From NCBI GenBank assembly GCA_963727805.1, contig CAVSHF010000005.1:512001-576000 (forward strand): 64,000 nucleotides of DNA, given 5' to 3'. How positions within the stretch are numbered: the stretch's first letter is position 1; the number at the start of each line of letters is the position of its first letter. Positions 1-64,000 of this stretch are shown here, one piece after another. This DNA is from an uncultured Nitrospiraceae bacterium. GTDB taxonomy: Bacteria; Nitrospirota; Thermodesulfovibrionia; Thermodesulfovibrionales; Dissulfurispiraceae. The notes below the pieces were generated by a model. That model did no database searches. It worked only from the letters and a program-made list of their open reading frames with translations, and was not told the DNA's origin. A program made the position numbers and the translations under genes.

Positions 1-388
1 CCCTTACAGCATTGACCAACTTTTCGTAATAAACGTAGCTGACGAGAACATAATCGTAGTTATGGCTACGGAGTGCCGTCTTCCATTGGGAGCGCAGGCT
101 CGGCAGGGTCAGGTCAAATAATCGACCACGTATCTTTTTGATGTAGTCATACCACTTTAGCAATGGCTGCCATTCTAAAACATGGACGTTATCAAAGAAA
201 GACTTTCCCTTTGCCAGAGATTCTTCGTCCCACCTGTTGGTGAACCCGCAGAAGCTAAAGAGGTCTAGAACAAAGCCGCGCGCCTTGAAATAACGTACAA
301 GAGCGTCAAACCTGCTGTGGGTCCCCGAACTCATCTCAAAGAAGTTGTGGGGGTAGAAGATGAGTATTCTTTTTTGTTCAACAGTCAT
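1..388 (-). CDS. Probable glycosyltransferase, N-terminal part (runs off the window start)
   Basis: Manual translation from ATG at 388: MTVEQKRILIFYPHNFFEMSSGTHSRF...YDYVLVSYVYY. Open to position 1, in a glycan cluster. Confidence 0.65.
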   Translation of the reverse strand, partial: MTVEQKRILIFYPHNFFEMSSGTHSRFDALVRYFKARGFVLDLFSFCGFTNRWDEESLAKGKSFFDNVHVLEWQPLLKWYDYIKKIRGRLFDLTLPSLRSQWKTALRSHNYDYVLVSYVYYEKLVNAVR

Positions 389-589
389 CAATTCACCCAA
401 TTTGTTTCGGATTTTACATTAATCATTACTTTAATTTACAGATAATTCCTCACCTTTATCAAAAAGCAGCAAGAGTTTCTCCGGCACAGCTATCCAATGA
501 GAACTGCTTGGCGCGCTAGAAACCTTGATTGGCGAAGTGTTCCCTTAGATTTTCGTCGTTAAGTAATTGTCTTATCCCATCTGTTACAT

Positions 590-1080
590 CATTAATTGCC
601 TCTGGATAATCTATAAAGGCAGCTGCATTGTCCCCAAAAAATACTCTTTCTTTCTAATTTATAATAATTATTATTTAACTTATTCCATATATAGCTGAGT
701 GAACGTGCAATTCTAATGAAAAGGAATCCTATTTTACATGTTCCATTTATATCATTAATAACTGATAAATTCTTATCTAATATAATCATTTGATAGATAA
801 TTGGTTCATACAAACCATCGTATAAATAATATTCATTATCCGGAGCTATCTTTACAAAAGTTTTGACAAGATTATATGTATAATGGCCACTCCGGATAAA
901 GGAGATTAGTCTTAACTTTCTGAGTCATTTCGACGCTGCGGGCGTGTTGTCGATTGAGCCATTATCGACACCGATGATCTCGAACTGATTCGCTGCACAA
1001 TCGAGCCAGGCCAGTTACGGCAATGTTGCCTGCAAATCCAAGGCACGGTTATGCATGCATATACCCGCAGACCAATGTAA
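590..1080 (-). pseudogene. Mosaic remnant of a GT2 N-terminus followed by a GT4-like fragment
   Basis: Reads ICMHNRA...LP*...QFEIIGVDNG/SIDNT (GT2 motif with a stop and a frameshift), then the AT-rich GHYTYNLVKTFVKIAPDNEYIIY (GT4-like N-terminus). Confidence 0.6.
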
Positions 1081-1082
1081 GC

Positions 1083-2231
1083 TCACGTGTCTTTGCTTCC
1101 ATATAAGCCCAGGGTTTCCTGGCACATCTTTTCTTTGGAGAAAAACGTCTTCACCCTTTGTGCCCCTTTCGCTCCCATATTCTTCCTTTTGACCTCTGAG
1201 TTTATCAGCGAACTAATGGCGGTGTAAAGCTGTTCTGCGTTTTTCGGTTCTATAATAGTGCCGGTCACGCCGTCAAGAACCGCTTCCCTGTTTCCCCCCA
1301 CGTCTGTTGCGATCACCGGTCTGCCGGCTGCCATGGCCTCAAGAACGACGAAAGGGAATCCCTCAAGCACAGAAGGGAGGACAAAGATATCTGCTAATTG
1401 GAGAATGTCAGGAATGTCATCACGGAAGCCTGCAAAACTAACGCTATGCGTAAGTTGTCTGGCCTTAACATCTGTTTCGAGTGAAGACCGCAGAGGCCCA
1501 TCGCCCACCAAAATTAAGATTGAGGACGGATTCTCCTTAGACAATCTTTCAAAAGCCTCAATAAGGTATCTCTGTCCTTTTTCTTCGGTGAGCCTACCGA
1601 CATTTACCACTACCGTGCTACCTTCACGAACGTTGAACTCCCGCCTAAGCGTTCCATTCTTTCCTTTGATAGTGGAGAAGGCTGTGTAGTCAATACCGTT
1701 ATGGATAACCAGCAACTTATTTGCCGGCATTCCATAAGTTTCAATTAGGACGTTCCTGTTTGTCTCAGACACGGTGATCACTTGTTCCGCCCTTTGGAAA
1801 GACAATTTCATGAGAGGATTGAACAGGAGATGTGCCCAGAAGACATATGCCCCACTTCTGTACGGATTTGCCAGGACGGAATGCTCAGTTATGAAATACC
1901 TGCGTTTAAGTAAGGCAGCAACCAATAGAAGCCATCGGCAAGAATGCGAAGAAGGAAGGGAAAAGTGGAATAGCTCCCTTGTATGCTTCAGAAAAAATTG
2001 CAGTGCAAGGTAGATGTTTAATATATAAATTGCCTTGTACTGCTGAACACCTATAACATTAATGCCATGGTCTTGCAATTTCCTTCTGAACTCCTTGTTA
2101 ATATCTTTGGGTGTTAAGGCCACTGAAACCGTGACAAAAGTATCAGAGGCCTTGATCGCCAAATCTAGCAAATATTTCTCAGCGCCACCATAACCATTCG
2201 AGTCAGTAATATAAATAATCTCTTTTTCCAT
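1083..2231 (-). CDS. Glycosyltransferase family 4
   Basis: GGAE, NGID, GRLTEEKG and EGFPFVVLEAMAAG motifs. Confidence 0.95.
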   Translation of the reverse strand: MEKEIIYITDSNGYGGAEKYLLDLAIKASDTFVTVSVALTPKDINKEFRRKLQDHGINVIGVQQYKAIYILNIYLALQFFLKHTRELFHFSLPSSHSCRWLLLVAALLKRRYFITEHSVLANPYRSGAYVFWAHLLFNPLMKLSFQRAEQVITVSETNRNVLIETYGMPANKLLVIHNGIDYTAFSTIKGKNGTLRREFNVREGSTVVVNVGRLTEEKGQRYLIEAFERLSKENPSSILILVGDGPLRSSLETDVKARQLTHSVSFAGFRDDIPDILQLADIFVLPSVLEGFPFVVLEAMAAGRPVIATDVGGNREAVLDGVTGTIIEPKNAEQLYTAISSLINSEVKRKNMGAKGAQRVKTFFSKEKMCQETLGLYGSKDT

Positions 2232-2244
2232 ATAGTCAAGTTAT

Positions 2245-3111
2245 TCACTTATAAAAAATAAATTTATTTCTAAAAGGTGTTTTTGCTTTTACGGATATCA
2301 CTATATTTAATATGATATCTTCTATCAGACATAATAACACCTTTATATCGAATCCATTAAATTGTTTTTTGGCAATCTTATGCAACAGATAATTGTATTT
2401 TGCGAAGATAAGTGTCCTCAGTGGTCTCCCTGTTTTACTAATAGTTGTTATCGAATTAGAATGGATCCGATATTTCAACAGCTCTTCGTCAATTTTTTCA
2501 ATTTTATGTCCGTCTGATGCTATTCTTAGCCACAAATCATAATCTTCAGCATCCTTTTGTTTTGGATTAAACCCATAATTGGCGATTACCTCCTTCCTAA
2601 TCATGACACCCGGATGAACGACACAATTCTCTTTGGGAAGTAGCTGATAGATTTCAGACCATGTTGTTGTATTCTTGTCCGCAAGCCATAGCCCGTCTTC
2701 AGTCCCTTTGGCATTGATTAACAGGGCTTTAACAGATACTACGCTAATTAGAGGATGAGAGTCTAGAAACAATACCTCTTTTGCGAATCGTTCAGGAAGG
2801 CTGATATCGTCAGCATCCATTCTTGCGATATATTCGCCATTAGCCAGTTTGACGCCTTTGTTCAATGTCGGGACCAACCCCATGTTTCTTTCATTGTGGA
2901 CCAGACGTATGCGCGGATCTCGGTATGATTGAATAATCTCGACACTCCGGTCGGTTGAACCGTCGTTGATGATCAATAATTCGAAATCGGTGAAGCTTTG
3001 GCCGAGAATACTTTCAATGGCTTCCCTCAAGTATTCCTCGCCGTTATATACCGGCATCAGAACCGTGACTTTGGGAATGTTCGACATATTCCAGACTACA
3101 TCCTTATCCAT
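2245..3111 (-). CDS. Glycosyltransferase family 2
   Basis: VTVLMPVYN, INDGSTD, ARMDADD and EDYDLWLR motifs. True start may be 3087. Confidence 0.95.
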   Translation of the reverse strand: MDKDVVWNMSNIPKVTVLMPVYNGEEYLREAIESILGQSFTDFELLIINDGSTDRSVEIIQSYRDPRIRLVHNERNMGLVPTLNKGVKLANGEYIARMDADDISLPERFAKEVLFLDSHPLISVVSVKALLINAKGTEDGLWLADKNTTTWSEIYQLLPKENCVVHPGVMIRKEVIANYGFNPKQKDAEDYDLWLRIASDGHKIEKIDEELLKYRIHSNSITTISKTGRPLRTLIFAKYNYLLHKIAKKQFNGFDIKVLLCLIEDIILNIVISVKAKTPFRNKFIFYK

Positions 3112-3986
3112 GTCTCGGGCAGAAGATCGGCAGTGTTGATGCTTTCGTCATTGAACCACCTCTTCGGCGCAATGACGATCTTACGGAGATCGGAGCCGAG
3201 CCATGCCCCCCACCAACTGAACGAACTATTTGCAATAATGTGATGCTTACAAAAAGTCATAAGTCGCAAATCTTCATACCCTTTGTCCGGACTATTATGA
3301 TCCAGAAAGGTTGGAACACAAGAAAACCGTAGGTTTTCTTGTGCCCATGCAGGGTCATCTGAAAAGACAAAGAAATGCGGGTGAGCCACGTCTGAAATGA
3401 TCTTTTCCATAGCGGATGCGTAATAATCCTGAGAGCACGTCCCGTGGAATGCGCTGGCAGTTGCACGCGATACGTAATCTCCCCTGCGCACGTGAATCGA
3501 GACCGCTTCGGTGTTCTTGATCTTTTCCATAAACTGTCTGTTAAGAGTGGTTGGTTCTGTCCTGACGGAAAATTCTTTGCGTATAATCTCTTCAACGTCT
3601 TTAAAATACTTTTCGCTCTGCCAGTACCCTTCGAGATAGACATCGCCTCGCAATTTCAGAAGAGTGGGATCAACATGATAATGTTTTTCAATGATATGGC
3701 TCGGCCTGTAGAAAGGGTTTATATTGGTTGCAAATCTTCTTGCGGCTACTTTAAAGAAAGCGTCTCTCCCCTTTCTTAACCGTGCCACTTCCTGCGCAGA
3801 GGCAAAATCTTCTTGTATGGCAAAAGGACCGAGTTCATAATGCCGGGGTGTCTCTAACTCTGATATGCTGTTAAGCCCGTCAAGGTCAAGTTTCAAGTTA
3901 GTGTTGTTTACAAGGGCAAGTCTCCGGCCAGCAGCATACTGGAACATCTGGTTTCCCATACCTCCCATGAGCCTTACGATTACCAT
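3096..3986 (-). CDS. Alpha-1,2-fucosyltransferase-like (GT11)
   Basis: GGMGNQMFQY, GYWQSEKYF, HVRRGDY and NSSFSWWGAWL motifs. Confidence 0.92.
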   Translation of the reverse strand: MVIVRLMGGMGNQMFQYAAGRRLALVNNTNLKLDLDGLNSISELETPRHYELGPFAIQEDFASAQEVARLRKGRDAFFKVAARRFATNINPFYRPSHIIEKHYHVDPTLLKLRGDVYLEGYWQSEKYFKDVEEIIRKEFSVRTEPTTLNRQFMEKIKNTEAVSIHVRRGDYVSRATASAFHGTCSQDYYASAMEKIISDVAHPHFFVFSDDPAWAQENLRFSCVPTFLDHNSPDKGYEDLRLMTFCKHHIIANSSFSWWGAWLGSDLRKIVIAPKRWFNDESINTADLLPETWIRM

Positions 3987-4003
3987 TAGCCGTGGCACTC
4001 CTG

Positions 4004-4705
4004 TTAAAGTTTTTTTGCAAGCACATGATACCCAAAACACAAAAGCTCTTCAGAGCCTTTGTCCGTGCTGCTGAACCGTGCAAGCATTTCCAACAAGACA
4101 GTAGTACATAATTTTTCCACTAAATTCATTTTGCTCTTACAATAGGTGTCTGCAATTTGGGGGATTCTGCGAACTTCCTGGGCAATATACTCAAAATAAT
4201 TGCCGTTGGCAGCGATTTCAGTAAGGTCAAATTCGACTTCTTTGAGATATTTTTTGTAGAAATAGGAATTGAAGCCAGTGTAGAAATGGTAGGGCGCAAA
4301 GTGGGTCAGACTACAAAAGGGGGCAGTAATGATGAGCTGTCCGCCTGATTTCAACAATCGCGCAAATTCCTGGATAGCCAGTATCGGATTCGGCAGATGT
4401 TCAAATACTTCGATGCACATAATGGCGTCAAATGAAGCATCCGGTTCAGGAATGGCTGTAACATCACTGATGATATCGAGCTTTGTCTGATCCCACGAGC
4501 CCATCTGCAAACCTCTGCTATCTCCGTGACCATCATACTGCGCAAAATCCTGAGCGACATAAGAAAGATGAGAGCAGAATCGCTGGAACTGCCGTTCTCC
4601 AGCACCTGCATCAAGAATACGCGATCCGGCTGGAATCTGTTTAAGGGTTTTTTCCAGCCAGACAATGCGGTTAGACTCATTTTTTGTGCCGACGGTTCTT
4701 ATCAT
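4004..4705 (-). CDS. Class I SAM-dependent methyltransferase
   Basis: ILDAGAG and CIEVFEHLPNP motifs. Start overlaps the upstream stop codon. Confidence 0.9.
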   Translation of the reverse strand: MIRTVGTKNESNRIVWLEKTLKQIPAGSRILDAGAGERQFQRFCSHLSYVAQDFAQYDGHGDSRGLQMGSWDQTKLDIISDVTAIPEPDASFDAIMCIEVFEHLPNPILAIQEFARLLKSGGQLIITAPFCSLTHFAPYHFYTGFNSYFYKKYLKEVEFDLTEIAANGNYFEYIAQEVRRIPQIADTYCKSKMNLVEKLCTTVLLEMLARFSSTDKGSEELLCFGYHVLAKKL

Positions 4706-5409
4706 GCGATTTTCCTGAACCATAAACACCCACAACCATAAGTTTCTGCATCCGCCATAGTTTTTGACGCGTTTCGAATCAACCCGCCATTCTTTGGGTC
4801 TTCCGGAATCAATGCAAATTCTTGGAGTTTAAGTTCCGAAAAGGAACTCATAATCTGGTCATACGAGTATATCCGATGGGCGTTGAACATTATTTTTGGT
4901 TTGCCAATGGGTACGACCAAGAGCAATGAACCTCCCACTGCCAGTACCCTCTTCAATTCGGCGATTGCCCTCAAATCTCCCTCCGGATCAAGCAAGTCTC
5001 CGTAGCGGCCCATGCCTATATGCTCTACAACGTGCATACAGGATAAAGACTGAATGCTCATGTCTGCAAAGGGTAGGGCAAGCAAGTCTACCGCTTCTGA
5101 AGTGAGGTCACTCAATTGCAGGTCAGCCGGACGGTAATCATAGAATTTGACCGGAATAAATGCTGAGACGATGGAACAAAAATGAAGAGTAGAAGAGATA
5201 TCAACATGAAAATCCGGTTTGTTTTGGGATAGTATACGCGCTGCCCAGGCAGGGTGGTAGACATAGTGGCGGTCGAAGCCTGTCGTTCTCGTCCTGTCAT
5301 TGAGGCAAGGATAACGGTCTCTCCACCGCATAGAGAATCGTCTCTCGGAAGAAGATGCTCTTATTTTAAATTTTATATATTCCTTTATGAAGCCAAAATA
5401 TTTGATCAC
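4702..5409 (-). CDS. DUF268-type methyltransferase-fold protein
   Basis: FDRHYVYH, HVVEHIGMGRYGD and FNAHRIY motifs. Confidence 0.8.
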   Translation of the reverse strand: MIKYFGFIKEYIKFKIRASSSERRFSMRWRDRYPCLNDRTRTTGFDRHYVYHPAWAARILSQNKPDFHVDISSTLHFCSIVSAFIPVKFYDYRPADLQLSDLTSEAVDLLALPFADMSIQSLSCMHVVEHIGMGRYGDLLDPEGDLRAIAELKRVLAVGGSLLLVVPIGKPKIMFNAHRIYSYDQIMSSFSELKLQEFALIPEDPKNGGLIRNASKTMADAETYGCGCLWFRKIA

Positions 5410-6083
5410 GTTAGCTTCCTAAATTTTTTAATAAGGTCTTCTAAAAATTGAGTAGGAACATTCTTTTTGTGTTTAGCCTCAAATACAATCTGACTTGAAT
5501 CTAAGCAAGTATATTTGATGTCAGTAACTTTCTTTGATTTTATATTGTCAAACCACTCATAACCTTCAAACATTATATTGTGGAGGGAAGAAATGAGTCC
5601 GTTGTGACCGGCAACTAATGATTTATAAAACACATCCTGTACTTCAAGAAAGTCATTCAAGTGGGTGTCCTTCTTCGCAACCCAATAAATGACGTCATCT
5701 TTGTGATGTAATATATTTTTATGAACTTTGAAGTTATAAATATACTCATAATAAATAAGAGGATATTCAATGTATCCTTTATCGGCTATACGAGTTAATT
5801 CACTCAAGAAATAATCGACATCTTCCACATGCTCCAAAACATGAGAACATATAACATAATTAAACTCTTTATCTTTAAACGGGAGTTGTCCACCTTCATA
5901 AAAAACGACTAGCTTGCCTGTTTCGAGTTCTGGAGTATAACCTCGTTGCTCCTCTGCTTCACTTTGCGTCTCAAACGCTTTTTCCAACAAGACGTCAGAT
6001 CGAGGATGAGGGCTCCCACCCGGACCTATTTCTAAGACCCTGTCAGTTGCTTTAATACTTTTTATTCGATTAGGAAAAAACAA
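5406..6083 (-). CDS. Methyltransferase domain protein
   Basis: VLEIGPG, LPFKDKEF and CSHVLEHV motifs. Confidence 0.85.
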   Translation of the reverse strand: MFFPNRIKSIKATDRVLEIGPGGSPHPRSDVLLEKAFETQSEAEEQRGYTPELETGKLVVFYEGGQLPFKDKEFNYVICSHVLEHVEDVDYFLSELTRIADKGYIEYPLIYYEYIYNFKVHKNILHHKDDVIYWVAKKDTHLNDFLEVQDVFYKSLVAGHNGLISSLHNIMFEGYEWFDNIKSKKVTDIKYTCLDSSQIVFEAKHKKNVPTQFLEDLIKKFRKLT

Positions 6084-6103
6084 TTTTCACTCTTTTTAAT
6101 ACC

Positions 6104-7414
6104 TTATAAACGTTCCCATTGCAGAACAGGTGCTAAAATTCCAGGTCTCTTTATCATCCAGTAAGGAGAGTCGCTTAACCCTCCTTGGATCGTTACATCA
6201 ATGGACGGTGCATCTACCCCGGGTTCAGACAACCATTGTTTATAGTAAAGAGCTAAAAGGAGCTCAATCCTATAAACACCCTCATTCAAGAATCTGCTTG
6301 GAAGTTGGCTTCTTAAAAGGCAATACCCTTCATTCAATGTTGGCCAATTCTCTTCTGCGGAATCGGTATGACATGACCAATATAAGAGAGTACCTCCTTC
6401 ATTGTAAAGAGCGTAGCCGATCTGCAAAGAAGGGTCTATTTGCTTAATATTACCTTCAATATAAAGATAGAACTCGGAATTGTTGCTGACAGCAGTATTT
6501 TGTTGATTGCCCGTGTTATCCGCAATATAAAATTTCAAAGGCTTAAAATACGGATTATCATATTTATTGTCAAAGTTTATCCATTCTGTTTTTTCTAGTT
6601 CATTTTCTTGACTGAATAAATATCTCTTTATTACGGACCTGACATCGCGATCATATTTTTTGATCCGCCCCTTCTCGATGAGCAGGGCTTTAGAACATAG
6701 TTGCTCAATGGCATTCATGTTATGACTCACAAACAGTACCGTCCTGCCTTCCTTCGATGAGACATCCTCCATCTTTCCCAGGCATTTTTTCTGAAACTGG
6801 GCGTCTCCGACAGCAAGCACTTCGTCGACAACCAGTATTTCTGGCTCGAGGTGCGCCGAGACGGCAAAGGCGAGTCTTACGTACATGCCCGAAGAGTAAT
6901 GCTTCACCGGCGTGTCGAGAAACTTTTCTACCTCGGCGAAGGCAACGATCTCGTCGAATTTTCTCTTGATCTCCGTCCTGGTCATCCCGAGGATCGCGCC
7001 GTTGAGATAGATATTTTCCCTTCCCGTCAATTCAGGATGAAAGCCGGTCCCGACCTCAAGAAGGCTCGCCGCTCGGCCCCTTATGCGCACCCGTCCTTCT
7101 GTGGGTTCGGTGATCCTGCTCAATATCTTAAGGAGTGTAGATTTCCCCGCCCCATTCCGGCCGATAATGCCAACCCGCTCGCCTTTCGCTACTTCGAAGG
7201 AAACGTCCTTGAGGGCCCAGAACTCTTCATGAGTGGGATCCGTCGAGGACGGACCGCGAGAGAGGAAAGGACGTATGAGCTTCTTCCCCATATTCCTGAT
7301 GCTGTTAGCCATCAAGTCCCGCAGGAGAGTGTAAGACTCCTTCTTCTGATGGCGGAGAATATATTGCTTGCCAAGATTCTCAACCGTTATAATCTTATCA
7401 ATACCGCTATTCAC
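6104..7414 (-). CDS. wzt: Polysaccharide ABC exporter ATPase with C-terminal extension
   Basis: GRNGAGKST, YSSGM and DEVLAVGD motifs; adjacent to wzm. Confidence 0.93.
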   Translation of the reverse strand: MNSGIDKIITVENLGKQYILRHQKKESYTLLRDLMANSIRNMGKKLIRPFLSRGPSSTDPTHEEFWALKDVSFEVAKGERVGIIGRNGAGKSTLLKILSRITEPTEGRVRIRGRAASLLEVGTGFHPELTGRENIYLNGAILGMTRTEIKRKFDEIVAFAEVEKFLDTPVKHYSSGMYVRLAFAVSAHLEPEILVVDEVLAVGDAQFQKKCLGKMEDVSSKEGRTVLFVSHNMNAIEQLCSKALLIEKGRIKKYDRDVRSVIKRYLFSQENELEKTEWINFDNKYDNPYFKPLKFYIADNTGNQQNTAVSNNSEFYLYIEGNIKQIDPSLQIGYALYNEGGTLLYWSCHTDSAEENWPTLNEGYCLLRSQLPSRFLNEGVYRIELLLALYYKQWLSEPGVDAPSIDVTIQGGLSDSPYWMIKRPGILAPVLQWERL

Positions 7415-7423
7415 TTCCTTGTC

Positions 7424-8251
7424 TCAAATAATGTCCGCAAACTTCTTTTCCGTATCCCTGAAATACCATATCCCCCCCAAAAAGGCCACTATGATGAGCG
7501 AAGTGGAGAGACAGAACCCGGGCCAGTAGATCTGAGCATCGCTCCCAAGTATAGCCCAGCGAAAACCGTCGATGACTCCGACCATGGGGTTGACAGAATA
7601 AAGAAGACGCCACTTTCCCGGTACTATGCTACTGCTGAACCCCACTGGCGATATATAAAGCCCGAACTGTACGATGAATGGTACGATAATGCGAAAGTCG
7701 CGATATTTAACATTCAGGGCTGCGAGCCAGAGTCCGAACCCGAAGGAGGCGAGAAAGGCGAGCATCAGAAATAATGGCAGAGTAAAGATGTGCCAGTTCG
7801 GAATAAACCGATACCACAACATGAGCATAGCAAGGATAACAAAGGAAATAAGGAAATCCACCATGCTGACGATCACCGCAGACGTTGGGATGATCATGCG
7901 GGGAAAGTAGATCTTCGTGAGCATATTGGCGTTCATGATCAATGAATTACTGCTCTCAGAGAGCGAATTCGCAAAGAACTGCCACGGGAGCATCGCCGTA
8001 AAAACGAGGATGGGGTATGGCACGCCTTCTGACGGAAACTTCGCCAGATTGCCGAAGACGATGGTAAAAACAACCATGGTAAGCAGAGGACGGATGATGC
8101 CCCAGGCGACCCCGATCACAGTCTGTTTATACCGTACTAAGATATCGCGCCAAGAGAGGAAATACAACAGTTCCTTGTACTGCCAGAGGTCTCGCCAGTA
8201 ATGCCTTATGCCCCTGCCAGGCTCGATGACCAGCTCATAATTATCCGCCAT
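7424..8251 (-). CDS. wzm: Polysaccharide ABC exporter permease
   Basis: RDILVRYKQTVIG, KIYFPR and NVKYRD motifs; multiple hydrophobic segments. Confidence 0.93.
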   Translation of the reverse strand: MADNYELVIEPGRGIRHYWRDLWQYKELLYFLSWRDILVRYKQTVIGVAWGIIRPLLTMVVFTIVFGNLAKFPSEGVPYPILVFTAMLPWQFFANSLSESSNSLIMNANMLTKIYFPRMIIPTSAVIVSMVDFLISFVILAMLMLWYRFIPNWHIFTLPLFLMLAFLASFGFGLWLAALNVKYRDFRIIVPFIVQFGLYISPVGFSSSIVPGKWRLLYSVNPMVGVIDGFRWAILGSDAQIYWPGFCLSTSLIIVAFLGGIWYFRDTEKKFADII

Positions 8252-8271
8252 TCAATAACTCCCTTCGCGCA

Positions 8272-8643
8272 TCACAATGGAAAGACCGCCTTTATCATAT
8301 TGCTCTCCACGCCGTTTTTGAGGAGTTCACTGAAGATCTCGTCCTTCTTTATTCTTCCCATATCCTTAGTATAGTCCTGCAGAAGATCAGAGGTAAGGCG
8401 GGTCTTTTCGTTAGAACCCTTCGGGGTCAGGAAGTAACATACCGCTTCGGGGGTATGGATCTGACCGTGATATAGCCCTCGACGACCAAATTCTTTATGT
8501 AGGAGTTCACCCGTCCCAGCGCGATGCCGAGACACCGGCTCAGGTCCCTCTGTGTTACAAAGCCGTTGCTTGAGAGTTCATCGAGCATGTACAGGAAGCT
8601 GCGTGGTTCGGCATCCTGCAGGCTACTCTCTTTTTTTGTTCAT
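8272..8643 (-). pseudogene. Frameshifted EPS-associated MarR/winged-helix regulator
   Basis: TQRDLSRCLGIALGRVNSYIKNL in one frame and YFLTPKGSNEKTRLT in another; the ATG at 8643 meets an early stop. Confidence 0.8.
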
Positions 8644-8751
8644 ATTATGAACATAGCACAGACCGACACAGGAACTCAAGCTTTCTCACTATAGCGAATT
8701 GACTCACATAAAATGTTACCGGAGGTGAAAGGAAGAAGGTATCGTTGACTC

Positions 8752-9150
8752 TTAATGCATGTTATAGAGAAAAGGCATGCATTGATAAGGGGGTACTATG
8801 AGATTCTGGGGCATTACCAACTGCGTGATCGAGTCTCTGTGAGCCATGAGAAATTGGGCAATAATAAGGGCATCTTTCTTGTCTGTCTTTGCCTTCCTTG
8901 GGGAAAGCTTCGAGAAACTGGCGATCGGCAGCTGGCTGATGATAATTGTGTTGATTCCTTTCGCAGCCAAGAAGTAAAAGAGTATTGGTAGCAAAAGCGG
9001 TCGCTGAGATCCGAGATTTTCTTATCTTTCTTCACCCTCATGGATGAATATCACCCATGCCGGCAATTCCGTAAATGCTCTCGGCGGGGGCGAATGATGC
9101 AGCAACATTGATCGCTGGCATTGCGGCAATATCAACATTGGGGGTCCCAG
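8752..9150 (-). mobile_element. IS110-family transposase remnant
   Basis: RKAKTDKKDALIIAQF resembles the KTD..DA motif of the IS110 N-terminal domain; truncated on both sides. Confidence 0.65.
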
Positions 9151-9424
9151 CTCTTTTCTCAAACTTCTTCCTGCTGGCATTTTCCATTTCCAGAAAGCTT
9201 AATGACGATAATAGCACAAAAAGTCCTTGTGGAAACCTTGAGGTGGTATAAAGTTCGTTTGGATCATGCTCTCAACGAGACATAATCCGCCTTAACTCGT
9301 CCGGCATCGGGCAAGGGTGGCAATCGTCCATGATCGTGTCACCTGATTCCTCTTTTTAGGTGTGGTCATATGTTTTGTTTCTAATCTCTGACCTGCATAC
9401 GTCTAAATTTCTGTTTGTGAATCT

Positions 9425-9750
9425 ATGCATGTGCATCGGAACCGGTTATGGGTGGCCGTAAAAAGCTTCCCGCTGCCCTGGCTGCTTATGGTTCCATACT
9501 TTACCTTAAAACGCTACATTGTCCAAGCACACGGAATAGCGTCTCGCGCGGAAGTGCATCGAAATTCAAAGAATAACAGCCGCCTGCAGCTATCTCGTCG
9601 AGCATAATCAGGGCTACTTCTCTGCAATGAAAAAGCTCCGGGAGATGTCTCAAAAAAAGAAAATCTCTTCCCGTGAATTCATCAAGCTAATGAAAAAATA
9701 CCGCGTATCCGTTTCGGAACTCGTATTGAAAGATTTATTGCACATGACTG
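9425..9750 (+). pseudogene. C-terminal remnant of a GT2-like gene
   Basis: RNRLWVAVKSFPLPWLL...YFTLKRY resembles GT2 C-termini; no N-terminus; frameshifted. Confidence 0.45.
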
Positions 9751-9759
9751 CACCCCGAG

Positions 9760-11574
9760 CTATCGGCTGGTAACGGCCTTGTTCAATAGCATGGCTTCTG
9801 CAATAGCGATATTTTTCTTTGCCTCGTCATAATCAGGCCTGAGTCTGAGGGCAGCCTGGAACTCCGTTATTGCATCATCAAAAAATCCCCAGCTCAGGTA
9901 GTCGTTTCCAGTGTTATAATGCGTAATCGCATAAGCGGTGTTAATCTCCTTGATGCCCTCCTCCCGGTGACCCGTCCTCAAGAGGGCCAATCCGAGATTG
10001 TTATGCGCATCAATAAATTGAGGATTCAAATTCAGGGCAATCTCATACTGTTCTATTGCCTTGTCAGTCCAGCCTTTCATCCGGTATGCATTGCCCAGAT
10101 TATTGTGGGCCAGATCATAGTCAGGTTCCAGCCTGAGAGCAATTTCATACTGTTCTATTGCACGATCATACTTTCCTTCATCGAAATATATGGGCCCGAG
10201 ATTGTTATGCGGCCGGGCCTTAAGAGGACTCTTTGCCACCACATCCTCCCATATGGTCTTTTGGCTCCCCCAAACAGTGTTCCGTGCATATGCCGCACCG
10301 GCGAGCACCACAACCACTGCAGTCAACGCTGCTGTTACAGCAGGCACTCCTCCCTTCACCACTTTCTTCCGCATAAGCAGAAAAACCACCGTAACCACCG
10401 CCATAAAAAATCCCACTGATGGCAGATACAGGCGGTGCTCGAAAATGACATCGATGATGGGGATGATGCTCGACTCCACCGAGAGCGTTACGAAAAACCA
10501 TAATATGCCGAATGAGATAAGTCTTAACGATGCCTCTCCGCCCCGCTGCGCCTTCCTCAGCAGCACTATCGCCAGCACAAAAAGCCCAAGCAGACACAAA
10601 AAAGAAAACGCCACCTGCGGCTCAAACAGTGAGTGGTATTGAGGATAGTCATAATCAAGGTTTTGACCCACAGGCAGAAACAACAACCGTATATACGTGA
10701 CAATCACCCTGAATTCCGTAATCAGATATTCCCACCGTGACAAGCTCGACTGCACCACCGTCACCTGGCTCACATCGGACAATACCTCTCCCAACGGCTT
10801 GCCCACATTCAGCATGCTCAGAGGAATGACGGCCGCTGTCGCCAGCAGCGGCAATGCCCACAACACCCTCCTCCTCATATCACCCCTGCCGAAAAAAAAC
10901 CATTCATACATCACCACTATAAGCGGCAATGTAAAAGCGATCTCTTTTGTCTTCATCGCCAGTACTGCCGACACCAGCGAAATGCCATAAAGCACATACC
11001 CCCTCCACCCTGGCCCCTCAGCAGATTCCTGAATAAGCCTGAACCGGATGTACGAACACAGCGAGGCACTGTAAAAGAGTGCTGCCAATGACGCAAGTCG
11101 TTGCACGATATACGTCACTGACTCCGTTTGAACCGGATGCACGGTAAATAAGGCTGCTGTAAAAAATGCGAGGATTCTTGAACGGGGCGCCAGTGATGAA
11201 CCCTTCATCAGGGGCGTTTTGAACGTTAGCACCACCAATCCATAGACCAGCAAGGCATTGATGATGTGTATTGCAAGATTGACTATATGGTAGCCTGTCA
11301 CATCGAAACCACCCCATGTATAGTTCAGGGCAAACGTCAGATACCCGATAAAACGATTGGGATTATAGCTGTAACCGGCAGAATTAAAAAGAAAATTACC
11401 GACATCATGGACTACATTGTTGTCTACTATTGAGGATGCGTCATCAAACACAAACGGCACATGAAAACTGTTGGAATAAGCAATGATACCTAACACTGCT
11501 ATCAGAAAGACGCTAATCAATGTCTCTTTTTGCCAGGTATGACTCTCCTCTGACGATCTGGACTTTTTACACAT
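9760..11574 (-). CDS. TMTC-like multi-pass membrane protein with C-terminal TPRs (putative protein O-glycosyltransferase)
   Basis: FVFDD, HPVQTESV, KTKE and EHRLYLP motifs followed by TPRs. Confidence 0.85.
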   Translation of the reverse strand: MCKKSRSSEESHTWQKETLISVFLIAVLGIIAYSNSFHVPFVFDDASSIVDNNVVHDVGNFLFNSAGYSYNPNRFIGYLTFALNYTWGGFDVTGYHIVNLAIHIINALLVYGLVVLTFKTPLMKGSSLAPRSRILAFFTAALFTVHPVQTESVTYIVQRLASLAALFYSASLCSYIRFRLIQESAEGPGWRGYVLYGISLVSAVLAMKTKEIAFTLPLIVVMYEWFFFGRGDMRRRVLWALPLLATAAVIPLSMLNVGKPLGEVLSDVSQVTVVQSSLSRWEYLITEFRVIVTYIRLLFLPVGQNLDYDYPQYHSLFEPQVAFSFLCLLGLFVLAIVLLRKAQRGGEASLRLISFGILWFFVTLSVESSIIPIIDVIFEHRLYLPSVGFFMAVVTVVFLLMRKKVVKGGVPAVTAALTAVVVVLAGAAYARNTVWGSQKTIWEDVVAKSPLKARPHNNLGPIYFDEGKYDRAIEQYEIALRLEPDYDLAHNNLGNAYRMKGWTDKAIEQYEIALNLNPQFIDAHNNLGLALLRTGHREEGIKEINTAYAITHYNTGNDYLSWGFFDDAITEFQAALRLRPDYDEAKKNIAIAEAMLLNKAVTSR

Positions 11575-13214
11575 GTCCTATTAGCGAGAAATTATCTCGA
11601 GCAGCTGGCGTGCATTTTCCTCGTCAGGCTTTATGGCTAGCCCCGCGGCTAGTTCCTTCCGCGCAAGGTCCATTTGCCCCATTCTATAGTAAATCACCCC
11701 GAGATTAAAATACGCCTTTGCATAATCCGGGTCCCTGCTTATTACAAACTGCGATTCGCCCACAGCCTTATTAAGCATATTAAGCGCCTGATAAACAACG
11801 CCGAGGTTGCTATGCGCTTCGACGTACTCGGGTTGGAGCTTCACCGCAATTTGGATCTCCTTCATTGCCTTGTCGTACAATCTCAGCTTCGCATATTCAG
11901 TCCCAAGGCTGTTGTACCCCCGAGCATTCATGGGACTCTTGCTCACCACATCCTCCCAGATGCTGATGCCGCTCTGCCACACCACGTTCCTTGCGTATGT
12001 TGTCCCGGTCATCGCCACGACCGCCACGGCCAATAGAGCCGCAGCAGCAGGCACTCCCTTCACCACTTTCTTCCGCATAAGCAGAAAAACCACCGTAACC
12101 ACCGCCATAAAAAATCCCACTGATGGCAGATACAGGCGGTGCTCGAAAATGACATCGATGATGGGGATGATGCTCGACTCCACCGAGAGCGTTACGAAAA
12201 ACCATAATATGCCGAATGAGATAAGTCTTAACGATGCCTCTCCGCCCCGCTGCGCCTTCCTCAGCAGCACTATCGCCAGCACAAAAAGCCCAAGCAGACA
12301 CAAAAAAGAAAACGCCACCTGCGGCTCAAACAGTGAGTGGTATTGAGGATAGTCATAATCAAGGTTTTGACCCACAGGCAGAAACAACAACCGTATATAC
12401 GTGACAATCACCCTGAATTCCGTAATCAGATATTCCCACCGTGACAAGCTCGACTGCACCACCGTCACCTGGCTCACATCGGACAATACCTCTCCCAACG
12501 GCTTGCCCACATTCAGCATGCTCAGAGGAATGACGGCCGCTGTCGCCAGCAGCGGCAATGCCCACAACACCCTCCTCCTCATATCACCCCTGCCGAAAAA
12601 AAACCATTCATACATCACCACTATAAGCGGCAATGTAAAAGCGATCTCTTTTGTCTTCATCGCCAGTACTGCCGACACCAGCGAAATGCCATAAAGCACA
12701 TACCCCCTCCACCCTGGCCCCTCAGCAGATTCCTGAATAAGCCTGAACCGGATGTACGAACACAGCGAGGCACTGTAAAAGAGTGCTGCCAATGACGCAA
12801 GTCGTTGCACGATATACGTCACTGACTCCGTTTGAACCGGATGCACGGTAAATAAGGCTGCTGTAAAAAATGCGAGGATTCTTGAACGGGGCGCCAGTGA
12901 TGAACCCTTCATCAGGGGCGTTTTGAACGTTAGCACCACCAATCCATAGACCAGCAAGGCATTGATGATGTGTATTGCAAGATTGACTATATGGTAGCCT
13001 GTCACATCGAAACCACCCCATGTATAGTTCAGGGCAAACGTCAGATACCCGATAAAACGATTGGGATTATAGCTGTAACCGGCAGAATTAAAAAGAAAAT
13101 TACCGACATCATGGACTACATTGTTGTCTACTATTGAGGATGCGTCATCAAACACAAACGGCACATGAAAACTGTTGGAATAAGCAATGATACCTAACAC
13201 TGCTATCAGAAAGA
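10350..13214. repeat. About 1.16 kb direct repeat (10350-11510 and 12054-13214)
   Basis: Constant 1704-bp offset; identical translations in several frames of the ORF track. Confidence 0.95.
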
Positions 13215-13287
13215 TATCTCTCCACCATATTTTCTTTTCAGTATTGTCCGCACTGATCACTGCCGCCTCTTTTGCGTTCTTAGACAT
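11581..13287 (-). CDS. TMTC-like membrane/TPR protein, paralog
   Basis: Same membrane domain as the adjacent gene, different TPR tail. Confidence 0.85.
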   Translation of the reverse strand: MSKNAKEAAVISADNTEKKIWWRDIFLIAVLGIIAYSNSFHVPFVFDDASSIVDNNVVHDVGNFLFNSAGYSYNPNRFIGYLTFALNYTWGGFDVTGYHIVNLAIHIINALLVYGLVVLTFKTPLMKGSSLAPRSRILAFFTAALFTVHPVQTESVTYIVQRLASLAALFYSASLCSYIRFRLIQESAEGPGWRGYVLYGISLVSAVLAMKTKEIAFTLPLIVVMYEWFFFGRGDMRRRVLWALPLLATAAVIPLSMLNVGKPLGEVLSDVSQVTVVQSSLSRWEYLITEFRVIVTYIRLLFLPVGQNLDYDYPQYHSLFEPQVAFSFLCLLGLFVLAIVLLRKAQRGGEASLRLISFGILWFFVTLSVESSIIPIIDVIFEHRLYLPSVGFFMAVVTVVFLLMRKKVVKGVPAAAALLAVAVVAMTGTTYARNVVWQSGISIWEDVVSKSPMNARGYNSLGTEYAKLRLYDKAMKEIQIAVKLQPEYVEAHSNLGVVYQALNMLNKAVGESQFVISRDPDYAKAYFNLGVIYYRMGQMDLARKELAAGLAIKPDEENARQLLEIISR

Positions 13288-13314
13288 GCCTTCAAAAACC
13301 TATCTTGATAGAGC

Positions 13315-13690
13315 TTACTCCAGACCGAATTTCTTTGTCTGATACCTAAAAGAATTATAACATCTCTTGAACAGTTTGAAGACAAGAGTTTTATTGTGAT
13401 TGGCCTCTCGAGGGGCAATCACAATAAGTCTTTTGTCGAGATCATCGAGTGAGACCCGTTTTTGGGCAGCGCAAATCCATTGTTTGAAACAGTGCCGGGA
13501 GCAACTTTCTCTCCGATAAGCTAGATGAGCAATGCACCGGGAGGATTTGTTCGGCATTTTCAAGCCCCGCAATGATTTCAACGATTTTTTAAAGCTCGCG
13601 CACATTTCCAGCCAGATATACGCAGCCATAATGGAAAGGGCTTCAGGAGAAAAACCTTGGATCATTTTTTGTTATATTAGGCAGTCGAAC
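13315..13690 (-). pseudogene. Degenerate copy of the 3' end of the sigma-54 regulator gene
   Basis: MIQGFSPE...SLDDLDKRLI...RYQTKKFGLE versus MILGFSPE...SLDDLEKKLI...RYQIKKFGLE at 16473-16830. Confidence 0.85.
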
Positions 13691-13844
13691 CGAATGCAGC
13701 AATAATCACACTACCGGAAGTGGCTAAAAATAATATGCCTTATCAAGCGTCCCTGCGTCCAGAGGAAAAAAGATGGGACTGGGTCTTCGGCAACTGAAGA
13801 CTTGATCCTGATACTCATTCTCCTTCTCCTTGACTGAGATAACC

Positions 13845-14320
13845 CTAAAAAGTTTTATTCGAGGCTGCATTTCTTGATTTGATCGCGAAGACTATCGTGA
13901 CTGGTATCCAGCAATTTTGCTGCAGCTGTCTTGTTCCCACCTGTCTCTTCAATGCCTGAATAGTAAGTTTCTTCTCCAGTTCCTCAAGGTCGATGACTCC
14001 ATCAGGAAGGAGAAATTCTTCGGAAATGGCCACCGCAGTTGACTGCTAGATGATCTTTTGGGGGAGATGCTCAGACAACATCATACCGGACCGGTGCTCT
14101 CAAGCACTATAATCCGTTCTATCGTGTACCTGAGTTCCCACACATACCCAGCCACCGGTAAGAACCCATGAGACTTTCCGCTTCCCAGAACAACCCGAAA
14201 TCATGGTTTTATTGTACTTTGCCGAAAGCCTGGAGAGAAAGCGTCTTGCTAGCCGGGGATGTCCTCCCTTCTATCTTTCAGAGAGGGCAAATACATTGAA
14301 AAGGTGTTAAATCTACAAAA
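13845..14320 (-). pseudogene. Second degenerate copy of the 3' end of the sigma-54 regulator gene
   Basis: EFLLPDGVIDLEELEKKLTIQAL; DNA is collinear with about 16473-16940, with frameshifts. Confidence 0.8.
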
Positions 14321-14425
14321 TATAGAACTTCCTACTGTTGTGGAGGGCACATCATCTTTCCCCCACCCTTTTTGAATGGCGCAACGCCGTATAATTCGCA
14401 AAATAATCGATAAACTTATCTGTGT

Positions 14426-14887
14426 CTAGCGCTCGTTTTTTATCCGCTGAACCTGAATGAGTCCGATACCCTTATCCGCCAGTATCTTCTTAAATTCCGT
14501 AATCAGCGTTTGCACATCAGATGATTCAGGAGAAGTCGATTGGCCGTCTGAATAAATAGAATACTGATAACCCACAATATCGTTTCCATCTGGCGCGATG
14601 CCGTATGCTTTTTGGATCAGAAATTTATACGTCGGCCAATCAAGAAGAGGTTTTGTATTGAACGTATATCCTTTTTCTCTGCCACTCAATCTGGAGATAA
14701 TACCGCTGGGAAAACAGTTTTGAATTGCCACAGCGGCTGCATCCAAAATATCCAGCTCTTTTGCAATAACAAGCTCATAGTTGTTCGTCTCGCTTTCACT
14801 CACTATAGGACTAAATGAAGGGCTGCATGAAAATAAATAAAGACATAAAAAGACAACCACAGCCCTCAAATAATAACCTTGTCGCAT
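14426..14887 (-). CDS. Hypothetical lipoprotein
   Basis: Signal peptide ending LFSC; GGAGGA RBS. Confidence 0.7.
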   Translation of the reverse strand: MRQGYYLRAVVVFLCLYLFSCSPSFSPIVSESETNNYELVIAKELDILDAAAVAIQNCFPSGIISRLSGREKGYTFNTKPLLDWPTYKFLIQKAYGIAPDGNDIVGYQYSIYSDGQSTSPESSDVQTLITEFKKILADKGIGLIQVQRIKNER

Positions 14888-14899
14888 AGCTTGCTCCTC

Positions 14900-15319
14900 C
14901 TAGAAGAACGGTGGCACACTAACCCTATCGCCTGAAACAACATTATCCAACTCTTCGATATCTGGATGATCTTCCGTCCAGTTTCAATGCGCCTCTTTTC
15001 TGAAAATTCATGCTAGTTTATTTTTTGAGTTGGAAAGCTTGAATTTCCATATCATTGTCATAAGATCCGCGTGTTTATCCGGCTTAAGACTAACAACATC
15101 CCCTTGAACGGAGTAGGTCCCCTTCACATTGACTGCTGTCTTCGTCATGTCCCATATTATGCTTCCATGAAATGACTTGTCCTTAAGAAATTCAATTGTC
15201 TACGCCCCACTTATCTTCTACCATCGGCCGACCTGTGCTTCTTCAGGCTTCGAGGCACAGGCCATGAGTAACAAAGCAAACACTATGACACAAGAAAATG
15301 TTCGGATTGATCGTATCAT
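14900..15319 (-). pseudogene. Interrupted lipoprotein gene
   Basis: MIRSIRTFSCVIVFALLLMACASKPEEAQVGRW*KISGA*TIEFLKDK...; RBS upstream; two in-frame TAG and later TGA stops. Confidence 0.6.
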
Positions 15320-15930
15320 TGTTGATCTAACTCTCCTCAGTTCTTCAACCTTTTCATCACTCTTATTACTTATTCTAACCTTTCCATGCTTAGCAGACTA
15401 AATCTGCTCATGCAAGGTGCATGAGTCCACAAATAAAAAAGCACCTCGACCAAACTTCTCCAGCCAGGAATTCCAAACGCCAAGGAGGCGCTTATGAAGA
15501 AAGGATAACGGATAACGAAGAGAAAAACAATGGATAAAACAGAGTGTTCCCATGAATAAGATCAAATCCCTCAGTCCCTGAATCACCCTTCTGTCGAACA
15601 ATATATTATCACATGTATCTATAGTTGTCATCCGCAAATGCGATAGAATATGATTTTTTCTTTTTATCTTCAAACATGATAGTCTTCGTCACCCGGTGTT
15701 TAGAAAATTATTGCATCTAAACAGCAGCATGTAAAGATCACTTTTTGTGTAAAAAAAATAAGCAATCAGTCAAAAGGTTTTTCCCCTTTCTCCTTATTGT
15801 GGCCAATTTAAACAGCGTTATGCCCACTTATCGCCGCAAATTCACCATATCCAGAACCCATTGCAACGGCGGCCAGACTGCTTCATCTTTAAAATCAATG
15901 CTGTGTTAGCAATAAATTTTCCCCTGCATA

Positions 15931-15946
15931 TGGCATATAAATTGCA
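15931..15946 (+). promoter_or_regulatory. Sigma-54 promoter (-24/-12)
   Basis: TGGCATATAAATTGCA fits TGGCAC-N5-TTGCA. Confidence 0.7.
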
Positions 15947-15958
15947 AATTAAACGCTC

Positions 15959-16333
15959 ATGAAGAGAATATTGGTCGTCGATGATAATGACTTGATCGTT
16001 TATAGTCTTAGAAAAACGTTTTCCCATTGCCATGCGGAAGTCTGTGTCGCCTGCGACGATCACGATGTATTAGATAAGATCTCATCGCATTCGTATGACC
16101 TCTGCCTTATCGACATCCAGCTCCCCGATATAGATGGCGTCACTATCATGAAACATATAAAAACCTTCTCTCCCTCCACGAAGATAGCGGTCATGTCAGT
16201 ACCGCCTATCAGTGCTGATTCAAAGACGTTCGTAGATACGCAGGAGATCCCAATGATTGCTAAGCCTTTCAATCTGTCTGAAATGAAGACGCTCCTGCAT
16301 GGGCTGCTCGATGAGAAACCCCATACTCTTTGA
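15959..16333 (+). CDS. Single-domain response regulator
   Basis: ILVVDD, DIQLPDIDG and KPF motifs. Confidence 0.9.
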   Translation: MKRILVVDDNDLIVYSLRKTFSHCHAEVCVACDDHDVLDKISSHSYDLCLIDIQLPDIDGVTIMKHIKTFSPSTKIAVMSVPPISADSKTFVDTQEIPMIAKPFNLSEMKTLLHGLLDEKPHTL

Positions 16334-16472
16334 TCGCCGAAACGCTGCATCAAGATGATGCAGCGAATAACGGCAGGCACATGCCGCCAATACAAATATT
16401 ATTAGTCTTATATTCTGGGAAACTAACTGTGAAGTTTCAGAAGCCGAGATCGGATCGCCGCGCTGAAGGCAC

Positions 16473-17846
16473 TTATTCAAGACCAAATTTCTTTATCTGG
16501 TAACGAAGACTGTCATAACTCAAGCCAAGAAGTTTTGCCGCTAGGGTCTTATTACCTCCTGCCTTTGTCAGGGCCTGCATGATAAGTTTTTTCTCGAGAT
16601 CATCGAGGCTTATACCCTGATCTGGAATAACAAATTCGCCGGCCGGCGGAGTTTCGGTAGTCACTTGCATCGCTATTTCTTTTGGGAGATGCTCCGGCAT
16701 TATGACTTCCGTGCTTTCAAGCACGACGAGACGTTCTATCATATTCCTCAATTCCCGGATATTTCCAGGCCACTGGTAAGAAACCATAAGCCTTTCTACC
16801 TCTGGAGAAAACCCCAAAATCATCGTTTTGTTGTACTTTGCTGCAAGGCGGCCCAGGAAGTGTCGTGCCAATAAGGGGATATCCTCGGTTCTCTCCCTCA
16901 AGGCTGGTATATGAAGTGAAAAAGCATTTAACCGATAAAAAAGGTCGAGCCGAAAATCCCCTTTATCGACCGCCTCCTGAAGGTCGCGGTTCGTGGTCGC
17001 AATAACTACGACGTCGATCAGGAGTTCGTCCTTGGCGCCGATGCGGCGCACCGTCCTCTCCTCTAGGACTCTCAACAGCTTGCTTTGCAGAGCAGTTTTC
17101 ATCTCACCGATTTCATCAAGAAGTATCGATCCCCTGTCGGCAAGCTCGAAAAGTCCCCTCTTGTCTGCTTTTGCGTCTGTAAACGCCCCCTTTTCATACC
17201 CGAAGAGCTCACTCTCAAGGAGGGTCTCAGGCAACGCAGCGCAATTGACGCGTATAAATGGAGAGAATTCCTCTCCGTTCATATGGCGATGTATATATCT
17301 GGCGAGGAGTTCTTTCCCCGTTCCGCTCTCGCCGGTGACAAGGATAGTAGGGACGCGGGAATCGATAAGCTTACAGGCCTTTGCCTTCAATTCCTGTATG
17401 CCTTTTGAGTTACCTATAATCTCCTTCTCATACAATGCATAGTTGACCTTTCTAAGATAATCGACTTCATGTCTGAGCTGGACTTTTTCCTTGATATTCT
17501 TAATGACGATCTTCACTTCGTCCATATTGAAGGGTTTGGTGAAGTAGTCTGCAGCGCCGAGTTTCATCGCTTTGACTGCAGTCTCGGCGGTGTCATCCGC
17601 AGTCAGCATGACAACTTCGGCGTCGAGCTTCGCCTTGATTTCCTCAAGAATATCTATGCCGCTGCGCCCCGGAAGATTGATGTCGAGCATGACAATATCA
17701 GGAGACCGAGAGCGAATCTTATTTATGACATCGTCGGTACCGGCATCAGAATGGACTTCATACCCTTCGTTCTTCAGGGCCCTCGAAAGCATGGATACGA
17801 TCAAGTCATCGTCATCGACAAGAAAGATCTTTCCCTTGCTCTTCAT
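16473..17846 (-). CDS. Sigma-54-dependent response regulator (NtrC/AtoC family)
   Basis: REC domain, GESGTGKE, GAFTDA, WPGNIREL and Fis-type HTH. Confidence 0.95.
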   Translation of the reverse strand: MKSKGKIFLVDDDDLIVSMLSRALKNEGYEVHSDAGTDDVINKIRSRSPDIVMLDINLPGRSGIDILEEIKAKLDAEVVMLTADDTAETAVKAMKLGAADYFTKPFNMDEVKIVIKNIKEKVQLRHEVDYLRKVNYALYEKEIIGNSKGIQELKAKACKLIDSRVPTILVTGESGTGKELLARYIHRHMNGEEFSPFIRVNCAALPETLLESELFGYEKGAFTDAKADKRGLFELADRGSILLDEIGEMKTALQSKLLRVLEERTVRRIGAKDELLIDVVVIATTNRDLQEAVDKGDFRLDLFYRLNAFSLHIPALRERTEDIPLLARHFLGRLAAKYNKTMILGFSPEVERLMVSYQWPGNIRELRNMIERLVVLESTEVIMPEHLPKEIAMQVTTETPPAGEFVIPDQGISLDDLEKKLIMQALTKAGGNKTLAAKLLGLSYDSLRYQIKKFGLE

Positions 17847-20044
17847 GTTACATTCTCCTTACGCCGCTTGACAGGAATGTTGATGATAAAAGTAGTGCCG
17901 CGGTCGGGCACGCTCTTTACCGTTAGCGCACCTCCATGCTCTTCTATAAGTCGTTTCGAAATCGGCAGTCCGAGCCCGGTTCCTCTGGCTTTAGTAGTAA
18001 AAAAAGGTTGGAATATCTTATCCATCGCATCAGTCCCAATCCCTTTACCCGTATCGGCAATCTCGATAATGATTGATGGGGTCTCTTCATCGTACCGCGT
18101 TGTTAAACGCAGCGTGCCGCCATCTCTCATTGCGTCGACAGCGTTCAGAATCAGATTAAGAAACACCTGCTTTACTTGCATGGGATCCGCCATCGTGGCA
18201 GGCAGACCGGTATCCAATTCCCTGACGACATTTATGCCCTGCTCTGATAGCACCCCCTTGCCCACAGAAAGCTCCAGGGTTGCATCAAGTATTTTGTTGA
18301 TGTCTATTATGCTGAACTGTGGTTTGGGAGGTCGCGCAAAGTTGAGAAGGTCCTTTAATAGTAGTTCGATCCTGCGAATCTCCCTGACAACCTTGCTTAA
18401 GACTTCCCGGTCCTCCTCCGAGCAGATGGCTTCTTCATAGAGCACTTCCATAGAAGACTTTATACCTGCGAGAGGATTCTTTATCTCGTGGGCGAGGCCA
18501 ACGGCTATTTCGCCTACCTCCTTCATCCGTTCGGCCCGCTGCAGCATTATCTCGGCATTCCTCCGCTCAGTGACATCGCGTGTTACCGATATGATACACT
18601 GTTTCCCCTCATAGTCGATTATCTCCGAAGACCTTAGCATCGTTAGGATGGCACCGGATCGTGTCCTGAAATGGACCTCCATGTTTCGTAACGATCCCTC
18701 CTTCCGAAGCGTCTTCACCATTTCTTTACGCTCATCAGAGTCCGTCCAGATGCCAAGTTCCTTCGCAGTACGGCCAATAACCTCTTCTTTACGGTAACCA
18801 CTCATGCGTTCAAAGGTATCGTTGACTTCTATATAACGGCCGTCATCGAGCGTGCTAATTGTGATCCAATCAGGGCTGGCCTGGAAGGCCTTTGAGAACT
18901 TTGATTCGGATAGGCTCAACGCCTCTTCCGCTTTCTTGCGCTCGGTGATATCCCGGTCGTAGGCGAGAATATATTTATGTCCATCAAGCTCAATCATCCC
19001 CGCAGTGATCTCAACGGGGAAAACGGTACCGTCCTTTTTCAGATGCGTTATTTCTTCCTTTACACTTTCTCCTCTGAGCATCTTCGCTATACGCTCCCCC
19101 ACTCCTCTGGCCGCCTCCGGAGTGTCGACAGCACTGATATTCACACCTACTATATCCTCTATCGCATACCCATGCATGTCGGCAGCCGACCTGTTTGCAG
19201 CGATGATGCGTCCTCTGTCCCCCTCTTCCGCATCAATGATGAAAATTGCATCACCGGCACTCTCAAAGAGTATGCGGTAGCGCTTTTCGCTCTCCTCCAA
19301 TTTCTTAATGTGGCCCGCCAGAGAACCAGCCATTTGATTTATGGAAGTCCCAAGCTCTTCGAATTCGTCCCGCAATCCTTCAATCCGGTGGCCCAGATTA
19401 CCTCCCTTCAGTTTCCTTGTTGCATCAAGCAGTACATTGATCGGTCGTGTAAACCCTCTGATGAAGACATAGGCTAGCAAAAGGGCGAGAAGCGGTCCCA
19501 CCGCAACAAGCACATAAAGGATATTCCTTGAATGATCGATGCGCAGAAGCGAGGTCTGGGTTCTCTTTTCAAGATTGGCCGTAGCCAGCGCAATCATGTT
19601 GTTGACCTTATCAACCAATTCCTCTCCTATTTTGTAGGCATTTTCTTCCTCCTCATCCAATCTTGTGATGTTTGCCCTCATCGTCAGCAACCTGCTTATG
19701 GATTGTTTATACAATTCAATCTGTCGTTCCATATCGTGGAGCCTGTTCTCGACCTCTTCGGTATGATGACAGGAAAAGCATGTCTGGGATATCTGCTCCA
19801 TATTGCGCACATTATTTACCACAGTATCGACGCTCCTGGCATAACGGGTGTTTTTAAGATTGAGGTCGGCCTGAACCTTCTTGATCTCCAAAAGAAGATG
19901 CTCCCGCAGGATCTCAACCTGATGGAGCATGATAAGTCTGTCGAGCATCGTTGTTGACTGAGTAATCGTAAATGCTATATACAGGCCTCCCAGAAAAAAG
20001 ATCACCGCGAAGATACTCAGCCCTATGACGATTCGTTTCTTCAT
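17843..20044 (-). CDS. Sensor histidine kinase (periplasmic CxxCH, HAMP, two PAS)
   Basis: CFSCH between two TM helices; HEIKNPL, NAVDA and GTGLGL motifs. Confidence 0.93.
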   Translation of the reverse strand: MKKRIVIGLSIFAVIFFLGGLYIAFTITQSTTMLDRLIMLHQVEILREHLLLEIKKVQADLNLKNTRYARSVDTVVNNVRNMEQISQTCFSCHHTEEVENRLHDMERQIELYKQSISRLLTMRANITRLDEEEENAYKIGEELVDKVNNMIALATANLEKRTQTSLLRIDHSRNILYVLVAVGPLLALLLAYVFIRGFTRPINVLLDATRKLKGGNLGHRIEGLRDEFEELGTSINQMAGSLAGHIKKLEESEKRYRILFESAGDAIFIIDAEEGDRGRIIAANRSAADMHGYAIEDIVGVNISAVDTPEAARGVGERIAKMLRGESVKEEITHLKKDGTVFPVEITAGMIELDGHKYILAYDRDITERKKAEEALSLSESKFSKAFQASPDWITISTLDDGRYIEVNDTFERMSGYRKEEVIGRTAKELGIWTDSDERKEMVKTLRKEGSLRNMEVHFRTRSGAILTMLRSSEIIDYEGKQCIISVTRDVTERRNAEIMLQRAERMKEVGEIAVGLAHEIKNPLAGIKSSMEVLYEEAICSEEDREVLSKVVREIRRIELLLKDLLNFARPPKPQFSIIDINKILDATLELSVGKGVLSEQGINVVRELDTGLPATMADPMQVKQVFLNLILNAVDAMRDGGTLRLTTRYDEETPSIIIEIADTGKGIGTDAMDKIFQPFFTTKARGTGLGLPISKRLIEEHGGALTVKSVPDRGTTFIINIPVKRRKENVT

Positions 20045-21003
20045 TTCTCGTTCAGAGAATCGAAGGCATGAAGGTCAAGGTTGATTTTCCGTGCATATTT
20101 ATAAACCGGTTCATAATCTTCATCCCTTGTTTCGATAAATTTGCTCGCACCGAATTGCTTCAGGACCTTCTGTCCTTCCGGATCCTGATCCATGTTAAGC
20201 ATGCTCTGTTTTAGTTTTTCCTTGAGTGCACTATTGAGGTCTCTTCGGACCACGATGCCATTTTCAGGGACGGCAGGTGATCTTTCAAGGATCATGAGTT
20301 CGTTGTTGATCCGGCTATCAGAGACTGCAAGTCTCTCGAACACCGTATTCTTTGCTGCACCGATATCGGCCTTCTTGTTCAGCACATCATAAAGTCCATC
20401 TTCATGAGTTCCTGTAAAATAGACTTCTTTCAGATACGTCCTGTAGTTCTTAATGCCCCTCGTTTTGAAATATACCACGGGGAACAGGTAGCCGGCCGTC
20501 GTTTCCTTATCGACAAATGCAAAGCTCTTTCCCTTCATGTCCTTGACCGTTTTAATGCCACTGTCTTTTCTCACAAAAATCAGACCGTAATAGGTTGATA
20601 TGCCGTCGAGGTTCTCGGGACGGGCAAGGACCTCAACGCCTAATTTCGTATGAGCAAGTACATAGGCAAAACTACCTAAGAATGCGGCATCGACGCCTGT
20701 AGAAACAATGTTATCAACGACATTCCCATAGCTGGGAATTACTTTCAAACGCACTGTCGCTCCGGTCTTTGCGGAAAGATACTCAGCAAGGGGCTGGTAT
20801 CTTTCCACCTGGTGGAAAATATTTTGCTCGGGGGGCAGTCCAATAGTGATTACTTGGACCGAAGGCGGTTTTTGCGGAGGGATCTTCCCCTGATTTTTAC
20901 AACCATATGGTGTACAGAGAAGGAGGCATAGAATTATGACTACTCTCTTAGTCAAATACCCTCCACTACAAATTCGATATGTTTGAATGTTGCCTTGCTC
21001 CAT
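20041..21003 (-). CDS. Phosphate/phosphonate-type (PhnD-like) substrate-binding protein
   Basis: YYGLIFVRKDS, AFVDKETTAGYL and FTGTHE motifs; overlaps the kinase start. Confidence 0.85.
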   Translation of the reverse strand: MEQGNIQTYRICSGGYLTKRVVIILCLLLCTPYGCKNQGKIPPQKPPSVQVITIGLPPEQNIFHQVERYQPLAEYLSAKTGATVRLKVIPSYGNVVDNIVSTGVDAAFLGSFAYVLAHTKLGVEVLARPENLDGISTYYGLIFVRKDSGIKTVKDMKGKSFAFVDKETTAGYLFPVVYFKTRGIKNYRTYLKEVYFTGTHEDGLYDVLNKKADIGAAKNTVFERLAVSDSRINNELMILERSPAVPENGIVVRRDLNSALKEKLKQSMLNMDQDPEGQKVLKQFGASKFIETRDEDYEPVYKYARKINLDLHAFDSLNEK

Positions 21004-21176
21004 TATAAAACGGCAGTTTTACGGTTAGCAAGTTCGTGTATGTAAATCTTATTAATTTTGTTAGGGAAATAAGATCAAGATTCTTTAATCGCCAGCCTTT
21101 TTGCGATGAATAGGCTTTGGAGTATACAAAGGGAATCGTCCCGACATTTTCGATTGTCCGGTCAAAAATAACTAAC

Positions 21177-22253
21177 CTAATTGCCAGAATCATCTATATA
21201 ATCTCGTATAAACTTTATGCCAGTCCTATATAAATTATGCTCAGAGTGTAAGGTCTCTTTCCAAATGACAATCCCTGTTTTTGCCCTTAAGCCATCCGCA
21301 AACGTTACAAGCATGTCATCAGCGAGAGGAGTGCTTGTCCGGATGCACATCCCCCCTTCGCTGAAATCGTCCACAATAGCATCGAGTATTGATTTCTTCC
21401 AATCTCTGATGTTTATGCTCTCGACAGAATAAGGAGACAGTGGAGCTATCGGGCTTCTCCTGTTCTGCCTTCTCTCGGTGGCCATCCTTCCCCCGACTGC
21501 CCTGCTTTTTTCGACCTCGATCCTATACGTTTCGGGGTCCACTTTTTTTAGACAGTCGGGGCAGATGCCGTGAGTAAAAGAGGCGTCGGAATGTTCCTGA
21601 ACATAAGTTTCCACCTTTTGCCAGTATCCCTTGTCGTCACGTACTTTTTTACACCAGGCACACATGGGGAGCAATCCTGTCAGGATTTTTATCTTAGCGA
21701 AGGCTTCCCGAAGGTCAGTAATGAGCTTCTCTCTTTCTCTTTCAACAAACTTCCGCTGGGCGATATCTTTCTGAAGCTCCTCGTTAAGCTTTTTCAATTC
21801 TGCCGATCGCTCCTCTACGAGATCTTCAAGGTGAAGGCGATGCATTCTGAGTGCCTCTTCGTTCTGCTTCCGCTCTGTTATATCGCGCCAAATCGTTTGA
21901 AAAACCATGGTGTCCCTTACGGCAATCACTTTTGTGATCACGTTGACGTCCCTTATTTCCCCACTTTTGGTCTTATGCCTGACTTCGAAATCAGCCTTCC
22001 CTTTGCTCAACACCTCTGCGATGCTGGCTCGGATCTCTTCAGGCGTCTCATATGGATCAATATCCGCCAGGCTCAGTCTTGCAAACTCCTCACGGGAATA
22101 GCCGAGCTGGAGGTGGGTCGCCTCATTAAAATCAATTATTCCCCCCCGGGTGTCGATGATCAGGATACCGTCAGGGGATTGCTCAAACATTGCCCTGTAC
22201 AGCAGTTCTGCCGGGATGATTCCATTATCATCTTTTTTCCGAGAGAGGCTCAT
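21177..22253 (-). CDS. PAS + CxxC...CxxC domain + PilZ-like protein
   Basis: PAS; CAWCKKVRDDKGYW...HGICPDC; RRQNRR and DFSEGG. Confidence 0.8.
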   Translation of the reverse strand: MSLSRKKDDNGIIPAELLYRAMFEQSPDGILIIDTRGGIIDFNEATHLQLGYSREEFARLSLADIDPYETPEEIRASIAEVLSKGKADFEVRHKTKSGEIRDVNVITKVIAVRDTMVFQTIWRDITERKQNEEALRMHRLHLEDLVEERSAELKKLNEELQKDIAQRKFVEREREKLITDLREAFAKIKILTGLLPMCAWCKKVRDDKGYWQKVETYVQEHSDASFTHGICPDCLKKVDPETYRIEVEKSRAVGGRMATERRQNRRSPIAPLSPYSVESINIRDWKKSILDAIVDDFSEGGMCIRTSTPLADDMLVTFADGLRAKTGIVIWKETLHSEHNLYRTGIKFIRDYIDDSGN

Positions 22254-22580
22254 AACAATTAGTGATCCGTTCTATCATAATGTCCGCCTGGAGAGAAACT
22301 CACGCTATTTATTATATTAACAGAAAAAAGGGATATTCTATTGGTGCTGCAAGTAGTCAGCGATCTTTGTATAGTAATAGTAATAGTAATTGAGGCAACT
22401 GCTGGATGAAGAGTGCAATATACACAGATGGTTCATTTCTGATTTCAGTGTGTAGGCAGGCGACATGCAAATGGTGCTATCAGATTATGCCCTGATTCAG
22501 TAATCTATAGGGACATAGATGGTTCTATCCGGCTATACTTATCGGATACAGAGGCGTTGAGGAATTAAATCAGAAATCCC

Positions 22581-23294
22581 ATGGGTCAAAAAACTACTCA
22601 AGGTTCGAACAGCCAAGCCGACAAGTCGGCCGGCCTCCACTGCTTCATGGATATCGTGGCCAGGGAGGCAGGTGAGTATGCCGCTGATCATACAACTCCC
22701 ATGTCCACACTCCTCGAGGAAATCGAAGATTTTACCATGACAAGGACATCACATCCTAGTATGCTCACCGGACGCGTTGCAGGCCGGTTCCTGCAGTTAG
22801 CAGCCCAATTGTCCGGGGCACAACACATCGTCGAAATCGGTACCTTTACCGGCTACTCGGCCCTTGCCATGGCCGAGGTATTACCCGAAAACGGCGAAAT
22901 TCTGACCATCGAGCATAATCCCGATCATGTCAAGATTGCACAGGATTTCTTCGACAGAAGTCCCTACGGCTTTAAAATTATCCTGCGGATGGGCGAGGCC
23001 TTGGAAATCCTGAAGTCCCTGCCCGATGCAAAAACCGACTTTGTCTTCATCGACGCCGATAAACAAAACTATAGCGCGTATTACAGAGAATCGATGCGGA
23101 TTACACGAAATGGCGGCTTAATCCTTGCTGACAATGCCCTGTGGTATGGAAGGGTCTTTGATCCGAAGGATGACGAAAGCTTAGCAATTGCTAACTTCAA
23201 TGAACTTGTAAAAGCAGACAATAGGACTGAAAAGCTGTTCCTCACCATACGTGACGGCATTTATTTAATAAAGAAACGCGCTAGCTTTGTATAA
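22581..23294 (+). CDS. O-methyltransferase (caffeoyl-CoA/COMT-like)
   Basis: EIGTFTGYSAL, FIDADK and ADNALW motifs. Confidence 0.9.
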   Translation: MGQKTTQGSNSQADKSAGLHCFMDIVAREAGEYAADHTTPMSTLLEEIEDFTMTRTSHPSMLTGRVAGRFLQLAAQLSGAQHIVEIGTFTGYSALAMAEVLPENGEILTIEHNPDHVKIAQDFFDRSPYGFKIILRMGEALEILKSLPDAKTDFVFIDADKQNYSAYYRESMRITRNGGLILADNALWYGRVFDPKDDESLAIANFNELVKADNRTEKLFLTIRDGIYLIKKRASFV

Positions 23295-23620
23295 TTCCGA
23301 ACATACAGGGGCCAAGTCTCTCGTCCCTATTAGGTTTTTGAACTATTGCACTCTATGCATTGTCGTCCCAATTATTTTTTAACGGAGCTGGAACCCACTA
23401 ATATTAAAGATTGTTATCGGAACTGCGTATTCAATCGGTGTGTCATCAAAATAGGCGTCGTTCTGTTGTGAACAGAATGACGCTTATTCATACTCCACAG
23501 AAATTACGATGAAAGTATATAAAGACTTTTTCTCGGTAGACTCAGTTCTAGAACTGATAGATTTGCATTCCTTTTGCACCGAGTTAAAGACTGAAATGAT
23601 CTGGTCTCCTGAAATAATTC

Positions 23621-24085
23621 CTAATTGCAGGCGAAAAACGTTACATATGTCCCGACTATTGAAATGCCAGCCCTTTGAATGTCATCTGCGAGCATATTCT
23701 TATCATGCCCGCTCGAGTTTTTCCAGGCAATAAAAAGCTCTTTGGCTGTACGGTAATTCCATCCTACATTTTCAACGCAACTGGTATGTCCCGAGTTCTT
23801 GAACCTCTGATCAAAATTGTCATGACAAAGAACGCCACGCCTTTGCATCTCGGCACAATGATCTTGTGCGAGGTGCGCCAACCTATCGTCGAAAGAGAGA
23901 GGCTTAAGGCCGCTACTCATCCGGTAATGATTGATCTGTGAAATCAACTCTTTAATATAGTATGCAGGCTTGCTGATGTATATTGTCGTATCTGAAGCCG
24001 ATGCGGCGGAGTAAAAGAGAAAGGCGGATAGTATGGCTGATATAATCATTCGCATACATAATATTAATATGATACAGGAATACAT
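23621..24085 (-). CDS. CAP/SCP domain secreted protein
   Basis: INHYR, ENVG and WKNSSGHDKNM motifs. Confidence 0.88.
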   Translation of the reverse strand: MYSCIILILCMRMIISAILSAFLFYSAASASDTTIYISKPAYYIKELISQINHYRMSSGLKPLSFDDRLAHLAQDHCAEMQRRGVLCHDNFDQRFKNSGHTSCVENVGWNYRTAKELFIAWKNSSGHDKNMLADDIQRAGISIVGTYVTFFACN

Positions 24086-24254
24086 TTAGTGATCGTGCTC
24101 ACAGACAGAAGAAAAATATAGTGCGGGAGGAGGGGCTAACTTCAAAAGAGAGGTGGACTGCTTAGGTCCCCTCTGCCTTTATGATTGATTTCACTATTTG
24201 CGTTTGCAAAGGTCGTCAACATCCTGACACTGTAAATTCACTGCAAATATTGAT

Positions 24255-25145
24255 ATGCTTGTTATCATGAAGGTAATTGGGAAAAGAGGGAAAGAGCGTG
24301 TACACTGGATTTCTCAGTTGGTAGCAAATAAGATGGCATTGTTCGCACTTATTGTAGCTTCGTGCACTCCGAATCTTTATCAGGGCCAAAAGGGAACGGA
24401 ACCCGTTCACCCGCAGCACCTATCCGCGGAATCAAGAAAAAGTGGCTTCCTAGCTGAGGCTCGCTCTGCGGCCGCGTCAGTCGATGATGCTTTATCGGCC
24501 TGTCTCAAGTGTCATCAATATACGGAAAACCACCATCCTGTCGATTTTGTCCCTGCTCGTTCATCCAATTTCCCTTTTCCGCTATATGACGGAAAAGTCG
24601 AATGTCTGACCTGTCATATCGACAATCATATGGGAAGTGAGCCGCACATGCTACGAGGAGGGCCTTATACTAACCGAAGAGAGATTTGTTTCAAATGTCA
24701 CTACGAAGAAGACTATGCTCAGATTTATCCCCATAGTATGCTGGATAACGAAGGTAGAATTTTGCAGGTAAATGGTAACCCAGTATGTCTCGTATGCCAT
24801 GCCAAAACACCAGATCCCAAGGTTGACAGAACAAAAGACGTGGCATTCAGAGCGGACGTGGCCTTCCTCTGCTGGCGCTGCCACTCTCTGATGGCGCAAC
24901 TAACACTTAATAGGCATATCCTTATGAAGCCATCAGCAAATATGCTCCGGGATATAGAACAATACGAGCAGGAGATGAAGGTGACCATTCCACTTGTACC
25001 GCGGGAGCGTATTACTTGTTCTACTTGTCATAATCCTCATGAGAAAGGGGTCATCACTTATGAACCTTCCGCTAAGGGAGCAGACGAGCCCCAAAGGCTT
25101 CGTCTGCAGTCGCCAGCTATTTGTTTAGTATGTCACAAAATGTGA
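24255..25145 (+). CDS. Multiheme cytochrome c, probable lipoprotein (7 CxxCH)
   Basis: CLKCH, CLTCH, CFKCH, CLVCH, CWRCH, CSTCH, CLVCH; IVASC lipobox-like motif. Start uncertain. Confidence 0.9.
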   Translation: MLVIMKVIGKRGKERVHWISQLVANKMALFALIVASCTPNLYQGQKGTEPVHPQHLSAESRKSGFLAEARSAAASVDDALSACLKCHQYTENHHPVDFVPARSSNFPFPLYDGKVECLTCHIDNHMGSEPHMLRGGPYTNRREICFKCHYEEDYAQIYPHSMLDNEGRILQVNGNPVCLVCHAKTPDPKVDRTKDVAFRADVAFLCWRCHSLMAQLTLNRHILMKPSANMLRDIEQYEQEMKVTIPLVPRERITCSTCHNPHEKGVITYEPSAKGADEPQRLRLQSPAICLVCHKM

Positions 25146-25859
25146 ACAGAAGAATCCTTAAGATTGATTAAGTTCCTTGCCGAGTCTCCACAAGATCGAC
25201 CACGACTGTAGGATCCGCAAGTGTCGAGGTATCGCCAAGGGCGTCTATCTCGCCCTTGCGATTTTTCTCCATATCCTTCTCATGATCTATCTTTGCTATT
25301 AACTTCCTCTTCTTGGGAAAGCCACAACGTAAGCCTCTACTGCAATGTATAATGCGTCAAATAAGGAGAAGAGTATATAAAAGGTCTTTCACTGTGGCCA
25401 TATCCTGACTAGATAAAATGCGATAGATTTGACGAAGGTGGCAATGATAGCTATGCTGCCCTTATACAGACGAATACGAATATTACGATATTTAAAGACG
25501 ATTTCAATCACCTGGCATGCTTGAGGAGATCATGCAGTTATCAGGCATGGAATCACATCAAAAATAACGAAATTGTCATCAGTCAAAAAAATTATTTCTC
25601 TAGGTATTCAATATATTCAATCAACGCCTGCAAGTCTGTCGGTTTTGTCAGTCTCGTCGCGATTAGCCATCACAAGTAATAACTGTCAGTCTTTACAGTT
25701 TCAGGATAACCCCGTGAAGCGCACTTCACGAGACCATAACTTAAGAGCTGCTCAAATCTCCCCAAACGAGGACATTGATCCTGATATCAGACAATGGCAC
25801 TTGGACCCACTTTTTATATATAACGTTATTTATCAGTTAGTTTAAGCTGGTCTTCAGAA

Positions 25860-25875
25860 TGGCATGCCAGTTGCA
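25860..25875 (+). promoter_or_regulatory. Sigma-54 promoter
   Basis: TGGCATGCCAGTTGCA, 50 bp before the ATG at 25926. Confidence 0.75.
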
Positions 25876-25925
25876 AAATATAATTACAATGCAGCAAAAA
25901 TAAAAATAAAAAAGAGGTATATCGC

Positions 25926-26294
25926 ATGAAGAAAGTACTCGCATTGATCGTTGTTCTCCTATTCGCTCTTTCCGTAACCGCAGTATTCGCAGCTGACAAG
26001 GCTATGGATACAAAGGCGCCTACGACGATGGAAGAGAAGAAGATGGACGACCAGAAGGCAGCAGCCGACAAGAAGGCCGACGCCAAGAAAGCAGCAGCCG
26101 ACAAAAAGGCAGCAGCCAAGAAAGCAGCAGCCGACAAAAAAGCAGCAGCCAAGCAAAAAGCAGCCGACAAAAAAGCAGCAGCCAAGCAAAAAGCAGCCGA
26201 CAAGAAGGCAGCAGCCGAGCAGAAGGCAGCTGACACAAAAGCAGCAGCCGACAAAAAGGCGGCCGACAAGAAGGATGCAGTCGACAAAAAATAG
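25926..26294 (+). CDS. Exported Lys/Ala-rich repeat protein (KKAAAD repeats)
   Basis: Signal peptide ending VFA, then low-complexity repeats; GAGG RBS. Confidence 0.85.
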   Translation: MKKVLALIVVLLFALSVTAVFAADKAMDTKAPTTMEEKKMDDQKAAADKKADAKKAAADKKAAAKKAAADKKAAAKQKAADKKAAAKQKAADKKAAAEQKAADTKAAADKKAADKKDAVDKK

Positions 26295-26317
26295 TTTTTG
26301 CGATCTTTCATAAGTAG

Positions 26318-26353
26318 ATAAAAGGGCAGGTGCTTCGGCACATGCCCTTTTAT
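26318..26353. terminator. Bidirectional intrinsic terminator
   Basis: ATAAAAGGGCAGGTGC-TTCG-GCACATGCCCTTTTAT between convergent genes. Confidence 0.85.
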
Positions 26354-26500
26354 TTTCGATCAAGAAGGGCAAGTGAAGTGCTCAAAATCCCTCGTGTTTC
26401 CTATCAAATGCGGATTCCGAGTGTATAGTATTGTGATTTATGAGTGCATTGCGGGATAATCCACGATTGTTCGCTTCAGCCAATCCTGGTTCACGTAGGA

Positions 26501-26872
26501 TTAATTGCGCCTGATTTCGGCCTTGATGGTTAACGTCACCTTCGGCCTTGCGGGGTCATTACTGTAAACACTTATGCTTTTTACGAGTGTGCCATTAGCG
26601 TTCCCTACGTCGACTGTCACGTTAATACTACCTTTTTCGCCGGGTTTGATCTGGCTCGAACTAGCCATTACCGCAGTGCAACCTCAAGACGGGTACAACT
26701 TCTCAATAAGCAAGTCTTCAGTCCCTCGATTGTATAGCTCAAAACTGTACTGTAACGCACTGCTCCCATTCACTATTGCAAAATCATGAACCTCGGAGTC
26801 AAAGCTGATAAAAGGCTGTGCGAAAGCCATGGGTGGCCACAACAACATCAAAAAGAACACTATCTTCTTCAT
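26501..26872 (-). CDS. DUF1573 domain protein, probable selenoprotein (PS-U-GCT)
   Basis: In-frame TGA at 26684-26686 in KLYPS*GCT; the frame continues with IKPGEKG...SNDP typical of DUF1573; hairpin TGGCT-AGTTCG-AGCCA follows the TGA. Confidence 0.85.
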
Positions 26873-27257
26873 ATGCACAGTATAGCATAATTAGTGTAGC
26901 CCGTCTGCAAAGAGTTACCTGTCAGATGTATATGAATGTAAGATTACCTCTTGAGTCGATTTTAGTGCCTGCACTTCCTGCCATCGCTGAACGACGTCGA
27001 ACGAAATTCTCAAGTCGGTCAGAAACTGCATACCGGTTCACTATGAAAATAGGGGAGAAGCCGTAGCTTGATGCTACTACTATTAGGAGTAAAGCGAAGT
27101 CGATAACGTTTTCGGCCTGCTTTTCACAACCGAAAGATGTCCGCTAGTCTGCAAGAAATAGCGTTAGCGGTCTGTGAGAAGGAGACCGATGTTTCGCGTG
27201 TTTCGCGTGGTTGCTTTGTCTCTCATCTTTGATAGAATAGAATAAGGTGATCACAGT

Positions 27258-27725
27258 ATGAAAGCTTTCACTCATTCAGTTTACACACTCCTTCTTGCCC
27301 TCTGGGTAGGGGGTATAAGCCTTTTTACATTCATAGTGACGCCTGATATCTTCAGTGCATACAGCAGAGATGCAGCGGGGAAGATCGTAGGGGAGCTTTT
27401 TCCGCACTATTTCCTGTTCACCCTCGTCGTTTCAATACTCGTACTCTTAGTCCTCCCTCTTTGCAAGTCCCTTTTCGGGCAAGCTGCCCTCCGCTGGTCG
27501 CTTTCGTTTGCCATCATTGCTGTCGCTATCAATACATTTGTGACGTTCAAGCTCTATCCAGAAATCCTTCGGGTTAAGCAGGAGGTCCAGTCCTTTCAAT
27601 CGCTCCCGGAAGCGCCAGAGAGGAAAACTTTCCGAAAGCTCCATGCCGTAAGTGCAACGCTTAACCTCATGCTCCTCGCTGATGGAGTCACCCTGCTCCT
27701 CATCAGCACATCCCTTAAACGATAG
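27258..27725 (+). CDS. DUF4149 membrane protein
   Basis: LWVGG, AGKIVGELF and FRKLHAVS motifs. Confidence 0.8.
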   Translation: MKAFTHSVYTLLLALWVGGISLFTFIVTPDIFSAYSRDAAGKIVGELFPHYFLFTLVVSILVLLVLPLCKSLFGQAALRWSLSFAIIAVAINTFVTFKLYPEILRVKQEVQSFQSLPEAPERKTFRKLHAVSATLNLMLLADGVTLLLISTSLKR

Positions 27726-28604
27726 TCTCAGCGGTCTTCCTCTAATGTGTCTGATATTCTAAAAGAAGTACTCCGTAATCTTCACTTCTGAGGAGGAAGG
27801 CAAGCCGCAGAATGGCATTTTTCGGGACCCTGCAGTTTAAGCCCCGTACTGCGTATCCCCATCTCGGTGACAACACCTACACCCATTTATTGAATTGGAC
27901 AAAAATATTTTAACAGTTCTCTATGTTCTATTTTCAATGAGTTCATTATGACCGTATTGTTATTCTTACACACTCTATTTTTATGCTAGCCGGCATGGAA
28001 TCATATCGAAAATAATAAAAAAGTGTAATGGTGAAATATCTTCGCAAGATATCTAAGACCTACACCATATTATCACTCTCTCAGCCTTGTGTGGCGATTA
28101 CGCTCAAACATGGTTCAAATGAGTATGCGCCCGAATTTCTTTGGAGGTAGTATTGCAGAAAAGCCCCCTTTTTCATGCCCTGCATCTTTTGCCACGTACG
28201 GCTGATGGCTATTTTGACGACTTCACCTACACTGTTTTGGGGTATACCGGAAAGGTGTGTAATTCCAGTTCAACTGCGGATTAAAAATAGCAGCAGACCA
28301 GTTCACGGGTTTCCCGGAAGTCAACAGTCATGGTGAGTTAAGAAACAGTGACGCATTAGTTGGGAAATTTACACTGTCAAAAAACTTGTTTCGACGGAGG
28401 ATAAGGCCAGCTCAAACAGATCCCAACAGATGCCGTTCATGGCGAGCAAATCTCTGCCACTGCAGATTTTGCCAGCTAACTTGCCGACGCGGTGATACTT
28501 GAAAATGAGGCATGCCGAAAATAATCGTCATTGTGCTGAGCAGTTGCGAAAGATGCTTATTCGAAGTCGTCGAACTTTGGACAAAACTTCAATGACGATA
28601 ATTG

Positions 28605-29471
28605 TCACATGCTCAGAACTGGAATCGGCACCGCGCAAAGGATTGCGTAGCCATGGGTCCGCAGGTGACGGCCATAAGGGCGGCACCCGGTAACCAGCAA
28701 GTCCGCCTTTGTCTGCTTTACAGCTTGGCTCAGCACCATAGGCACGTCACCACAACCAATGTATACGTCTGCCTTGATCCCCATGGTTTGCTGGAACTCC
28801 GCCATATGCCGAGAAGCGTAGCCAACATACTCCTTTTTCAACTCTCGATTGACGTAGTTGCCACCCGGCCCCCACAACTCCACTCCGGGAGTGACGTGAG
28901 CGAGCGTGAGACGGGCACCAAATTTGTCGGCAATTTGCACAGCCCACGACACAGCTTTGTCATTATGAGCGGTAAAATCTACTGCGCATAGGACATGGCG
29001 AATCGCAAACTCCTGCACTGGCGATTTTTCCACGTGGGCGTCGGTCCAAACCGGGCACTCGGTCCCGTGAAGTACTTTCGCTGTCACAGAGCCCAGAAGA
29101 AACTCGTTGAACGTGTAGCCATAGGACGGCATCATGATCAGATCGGCTTTTTCCTCCTGAGCCGTCTCCACAATTGACCAGGCCGCGTCGCCTTCGACCA
29201 ATAAGCACCGAATGGTGACGTCTTCAAGCTCCGGCCCGAGAGACTCATCCAAGTTTTTCTTGGCCTCTCTGGTGATCTCCGCCATCATATCCCAACCAGC
29301 AAGCTCGGGGCCATCCTTTGGCACACAGGCGGGTTGGCTCAGCGGTGTCACGACGTGCAACATCACGATCTCAGAATGGAAATGGTGGGCCAATGTCGCA
29401 GCCTGATGAATTACATGCAGTGAGGTATTCGGGAAATCAACCGGAAGAAGTATTTTCTTAATATTCAGCAT
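28605..29471 (-). CDS. Universal stress protein (two USP domains)
   Basis: ILLPVDF, ADLIMM and LGSVTAKVL motifs. Confidence 0.9.
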   Translation of the reverse strand: MLNIKKILLPVDFPNTSLHVIHQAATLAHHFHSEIVMLHVVTPLSQPACVPKDGPELAGWDMMAEITREAKKNLDESLGPELEDVTIRCLLVEGDAAWSIVETAQEEKADLIMMPSYGYTFNEFLLGSVTAKVLHGTECPVWTDAHVEKSPVQEFAIRHVLCAVDFTAHNDKAVSWAVQIADKFGARLTLAHVTPGVELWGPGGNYVNRELKKEYVGYASRHMAEFQQTMGIKADVYIGCGDVPMVLSQAVKQTKADLLVTGCRPYGRHLRTHGYAILCAVPIPVLSM

Positions 29472-29728
29472 CGCCCACCATCCGAAAAATCAAACTCGAC
29501 TTTCAGTCTATCGCCAGGAGAGCCTCTATAATCTCGAATAGAACGCTGGAAAGCACCTGTGACCTTTGTAAGAACCCAACTGGGGTCCATGGGGCTTTGA
29601 TAATATAACAAATCTGTCAACGCCCCAGAAAGACCAAACAAAATGACTCACCTGCGATGTGTTGGAGAAAAAAGCCTCTTCCTCGCGCTCTCATATATGT
29701 TGGCCGCCGACTACATTGATGCTTTTTG

Positions 29729-30010
29729 TCACCAAGTTCTCTCGTATAAGGACTTAGTCTTGGCTGTTATCTTTGCAACTAATTTACTGTTAGCAGTTGT
29801 AGATTTCTTCTTTGCAGCCACCTTTTTAGCGGTAGGTTCCTTGGAAGCTATTTCTTTTTTGGATGCAGGCATCGCAGTAGCGATTGCAGTCTGTCTGGAA
29901 TGCACAATTTTTTCCGCTTCAACCCAGTATTCGAGATCGTGGCCATGAATGCAACCATATTTCTGATACAGTTCATAGGCAATCTTTTCAATTTCTGCTC
30001 TTTTATCCAT
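29729..30010 (-). CDS. DUF2934 protein with Lys-rich tail
   Basis: IEKIAYELY...GHDLEYWVEAE motif. Confidence 0.8.
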   Translation of the reverse strand: MDKRAEIEKIAYELYQKYGCIHGHDLEYWVEAEKIVHSRQTAIATAMPASKKEIASKEPTAKKVAAKKKSTTANSKLVAKITAKTKSLYERTW

Positions 30011-30274
30011 TTATCATGCCTCCAAGTTTTCTTTGCTGCCTGCATAGTATAGACGCTGTTGACAAGTAAAAAGTTACAATTAGTAAATTAATCGAAGCAG
30101 AGCAAGATTTAGGTAGAAGTCGAGAGCATAGTTTGACGTTTCTAAACACTTTTGAACACTTGGCTGAGTATTGATTAGCGGTTGATCTTACCCCGCGCAT
30201 TTTGAACAATTTTAAAGGCGTTGATTTCAGGAAGTACATCTCGGTGCATGTTTCAACTCGCAGTCCATCGCTCC

Positions 30275-30343
30275 CGTCCGAACTTAGTCGGAATAGTGTC
30301 CGAAGTAAATCGGAACAAGTGCCCGAACTCAGCGGAATATCCA
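30275..30343 (-). mobile_element. Solo IS21-family-like terminal repeat
   Basis: TGGATATTCCG start, with three tandem 22-bp units of form T.TTCCG.....TTCGG.C. Confidence 0.6.
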
Positions 30344-30450
30344 TTTAGCGCTATCAACCTCCGTAGCAGACTTTCACCGCCAAGTATGCACCCATACTGG
30401 GCGCACACGACAATGCGGGATATCTGAGATCATCATGCCTTAGTGGGCGC

Positions 30451-30774
30451 TTATCTAGGCATACTGATGCCATGAGTATCCCGTAATACATCAGGGTCCT
30501 CCATCGTATCAAGCGTTGCTCTCCAGCCTTTCGCCTGGGTTAGCTGAAATTCAAGGTCAAGGATGTTAGATTCCGCACAAGCGATGAGATAGTCCCTTGC
30601 CTCTTCCCAAGTATTAAAGTAGTTGTCGCCGGTAGGCAAATCTGACCTCTTTGGAATGCTACGTCCCTTTGGGTAAGCAGGGTGAGCACTAAAAACAGAT
30701 GACGTGGTTTCACGAAGGACTTCAACCTTCTGAATGCTTGAACGACTCGCAGAAACCAAATACTTTGTTGTCAT
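30451..30774 (-). CDS. Hypothetical protein
   Basis: 107-aa ORF coupled to the upstream ORF. Confidence 0.55.
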   Translation of the reverse strand: MTTKYLVSASRSSIQKVEVLRETTSSVFSAHPAYPKGRSIPKRSDLPTGDNYFNTWEEARDYLIACAESNILDLEFQLTQAKGWRATLDTMEDPDVLRDTHGISMPR

Positions 30775-31091
30775 ACAGATGAATCACCTTTTGGCAATGG
30801 CTGACTGCCCAATTTAATTTCCCGGTTATCGAAGGCCTCGCTTACCAGCCATAACTTGTGCTCAAGCCCCGACCTATCCCATTGTTCACTGGAAAGATTG
30901 TGGAACCCCATTGTCTCTTCAGCAACATCGAGAACGCATGCATCAAATGCCGCCCGTTCTGTCTCGTAAGATTCGCGGAGTCTCTCTGGAAATTCCATCA
31001 ATGCTTTAAATAGGTCAGCCACAGTTGGAAGCCCCATGCTCGATGAGAAACCACTCCCGAGGACGAATACTCTATTTAATTTCCGAGTCAT
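30771..31091 (-). pseudogene. SIR2-like N-terminal fragment fused to unrelated sequence
   Basis: VFVLGSGFSSSMGLPT resembles the SIR2 GAG.S...GLP motif; too short for a full domain. Confidence 0.5.
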
Positions 31092-31168
31092 TCAATAAAT
31101 TATGAGCATATAAGCTCTTATTGATTCCAATTGGAAAATATGCATAATTATACCATGCCTTGGCTGTG

Positions 31169-31217
31169 TGGACCTATCCCCGGTCATTGTGCCACTATGA
31201 ATTAGAAAATGCCAGCA
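31169..31217. repeat. 49-bp dispersed direct repeat, copy 1 (copy 2 at 39893-39941)
   Basis: 45/49 identical by manual alignment. Confidence 0.85.
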
Positions 31218-31767
31218 ATAGCAAGCTACCTGAATGTACTAGACTCGCAACGCTCCCTTTACAGTGCGCAGCAGGGGCTACTTACCGTTCGACTGTCTCG
31301 GCTGATCAATTTGGTAACACTCTACAAGGTGCTGGGTGGAGGTGGAGTGTAAATATGAACTCATTGTTCCTTTGACCATTTCATGTTTTTAGAGGCGACG
31401 TTAGAAGAGGTCGGGGTCAGACATAACGCGCTCGTGAAGGTTATTTTCGCAAATGACCAAATTTTCTGTGCTGGCGGCAGTGGATGTTTTTAGGTGCAGG
31501 CAATATTTTCAAGAGAAGAGCATCGCTCTAGCAGGAAGAAATGTTGCGAAAACGTCCCGATCTCTTCAGTCCACATTATAAGTAACAGCTCAAGCGCCGA
31601 TTCTCGATGTCACCTAAAAGTTATCGACTTTGCCAGCACTAACAATTTGGTGATTAGCCACAAAAACTATCATGGTTGCTTTGTTGAGTGCTTCCTTGTA
31701 ACGCGGCGATCTGCATGAATATACGTTTTCTGACCGTCCTTGCGCTTCCAAAGTACACGCCGAGAGC

Positions 31768-32313
31768 TTACGACGCCCTAAGGACCATGACCATCTGGCG
31801 GCCGTCCATCTTCGGCTGGGATTCAACTATAGCGATATCCGTCAGTTCCGACGCCAATCTGTTCAGAACACTCGCTCCCAGATCCTGGCGACTAAATTCC
31901 CGTCCTCTGAATCTAATGGTTACTTTGACCTTGTCCCCTTGATCGATGAATTTCCGCGCATTGCGCTTCTTGAAATCATAGTCGTGGGTATCAATCATCG
32001 GACGCATCCTGATTTCCTTGATTGTGAGAGTCGTTTGCTGCTTCCTAGCCTTTCGCTCTTTTTTGCCTTCTTCGAATTTGAACTTCGTGTAATCCATAAT
32101 CTTGCATACCGGCGGCTCTGCCTGAGGGCTGATCTCCACAAGATCCAAATCTCGTTCCTCGGCCATCTTCAATGCTGAGTCGATATCCATTATTCCGATT
32201 TGTCCTTCATCGGCGACAACCCGTATCTCTTTCGCTTTAATCATATGGATCTGATTATTTACTCGGGTCTTATCGACAACCCGTACAGGTGATACTCGTC
32301 CTTGATTAGCTAT
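31768..32313 (-). CDS. infC: Translation initiation factor IF-3 (probable ATA start)
   Basis: LDLVEISPQAEPPVCKIMDY, KEIRMRP and DKVKVTIRFRGRE motifs; GGAGG 7 nt before ATA at 32313. Confidence 0.95.
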   Translation of the reverse strand: MANQGRVSPVRVVDKTRVNNQIHMIKAKEIRVVADEGQIGIMDIDSALKMAEERDLDLVEISPQAEPPVCKIMDYTKFKFEEGKKERKARKQQTTLTIKEIRMRPMIDTHDYDFKKRNARKFIDQGDKVKVTIRFRGREFSRQDLGASVLNRLASELTDIAIVESQPKMDGRQMVMVLRAS

Positions 32314-32570
32314 GGTGCGTCCTCCTTTTTTGTTGAGCTTGTCGGCAATTCTGCTCGTTCCGTACACAATAAACGGCACTCATAAGTATAACACTTTTAT
32401 CCGCTAAGATTATATTTAATAACAGTAAATGTCGTAATTACATAGTAAGCTCCGCTATTCAGTAAATGCCTGATGGTTCCGTTGTCATCACGCCAACTGT
32501 CGTGTTATACCCCGTTGACTATTCCGCGAGATGCAGTAGAATAAGAGTAAGTCTAATCAAGGAGGACATC

Positions 32571-32687
32571 ATGAGTAAAGAAAAAAACAAGCAAAAACCA
32601 AATGAAAAGAAAAAACCTCAGCACAGCCTAAAAGAAAAAAGACAAGCAAAGAAAGAAAAGGCCGAAGGTAAGAGCGCCTCTATATGA
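32571..32687 (+). CDS. Small Lys-rich protein (38 aa)
   Basis: AAGGAGG RBS; MSKEKNKQKPNEKKKPQHSLKEKRQAKKEK... Confidence 0.7.
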   Translation: MSKEKNKQKPNEKKKPQHSLKEKRQAKKEKAEGKSASI

Positions 32688-32751
32688 TGCTCAGTTAAAC
32701 TTACAATGGGTAGGTCTATTCCCGATTCATAGACCCACCCGTTTTTTCCCC

Positions 32752-33039
32752 TCAGCTTAAGTGCTTATTGACTAATTTGGTCATCTCAAACATCGAGACT
32801 TGGTTCTTCCCGTCGAATATAGCCAAGAGATTCTCATCTGCATTGATATTTCTCTTGTTCTTTGCATCCTGAAGATTATTTTTCTTTATATATGCCCAGA
32901 GTTTCTTGGTTATTTCTGTCCTTGGAAGCGGTTCATTACCCACTATCTTTGCCAATGCACCGCTCGGCTTCATAGCTTTCATAAATGCCGGATTAGGAGC
33001 TCTATTTTTTGAAACTTTCTTTTCCGATTCTGTCATCAT
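32752..33039 (-). CDS. SWIB/MDM2 domain protein
   Basis: PRTEITKKLWAYIKKNNLQD...MFEMTKLVNKHL. Confidence 0.93.
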   Translation of the reverse strand: MMTESEKKVSKNRAPNPAFMKAMKPSGALAKIVGNEPLPRTEITKKLWAYIKKNNLQDAKNKRNINADENLLAIFDGKNQVSMFEMTKLVNKHLS

Positions 33040-33154
33040 AATCTCCTTATGTTTGTGGTTTAGAGTCTGAATTCCTGTATTTCAGAACTGACACTTCTAA
33101 AGTATACACGAATCCAGCCTAAAGCGAGACATTGCACAACATACCACAATTAAT

Positions 33155-34375
33155 CTATCTGCCTACCATTATTTCTTTATAGCAGGTGGAGTTGCGGATG
33201 TTATCAAAATCGCTGTCGGTTCTAATATGTTTCCAGTTGCTATACCCCTTTTTAATTGCAGTTTTCAGCAAGTTGCATGCTTCAGATGTATTGTTTGTCA
33301 TTGAAAAAAGGCAAGCCTTTTCATAGTAAGCCTCAGCCAAATCAGGCTTGAGCTCTATGGCTTTGTTACAATCGTCCATTGCCTGCTGAGTATCACCTGA
33401 GTCATGGTAGTAAGCAGTTCCCCGCCTCGTATAGGCCTCAGCAAAATCAGGCTTGATTTCTATAGCTTTAGTGAAATCTTTAATAGCCTGTTGATCATTG
33501 CCTGAGAGGTAATAAGTAGATCCCCGATTAAAATAAGCCTCAGCAAAACCAGGCTTGATTTCTATAGCTTTAGTAAAATCTTTTATAGCCTGCTGAAAGT
33601 CGCGTAATGCACCATAAGCCCTTCCTCGGTTAAAATAAGCCTCCATATAATCAGGCTTGATTTCTATAGTTTTAGTGAAATCTTTAATAGCCTGCTGAAA
33701 GTCGCGTAATGCACCATAAACCATTCCCCGATTAAAATAAGCCTCAGCAAAATCAGGCTTGATTTCTATAGTTTTAGTGAAATCTTCAATAGCCTGCTGA
33801 AAGTCGTGTAATGCACCATAAGCCCTGCCTCGGTTAAAATGAGCCTTCATATAATCAGGCTTGATTTCTATAGCTTTAGTGAAATCTTTAATAGCCTGCT
33901 GATCATTGTCTGAGAGGTAATAAGTAGATCCCCGATTAAAATAAGCCTCAGCAAAATCAGGCCTGATTTCTATAGCTTTAGTAAAATCTTTAATAGCCTG
34001 CTGAAAGTCGCGTAATGCACCATAAGCCCTGCCTCGGTTAAAATAAGCCTCCATATAATCAGGTTTGAGTTCTATAGCTTTGTTAAACGCATCTCGTGCT
34101 GATCTGTTCATACCTGCTAAGAAATAGTTATTGCCCTGATTAAGCCAATATTCTGATGTATTTTCATAATTCTCGATATGGCTCCTTTGACTTATTGCCT
34201 CTCCTGCTTCATCATAGGCTATCATGACGACTACCGCCTTATTATTTTCCTTGAAAATATTCTGAGCATCCGCAAGACAGATAACGGGAAGAAGAATCAT
34301 GATGAGGAGTAAAATAACTGGAAATAAAGGAAGCTGTCTCTGCTTTAAGGAGTGTTTTATCATTTTCACTCTCAT
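33155..34375 (-). CDS. Exported TPR protein with near-identical 102-bp repeats
   Basis: About 9 TPRs of form AYFNRG...QQAIKDFTKAIEIKPD; C-terminal DSDFDNIR. Confidence 0.9.
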   Translation of the reverse strand: MRVKMIKHSLKQRQLPLFPVILLLIMILLPVICLADAQNIFKENNKAVVVMIAYDEAGEAISQRSHIENYENTSEYWLNQGNNYFLAGMNRSARDAFNKAIELKPDYMEAYFNRGRAYGALRDFQQAIKDFTKAIEIRPDFAEAYFNRGSTYYLSDNDQQAIKDFTKAIEIKPDYMKAHFNRGRAYGALHDFQQAIEDFTKTIEIKPDFAEAYFNRGMVYGALRDFQQAIKDFTKTIEIKPDYMEAYFNRGRAYGALRDFQQAIKDFTKAIEIKPGFAEAYFNRGSTYYLSGNDQQAIKDFTKAIEIKPDFAEAYTRRGTAYYHDSGDTQQAMDDCNKAIELKPDLAEAYYEKACLFSMTNNTSEACNLLKTAIKKGYSNWKHIRTDSDFDNIRNSTCYKEIMVGR

Positions 34376-34741
34376 ATGTATCCTCCTGTGATAATGTCTC
34401 GGGACACCTATATCATATTAACACCTTAAAACAGAACTGCTCAGGATGCAAGTCTCCAGTCCACCTTCTATCAAATAGAGCCAATTTTTAACGAAGGCAA
34501 TTTCAGCTACGCCGCCACAAGCATGAGAGAATGTCGGCAGTGCATATTTGCGTTATATGCACATAACCCGCATTGTAACTCTACTATCTTTGCAGCGAGG
34601 CATCTTGCACTGTGGTAAGTGTTTCTTGTGTGTCGGCCTCCAAAGAGAACTTCTAGTGAAAATCTTAATTGATCTCACAACAATGAAAAGCCAGCTAAGG
34701 ATGGATAGCATACCAGCAATTATTGTGTCCTGACCAATTTT

Positions 34742-35182
34742 TTAACTGCGCTCAAAAATCCAAAAGTAGCGCGACATAAAATTCCATAAAAAAGCTACTC
34801 CTGTAGCAGCAATCTTAGCAATAAAAATATAGAGGTTGGTCCACTCAACAAGTGCAGAAAGCACCACTAAATTAATGAAAAGGCCGATGATGCTAACCAT
34901 GTAAACTAGTACAATCTCGCGCTGACGAACGTGACGCCCACTTTTAAAGACAAAGCACAAACTCAAAATATAATTTACAGCGGTAGCCAGGATGAATGAT
35001 AAAATAGCTGAATTTATATAATGCCATTTCAGTATGTATATAAAAATGGCAAACACAAGCCATTCTGACATTGCGGCAATGCCACCAACGCAAAAATATT
35101 TACTGAATTTTAAAAGTAGAGGTTTATATCGCGAAAGACATTTCCTTAAGGCATGTGATGCTATTAAAGTTTCGGAGCCCAC
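34742..35182 (-). CDS. GtrA family flippase-like protein
   Basis: KYFCVGG, NYILS...FVF and WNFMSRYFWIF motifs. Confidence 0.88.
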   Translation of the reverse strand: MGSETLIASHALRKCLSRYKPLLLKFSKYFCVGGIAAMSEWLVFAIFIYILKWHYINSAILSFILATAVNYILSLCFVFKSGRHVRQREIVLVYMVSIIGLFINLVVLSALVEWTNLYIFIAKIAATGVAFLWNFMSRYFWIFERS

Positions 35183-35221
35183 GGATTATCTCTCACGAAT
35201 AGTCATGCTTACTCAACAATA

Positions 35222-35905
35222 TCAACTAAAAAGGTTATACTTCAATATACATCTGAGGGCAGAAACACCGTCGCGCCAACCAATTTTTTTCCCTTCTTCA
35301 TAAGTTCTGCCAGCGTACGATATGCCTACTTCATATATACGAGCTCTCAGTTTAGACACCTTAGCGGTAATTTCAGGCTCAAAACCAAACCGATTTTCTT
35401 CGATAGTAATCTTTGTGTATATGTCCCGTGTGAATACCTTGTAGCAAGTTTCCATATCGGTGAGGTTCAGGTTTGTTAACATGTTGGAAAGAAGGGTTAA
35501 CAGTTTATTTCCAACCATATGCCAGAAATATAATACCCTGTGAGCCTCACCACCCATAAAACGTGAACCATAGACTACATCAGCCCTTCCCAGAAGGATA
35601 GGCTCGATCAACCGCGGGTATTCATTCGGGTTATACTCTAAATCAGCATCCTGAATTATCAATATATCACCAGTGACTTTTCGAAAACCGGTCCGTAAAG
35701 CAGCACCTTTCCCCATATTTTTCTCATGGAGGCAAACCGTTGTGTCGCCACCCGCTAGCGTTTTGACGATTTCCCTTGTACCGTCCGTAGAGCCGTCATC
35801 CACTAAAATAATTTCTTTGTCTATCTCTATAGCCTTTATTGCACGATAGATTTCAATGATCGTTGTTTTTTCATTAAAGACAGGGACAATAACTGACAGT
35901 TTCAT
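35222..35905 (-). CDS. GT2, DPM/GtrB-like polyprenol-phosphate glycosyltransferase
   Basis: PVFNE, QDADLEY, DMETCYK and FGFEPE motifs. Confidence 0.93.
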
Positions 35906-35906
35906 T

Positions 35907-36850
35907 TTACAATCCAATTATATCTGCGAAATATGCTACGGTTTTGTTTAAACCTTCAGTGAGATTGACGGACGGGAGCCAAGCCAGCTTCTCCTTGGCC
36001 AATGCGATATCGAGTTGCCTCTGTTTGGGATCATCTTCTGATATAGTCTTAAATGTAATTCTTGATCTCGAACCGGTCAACTTTATTATCACCTCTGCCA
36101 ATTCGCGGACGGAAACTTCCACAGTATTTCCTAACTTTACAGGACCGACAAAATCATCGGGACTTTTCATAAGTTTAACAAGTCCATCAATAAGGTCATC
36201 AACATAACAGAAACTCCTCGTCTGACTACCATCGCCATATATTATAATGTCCTCACCCTTCAACGCCGCAGTAGTAAAAGTTGCTCACCTCGCGACCATC
36301 ATCCAGATGCATTTTCGGTCCATACGTATTAAATATCCTCGCAACTTTTATTTTCAATTTATGCTGCCGATAATAGTCAAAAAAAAAGGGTTCAGCACAT
36401 CGCTTCCCTTCATCGTAACACGCCCTCGATCCAATAGTATTCACATTTCCCCAATAGGTTTCAGGCTGAGGATGAACAGAGGGGTCTCCATATACTTCAC
36501 TTGCAGATGCAAGCAAAATCTTGGCCTTCACTCGCTTGGTTAATACTTCCATGGACCGAAGTCTTTGTTGTTTGAACCGGATCAAACTGATAATGTATTG
36601 GAGACGCCGGACAGACAAGGTTATAGATCTCATCCACTTCACCATAAAGAGGAAAGCAAATGTCATGACACATAACTTCGAAAAAAGGATTTTGCATCAA
36701 AATGGTGATGTTTGCTTTCCTCCCAGTATAATAATTATCCACGCAAAGCACTTCGTCTCCGTCATTCAAAAGTCTTTCACAGAGATGAGAGCCAAGAAAA
36801 CCTGTGCCGCCAGTCACCAGAATACTCTTTTTTATGGAATTGTTCTTTGG
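35907..36850 (-). pseudogene. UDP-glucuronate decarboxylase (UXS-like), frameshifted
   Basis: [41 protein letters not shown] and GDGSQTRSFCYVDD fall in three separate ORFs. Confidence 0.9.
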
Positions 36851-37298
36851 GATTTCTCAATATATTAGATATTATGTCTATATTAACACATAAAGTATAG
36901 TCTTAATTTTTACATATTACTTTCAATTCGACAACACTTCAATTGTGGTCTACACTCTCCAAAGAGCAGACATTCAATTGAGTCAATATTGCTATACAAG
37001 GAAAGGAGCGGCTTAATGCGCAACTGAGAGCTGAAATAGTCGCTGAAAGTCTATCTCAAGCGCAGGTCATCAAGACCGCGTCCACGGTTTTCCTGCACAT
37101 TATATGGTTGCAGCGAATTGTATGACTTCTATGACGGCCGCACCCACTCAGCTTTTTGATGGCGGTAATCAGAGTGACTCGATAAAATGCATAGAAATGA
37201 ACTATAAAACAACCCTAGAATTAATCCTTTTATTTTGCGAGTCGTTTAGTTATACTAACCGCTAAGATAACTGTACAAAAAGATAGTATGCTGAATGG

Positions 37299-38030
37299 GT
37301 GACTCAAATGATCCAGCTTAGTTCGGACATCTGGAAGAGTTTTTGGGATGTGGTCCCTCTAAGTCAAACCACTATAAATTTTATTGAGAGCCCCCTTATT
37401 GGCACAACGTCATTTCTGATCCCCTTCTATCTGTTCCTGATCTCTAGTGCGGTACTCATCTTTATTGTTGAAAATCTGCGTCATGGTGATTTACAACTGG
37501 GAAGATCCTTCAAAAGTACTTCTCACAAGAGACGCTCAGATCTTCGCACTGGTCCGCAAGGTCGTAGACATCATCTCCTACAAACTATCGTGCTATCACT
37601 CATGAAAACAGTTATCCTCACCTGTATTGCGGGAGGAATATTATTTGCTCTAAGAATGGATTATGGGTGGTATAAGCTATGGGAATTCGATAAGGAAGTC
37701 CTCGCACCAATGAGTCTCGACGAACGGATTGCTTTTTTGGAGCAGGCACGAATAAATTTATTTGCTCAATGGTTGAGAACAAATATACCACAAAATGAGC
37801 AAGTAAGAATCATCACTAGCAATTCTTATTTCAGGTTTGTACTAAAATATTACCTTCTACCGGTAAAAAGCTCCGAAAATGGAAACTACATAGTTGTCGC
37901 AGGAGAAAATTATTCTTTTGATCCGGCAAAACATACCTTGCTGCAAGATCGAAATATCGTTGAACAAAATCTTGTCTTGATTAGCCTGGGTCGAGAGTTT
38001 ATTGTATGTCGAAAAGCTAGAGTTAACTAG
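37299..38030 (+). CDS. Hypothetical membrane protein
   Basis: 243-aa ORF with two hydrophobic segments, abutting the next gene. Confidence 0.65.
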   Translation: MTQMIQLSSDIWKSFWDVVPLSQTTINFIESPLIGTTSFLIPFYLFLISSAVLIFIVENLRHGDLQLGRSFKSTSHKRRSDLRTGPQGRRHHLLQTIVLSLMKTVILTCIAGGILFALRMDYGWYKLWEFDKEVLAPMSLDERIAFLEQARINLFAQWLRTNIPQNEQVRIITSNSYFRFVLKYYLLPVKSSENGNYIVVAGENYSFDPAKHTLLQDRNIVEQNLVLISLGREFIVCRKARVN

Positions 38031-39446
38031 ATGATAATTATGATGCTTAGCTATGCAATATTACTACCCACATTAACAGGTTTTTTGTTTGTCAGTTATT
38101 TTTCTCGCTATGAAGATAAACACAATTTGTTTGAAAGACTATGTTTTGGTTTCGGCATGGGGACTGCTTTGCTTACTTTTGAAATGTTTATAGTTGGTCT
38201 GTTGCAAATTCGATTTAGCTTACATTTATTTTCAGCAGTACAAATATTGACTATGATTTTATTTGGTTCGTTGTTGTTTAAATCAAAATATACTTTTATA
38301 GAACTATTTGAATTTAGGCTAAGTAGTGAAATGGGGATACCGTTCTTAAATAACTCCAAGGCACAGTTGATTTTGTTTTTGCTGCTAACAAGCTGGATTC
38401 TGCTAAAGTTTTTTCTTATTACCCGCACGAGCTATATATTGCCGGTTTTTGCGTGGGATAGTTTGGAAAATTGGAGTTCTGCTGCAAAATTTTTTTTCTA
38501 TGAGAAGGGGCTTGCACTGGAGCATTCAGAAGAGCACTTTTTTGGCACGGGATACAGAACCTTTTTGAATTATCCACTGCATGTTCCTTTAATACAGGTA
38601 TGGTTTTCTCTCTGTATCGGAAATATCCATGAAGCATACATCAAATACTGGAATGTTATTTACTTTATTAGCGTTGTTGGATTGCTTTTCTTTGCGCTGA
38701 AAAGGGAAGTTTCAGCAATTATTGCTATTTTCGCAGCTTTCTTCCTCTCATCTGTGCCGCTGCTTACATTTCATGCGACCCAAGCTTATGCAGATTTGCC
38801 TTTGAGCTATTATGCTCTGGCAGTTACCGTATATTTCAGAAAATACATGAAAAGCGAACAAAAAGATGCTAATTACGGCATCCTTACAGTCATGGGATTA
38901 TTTGCAGCTTTCTGTTTATGGACAAAAATAGAGGGCGTTTTGTTTTGTTTAGCATTCAGTACAACTTTAATTTTTTACCTTTTCTTGAAAAGAAACGGTA
39001 CTAAGGAGTTATTAAATAGCATTTGTTTCTATTTGCTGCCTATAAGTATCATAAGCTTTTCCTGGTTTTCTTTTATATTATTGAATAGTATTTCAGGACG
39101 CGGGCTTGAAGGTTTCCTCACTTCGGGTCTCCATTTTGAGGTTTTCCCAATCATCTGGGATCAAATCATGTTTTCTGCAAATTTTAATATTATTTTCATT
39201 TTTTTCTTCACTATGCTTTTCTTGAGTATTAAATCCGTTTTCAACTCTGACTTAAAATATCTTCTAATTGCACTATTATTAATTATGCTGATGTATCTCT
39301 TCATCTACGTGACTACGGATAATTACAAGTGGGTAATGGACTTGGCAGCCATAAATCGTAACATCCTGACGCTAATTCCTATGTTATATTATATCAGCGC
39401 GCTGATGACGGTAGATTTACTAAAGACAACAGATCGTGGAAGGTAA
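38031..39446 (+). CDS. Polytopic membrane protein, putative GT-C glycosyltransferase
   Basis: WD...W...AK, YP, YADLP and TKIEG motifs; near gtrA/GT2. Confidence 0.65.
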   Translation: MIIMMLSYAILLPTLTGFLFVSYFSRYEDKHNLFERLCFGFGMGTALLTFEMFIVGLLQIRFSLHLFSAVQILTMILFGSLLFKSKYTFIELFEFRLSSEMGIPFLNNSKAQLILFLLLTSWILLKFFLITRTSYILPVFAWDSLENWSSAAKFFFYEKGLALEHSEEHFFGTGYRTFLNYPLHVPLIQVWFSLCIGNIHEAYIKYWNVIYFISVVGLLFFALKREVSAIIAIFAAFFLSSVPLLTFHATQAYADLPLSYYALAVTVYFRKYMKSEQKDANYGILTVMGLFAAFCLWTKIEGVLFCLAFSTTLIFYLFLKRNGTKELLNSICFYLLPISIISFSWFSFILLNSISGRGLEGFLTSGLHFEVFPIIWDQIMFSANFNIIFIFFFTMLFLSIKSVFNSDLKYLLIALLLIMLMYLFIYVTTDNYKWVMDLAAINRNILTLIPMLYYISALMTVDLLKTTDRGR

Positions 39447-40234
39447 CAAGTCTTATCATGTTTCTATGGGCACGGCAAAAACTTTTTAATATTTCGCGGC
39501 CAGACGCGGGAAGGATGTTTGACATTAAGATGCCATGCTAAATATACCCTTTTATGACGTTCAGGTGAAATAATGATATTGAGCCGCAAAGCCTCTCATA
39601 TTAGATCCGGCACCGCATGTTTAAGTGAATATTTACAATATTCTCATGTGCGATGGTATTGTCGAGCAGTCTGATGGGTACAAGTGTAAAGAAACGGCCT
39701 TAGAATATCTATGTTCCTGCAGTCTCCGGCCACTACTTAAACGTTTTGGCAATTAGAGTATTGTTATCACTTGCCACTTATACACATCACCGTAGGGCAT
39801 GGCCTATTACTCAAGCTTTCTTTCGGAAGTCGAGACCATCGTTCGTCGGTGAAGAATGTTTGTACCACCTGAAAATCGATTTTTAGGCCACCTGGACCTA
39901 GCCCTGGTCATGGTGCCACTACGAATTAGAAAATGCCAGCATCACCAGTAATATTTACTTCTTGGTGGACTCTTGAGTCGAACCATATTGCTTTCCACTT
40001 GTACACTTCAGAGTCATCAGGTTAACAACAGGTGTTATTTTCGCGAGAAAAAGTTGCCAACTTTACTCTCTTTGGTTATACAGTCCCAACTACAACACGG
40101 TGGAGACACGTTTTTTCTTTTTTGAACAGTCGTTTCGAAAAAGCAACCGAAATTTGACCATCTGCGATCACCGAATATTGATCACCCTAAGCTAGTTGAT
40201 AATCAGGGATGATAGTGGGTAATCATCCCGCCGT

Positions 40235-40486
40235 TTATTCGTACTGGCGTCTCAGTTGCCTTGCTTTCTTCCGGTCATACCCGATATCAGCCCTCGAAGT
40301 ATCAGGAACCCTGAGTGGATAGGCGTACCCGGACTCGCTGATCAGCATATCGCCGTCGAGATCCGTTATCATCGAGATATCGCCGGCATTGCTGCATTGC
40401 TTGAACCAGGTCGTATTGTCTCTGGTGAATGCGACTTCAACCGTTTCAAGTCTGCCTTTTTGAGGATTGTACACTGTGGTTTCCAT
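40235..40486 (-). CDS. Hypothetical passenger protein inside IS21
   Basis: 83-aa ORF starting 3 bp after the istB stop, inside the IS ends. Confidence 0.7.
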   Translation of the reverse strand: METTVYNPQKGRLETVEVAFTRDNTTWFKQCSNAGDISMITDLDGDMLISESGYAYPLRVPDTSRADIGYDRKKARQLRRQYE

Positions 40487-40489
40487 AAG

Positions 40490-41263
40490 TTATTTCTCCT
40501 TGCCTCCATGTTTTCTTTTTTCCTTAAGGCTCTGCTTCAGACGATAGCTGTCCCAGGTGCAGTTAATGATATGGGCTTTATGGGTCAGCCGATCCAGCAG
40601 CGCGGCGGTCATTACCGGATCGCCAAATACTTGGGTCCAGTCGGCAAACCCAAGATTGGTTGTGATCATCACTGACCCTTTCTCGTGCCTTTCCGCCAAA
40701 ACCTGAAACAGTAGTTCCGCTCCTTCCTTGGAGAAAGGTATATACCCCAGTTCGTCCAGAATGAGCAGATCGTAGCGAACATACCTTTGGATAAGACGCT
40801 GTAGCGTCCGCTGCTGTCTTGCTTCGATCAGTTCGTTGACCAGGCCGTAACAGGTGACAAACCGGGTCCGAAAGTTGTTTTTACAGGCTTCGATCCCCAG
40901 GGCAGTGGACATATGCGTCTTGCCAGTGCCACTTCTTCCAAGAAAGATGACATTCCGGCACTCCTTTATATAGCCTTCTGCGGTAAGTTCCCGGAACAGC
41001 CGAAGGTCCAGTTCCGGTACTGCTGCAAGATCGAAGGTCTCCAGTGGCTTGATAATGGGGAACTTTGCCTCCCTGACGCGGCGGTTCAACCTGCTTTCCG
41101 ATCTGGCTTGCAGTTCTGCTACGGTCAGATTGAGGAGAAACTCGTCATAGCCGATCCCGGCTTCCCGGGCTTGACGCACGAACCCCTCAATGTCGCGAGC
41201 CATGGCTGATAGATTCAGCGCCCTGAGATTTGCCTGCAGTTCCATCGACTCTCCGGCTTTCAT
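40490..41263 (-). CDS. istB: IS21 helper ATPase
   Basis: GRSGTGKT, LLILDELGY and ALLDRLTH motifs. Confidence 0.96.
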   Translation of the reverse strand: MKAGESMELQANLRALNLSAMARDIEGFVRQAREAGIGYDEFLLNLTVAELQARSESRLNRRVREAKFPIIKPLETFDLAAVPELDLRLFRELTAEGYIKECRNVIFLGRSGTGKTHMSTALGIEACKNNFRTRFVTCYGLVNELIEARQQRTLQRLIQRYVRYDLLILDELGYIPFSKEGAELLFQVLAERHEKGSVMITTNLGFADWTQVFGDPVMTAALLDRLTHKAHIINCTWDSYRLKQSLKEKRKHGGKEK

Positions 41264-42759
41264 TGAACACCTCCAAACTGCGCATAGACAGCCAAATCCG
41301 GAGGTGGCAGCGTCGGCCAGCAGGCCAATGGGGGTATGGGGCTGACGGTGTCACCCGTGTAAGCGAGCACATGATGCACGCCGTCGCTGGTGCTGATGTT
41401 GTTCTCTATGGCCAGTTCCACTGCCGCTTCAATCTCGCCGGCCTCATAATCACGATAGAACATAAGAACGGTGATGAAGTCCTTGATTCCTTTTGTTTCA
41501 CCCTGGGAACGGCAAAAACGCTCCAAAAGAAGGTGCAGGAACTGCGGCCAGCTCTTCCTCCATTGCTGGATTGGCCGTGCACTATTGAATGCCAACGGCC
41601 TCTGTTGGATAAGTTCAAGATAATGGTCAGCCTTCAGAGCCCATTTGTTGTTGCCGTACAAACGCTCATGCGTTGTCAGTTTCTTCGTGCCTGTAAAGAT
41701 CTCCACCCGATCAGCACGGAGCAGCACCTTCACTCTGAACCCAGCATAACGGCTTGGTACCGAATATCGGTTCTTATCCACGATGACCGTGGCATACTTG
41801 TCGGCCCGGCCCACTGATGTCTGCACATTGCTGAATACAGCTTCGGGAAGGGCAAGAAGATGCCCTTTCTCCTCTTCGTATAATTCGTTCACGGTGAGGT
41901 CGCGTCCAGCCATCTTGTGATCGCCGTAAGCGACGCACTGCCGAAGAATCTCCTCGTTCAGCTCTTCCAGGCTAGCTGCCTCCGGTATAGGGACCATGTA
42001 ATTGCGTCGTGCATAACCGACCAGTCCTTCAACGCCGCCTTTCTCATTACCGCTGTCGGGATTGCAAAACCGGGCTTCAAAGCTGTAGTAGGCCTTGAAC
42101 TTGCTGAATCCGGACTGCTCGATGCGATCGCGCCCTCGCAACACCTTCTGTACCGCTGTCGTTAGATTGTCGTAGATTAGGACCGGGAATATACCGTCAT
42201 AGAAGGAAAACGCGTGGATATGCGCATCCAGGAATGCCTGTTGTCTCTCACAAAGATAGAAACGTACGAAGTGTTTGCCGGAATACTTACTGCGCATGCA
42301 GAAAAACTTCAGCCGGAGTTCTTCCCCTGCAATGATCGCCGTCGCAGTGCCCCAGTCAACTTCCGCTTCCTGCCCTGCCTCTGGATTGCATGGGATAAAG
42401 ACGCGCGGTGTTTCGATCCCCAAAATCACCCTGGCAAGTCTCACATAGCGGCGAACAGTGGACTCTCCTCCTTTATAGTCACGCTCATCCACTAACCTAT
42501 TGTATATCCGGTGCGCCGTATGCCGCTGCTTCTTCGGTTTGTCTTTGTCGCTCTTAAGCCAGTTATCGATAGCCACCATGTAATCGCCAAGGGCAGGAAA
42601 CGGCTGATGGCTCCTTTCCTTGTACCCCCACGGCTCTCCGCGTATGGCTTTTTTGATCGTGTTCCGAGAATGGCCCGTTAATCTTGATAACTCACTGATG
42701 TTCTGTCCGTACACCCGATGACCCGTCCTGACCAATTCATACTGATCCATCTTGAGCAC
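41260..42759 (-). CDS. istA: IS21 transposase
   Basis: EAEVDWG, YDNL, EKGGVE and NRYSVP motifs. Confidence 0.96.
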   Translation of the reverse strand: MLKMDQYELVRTGHRVYGQNISELSRLTGHSRNTIKKAIRGEPWGYKERSHQPFPALGDYMVAIDNWLKSDKDKPKKQRHTAHRIYNRLVDERDYKGGESTVRRYVRLARVILGIETPRVFIPCNPEAGQEAEVDWGTATAIIAGEELRLKFFCMRSKYSGKHFVRFYLCERQQAFLDAHIHAFSFYDGIFPVLIYDNLTTAVQKVLRGRDRIEQSGFSKFKAYYSFEARFCNPDSGNEKGGVEGLVGYARRNYMVPIPEAASLEELNEEILRQCVAYGDHKMAGRDLTVNELYEEEKGHLLALPEAVFSNVQTSVGRADKYATVIVDKNRYSVPSRYAGFRVKVLLRADRVEIFTGTKKLTTHERLYGNNKWALKADHYLELIQQRPLAFNSARPIQQWRKSWPQFLHLLLERFCRSQGETKGIKDFITVLMFYRDYEAGEIEAAVELAIENNISTSDGVHHVLAYTGDTVSPIPPLACWPTLPPPDLAVYAQFGGVQ

Positions 42760-43504
42760 TCCTTCCTCCTCAGCATAAAAATGGGGCAACTTGGAAACTA
42801 TGCCCCACTTCATCATGAGGAGATATGCTTGGGATGATCAATTTTCGGTTATCAAAACCCCGCTTTGCTGGTCAATTTTAGGTTATCAAAACCAGTCGTT
42901 CTCAAAGGAGGAGGACATGATTGCGGGAGAGGGACTGCAACACAAATGTTTACTACTGTTTAGCTGCTAATTAGTTACCGACTCTATTTTTTAGTTACCA
43001 TCTATATTTTTCATGATCAATTATTGATTTGGACCAAAAATCTGTGACAGTGCTCTATATTTTATTTTCAATGAGTTATAAGTGATCGTACTGTTATACT
43101 TGTGCACGATATTTTGTCCATTCGAATACTGAAAGCATAGAGAAAATAACAAAAAAGTGCAACAGTACTACATCCTCCAAACACCGCACGATAAGCCCGC
43201 AATCGAAATCATTTTTTCAGCAAGACACATTCAGACTTTGCCACACATGCTTCGGCGGCTTTTATGGACTTAATGACTCGATTTCACCAAGAAAGCAATA
43301 CCTCGGCCATCCCAAGAGAAACGATGACTTCCGAAAATAACCATGCATCCAGAAATTTCGATACGCACGCTCGGTTGCTCACAGAAAGCATCTCGGGATG
43401 GCATAATGAATATAATGAAGTGTATGAGCAGTAAGCATCAGGGACGATTCTGAGGAACTTCGCTGCTCCGGTTGAGGATTCAGATGTTGAGATTGCAGCT
43501 CAAC

Positions 43505-44116
43505 CTATTCCTTAACATCATACCCCGGATACAGTTTTTTAGCGCAGTCTGGACATATCCCGTGAGATAGATACACGTCGTGCCGAGTAGCAAGGTATTC
43601 TTCTACGCTCTCCCAGTAGTTATCGTCGTTTCTGATCTTTTTACAGCTGCAGCATATCGGCATCATATCTCTGAGTTGAACTATCTCGCTGATGTCTTCG
43701 AGAAAGAGCACAGCAAGTGATTTGTCGTTATGTTTGAAAGGCGCAGCACTCACCATTAGATGAATTTCAGTCACACTGTCGCTATTATCAAGCTCCATTT
43801 TGGTCACTGCACGGATGGTCTTCCCTCCGTGAATAGCACCTGTGACAGAGTTTCTCACAACACACTCCGTACAAGCAGACGAATGACCACAGCCCTCCGC
43901 TGTCTCTGTAGATGAGATGCAATGCAGTGCTTCTCCACCACGCTTCATATAGACGGACTTCTTATCTTCGCCAAGGACTTTGGATGCTGCCGCATTATAA
44001 AAAAGAATTCGTACATCCTCATCTACAACCATGCAAATTGTAGGCATGCTATCAAAGAGGTCTCGCAGGAACTCGTTCCCTTCAATCACCGTGTCTTTTA
44101 TATCCATCTCCAACAA
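43505..44116 (-). CDS. PAS domain protein with CxxC...CxxC domain
   Basis: PAS-like region with GCGHSSACTEC; CCSCKKIRNDDNYW...SHGICPDC. Confidence 0.8.
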   Translation of the reverse strand: MLEMDIKDTVIEGNEFLRDLFDSMPTICMVVDEDVRILFYNAAASKVLGEDKKSVYMKRGGEALHCISSTETAEGCGHSSACTECVVRNSVTGAIHGGKTIRAVTKMELDNSDSVTEIHLMVSAAPFKHNDKSLAVLFLEDISEIVQLRDMMPICCSCKKIRNDDNYWESVEEYLATRHDVYLSHGICPDCAKKLYPGYDVKE

Positions 44117-44459
44117 TCTCCATAATCGCTGCGTTATGTTCCATGAACTACGTCCTTATCTAACACTTTCCTTACTTTTCTAAACAGATATAGCCTTAAC
44201 ACCAATGCAAGATTGTGTAACCATTCAATCATAATCCTATTGTATACTCCGCTCTTTATTTTCGCAAAAAAAAGAGCCTGCTCTATGAACAGCCGGAGAG
44301 GGGCACGCACGGCATTGATTACTTTGTAGCCATTTGAGCAACAGGTCCTCACATTCATGGTGATGGAACCCGATACTCTAGAGACCTTTATCTGCAGTTG
44401 AGGTGCACCCTTTTATGGTATAAAAAAGGCATTCCTTGTAATTCTGATGAGGCTTCTTC

Positions 44460-45068
44460 TCAACAATTCGGACGCTCTGTGCATGGCTTATCTCCAGGTC
44501 CCGGCAATTCCGCTTTCTTCCCACCTGCTGATTCTCCTTCAATAAGAGATTCGACGTCAGGATACGGGTATATGGTAACGGCTCCGTTTTCAGGTAAACA
44601 TCCCGAATCGATCGATGGCCCGTATACACTATAGACTTTTCTCCCTAACAACCTAAGCAAAACTCCCTGCTCTGCCCGATGATGCGCAGTGTGTGTTATC
44701 CTTCTCAGCATAATCCAAGCCCTCGTTCTTATAACATCAAAAAAAGACACTTCAGTCTCCCACCATGCCTTATCTTTCTTTTTAAGAGCGGCGAGCCTCT
44801 TTCCACTATCTTCAGCATACCTTTTCATAAACTCAATGCGTATTTCCTGATTAGGCAAGGGAGGCGCTCCAACATCAATACCGAACATATTACAAAACCA
44901 CTTGTTTTCACTCAAACACTGATGCACCATATGTTCTAGGGCATTTCTGTCTCTTTCATCCAATGGATGAGGGCGAATTGAAAGATCGTCATCCATGAAT
45001 GTGCTCCAAACACTGAGAGTTTTTAGTCGTTCTGTCTCATAAGTGTCTATAAGAAAATCATATTCCAT
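44460..45068 (-). CDS. DinB family protein
   Basis: EHMVH and HTAHHR motifs. Confidence 0.85.
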   Translation of the reverse strand: MEYDFLIDTYETERLKTLSVWSTFMDDDLSIRPHPLDERDRNALEHMVHQCLSENKWFCNMFGIDVGAPPLPNQEIRIEFMKRYAEDSGKRLAALKKKDKAWWETEVSFFDVIRTRAWIMLRRITHTAHHRAEQGVLLRLLGRKVYSVYGPSIDSGCLPENGAVTIYPYPDVESLIEGESAGGKKAELPGPGDKPCTERPNC

Positions 45069-45375
45069 TTCTCCTCCTTCACTTAACTTGAGTTACTGTT
45101 CACAAGCATCCCGAAGAGAATAACTTTTGTTCCTAATGGCAGATAAAGTCTATAGATCTTATCTTCAGCCATTTCCCCTCGATATTTTAGCTGCCAAACA
45201 TTCTTTTCCAAGCCTATTTTTACAATCCTACCGCCTGACTCTGACAGAGTCAAGCGGTATTTGCACAAAATCGCCCTGAGCATTTCCAGTCTTACACACC
45301 AGCGTATTCAGGATACCCTCGACCGATGACAATAAGTAGCAGTTACTACTAGCAGTGACAACTAGCAGTTACTAT

Positions 45376-46819
45376 TGTTACGGCAATATGATAATGTCCT
45401 CTTATAGCAAGATAGAAATGTCCTCATAAAGATGCTATCATGCCCTTTTTTATAAGGGGGCGAGATGGCAGGAGAGGACAGAGTATTAATGAGCGCGAAA
45501 GAGGTCAAGCGACTGCACGTACTAGAGAAGTATAACGAGGGATTGATAGGGCAAACCGAGGGAGCGGAGATATTAGGGGTTAGTGTGCGGCATTTCAGGA
45601 GGTTGCAGAAGAGAGTCCTGGTAGAAGGAGCAATGGGAGTAGTTAATAGGCACAGAGGGAAGCCTTCCAATCGTGCCATCCAGATGCAAACACGTCAAAG
45701 GGCACTGGAAGCCTATCGAAGTAAGTATTATGACTTTGGTCCGACATTGGCAGCAGAGAAGCTGTTGGAATACGAGAGCATAAAGGTAAGCAAAGAGACT
45801 TTTCGGAAATGGCTTATAGATGCCGGGTTATGGCAGAAACCAAAGAAGAAAGCGAAACATCGACGATATCGGCAGCGCAAGAGCTGTTTTGGCATGATGG
45901 TGCAGGTAGACGGCTCGGAGCATGCCTGGTTTGAAGATCGTGGACCCAGGGGTGTCCTGATGGCTTATATTGATGATGCTACGAATCATATCTATGGAAG
46001 GTTTTACAAATACGAAGGTACAATCCCAGCCATGGACAGCTTCATGAGATATGCCCGCAAGTATGGTCTTCCCGGCAGCATCTATCTGGACAGGCATCAA
46101 ACATACAAATCAAACGGGAAGCAAGAGGATGTCTATGATGAGAATGGAAACGCTATAGATGCTTTAAGCCAGTTTGCGCGGGCGATGAAGGAACTGGAAG
46201 TGAGAGTAATCTATGCATACAGTCCCCAGGCTAAAGGAAGAGTGGAGCGTTTGTTTGGGATACTGCAGGACAGGCTGGTTAAGGAGTTGCGGCTTAAAGG
46301 GATCAGCAGCATAGAAGAGGCAAACAGTTACTTGCCCGAATACTTCAAAAGACACAATGCACAGTTTGCTGTAGTGGCGGAACAAGCATAGGATATGCAC
46401 CGGCCTGCGCCAGTGGCTTCAGCATTGCGTGAGATCCTCTGCATAAAGACAGAACGAACGGTGAGAAACGACAATACCATATCGCACGATTCTAAGCTTT
46501 ATCAGATAGACGCAACTTTACATGGCAAGAAGGTGATGATTGAAGAGAGTATAGATGGCAAGATGCTGATAAGACATAACAATGACATCTTTAATTTCAG
46601 TGAAATAACAAAGAGGCCGGAAAAGAAACGAAAAGCAGTTCGCCCATATCGGCAAAGAAAGGCAATTCCGATGCCAATTGACCATCCGTTCAGAAAGACA
46701 AAGGACCTAATGTTTAAGAAGGATCAACTGAGAAAAGAGAGAAAACAACAAGTGCCATGGGCACTTCTATAAAACCGGACACCCATTTAGAGGGCACCCA
46801 TTTCTACTTTGCCTTGACA
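45376..46819 (+). mobile_element. ISNCY/IS1202-like insertion sequence with 17-bp target duplication
   Basis: Ends TGTTACGGCAA and TTGCCTTGACA; CAACTAGCAGTTACTAT at 45359-45375 and 46820-46836. Confidence 0.92.
45465..46772 (+). pseudogene. ISNCY transposase with one in-frame TAG (46389-46391)
   Basis: DFGPTLAAEKL, QVDGSEH, IDDAT and PQAKGRVER motifs; the frame continues after the stop. Confidence 0.88.
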
Positions 46820-46902
46820 CAACTAGCAGTTACTATTTGCTATGATGCTAAAAGTGTGCTATAGTTGCAAAAAGATGAAAAAGGAATTTCATATATTAAT
46901 CG

Positions 46903-47208
46903 TTGAATGCATCAATGAAAATGAATGATATGCTCTTTAATATTTTATTGGCTATAGCAGCATTGTGTTGGATTGCATGTATTCTTGTGTATTTATCAAT
47001 ACAACTCCATTATTCTGCTCGGAGAGAAGGATTCGCTGGTAGATTATTCTTATCATCTTTAAAGTTAGACTATTCATCTGTTACTAAAGAAATGACGCCC
47101 AGGGATAGGAAATTATATCTACTGACTTTTATTGGAACATGGGTCCTTTTGTTGCCGGGGGGCTATTTTATTGGTTCCATCTTGCACTGGTATTTAAACA
47201 AACATTGA
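46903..47208 (+). CDS. Small 2-TM hypothetical protein
   Basis: AT-rich ORF with two hydrophobic helices. Start may be 46915 or 46921. Confidence 0.6.
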   Translation: MNASMKMNDMLFNILLAIAALCWIACILVYLSIQLHYSARREGFAGRLFLSSLKLDYSSVTKEMTPRDRKLYLLTFIGTWVLLLPGGYFIGSILHWYLNKH

Positions 47209-47404
47209 CGAAACGTCTCGCAGGATGACATAAAACTGCCCACGGCCTACCCGTAAGCTTGAGCGTGTAGGAGGGTTAACAATTACCGATAGAAATAAAG
47301 CGTCTTCACTAAGGCTGGCGCTATCGAGTAGAAAGCTCCAGGTTGAAATAGAGCTTTGCGGCTACAGATGAACGTTGTCCCTAAAATACTAGTGAGCCTA
47401 CACT

Positions 47405-49420
47405 TCATTTATCTAGAATCGCTCGCACCTCTTGCAAAAGCTGTCTTAGTGAAATGGGCTTTGAGAGTGAACGTAATCCTTTTTCAAGCAATCCTTGTTT
47501 TTGAAGTGTTTCCGCTGTGTAACCGCTTGTGAATATGGCTTTGATCCTGGGTCTCATGCTCCGTATCTCCATGTATGCCTCTTTCCCATTTTTCTTTGGC
47601 ATTATTACATCTGCAATAAGAAGATCTATTTTATTACTGTGTTCACTAAATTTATTTATTGCATCCTGCCCATCATCTGCCACTATCACCGTGTATCCAA
47701 ATTGCTCAAGGACGGCTTGTGTGACCGCTCTCACTTCAGCATTATCTTCCGCCAACAGTATCGTCTCCGACCCACCTTTTAATGATATTTGTTCTTTTGT
47801 TTCTGCTTCCTCAGCTCTTAGTTGTATTGCTGGCAGATAAATCCTGAATATAGTGCCTTCCCCTAGTTCGCTGTACACATTGATAAATCCCTTGTGCTGC
47901 TTGATGATCCCATAGGCCATTGCGAGCCCAAGCCCGGTCCCTTTGCCAACATCCTTTGTCGTAAAGAATGGTTCAAATATCCTTACCCTTGTCTTTTCAT
48001 CCATCCCAATCCCTGTATCTGTCACTGATAATAAGGCAAACTTGCCTATCTCTCCGTATCCATGGATCTTTATGAATTCTGTGTCTAGCTCCGTTAGCTT
48101 CGTGCTCAGAGTCAATATGCCGCCACTTGGCATCGCATCTCTTGCATTGGTGGCAAGATTAACCAATACCTGCTCGATCTGACCCCTATCCACAAATGAA
48201 ACAATGCTCTCTTCTGTGAGCATTGTTATTAGCTCTATGTGCTCTCCTATGAGTCGCATCAACAGTTTGGTTGTCGTCTGAACTATATCATTGATGTCTG
48301 TAGGCTTCTGATCCATTGCCTGTTTCCTACTAAAAGCAAGCAAACTGCGAGTAAGATTAGCTGCCCTGCCTGACACTGCGACAATCTGGGAAGCATAGTC
48401 CCTTGTCATATCCTCTTTTGTCCGCATTTGCACGAGGCTGGAATACCCCATTATCGCACTCAATATGTTGTTGAAGTCGTGTGCCACTCCCCCCGCAAGT
48501 TGCCCGACCGCCTCCATTTTCTGGGCCTGGATAAGTTGTTGTTCCAGTGTCTTGCGTTCCGTTAGATCATGAAAAATGACTATATTTTTGTCTTTTATTG
48601 ACGCCATCCTAAACTCAATATCGCGCACATCCCCATTCTTACAAGTGACTCTCCATTCCCGAGATTCTGTCTCTTTTCCGTCTCTTCTGGCTTTGCTCGC
48701 CGCCATTCTCCAGCTATTAATTACCTTTGCTCTATATTCTTCATTAGGGTATGCAAGAGGCCACCAGTCATCTACTGAGGGAATTTCTTCTAGAGTGTAT
48801 CCGAAGGTTTCTATGAATTTATTGTTGAAGAATGTTAAGTTGCCTACTTTGTCTGCCACTGCAATGGCAACCGGAATACGCTCTAGTAGCTGTTTAAAGT
48901 TTTCTTCATTTCTCTTCAGTGCTTCCTCGGCAAGCGTACGTTCGGTGATATCCTGCAATGTCTCAATGGCTGCTATTAGGTTTCCCTCACTGTCACATAT
49001 GGCAGCAGCGTCAAAAAGAATGTATCTATCCTTCTTGTTTAAATTCGGGTACCATCCCTCCGCATGCAAGGAATTGGGGTTTAGCGTGGACTTAGCATAT
49101 ACCGAGTATAAATCAGAGAGTCTATTAACATCTCCATCAATAATAACATCGGCAAGACATGGCCGTTTATAAGGATAAAAAGCTTTCCAGTGATTATCTG
49201 TTCCTATCATTTTAGAAGCTGGAATACCTGTGAGTTCTTGGCAAGCCGTGTTCCAAGTCAAGACTGTGTGTCGGTGGTCCAGCACAAAGGTTGCGACCGC
49301 AGAATTCTCTATCAACTTCTCTGCGAAGCCCCGGTTGGCCATATTGACCAGACTGTCTTGTTGTGAATTCACTTTGCTGATGTCAGCGCCCAGCTTATCT
49401 CTAGTATTGATCAATGCCAT
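47405..49420 (-). CDS. Hybrid histidine kinase (PAS-PAS-HisKA-HATPase-REC)
   Basis: AHDFNN, NARDAM and GTGLGL motifs plus a C-terminal receiver domain. Confidence 0.95.
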
Positions 49421-49874
49421 ATACCTACGTCTTTTCTAAGTGTCGTATCCACCTTATCTTATCGGATTATATGAAGATTTCTTGAATTGATGCTATGATT
49501 GCCAGTGAGGAGTATTATAGGCAACTTTTACCATCTCAAAGTGATGCCGTGAGGTTGTTCGGTGAAGCTGGCGGGATGACGTGCATTTACAAGAGAAACC
49601 TTGCGTGATATTCAATATATCGCGTGTGTTTATTTCCAGAAATAATCTGCAATGCACCCCATCATGCCGCGATAGAGGTTATGAATAGTAGGACTAAACC
49701 GCTGCGCGGTGGATTCGATTAGCAAGGGCCTATCAGTAGTAGTACCATCTTTTTCGAATAGCCACTTTTGCCTGATCACATTTCTTTGTTGAACCATCGA
49801 AGTCTTTTTACAATCTCTCTTTGCTGTGCTGCCGGCATGAGCTGGCAGAAAACAGTTTCAAAGGAGATTGTATT

Positions 49875-50720
49875 ATGAGCGCGTTGAAAGAACGGTTGCT
49901 GCAGGATCTTCAGTTGAAGGGCATTACGCTTGGTGTCCAAAGGAAATATCTCCGGGAAGTCGGTAACCTTGAGAATTATTTCGGCAAGTCTCCTGAAGAA
50001 CTGAGTACAGAGGAAGTGAAGCAGTATCTGGTTCATCTTATGGAAGAAAGGGGTTTAACGAGGGGGACATACAGAACCTATGTGGCCGGGATCAAGTTCC
50101 TTTATAATACGACCCTGAATCGTGCGGATGTAGTCAATAATATTCAATATCCGAAAGCCCAGAAGAAGCTGCCTCTCGTTTTGGATTTGTCCGAAGTCCA
50201 GGCGATTTTCTCAGTCACTGAAAACATCAAGCACAAGGCGCTTCTGATGATCACCTATTCTGCCGGGTTGAGAATAAGTGAAGCTGCGCGACTGAAGGTG
50301 ACAGATATCGACAGCAAGAGTATGCTGGTTTATGTCCGTCTTGGAAAAGGGGCAAAGGACCGTTACTCCATCTTATCGCAGACTGCCCTTGAGTGCTTAA
50401 GACAGTATTGGAGGGAATATCGCCCGGAGGAGTGGTTATTTGAAGGCGAGAAGGACAACACCCATATCACTATAAGCTCCATCTACCAGATATTCCAAAA
50501 ATCCAAGAAACGCGCCGGCATCGCAAAGAATGCTTGCGTGCATACTCTGAGGCATAGTTTTGCGACACACCTTATCGAGGCGGGGACTAGTCTTCATCAT
50601 GTCCAACTGCTTCTTGGGCACAGGTCACCGACGACCACGACCGTTTATCTTCATGTCAGCAAGATGAATCTGGCAAAAGTTGTCAGTCCGCTGGACATAG
50701 CAACTAAAAAATATCTGTAG
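49875..50720 (+). CDS. Tyrosine recombinase/integrase
   Basis: GLRISE, HTLRHSFATH and LLGH...TT.Y motifs. Confidence 0.95.
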   Translation: MSALKERLLQDLQLKGITLGVQRKYLREVGNLENYFGKSPEELSTEEVKQYLVHLMEERGLTRGTYRTYVAGIKFLYNTTLNRADVVNNIQYPKAQKKLPLVLDLSEVQAIFSVTENIKHKALLMITYSAGLRISEAARLKVTDIDSKSMLVYVRLGKGAKDRYSILSQTALECLRQYWREYRPEEWLFEGEKDNTHITISSIYQIFQKSKKRAGIAKNACVHTLRHSFATHLIEAGTSLHHVQLLLGHRSPTTTTVYLHVSKMNLAKVVSPLDIATKKYL

Positions 50721-50741
50721 CACTCTGAGCCGTAAATCCAG

Positions 50742-51938
50742 ATGCGCCAGTCTCGTGGTGTGGAGGTGGCGGATATCTTACGCCGCTACGGCTCCGATTA
50801 TCGGCAGTCTCATTCCTTGCCTCTTCGTCATCTGCGGGCCATGCACGCCGTGGAGATATGCAGGACGGCAGCACTCGGAGGCCATAGGGACAAGTGCGAG
50901 GATTGCGGCCACGTCGAGATATCCTACAACTCCTGCCGGAACAGGCACTGTCCCAAATGCCAGACCCTGAAAAAAGAACAGTGGATTGAGGCCAGACAAC
51001 AGGACCTTTTGCCCATCCAGTACTTCCATGTAGTTTTCACTATCCCGTCGGAACTCAATCCGGTTGTCATAATGAATCAGAAGGTCATGTATGATCTGCT
51101 GTTCCGTTGTGTCTCCGAAACTCTCACCGAACTCTCAAATGACCAGAAGCATCTCGGTGCCCGCATCGGCTTCATCAGCATCCTTCATACCTGGGGGCAG
51201 AATCTGATGGACCATCCCCATATCCACTGTGTCGTCACCGGAGGCGGCCTGTCTTGCGACGGAGACAGTTGGGTATCCTGCCGCAAAGGCTTCTTCATTC
51301 CGGTCAGGGTAATGTCGGCGTTGTTCCGGGGAAAGTTCCTCGATCATCTGAAAAGGATCTTTGAAGCGGGTGATCTTATCTTTCCCGGAGGAATAAGTCA
51401 TCTCGGCGATTCCCATACCTTCGAGATGCTCAGAAGAAAGCTTTATCACAAGAAGTGGGTTGTCTACTGCAAACCGCCCTTCGACGGAGTTGGCGGCGTC
51501 CTGCAATATCTCGGCCGATATACGCACAGGATCGCCATCAGCAACAATCGTATAATCGAGGCCGAAAACGGCAAGGTCTCGTTCAAATGGCGTGATTACG
51601 CAGATGACGATAAGCACAAGGTGATGACTCTGCAGGCCGATGAGTTCATCAGAAGATTCCTTCTGCATGTACTGCCGAATCGATACGTTCGGATAAGGCA
51701 CTTCGGCCTGCTGGCAAACAGGAAACGTAGAGATAACATTGCTGCATGCCGCGAGCTTCTTGACAGTCACAACACCGTAATGAAAGAGCAGGACAAGCCT
51801 GAGACCTGGCAGGAACAGCTGCTAAGGATCTGCGGCATTGACGTCACCACCTGCCCCGTTTGCAAAAAAGGCAAGATGCGCCGAATTGAGATTCTGCCTC
51901 CCCGCCGCTGCAACGATCCTCCGGAGCAATGCCGATGA
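50742..51938 (+). CDS. IS91-family transposase with Zn-binding domain
   Basis: SCRNRHCPKC, HPHIH, YLGRY and RIRHFG motifs. Confidence 0.95.
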   Translation: MRQSRGVEVADILRRYGSDYRQSHSLPLRHLRAMHAVEICRTAALGGHRDKCEDCGHVEISYNSCRNRHCPKCQTLKKEQWIEARQQDLLPIQYFHVVFTIPSELNPVVIMNQKVMYDLLFRCVSETLTELSNDQKHLGARIGFISILHTWGQNLMDHPHIHCVVTGGGLSCDGDSWVSCRKGFFIPVRVMSALFRGKFLDHLKRIFEAGDLIFPGGISHLGDSHTFEMLRRKLYHKKWVVYCKPPFDGVGGVLQYLGRYTHRIAISNNRIIEAENGKVSFKWRDYADDDKHKVMTLQADEFIRRFLLHVLPNRYVRIRHFGLLANRKRRDNIAACRELLDSHNTVMKEQDKPETWQEQLLRICGIDVTTCPVCKKGKMRRIEILPPRRCNDPPEQCR

Positions 51939-52429
51939 AAACCGTGGTCGTTTCAAAAATCGCCTCAATATCGCCCCGCGAAAAAAACATCTCTTTTCGC
52001 AACACGGTCTTGTTGTCCGAAAACGCCACTTTCGGCCCTTGCACATCATCGCAAAGGTCAAACAGGGGCATTAAAGACGCTGCCTATCAGCCTTGTTCAG
52101 CAAGACTTGCTCCTATATATCCTAAAAGATGCCACTGCCGATAGTATAAGGAAGGATAATCTTCGATTGAATTGACATATCCGCACAGCGGCTTAGTCCT
52201 TCACACGTCAATCCGCAACTTCGCAGCGGATTGACGCTTATTCGTACTGTTTCAATGACGTCAGAATCCTTTTTGTGCGGAGTATAAGTGGAACATCTCA
52301 GTGACCCGATCCTCGATAACTACTTATAATCGCGAGTCCTCCCAACACGGTGAAGACGCTTGATTTCGATCGGTAATCTTTGACGTACCCAATACGGCTT
52401 AGACCATTTGCCGAGCGATAAAAAACATC

Positions 52430-52997
52430 TTAGCGCTTCCATAACAGCAAAGATAAGATCAATAACAGAAAGATCACTGATAATATCCCGAAGAGATTAT
52501 TTATCCGAAAGGAAGCACCGCCATCGCCTTCACCAAACCTCTCTTCTGGATGGTGAGCATAATACTCTTTGATGTCTTCGACTTTTCGGCCGCACGAGGG
52601 GCATTTTAAATCAACTAGCTGCCGCCCATTAAACGTCCCCTTACAATGCGGGCAGATTGCGAATTTGGGCTTATTAACCTCAGCTCGATAAAGTTCTCGC
52701 TGCTTTCGACTGCTTAAATCCTTGAAAATTGAAAGGAGACTGTAAATAAAGATTGTTAATCCGCTGAACAAAGTCAGCCAAGCGGTACCTTTTGCATTGT
52801 TCCCATAAATATGATAAGAATGATATACGATCTCGCCCGTATCGTAGTACTCCCAGAAACAAATAACACCATATAGATAATGCGGTTAGGGATATCATAA
52901 AAGTACTGAGTACTGCCCTGATAAGTTTCTTGTTATGGAGATAGAGATACTTCAGAGAATGAAGCAGTACTTCGAGTCTATTATTATTGTCAGGCAT
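52430..52997 (-). pseudogene. Probable frameshifted membrane protein with a Zn ribbon
   Basis: Overlapping ORFs 52680-52997 and 52430-52771; CPHC...CPSC...YYAHHPE. Confidence 0.5.
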
Positions 52998-53000
52998 AGC

Positions 53001-53513
53001 TCAGGACTCTTTGTTAAACATTCTTACAATAATAGGCTTGGTTTTCTTAGCTTCCCACCAAAAACCTCCCGAAGTGAGAGCAATACCGAATACGAGCATT
53101 CCCAGTGGGACCAGTAGTGCTGGCAATGGGGTCATTTTCCCGCTAAGTGCAGCCGCTAGGAATGTTAGCACCCCTATGCTTACCCCGCTAAGCCAGACAA
53201 GCATAAAAATCCCAACAAACCGATGGAGCCTCATCGTCACCGATATTCGTTTCCCTGATGCTGTTGGAGTAATCACACCCTCTATAACCGGCAGAAACGA
53301 GTTCCGGTACTTGATTATCCTCATAATCTTAAATCCATCTGTTGCAAATTCACCTTGGAATATTTTACTGCTTGCTGTCGGCCGTCGAAACCACTTTGGC
53401 GGCTCTACCACAGCTTCAAGAGCTGAATGTATCTGTTCAGAAGACATTGTTGTAGCAATTTCAAACGTGTCTTTAGGGTAGATATTTATCATGGCCCATG
53501 CCCCGTTATTCAC
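53001..53513 (-). CDS. Hypothetical membrane protein
   Basis: RIIKYRNSFLPVIEG followed by two TM helices. Confidence 0.75.
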   Translation of the reverse strand: MNNGAWAMINIYPKDTFEIATTMSSEQIHSALEAVVEPPKWFRRPTASSKIFQGEFATDGFKIMRIIKYRNSFLPVIEGVITPTASGKRISVTMRLHRFVGIFMLVWLSGVSIGVLTFLAAALSGKMTPLPALLVPLGMLVFGIALTSGGFWWEAKKTKPIIVRMFNKES

Positions 53514-53768
53514 TTCGGCTGCTCAGCAGATTATAGCAAATCGCAAGTGTGAATGCTGTAAGGATGGATACAATGGGTATAAATTATTGTGAGACAGTTA
53601 TTGTGAGGCAATAAAGTCGCGTGACGTCGCACATGTCTTTGCGAATTTGCTACTGCTAATCGCGAGTGCATACAATACTGAGAAGATGCTATGTTTCAAC
53701 GTGCAATCAATGGTGCTTCCGGAGAGCCCCGCTTGAAGGTGAGAAATCCTAGACTTTTTCTACAGCCT

Positions 53769-53826
53769 CGAATAATGGAATTCTGCGATGCGGCGGCGCT
53801 ACATCCGCGGCAATAATTAGTTATGG
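53769..53826 (-). other. Degenerate integron attC-like site
   Basis: Stop codon lies in CCATAAC; TT(G)CCGC(G)GATG pairs with CATCGCAGAA leaving two extrahelical bases; the core is degenerate. Confidence 0.5.
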
Positions 53827-54354
53827 CGCACAAACTATCCGCTTACCTTTAGTATCGATGCAGAACCAATCGCCACCCTTCAGTTCATGATACTCCCCGG
53901 TGGAATCTACTGGTACCGTTCTGCATCCGTTGCATACAAGAGCCTTTCCCTCCTCAAATGCTTCGCATCCGTCAAAATGCGGAATGATAGTGCCTCTACC
54001 ATCCGCCGTTGCATAACCGCATTTTCCTCCGCGCTCAAAGCGAACAAAGCCATTATGGAAATTATCTGGGCCATTGTCGACGGGATAAACGCCCGCCACC
54101 ACCACCTTGCCCTGCCTGTTCACATACATCCAGCCTTGCACTTTCCCATAAACGATCGCCAAGTTGCCATTGAATTTAAGACTAGCCAGATGAAATCGCT
54201 TAACCTGAAGCCACTCTTTCCCACGTTGTTCAAGGCAATTCTTATGCTCTGAGAAACCATTCGAATCTGAATACCAGCAGGGTAACCCGCCCGCTGTAGA
54301 AATTCCAACCGCTGCTGTGATGATCACGGCAATGAGAATCAAAGTTCTTTTCAT
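53821..54354 (-). CDS. WG-repeat secreted protein
   Basis: Signal peptide; DNGPDNFHNGFVRF...GKCGY...FEEGKALVC. Confidence 0.8.
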   Translation of the reverse strand: MKRTLILIAVIITAAVGISTAGGLPCWYSDSNGFSEHKNCLEQRGKEWLQVKRFHLASLKFNGNLAIVYGKVQGWMYVNRQGKVVVAGVYPVDNGPDNFHNGFVRFERGGKCGYATADGRGTIIPHFDGCEAFEEGKALVCNGCRTVPVDSTGEYHELKGGDWFCIDTKGKRIVCAP

Positions 54355-54803
54355 AGTTCGCCTTAACAATGTCATTAACGTTCATCTTTCAGCAACTATA
54401 GCTCATATTTGTTCCTACTTAAAATCTCCATCTCGGATGCCAAGATTGAAAGTATTATCTTTTTAGTCTTATATTTAATAGCGGCCATGGTGGAGTGGGA
54501 AGTGATGGCTCGGTCTGGGTGGGGGTCTTTATGATTGTCGTAATATTGCTCCTGGTAGTTTTGGCTGTGGTAGTAGTGGTGGCAATAGTTCTAGTGCTGG
54601 CGGCGCTGGTAGTGGTGCTGTTAAGGTAGTAGCTATCTACAACGCCTGCAAATATCAGCAGGCTAATAATAGCCGCAAAGCTTTATTTTAACCTAGAAAC
54701 TTCTACTTATTATCAACACAGCAGGGACACGGTTCATTATTCAAGGTTTCTTCCCATAATCGATATCAACGCTGCTCGCCAGAGGTTACCGGGTCTGCCT
54801 TGA

Positions 54804-55013
54804 TTACTTTGCTTTTCTATTCTTGCTACTGAACGATGTCCAAATAAAAGCGATACCTACAATAATCATGAAAATCCCAAGAAAAACGTTATAACCAGTT
54901 GCATTAAGGGTCACCCTATATATGTCGTTGCAAATTACAGGGTCGTTTATTATTCCTATGCCAAGAAATATCAAGATAAGACCCAATATTGTAAAACCAA
55001 TTTTATTAAACAT
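54804..55013 (-). CDS. Small 2-TM hypothetical protein (possibly truncated)
   Basis: Two hydrophobic helices. Confidence 0.55.
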   Translation of the reverse strand: MFNKIGFTILGLILIFLGIGIINDPVICNDIYRVTLNATGYNVFLGIFMIIVGIAFIWTSFSSKNRKAK

Positions 55014-55481
55014 AAATATTTCCATTTGACATACGGCGCTCGGTGTCATGCTCTTGATTATTTGTAGTCAACGCAATTATATCAGATTGCGCAGTGTATA
55101 TTTCTAAAAGTTGATGACGATGGAATATTTCTTGTTTCTTGGGAAATATTGCATTCTGATTATTGAGCTTGTGACGATTACGTGGTGCAACGAGAACGGA
55201 CCACTTATAACTACTTAAAACCAATAGTCGGCGATATCGGCTCGTGATACGAGCTTTCTCCCGGAAATAGATACTATCGCAGGTCGGTAGAGAATGATGA
55301 CAATGTGACGGCTGCATTAGATGTCGGGACATTGCTATTTTGCCTTGACAGGCACAAATATTTTTGTTGAAGAGTAGGTTTAGGTGTGATAGCATGTAGC
55401 CAATGAGTTATTCGTATGATTACGGAGAAGGGCAACAGCTCTGAATGCCTGTTATAGAAAATATAAGGGAGGTTACAAGAA

Positions 55482-55925
55482 ATGAAAAAAATGCTTATTC
55501 TTGCTATCTGCTGCATCTTTGCTATCGTTTCGTTATGCTTCGCGTCTGATCTCAAAAAGGTTGACAATCCGACGATTGAAATGCTCCAAGGCAAATGGGA
55601 GGGAAAATATGAAAGAACATCGGGAAATAGGACGGAAGGTCCGTTTGAGATGAAATTTAAAGGTAACAAAGCAAAAATTACGCGGGGTTATAACTGCACC
55701 GATCCTCTTAGTCAGGGGTTTGCTACGATCGATAAGATCGAGGGAAGCAAAATATTCATGTCTTCTAAAAACTCCAATTTTGAAATTGAGTTGTTTACTA
55801 ACAATAATGCTGAGTTTTTCATTGAAGGCAACTTTACCGGCTACAAGGAGGCCGCTGTCGGAATTGGGTCTGCAACAAGAAACTCCGACATTAAACTACA
55901 AAGAACGAGTACTAATAGACGCTAA
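55482..55925 (+). CDS. Hypothetical secreted protein
   Basis: GGAGG RBS, signal peptide, LQGKWEG. Confidence 0.75.
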   Translation: MKKMLILAICCIFAIVSLCFASDLKKVDNPTIEMLQGKWEGKYERTSGNRTEGPFEMKFKGNKAKITRGYNCTDPLSQGFATIDKIEGSKIFMSSKNSNFEIELFTNNNAEFFIEGNFTGYKEAAVGIGSATRNSDIKLQRTSTNRR

Positions 55926-56657
55926 GAATGTATCAGATAAAGCAGTAAAAGAGTGAGCAGAAATCAATTACGCTTGATGGTCGTCCTGTGATAATCACTT
56001 ACTGGCACTAAGTATTGAAGAATATTAGCGATAAGGCTAGCTCTTTAGCGCTAAAAGGGGAAAGAAAACGGAGCTGATTTCTTTTATGATAGCCGGATCT
56101 ACCGTCGTAATAATCATCGGCAGTTCCGGCTGTTTAAGACTAGATGATCACACTTTTGCCGAAGCACGTGCAGCTAGGCTTTGCAGGCGGAGTTTTGATG
56201 AAGACGGCCTCTCAATATTTACGCTTAGACGTACCCATAATTGTATTCAGGATACTCCTTTTTGTTGACCGAAGCTGTTCGTATGCCGAGAGGCTTGCCA
56301 CGTCGGAACCTTGCGTCTTCGGGGTCCAGGTCGGCGATCGAAGAGCGAAGAGCGAAGACCCCTAGTCAAGCACGGGGTTTAATGCCCCGCGCGCAAAGCT
56401 GGTCCTAGAGCGCATAGTACGATCGGGCCCTTACTCCCGTGAGAAGGCAGTGAGAGTTGAGAAATTTTTCGATGCAAGGTTAGTAGTCGAAGTCATCGAT
56501 ACTGCATGATCGCCCAAATCGATGACTTCTTGGTGTAATGATCGGAAGTTGTCTCTACATTGCATTCCATCCGAAGATTTACAATATGCGTGCTCAAATT
56601 CCTCAGTTACCGACTCTATTTTTCAGTTGCCATCTTTATTTTTCGCAATCAATTATC

Positions 56658-57407
56658 TCATTTACGCCCATTAAGTTTGCTTTCGATTCTGGAACATATA
56701 CCGTGAAGCATGTTAACTTCCCATTCCGTAATACCTGCCCTGCCGATAAAGTGTTTAAGGTTCGTCATGATCTTTTTTTCAATGTCTCGATCCCCCATCG
56801 GGATATATTCGAGCAACTTCAGGGTATCCGAGATTCTTGCATACAATAATGAAAGTTCCTCGTGACGGACGAGTCGGACAGACGCGAGAGAAGCTTTCCC
56901 GTAGGATTCTGACTCTCTATAATCGACGCGTGAAAGCTCATATGCCACAATAAGGACCGCCTGCGAAAGGTTGAGTGATGGATGTTCGCTATTGGCCGGA
57001 ATGGAGAGAAGTAAGCCGCATTCTTCAATCTCTTCATTAAAGAGGCCCCGATCTTCCCGTCCGAACAGAATCGCTATCTCGTTATCCGCTGCAAGGGCAC
57101 GCAGCTTCTGTACCCCTTGCGCGACGGGATAAATAATGCCTCGCTTCTTCCCCTTTCGACGTGTAGTCCCTGCAACAATCGCCTTATTACTTATCGCCTC
57201 TTTCAGGTTTTGATAAACAGGAGTGGCTTCGAGCACATCGAGAGCATTGCGCGCAAACCATTTCGCCTCGTCAGTAATTGCCACAGGCTTGACAAGGCAG
57301 AGTCGTCCGAATCCCATGTTCTTGATCGCCCTCGCAGAAGCGCCCATATTCCCGGGTTCGCGCGGCTCAACGAGGATAAAAGAGACATTATCCTTCCAGC
57401 TTTTCAT
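56658..57407 (-). CDS. trmJ: tRNA/rRNA 2'-O-methyltransferase, SPOUT TrmJ/LasT type
   Basis: VEPREPGNMGASARAIKNMG, FGREDRGL and SLNLSQAV motifs. Confidence 0.88.
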   Translation of the reverse strand: MKSWKDNVSFILVEPREPGNMGASARAIKNMGFGRLCLVKPVAITDEAKWFARNALDVLEATPVYQNLKEAISNKAIVAGTTRRKGKKRGIIYPVAQGVQKLRALAADNEIAILFGREDRGLFNEEIEECGLLLSIPANSEHPSLNLSQAVLIVAYELSRVDYRESESYGKASLASVRLVRHEELSLLYARISDTLKLLEYIPMGDRDIEKKIMTNLKHFIGRAGITEWEVNMLHGICSRIESKLNGRK

Positions 57408-57470
57408 ACACAGATTATAACACCTGCCGAATCCTTATCCCCAAAATAGCGATCATACCGAATTACACAC

Positions 57471-57506
57471 AAAAAAGGGCGGGACTTTGTTAGCAGTCCC
57501 GCCCTT
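57471..57506 (-). terminator. Intrinsic terminator
   Basis: AAGGGCGGGACT...AGTCCCGCCCTT stem followed by a T-run on the minus strand. Confidence 0.85.
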
Positions 57507-57535
57507 CTCATGAACAAGTATTCAGCTCTATTAAA

Positions 57536-57775
57536 CTAGCAGCCTTCAATAGCCTTTTTCTTCTGGATCTTGCCGTCTTTCACCATAACCTTATCGCCGA
57601 CCTTGAAGCCCTTTGCATCTCCTTCAACAGTCGTCTCCTTACCGTCAGCAGCCTTCACCGTAATCTTGCTGCCATCGATCTTGGTGATCGAACCCTTCAC
57701 ATCGGCGGCGAAGCAAAGGCCGACAACACCGAGAGTAAAGATGATCGCCACCAATAATACGAGTACCTTCTTCAT
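57536..57775 (-). CDS. Small exported protein ending KKKAIEGC
   Basis: AGGAGG RBS, signal peptide, KVGDKV pattern. Confidence 0.8.
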   Translation of the reverse strand: MKKVLVLLVAIIFTLGVVGLCFAADVKGSITKIDGSKITVKAADGKETTVEGDAKGFKVGDKVMVKDGKIQKKKAIEGC

Positions 57776-57862
57776 TTCTTGCACCTCCTTTCGATTAAAG
57801 ATTAGAACCATCTTCAGTTCTTACTTATGTATTTTACTATATCAGCCACACTTTAAGCCAGA

Positions 57863-58951
57863 TCAGTCCTTCATGGGCTTGATGAACATGAAGTAGACCA
57901 TTGTCCAGTTCCCCAGGATTATGAAGACAGTTGCAACGATACTTTGCAGCGCCAGTCCTGACACACCTGTCAGGGCATGTCCCACCGTTCAACCACCGGC
58001 AAGTGCGCCTCCTATGCCCATAATAACTCCTCCGAAAAAGACCCTTACCAGTTCCGCAGCGTCTCTCGGGGTGGTCAGTTTGAATTCTGAAAGCCCCTTG
58101 GCGCTAATATAAGCACCCAAAGGAACACCTAAAATATAGAGAGAACTCCATGAGATGGCACCATAGTTAAAGATGCTGAAAAGTTGGTCATTTTTTGCAC
58201 CACTGTCTCCGGTAAGGAAGAACATCATTGATTCAGCGAGAGGGCCTGAGAACGAAAGACCCCTTGCGCGACCTCCCCACTGAAAAGAAGTCCACCATGC
58301 GCCGACTATGACCAGACCGACAAGGAGTCCGCCCAGTGACCATGACCAGCCCTTCTTCGGCTGTTTGGCGAAAGGCTTTCCTTTGAGAATGACCGGAATC
58401 AATATGCCCACAATAACGGCGATAATAATCCATTTGTAGTCGGGACCTCCCAAAATGTCCCACAGAGCGGGATTGGCAATCGCATCATCGCCCGTCCCTA
58501 TCGGCACCTTGTAGCTTTTCAGGAACTGCATAAGCGGCTGGAGCGGCCCGTGATAGCTGGCGATAAGGGACAAGCCAAATCCGAGCATCGCTACAAAGGC
58601 TGCGAACGCTCCCTCACCCTGCTTGTAAAGGACTCCGCTACCGCATCCTCCAGCCATGACTATACCTAGACCAAAAATATAGCCGCCGACAATGGCCGCT
58701 ATAGGAGCAAATGTCTGACGAGTCAGCCCGTCATCACCAAGAAATCCGAGTGCTTCAAGCCCATTTGAACCAACAATAGCCACAACAAGAGCGAGAAGCC
58801 ATGCGCGCAATAACGTTGTATCGTTTACAAAGATCACGTCTCTGAACGCTGAGTTCATTCAATATCTGCCGCGCTGCAGGACGAAACCGAAGACAAGACC
58901 TGTAAGGACACCGCTCAGGATGACCATTATGGTCGCCGGTTGTACCTCCAT
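57863..58951 (-). CDS. YeeE/YedE sulfur/selenium-compound transporter, probably with two selenocysteines
   Basis: One frame from ATG 58951, with TGA at codon 31 (QRGRY*MN) and codon 321 (LAGG*TVG), both conserved Cys sites; each is followed by a hairpin. Confidence 0.88.
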
Positions 58952-59216
58952 CTGATACCTCCCTATTTTGTGATATTTTCCAGCCAATGGCCTTGTAACT
59001 GACAGACTAATCTCTTTCTATATGCAGGGGACTCCTCTCCTCATCACAGGCTATCAATGTGCATTTCGCTGTAACAGATGTCGAAGCTGTTTCTTTTATC
59101 AGTTTCAATCACTAAAGGCATACCGATTTTTTAGCATAAGCCGCGAATAAAAGTAAACTGCCTTAAGAAATCTGGGTGGCCGAGAAAGAGCGAAATTTTT
59201 GCCCGTACGTGTAATC

Positions 59217-59657
59217 TCAGATGCTGTGATAGAGATAGATAACCATGAAGATGCCGATTGCCATGACGGTAATCGCAAGAAGCATGTCGAGTAGCCTGGA
59301 TGGATGAAAGGTATCCTCTTCGATCTGATGCTCGACTTTCTTGAACCTGATGAATGAAAGCACTCCCATCAGAGCACCCAAACCTACAAGAATGATCCCG
59401 AAAATCGATGAATAGCCCATTTGCGATATAGAATCATGCGCTGCCTCGCGCACTTCATGTGTGCCAGGCGCCACAGAGACGTTTCCCACATAGAGCGAGA
59501 ACTGCTTGACGAAAATAGCAAATTTCTCGACGACAAACCCGAAGCCCATAATTCCGATGCTTGTCCGTATCCATGCGAGAAAAGTCCTTTCATTCGCCAT
59601 GTGTACACGGCGATTGCGTATTCTTTCAGACTTTCTCTTGTCGGATATTTCAGTCAT
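59217..59657 (-). CDS. DUF202/YidH membrane protein
   Basis: HMANERTFLAWIRT motif. Confidence 0.92.
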   Translation of the reverse strand: MTEISDKRKSERIRNRRVHMANERTFLAWIRTSIGIMGFGFVVEKFAIFVKQFSLYVGNVSVAPGTHEVREAAHDSISQMGYSSIFGIILVGLGALMGVLSFIRFKKVEHQIEEDTFHPSRLLDMLLAITVMAIGIFMVIYLYHSI

Positions 59658-59761
59658 AGGTTAAACCGATTGCACGAATACTTTAATTATAGCTAAAGAC
59701 TTAATAAGAAGGAAGGATTAATGGGACCAATATCAATGTAATGGAAACTAGGCGAATATGT

Positions 59762-60619
59762 CTATTGCGATTTGACGACAAGAACAGGACATGATGCAAA
59801 GCCAATCACTCTTGCGGTAACACTGCCCATGAGGAGCCGCCGCAATCCCGTTCTGCCGTGGGAGGACATGACAATGACATCGGCATTAACATCTTTTGCA
59901 ACTGACAGAATTGCTTTTGCACTATCGCCTTCACGGACAAACGCCTCTGATTTGACGCCCTTCGCTTCCGCTTCGCTTTTCACATCTCCTGCGTATTTCT
60001 TTGCCTTCATGATCATGGCATCGGCAACATCTGTGGCTTCGGCATAAAACTCATCGGGGACGTCAACTACCGACAGCGCTGTCAATGTACCGTTATACGA
60101 TTGAGCGAAATCTATCGCTCTTGCTGCCGCGGCCCGGCTGTATTTGGAGCCGTCCGTTGCGAAGAGGATGGACTTCCATCCCACCTCCGCATTGGACGGA
60201 ACGACCAGAACATCTTTCTGACTGTATCCTATTACCCGCGCCGTAACGCTTCCTATGAGCGTTTTTTCGATCGATCCCCTCCCCGACCGCCCCATGACGA
60301 TCAGGTCGGCATTCTCGGCCTCAGACAGATCAACAATCCTTTCGTAAGGGTCGCCTTGCTCGCAGACAGTCTTTATCAGCGCCCTTTCGCTGTGAGCCAT
60401 TTCCGTAGCTGCCGCAAGTGCCAGTTCACAGGGTTCATTCAATGCCCTCCGCAAATCTCCTATTGCCGTAGTTGATAAGTCCCCGTTATAATCAAGGGCA
60501 ACAGAAACGACAGTTATCCAGCATTTCTCGAAGACTGCAAGCTTGAGGGATTCCCGCAGAGCATGCATGCTCTGCTCTGAACCGTCGACAGCCACCAGGA
60601 TCTTACGATATCTGCCCAC
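59762..60619 (-). CDS. Universal stress protein (two USP domains)
   Basis: ILVAVDGS, GSVTARV and SHGRTG motifs. Confidence 0.93.
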   Translation of the reverse strand: MGRYRKILVAVDGSEQSMHALRESLKLAVFEKCWITVVSVALDYNGDLSTTAIGDLRRALNEPCELALAAATEMAHSERALIKTVCEQGDPYERIVDLSEAENADLIVMGRSGRGSIEKTLIGSVTARVIGYSQKDVLVVPSNAEVGWKSILFATDGSKYSRAAAARAIDFAQSYNGTLTALSVVDVPDEFYAEATDVADAMIMKAKKYAGDVKSEAEAKGVKSEAFVREGDSAKAILSVAKDVNADVIVMSSHGRTGLRRLLMGSVTARVIGFASCPVLVVKSQ

Positions 60620-60623
60620 TATC

Positions 60624-61715
60624 TTACTGTGATACTCTTTCGAGGGCTTGTTCCACTGCAGGATGATGCTCCGCCCTGTATCCCTGCCACACTGATTTCA
60701 AAACTATAAAGGCGCCCACCAGAAGTGCGAAGGCCATGATAACAAAGCTCGACCGAGTCAAAACAGTGACCAGAGTTTCATCCAATGATCCCATAATCCC
60801 CAACTGCGAGAGATAAATCGGCACCATCAACCCGCGGCTGAAAATAACGATGACCATGATGAGTCCCATAACTAGCTTGATCATGAAAGGTTTTACATAG
60901 GTGGTTCCAATAGCGCCTAACTGAATGCCGAAGAGCGAACCTGCGAGGAGGATCATGGCAAGTCTGATATCGACGAGGCCATGCATGGCATATTTTAATG
61001 AGCCCCCAACCCCCATGACAAAAGCTACTACCAGCTCCGTTGCCGAAGCCATCAAGCTCGGCGCTCCCATAACATAGATCATGGACGGCACCCCGATAAA
61101 CCCTCCAACAGCGATTGTCGCCGCAAGCATCCCCGTAGCAAATCCGAGAGGGATAGTAAATAGTATCGAGATACGCGCGTTTAGACTCTTAAAATATACC
61201 ATGGTGTATGGAATGTTGACCGACTGTACCCACAGGGCCAGCTTGGAAGTCAGTTCTTTGGCATTGGTGTTTCCGGACCTGTATGTTTTTATAGCGTCGC
61301 TAAGGATAAAACCACCCACGACTGCAAGGATCACTATGAAAACAACACTCACATAGAGATTCGAACCGGCAGTTCCAAACGCTGCCTTGATTTTTTCCTG
61401 GATACTGGCACCGTAAAGGACACCAGCCTCTCCTGAAATTCCCATTACAATGCCGAGTTTCAGATCGACCTGTCCATAGCGGGCACGCTTAATCGAGCCA
61501 ACCAAGGCCTTGGGGAACTTATGGCACATGTTGCTTGCTACCGCAACGAGAGCCGGCACCCCCAGGCTCATCAGGGCGGGGGTCATTACGAATGCTCCTC
61601 CGGATCCGATGAACCCGCTGACGAGTCCACCGATAAAGCCCACGACGAAAAGATATAGTATATTTACTGAGTCAAGAGTGATGAAGTTAGCCGCTTGATT
61701 CGCTATGTCGTGCAT
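60624..61715 (-). CDS. Sulfite exporter TauE/SafE family protein
   Basis: GFIGSGGAF, CHKFPK and VGGFIGVP motifs. Confidence 0.88.
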   Translation of the reverse strand: MHDIANQAANFITLDSVNILYLFVVGFIGGLVSGFIGSGGAFVMTPALMSLGVPALVAVASNMCHKFPKALVGSIKRARYGQVDLKLGIVMGISGEAGVLYGASIQEKIKAAFGTAGSNLYVSVVFIVILAVVGGFILSDAIKTYRSGNTNAKELTSKLALWVQSVNIPYTMVYFKSLNARISILFTIPLGFATGMLAATIAVGGFIGVPSMIYVMGAPSLMASATELVVAFVMGVGGSLKYAMHGLVDIRLAMILLAGSLFGIQLGAIGTTYVKPFMIKLVMGLIMVIVIFSRGLMVPIYLSQLGIMGSLDETLVTVLTRSSFVIMAFALLVGAFIVLKSVWQGYRAEHHPAVEQALERVSQ

Positions 61716-61966
61716 TACCGTGCCTCCTTCTTTTTAGACGCCTCGATTCCCATTACGCTCCAGAAACTGCCGGTAAACGAACCGTGCACATATGAAAATA
61801 AAAAAGCCACCACTATCGGCAGAAGAGCGAATAATCCCCCACGCCCGAAATAGTCAATCACTGGTTCCTGATAAAGCAATAAAGCCGCGTACATGGCTAT
61901 CGAAAGTCCCCCCCAAATAGCGGCGCTCGCCCAAGGTTTCTTCTTTTTGTTACTCTGCATGCCCAT
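61715..61966 (-). CDS. Small membrane protein in the TauE operon
   Basis: FSYVHGSFTGSFWSVMG; two TM helices; coupled to tauE. Confidence 0.8.
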   Translation of the reverse strand: MGMQSNKKKKPWASAAIWGGLSIAMYAALLLYQEPVIDYFGRGGLFALLPIVVAFLFSYVHGSFTGSFWSVMGIEASKKKEAR

Positions 61967-62020
61967 GTCCTCACCTTCCTCCTTTTATTTGTTTAATTAA
62001 TCACGTGTCGTTTATTTTGA

Positions 62021-62497
62021 TTAAGCGCCAACCACAACCAGCGGGCACTTGATCACATCCCTTACATCAGGCAGGATCTCAGCCTCATCACCGCATCCCG
62101 TATCTAGCCCTCCGTATGAATTCACTACTACATAATCGAAGCCTGAGTTCTGACGGGTAACGTCCACAACCGCTTTTTTCAGACATCCATCTACGACATT
62201 GAAGCGGTAGTCGATTCCCGCCTCCTTGAGTTCGGAATCCAGGCGCTCAACCATGGCCCTGCCTGATTCCATACAAAGAATTTCGAGGCCGGCCTTCATC
62301 CTTTTGCAGAAATTGAGGGCATACGTAAAGCACTTAACGTCTGATGACCGACCTGTGAGGACAAGCAATACCTTCTGTTTCGTTCCGGCCATCTCACGAG
62401 CCATTTCAAATTCTCCTGCCTCTGCAAAAGCCGTTGCAGCCATGATAGTCTCGAATCTCTTGATAAGGCTGCTAAGCTTCATCTTTTTGCTTTCCAT
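62021..62497 (-). CDS. USP-like hypothetical protein
   Basis: AATAFAEAGEFEMA and CPLVVV motifs; GGAGG RBS. Confidence 0.75.
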   Translation of the reverse strand: MESKKMKLSSLIKRFETIMAATAFAEAGEFEMAREMAGTKQKVLLVLTGRSSDVKCFTYALNFCKRMKAGLEILCMESGRAMVERLDSELKEAGIDYRFNVVDGCLKKAVVDVTRQNSGFDYVVVNSYGGLDTGCGDEAEILPDVRDVIKCPLVVVGA

Positions 62498-62524
62498 GTG
62501 CGTCACCTCCATCCCTAACAATAG

Positions 62525-62632
62525 GTCAATTTCCGTGCCAAGCATGAAATAACATGCAACTTATTGTATTTAAGTGACATTTATAATATGACCTCAAATA
62601 CTTCAAACAACCCCATGGTTGCATTTTGCAAC
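62525..62632 (-). promoter_or_regulatory. Probable sigma-54 promoter plus upstream palindromic activator site
   Basis: TGGCACGGAAATTGAC (62525-62540; -12 element imperfect) and palindrome GTTGCATTTTGCAAC (62618-62632). Confidence 0.55.
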
Positions 62633-62866
62633 TCATGGAAAATTATCAGTTCAAATTGGCATTCTCGGGGACATGCGGGGATGTTGCATGAGGGAGAGCA
62701 TTGGTCCATTGTGAAACGGTAACAGACACTACAGGCCCTGCTGTCCATATCTTTACGAATGGTTTAGTTATTAAAACCGGCTCGCGATTATATGCCTCGG
62801 AGGAGCCAAATGATAAGACCGTTTGTCATTGTTGCTTTTTGCAATAGACGGTGATAGAATGAAACT

Positions 62867-64000
62867 ATGATGGACTATAAACCGAGCATCAGGCGGAAGA
62901 TAACCTTTGGTTACTATGCCGGAGTTGCGGTTATTCTCGCCCTGTTCGTCTTTACATTCACAGAACTGATTATCGTTGAAAAAAAGTTGACGTTCGGAGC
63001 GGTCATCAATGAATTTTTCGATATGACCCTTGAAATGAGACGCTTCGAAAAAAACTTCTTTCTTTATGAAAAGTATTCGGATTATCAGGAAAATATGCAG
63101 TACGTCACAAAAGCTCAGGACATCCTTGCGCAACATATCAATGAATACCGTACACTTGTGATAGCCGACAGACTGGAGGCCTTGCAAAGCGTCTTGAAGG
63201 AATACCGCGAACTCATGGAACAGTATGCCGTGCTCAAGCACGAGGACCCCAAGCGAGTTGCAATAGAAAAGTCCCTAAGGGAAAAAGGCAAAGAAATCAC
63301 TTCGTTTGCGGAGGATATCTCGAAGACCGAGCGGGAAAGGGTAAGTACACTGCTCGATCAATCGAGGATAGTTCTTGCCATAGCAATCGTCGTGCTTTCA
63401 CTTGGCGGTATCATTGTGGGGCAGATCATGTCCCGGATTGTAGTGAGACCCCTCAAGGAACTGGAGGAAAGCATGGTAGCCATCGCCGCCGGGGCTCGGA
63501 ATACTATCGACATACGCTCAAAGGACCGCGAAATCCATTCGCTCACGGCGGCATTCAACAAGATGCTGAGGGAACTAGAACTCCGGCAGCGACATCTGCT
63601 CCAGTCGGAAAAACTCGCCTCTCTTGGTACGCTCATGGCAGGCATCGCTCATGAACTCAACAATCCGCTGTCGAACATATCGACCTCTTCACAAATCCTC
63701 ATCGAAGAGCTTGAAGAGTCCGACGTTGAATTCAGAAAAGAGATGCTGCACCAGATAGAAACCCAGACGGAAAGAGCTCGTAATATCGTCCGGTCACTTC
63801 TGGATTTTTCGCGAGAAAAGGAGTTTAAGCGTGATATTCTCCCCCTCGGAAAGCTTATTCATGAAACACTTAATTTTATCAAGGGGCAGATCCCGGCCAG
63901 AGTCTCTATATCGGTCGAGGTACCAGAGGACATCGTTATCTTCGCTGACAAGCAGCGTATTCAGCAGGCTTTTTTGAACCTCCTCAAAAACGCTGTTGAA
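62867..64000 (+). CDS. HAMP-domain sensor histidine kinase, partial (runs off the window end)
   Basis: Manual translation: MMDYKPSIRRKI...EMRRFEKNFFLY...QSEKLASLGTLMAGIAHELNNPL...QAFLNLLKNA. Confidence 0.93.
   Translation, partial: MMDYKPSIRRKITFGYYAGVAVILALFVFTFTELIIVEKKLTFGAVINEFFDMTLEMRRFEKNFFLYEKYSDYQENMQYVTKAQDILAQHINEYRTLVIADRLEALQSVLKEYRELMEQYAVLKHEDPKRVAIEKSLREKGKEITSFAEDISKTERERVSTLLDQSRIVLAIAIVVLSLGGIIVGQIMSRIVVRPLKELEESMVAIAAGARNTIDIRSKDREIHSLTAAFNKMLRELELRQRHLLQSEKLASLGTLMAGIAHELNNPLSNISTSSQILIEELEESDVEFRKEMLHQIETQTERARNIVRSLLDFSREKEFKRDILPLGKLIHETLNFIKGQIPARVSISVEVPEDIVIFADKQRIQQAFLNLLKNAVE

Follow-up and report, generated by a model that had tools for sequence, protein, structure and literature searches.

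Organization of the region behind trmJ

The window is the whole stretch of 64,000 nucleotides that was analysed. The 28.8 kb behind trmJ are bounded by four ends of Tn7 type and three copies of a 5-bp duplication, in the order TTTAT-[L1…R1]-ATTAT-[L2…R2]-ATTAT-C-trmJ stop (read in window letters). Checking of the coordinates confirmed this layout, which had been claimed in the first-pass annotation together with the 5-bp duplications. The features are sorted by position; the strand is given in brackets where there is one. L1, L2: left ends. R1, R2: right ends. A-type, B-type: the two types of repeat found at the ends.

27258..27725 (+): DUF4149 gene, left flank (gene annotation)
27886..27890: TTTAT, outer copy of the target-site duplication, 4/5 identical to ATTAT (sequence)
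27891..43019: unit 1, 15,129 bp, between L1 and R1
27891..28032 (+): left end L1, terminus TGAATTGG; B-type sites at 27899-27917 and 28014-28032, 115 bp apart
40052..40070 (-): lone A-type site, score 21.7 (site matrix), 64 bp left of the IS21
40134..42894 (-): IS21 (istA-istB), 100% identical copy at C5:985874-988634 (genome comparison)
42973..43019 (-): right end R1, terminus TGATCATG; tandem A-type sites at 42993-43011 and 42973-42991
43020..43024: ATTAT, target-site duplication common to R1 and L2 (sequence)
43025..56651: unit 2, 13,627 bp, between L2 and R2
43025..43166 (+): left end L2, terminus TGATTTGG; B-type sites at 43033-43051 and 43148-43166
49687..52247 (+): tyrosine recombinase and IS91-family transposase unit, 7 further copies in the genome (at least 99% identity)
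56605..56651 (-): right end R2, terminus TGATTGCG; tandem A-type sites at 56625-56643 and 56605-56623
56652..56656: ATTAT, target-site duplication, trmJ side (sequence)
56658..57407 (-): trmJ, RNA methyltransferase of the TrmJ/YjtD family, intact, single copy (TIGR00050)
56675..56711 (-): putative recognition zone, conserved trmJ codons M-L-H-G-I-C-S-x-I-E

The duplications form the pairs ATTAT/ATTAT and TTTAT/ATTAT, and a single C separates the last copy from the trmJ stop codon (56658-56660, minus strand). No exact empty site, in which the DUF4149 gene would converge directly on trmJ, was seen in the relatives or metagenome contigs searched. DUF4149 was found in 4/5 genomes of the same genus, in none of these four beside trmJ and each time on a different contig from it. 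The join was also absent from contigs of four runs, where absence may reflect missing cover. Paralogues of DUF4149 occur elsewhere in the own genome.

Unit 1 carries genes for Usp, DUF2934, a second infC copy, SWIB, a TPR protein, GtrA, a GT2 glycosyltransferase, an epimerase in three pieces, a PMT-like protein and the IS21. Unit 2 carries genes for a PAS protein, DinB, a split ISNCY transposase, a hybrid histidine kinase, the integrase and IS91 unit, which is a passenger, and a WG-repeat protein.

Structure of the four ends

All four termini read TGA inward, as had been noted at first pass. Each end consists of an 8-bp TG terminus followed by TnsB-type sites of about 20 bp, which recur with a 20-bp period in the right ends and lie 115 bp apart in the left ends. 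The left ends lack the right-end repeat and carry another repeat type instead. The right-end repeats quoted earlier are correct for R2 but not for R1, whose first repeat is AAAAATATAGATGGTAACT. A candidate inverted site within L1 and L2 was discarded (scores of just 3-7 bits).

R1 and R2 with their flanks are identical at 46/52 positions, and L1 and L2 align without gaps at 102/150 (40/50 over the first 50 bp); both similarities had been reported at first pass. In the blastn search proposed there, run against the 3.9-Mb own genome, L1 and L2 match each other (E ~2e-12) and neither has a further copy. The same search with the left ends in 68 family genomes gave short chance matches alone. Homology between R1 and other right ends at trmJ reaches about 108 bp inward. 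The right-end pattern (at most 2 mismatches), built in part from the window's own right ends, has two matches in the window vs 0 in each of 100 shuffles. The lone A-type site at 40052..40070 is possibly a remnant of a further end.

Integration at a fixed distance from a conserved trmJ codon

The target gene scores 196 bits against TIGR00050 (cut-off 167 bits), so it is trmJ and not the glmS of attTn7. The start of the conserved Gly codon (56702) is 51 bp away from the R2 terminus. This distance is 48-51 bp in 18/20 occupied loci (SD 1.9), whereas the distance from end to stop codon ranges from -29 to +14 bp in 18 loci (SD 11.0); two of the insertions fall within the coding tail of trmJ. Two loci are off register, at 54 and 56 bp, and each of them has triplet runs in the flank. 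The ends keep a constant spacing to conserved codons in the 3′ part of the gene, whatever the position of the stop, as at an att site of TnsD type, which supports the earlier proposal of repeated insertion at one position behind trmJ. The Gly codon is a chosen landmark, and the figure of ~49 bp carries no information on a protospacer. There is a preferred orientation: in 20/20 loci it is the terminus with the tandem or first site that points to trmJ, although one end (G085) may be reversed.

Occurrence at trmJ in relatives

A TG-terminated end with 19-bp sites lies behind trmJ in 15/54 relatives of the same family whose trmJ end could be read (12 A-type, 3 B-type). Five further loci are occupied: G409 and G431, from two other families, the metagenome contigs L160 and L162/L166, and a loose end in run X4. 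These counts come from related genomes, which are not independent samples. The A matrix was trained on nine ends and the B matrix on five, and those ends match by construction; G081 and G087 are each supported by one weak site (16.6 and 15.0 bits).

The right-end pattern was found in 12/390 genomes of the class (reversed control: 0), and 9/11 of its matches in relatives sit at trmJ. G092 is the sole match among 301 genomes of its phylum. A scan of metagenomes gave 9 matches, 6 of them away from trmJ; three scans of viral contigs gave none, and no end match was found on plasmids. For the ends of 13 relatives, no duplication-matched far end was found within 2.8-79 kb. A CBASS-type operon lies behind the end of G409, and two integrase genes lie behind that of G003.

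Relationship with tnsABC of the Tn7 clade

An end with the terminus TGATCATG, identical to R1 at 42/47 positions, lies ~150 bp before tnsA-tnsB-tnsC in L109, a Geobacteraceae MAG. The L109 element has a spaced-site far end and a perfect TAAAT duplication, lies 24 bp after glmS, and its left and right ends are identical at 24/27 positions. The right-end motif of the window is listed for clade-1 TnsB in 9 rows of Table S1A of Benler et al. (PMC8649781). These two results bear out the Tn7-family origin proposed at first pass. A TnsB of L109 type was found in 5/401 genomes of the phylum. The five Nitrospirota elements with it have two TniQ/TnsD genes each and none is docked at trmJ. One of the five has a glmS fragment ~22 kb off.

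It is extremely improbable that the ends belong to insertion sequences or an integrase island unconnected with Tn7. The array does contain the IS21, the ISNCY and the integrase and IS91 unit, and G003 has its two integrase genes behind the end, but exact copies of the IS21 and IS91 units occur elsewhere, and the limits of these copies leave out all four ends. The IS21 boundary stops 78 bp inward of the sites of R1, so R1 is not an IS21 end. A long direct att core is absent, and the L109 end, which flanks tnsABC, had already largely refuted such an origin.

RNA-guided homing, by a CRISPR-associated transposon with a special trmJ spacer as for guaC, yciA, ffs and rsmJ, is unlikely. Such transposons also show a fixed spacing and one main orientation, and the failure to find TnsD fits them. 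However, there are no cas genes in the window. A crude repeat scan of the own genome revealed no CRISPR array, nor is the best short match to the trmJ tail located in one. At third codon positions upstream of the Gly codon, occupied sites differ from one another (8/15 at <=0.61; G034-type positions -34 to -10), and the A repeat is linked to tnsABC through an element docked at glmS.

Mismatch between left and right ends

The left and right ends are identical at only 14/27 positions in both units and thus do not share one TnsB site. Since they differ in binding-site type, L1-R1 and L2-R2 may or may not each be one native element, and the two units may be chimeric. Target-site duplications cannot pair the ends, because elements that insert one behind the other at the same site have a single duplication in common.

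It is quite possible, though short of probable, that A and B end families inserted in turn at the same landing site and that deletion or recombination across two inner junctions fused a left end of family B with a right end of family A. The resulting unit would be immobile, and loss of its tns genes would follow; the number of events would change and the att site would be the same. L1 is closer to the trmJ-side end of G083 (25/27) than to its own R1, and the A matrix gives B sites negative scores. B-family tandem-site ends are found at trmJ in G083, G080, G017 and run X4, and in G083 the B end is followed ~105 bp further by a real A-family right end. Against this, the same rearrangement would be required twice in the window. 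In G036, whose flanks do not match, a B-type left end of the same 114-115-bp layout likewise occurs together with an A-like right end. In the ends of G032 and G431, A-like sites stand beside B-like ones within a single array, so the same TnsB may accept both site types.

Search for transposition genes and a target selector

Neither unit contains tnsA, tnsB, tnsC or tniQ/tnsD: no match to tnsA/B/C/tniQ was found in the window, in agreement with the first reading of its ORFs. The search proposed there for tnsABC/tniQ beside such trmJ ends found none adjoining any of them, either in ~487 kb (partly overlapping) or in a further 96 kb fetched behind trmJ ends; one marginal tns/tniQ match was obtained (E 9e-4). 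Among 317 genomes of the order, none has a TnsD match above the cut-off, and no cognate TniQ/TnsD was found among the elements at trmJ that were searched. The array is thus not filed as an autonomous Tn7-like member, although it behaves like one, and its units are best read as relics.

The sole tnsA-tnsB-tniB-tniQ operon of the own genome (C5:893.7-898.4 kb) was considered as a cognate helper and rejected on present evidence. It lies 325 kb away, is of another type (26% over 134 aa to the L109 TnsC), and has neither A or B sites nor clear ends nearby. No end of the trmJ type lies behind the own glmS. TniQ was found in 6/67 family relatives and TnsA in 41/301 class genomes; none of the loci fetched has trmJ or tandem A/B sites. 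Plasmid relatives of TnsB have at most 43% identity in the best 25 of 461, and all 461 are below 60%.

Proposed history and significance

The 28.8 kb were very probably built by repeated insertion of Tn7-family elements at a site in the last codons of trmJ, and the trmJ tail is likely an undescribed landing site of Tn7-like transposons. A DNA-binding protein of TnsD/TniQ type would recognize the conserved M-L-H-G codons and load TnsC, and TnsAB would then join the element ~49 bp from the Gly codon with its tandem-site end toward trmJ. Each newcomer would make a further copy of the same 5 bp and displace older elements outward. Unit 1 would then be the older unit, as new arrivals displace older ones and the outer duplication copy has one change. 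The tns genes would have been deleted later, or provided in trans by an element since gone. At least two insertions are needed, and four are possible if the units are chimeric.

A broader proposal, judged rather unlikely, is that transposase lineages of several end types (A, B and others) share trmJ as a dock and are all served by one undescribed trans-acting selector carried by a visiting element. The chromosome would then keep gene-less cargo, with some units mismatched yet mobile, which would explain why no tns genes are found at the 20 occupied sites and no TnsD in the 317 genomes.

Repeated insertion at the trmJ tail would extend the short list of known safe-harbour targets of the Tn7 family, in a lineage (Nitrospirota, Thermodesulfovibrionales) with few genetic tools, and predicts a target selector of new DNA specificity. 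In roughly one in four species of the family the site is occupied. Surveys anchored on tnsB or tniQ would miss it because these genes are gone. The mechanism would be the known one of Tn7, so that the surprise is moderate. Left ends, duplications and tandem array are seen together at trmJ in the window.

Comparison with known systems

Tn7 at attTn7 (TnsABC and TnsD, 3′ end of glmS) resembles the array. According to the available text of PMC11406308, its closely spaced sites are at the end nearest the att site, its spaced sites are distal, and its offset from a conserved 3′ coding sequence is fixed. The 5-bp duplication is also common to both. The array differs from Tn7 by its trmJ target, its TGA termini and its lack of tns genes, and its left and right sites differ more than those of a complete element. 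The att sites in parE, nrdB, comM, yhiN, tRNA genes and nrdD likewise use the end of a conserved housekeeping gene as a safe harbour, and the nrdB family also consists mostly of decayed remnants, according to the available part of PMC11014353. In the searched literature on such sites and the available part of the Faure 2023 supplements, trmJ did not turn up as an att site.

The L109 element, a MAG locus and not a described transposon, shares with the window an R1-type right end with the same terminus and a tandem array with a second end. Unlike the window, it sits at glmS and its spaced-site end faces that gene; it has tnsABC but lacks TnsD, and both of its ends are A-type.

TGA termini instead of TGT are also given for Tn7005 and an archaeal clade X element in the available part of bioRxiv 10.1101/2025.07.27.667033; their hosts and targets differ from those of the trmJ array. 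The new family of TGA ends suggested at first pass is not upheld: the repeat also flanks tnsABC of the Tn7 clade at glmS, Tn7005 already ends in TGA, and TGT (13/20) and TGA (7/20) are mixed at trmJ. As both termini occur there with the same repeat, TGA does not define a family.

Array layout and content

The first-pass annotation had proposed repeated site-specific insertion of Tn7-family elements at trmJ, and this reading is supported: the 3′ end of trmJ is a real attachment (att) site, occupied by a tandem array of relics in which no Tns proteins were found. The tandem layout, TTTAT-[L1...R1]-ATTAT-[L2...R2]-ATTAT-C-trmJ stop (L and R: left and right ends of units 1 and 2), is borne out by the coordinates read from the sequence.

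Features of the array and its target gene
27886-27890: outer duplication copy, TTTAT
27891: start of L1, TGAATTGG
31768-32379: second infC (translation initiation factor IF-3), cargo; 47% like its counterpart at C5:628 kb
40134-42894: IS21; exact or near-exact copy elsewhere in the genome
43019: terminus of R1
43020-43024: middle ATTAT
43025: start of L2, TGATTTGG
49687-52247: tyrosine recombinase and IS91-family transposase unit; 8 near-identical copies in the genome
56651: terminus of R2
56652-56656: trmJ-side ATTAT, then one C, then the trmJ stop codon
56658-57407, minus strand: trmJ, single copy in the genome, above the TIGR00050 TrmJ/YjtD cut-off

The reported likeness of the ends was also recovered: R1 and R2 with flanks are identical at 46/52 positions, and L1 and L2 align gap-free over 150 bp (102/150 identical). 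No further copy of any of the four ends was found in the 3.9-Mb genome. The right-end pattern, derived in part from the window's own ends, matches twice in the window versus never in 100 shuffles.

Units 1 (15,129 bp) and 2 (13,627 bp) carry accessory genes and insertion sequences. The boundaries of the IS21 and integrase-IS91 copies elsewhere leave out all four ends. A lone A-type site (A: right-end repeat of the window) lies beside IS21 at 40052-40070, which is about 190 bp away from the terminus of R1 once the IS is removed, and could be left over from a further end. The Usp gene of unit 1 (28605-29533) has matches of 86-87% DNA identity at L199:10192-11120 and L050:12387-13289, which sit about 12 kb (genome G085) and 32 kb (G033) behind trmJ; it is possibly shared cargo.

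Recurrence behind trmJ

trmJ was found in 55/67 family relatives, one without its 3′ end. Among the 54 usable loci, 15 have a Tn7-type end behind the gene: 12 carry the A-type repeat (consensus AAAAATAAAGTTGGTAACT) and three carry tandem sites of the type borne by L1 and L2 (B type) behind a TGA terminus. Six rows skipped by the motif rule were inspected by eye and contain no end; none was found in five loci from other families of the order. Across 390 class genomes, a pattern scan matched 12 and its reversed control none. Excluding the window's genome, 9/11 matches are at trmJ, including G409 and G431 from two other families; of the other two, one lies 23 bp past a Memo-family gene and one at a contig end.

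The metagenome scan returned nine contigs, of which three are trmJ with an end (two of them one junction) and six are not trmJ. One loose contig end of run X4 places a B-type end behind the trmJ of a close relative, with the offset unchanged, and L108 (Dissulfurispiraceae) has the same kind of end behind a trmJ 70% identical to the window's. Nine of the trmJ ends trained the A matrix and five the B matrix; those of G086, G082, G010, G081, G087, L160, G409 and G431 were found after training.

In G409 (L244:11596-18725), the trmJ end is followed by a CBASS-type operon with genes for patatin, a DncV-like cyclase and E2-E1. Record 7 of run X1, aligned to window 56605-56644, reveals a further right end in that run, whose terminus is TGATCAT and whose flank differs.

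Spacing and recognised sequence

The ends lie mainly in one orientation and at a fixed offset. Measured to the Gly codon of the conserved M-L-H-G codons, the terminus is at 48, 48, 49 (14 times), 50, 51, 54 and 56 bp (n = 20, SD 1.9), versus -29 to +14 bp to the stop codon (n = 18, two rows being left out by the motif rule; SD 11.0); a tight offset from the former and a loose one from the latter would be expected if coding sequence is recognised. Both outliers (54 and 56 bp) have triplet runs in the flank, and two ends, those of G080 and G086, fall within the trmJ coding tail. The nucleotide preceding the Gly codon is C at 17/18 occupied versus 22/43 end-free sites (Fisher p = 0.001), only a hint that it marks recognised bases, kinship and codon bias being alternative causes.

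Unlike left and right ends

Within each unit, the left and right ends share 14 of their first 27 bases, versus 24/27 in L109, a complete tnsABC element at glmS in a Geobacteraceae MAG. L1 and the end on the trmJ side in G083 agree at 25/27. Two explanations fit: a single TnsB that accepts both kinds of site, or units that arose as chimeras between A-family and B-family elements within the same landing-site model. For a single tolerant TnsB, G036 combines these end types and has a left end of identical 114-115-bp layout, and G032 and G431 mix both types in one end. Chimerism, to which we give somewhat less than an even chance, is favoured by G083, in which a B end adjoins a genuine A-family right end, and by the mismatched flanks of G036. 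The shared duplications cannot discriminate between the two. No duplication-matched far end was found for the trmJ ends of 13 relatives, which leaves the window as the sole locus observed to have both outer ends together with duplications; in G085 an A-type far end and a matching 5-mer are present, but no near end.

Transposition genes and proposed mechanism

As first described, no TnsA, TnsB, TnsC or TniQ was recognised in the window (no match to 26 query proteins from retrieved loci). The DNA retrieved from behind trmJ ends yielded no tns gene, and 317 genomes of the order no TnsD (PF15978) above cut-off. The genomes screened are for the most part fragmented MAGs, one per species. A TnsB like that of L109 occurs in 5/401 phylum genomes (L182, L184, L185, L186, L187); none of these elements is at trmJ, and each has two TniQ/TnsD genes, so dual-target elements exist in this phylum. 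The sole tnsA-tnsB-tniB-tniQ operon of the window's genome (G000:C5:893698-898425), apparently intact and 81-89% like one in the relative G003, is 325 kb off; no A or B site was found near it, nor its ends and target.

By analogy with Tn7 (reviewed in PMC11406308), a TniQ/TnsD protein would bind the trmJ tail, TnsC would set the offset and TnsAB would integrate, leaving trmJ intact; later arrivals would stack at the same 5 bp while tns genes decay. Such TniQ/TnsD-directed insertion, with stacking and decay, is very probably the origin of the array. RNA-guided targeting of the site is improbable; the window shows neither cas genes nor a CRISPR array, and a crude scan of its genome revealed none.

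Comparison with known Tn7-like elements

trmJ is likely a Tn7-family att site without earlier description. Term searches did not find it in the main text and three supplement files of Faure 2023 (PMC10293859) or the main text and supplement file 1 of Benler 2021 (PMC8649781), nor 'trm' or 'methyltransferase' in Hsieh 2023 (PMC9881144), nor 'methyltransferase' in PMC11014353 and an archaeal preprint (10.1101/2025.07.27.667033); it is not in Table 1 of PMC11406308. Titles and abstract openings on Tn7 with trmJ concern tRNA modification only. No literature was found on a Tn7-like RNA-methyltransferase att site, Tn7 in Nitrospirota or islands downstream of trmJ; subscription papers and bioRxiv supplements could list the site.

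Other genes are candidate att sites. In two Acidobacteriota MAGs (L104:9983-10046, L105:9981-10046), A-type tandem-site ends with TGT termini sit 17 and 19 bp past the stop of a T2SSF/PilC-family gene, whose 3′ end is a candidate second site. The Memo-family gene, a further candidate from one case, follows dnaB in G542 and has an A-type end 23 bp past it (L246:5412-5483) and a possible far end at about 11640.

L109 was found by the genome-wide pattern scan (nine loci in all). One end, TGATCATG, carries four A sites immediately ahead of tnsA, tnsB and tnsC; its far end has three spaced A sites; TAAAT is at both flanks and glmS is 24 bp outside. The element (L109:429-10100 with L197:2205-4040; 9.6 kb, without TnsD) has its spaced-site end toward the gene and meets an older tandem-site end head-to-head; the first base of this older end overlaps with the duplication. 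The right end of L109 is identical to R1 at 42/47 positions and to R2 at 38/47, and Benler et al. (Table S1A, PMC8649781) give this motif for clade-1 TnsB in at least nine rows, together with a closely similar one for Nitrospira moscoviensis. The window's right ends are therefore Tn7-clade ends.

The proposal of a new end family defined by TGA fails: termini at trmJ are TGA (7/20) or TGT (13/20), L109 has one of each, and tga ends are already in print for bacterial Tn7-like elements, e.g. Tn7005 (10.1101/2025.07.27.667033). According to Walker et al. (PMC10201428), the essential feature is the terminal TG, positions 1-3 being important.
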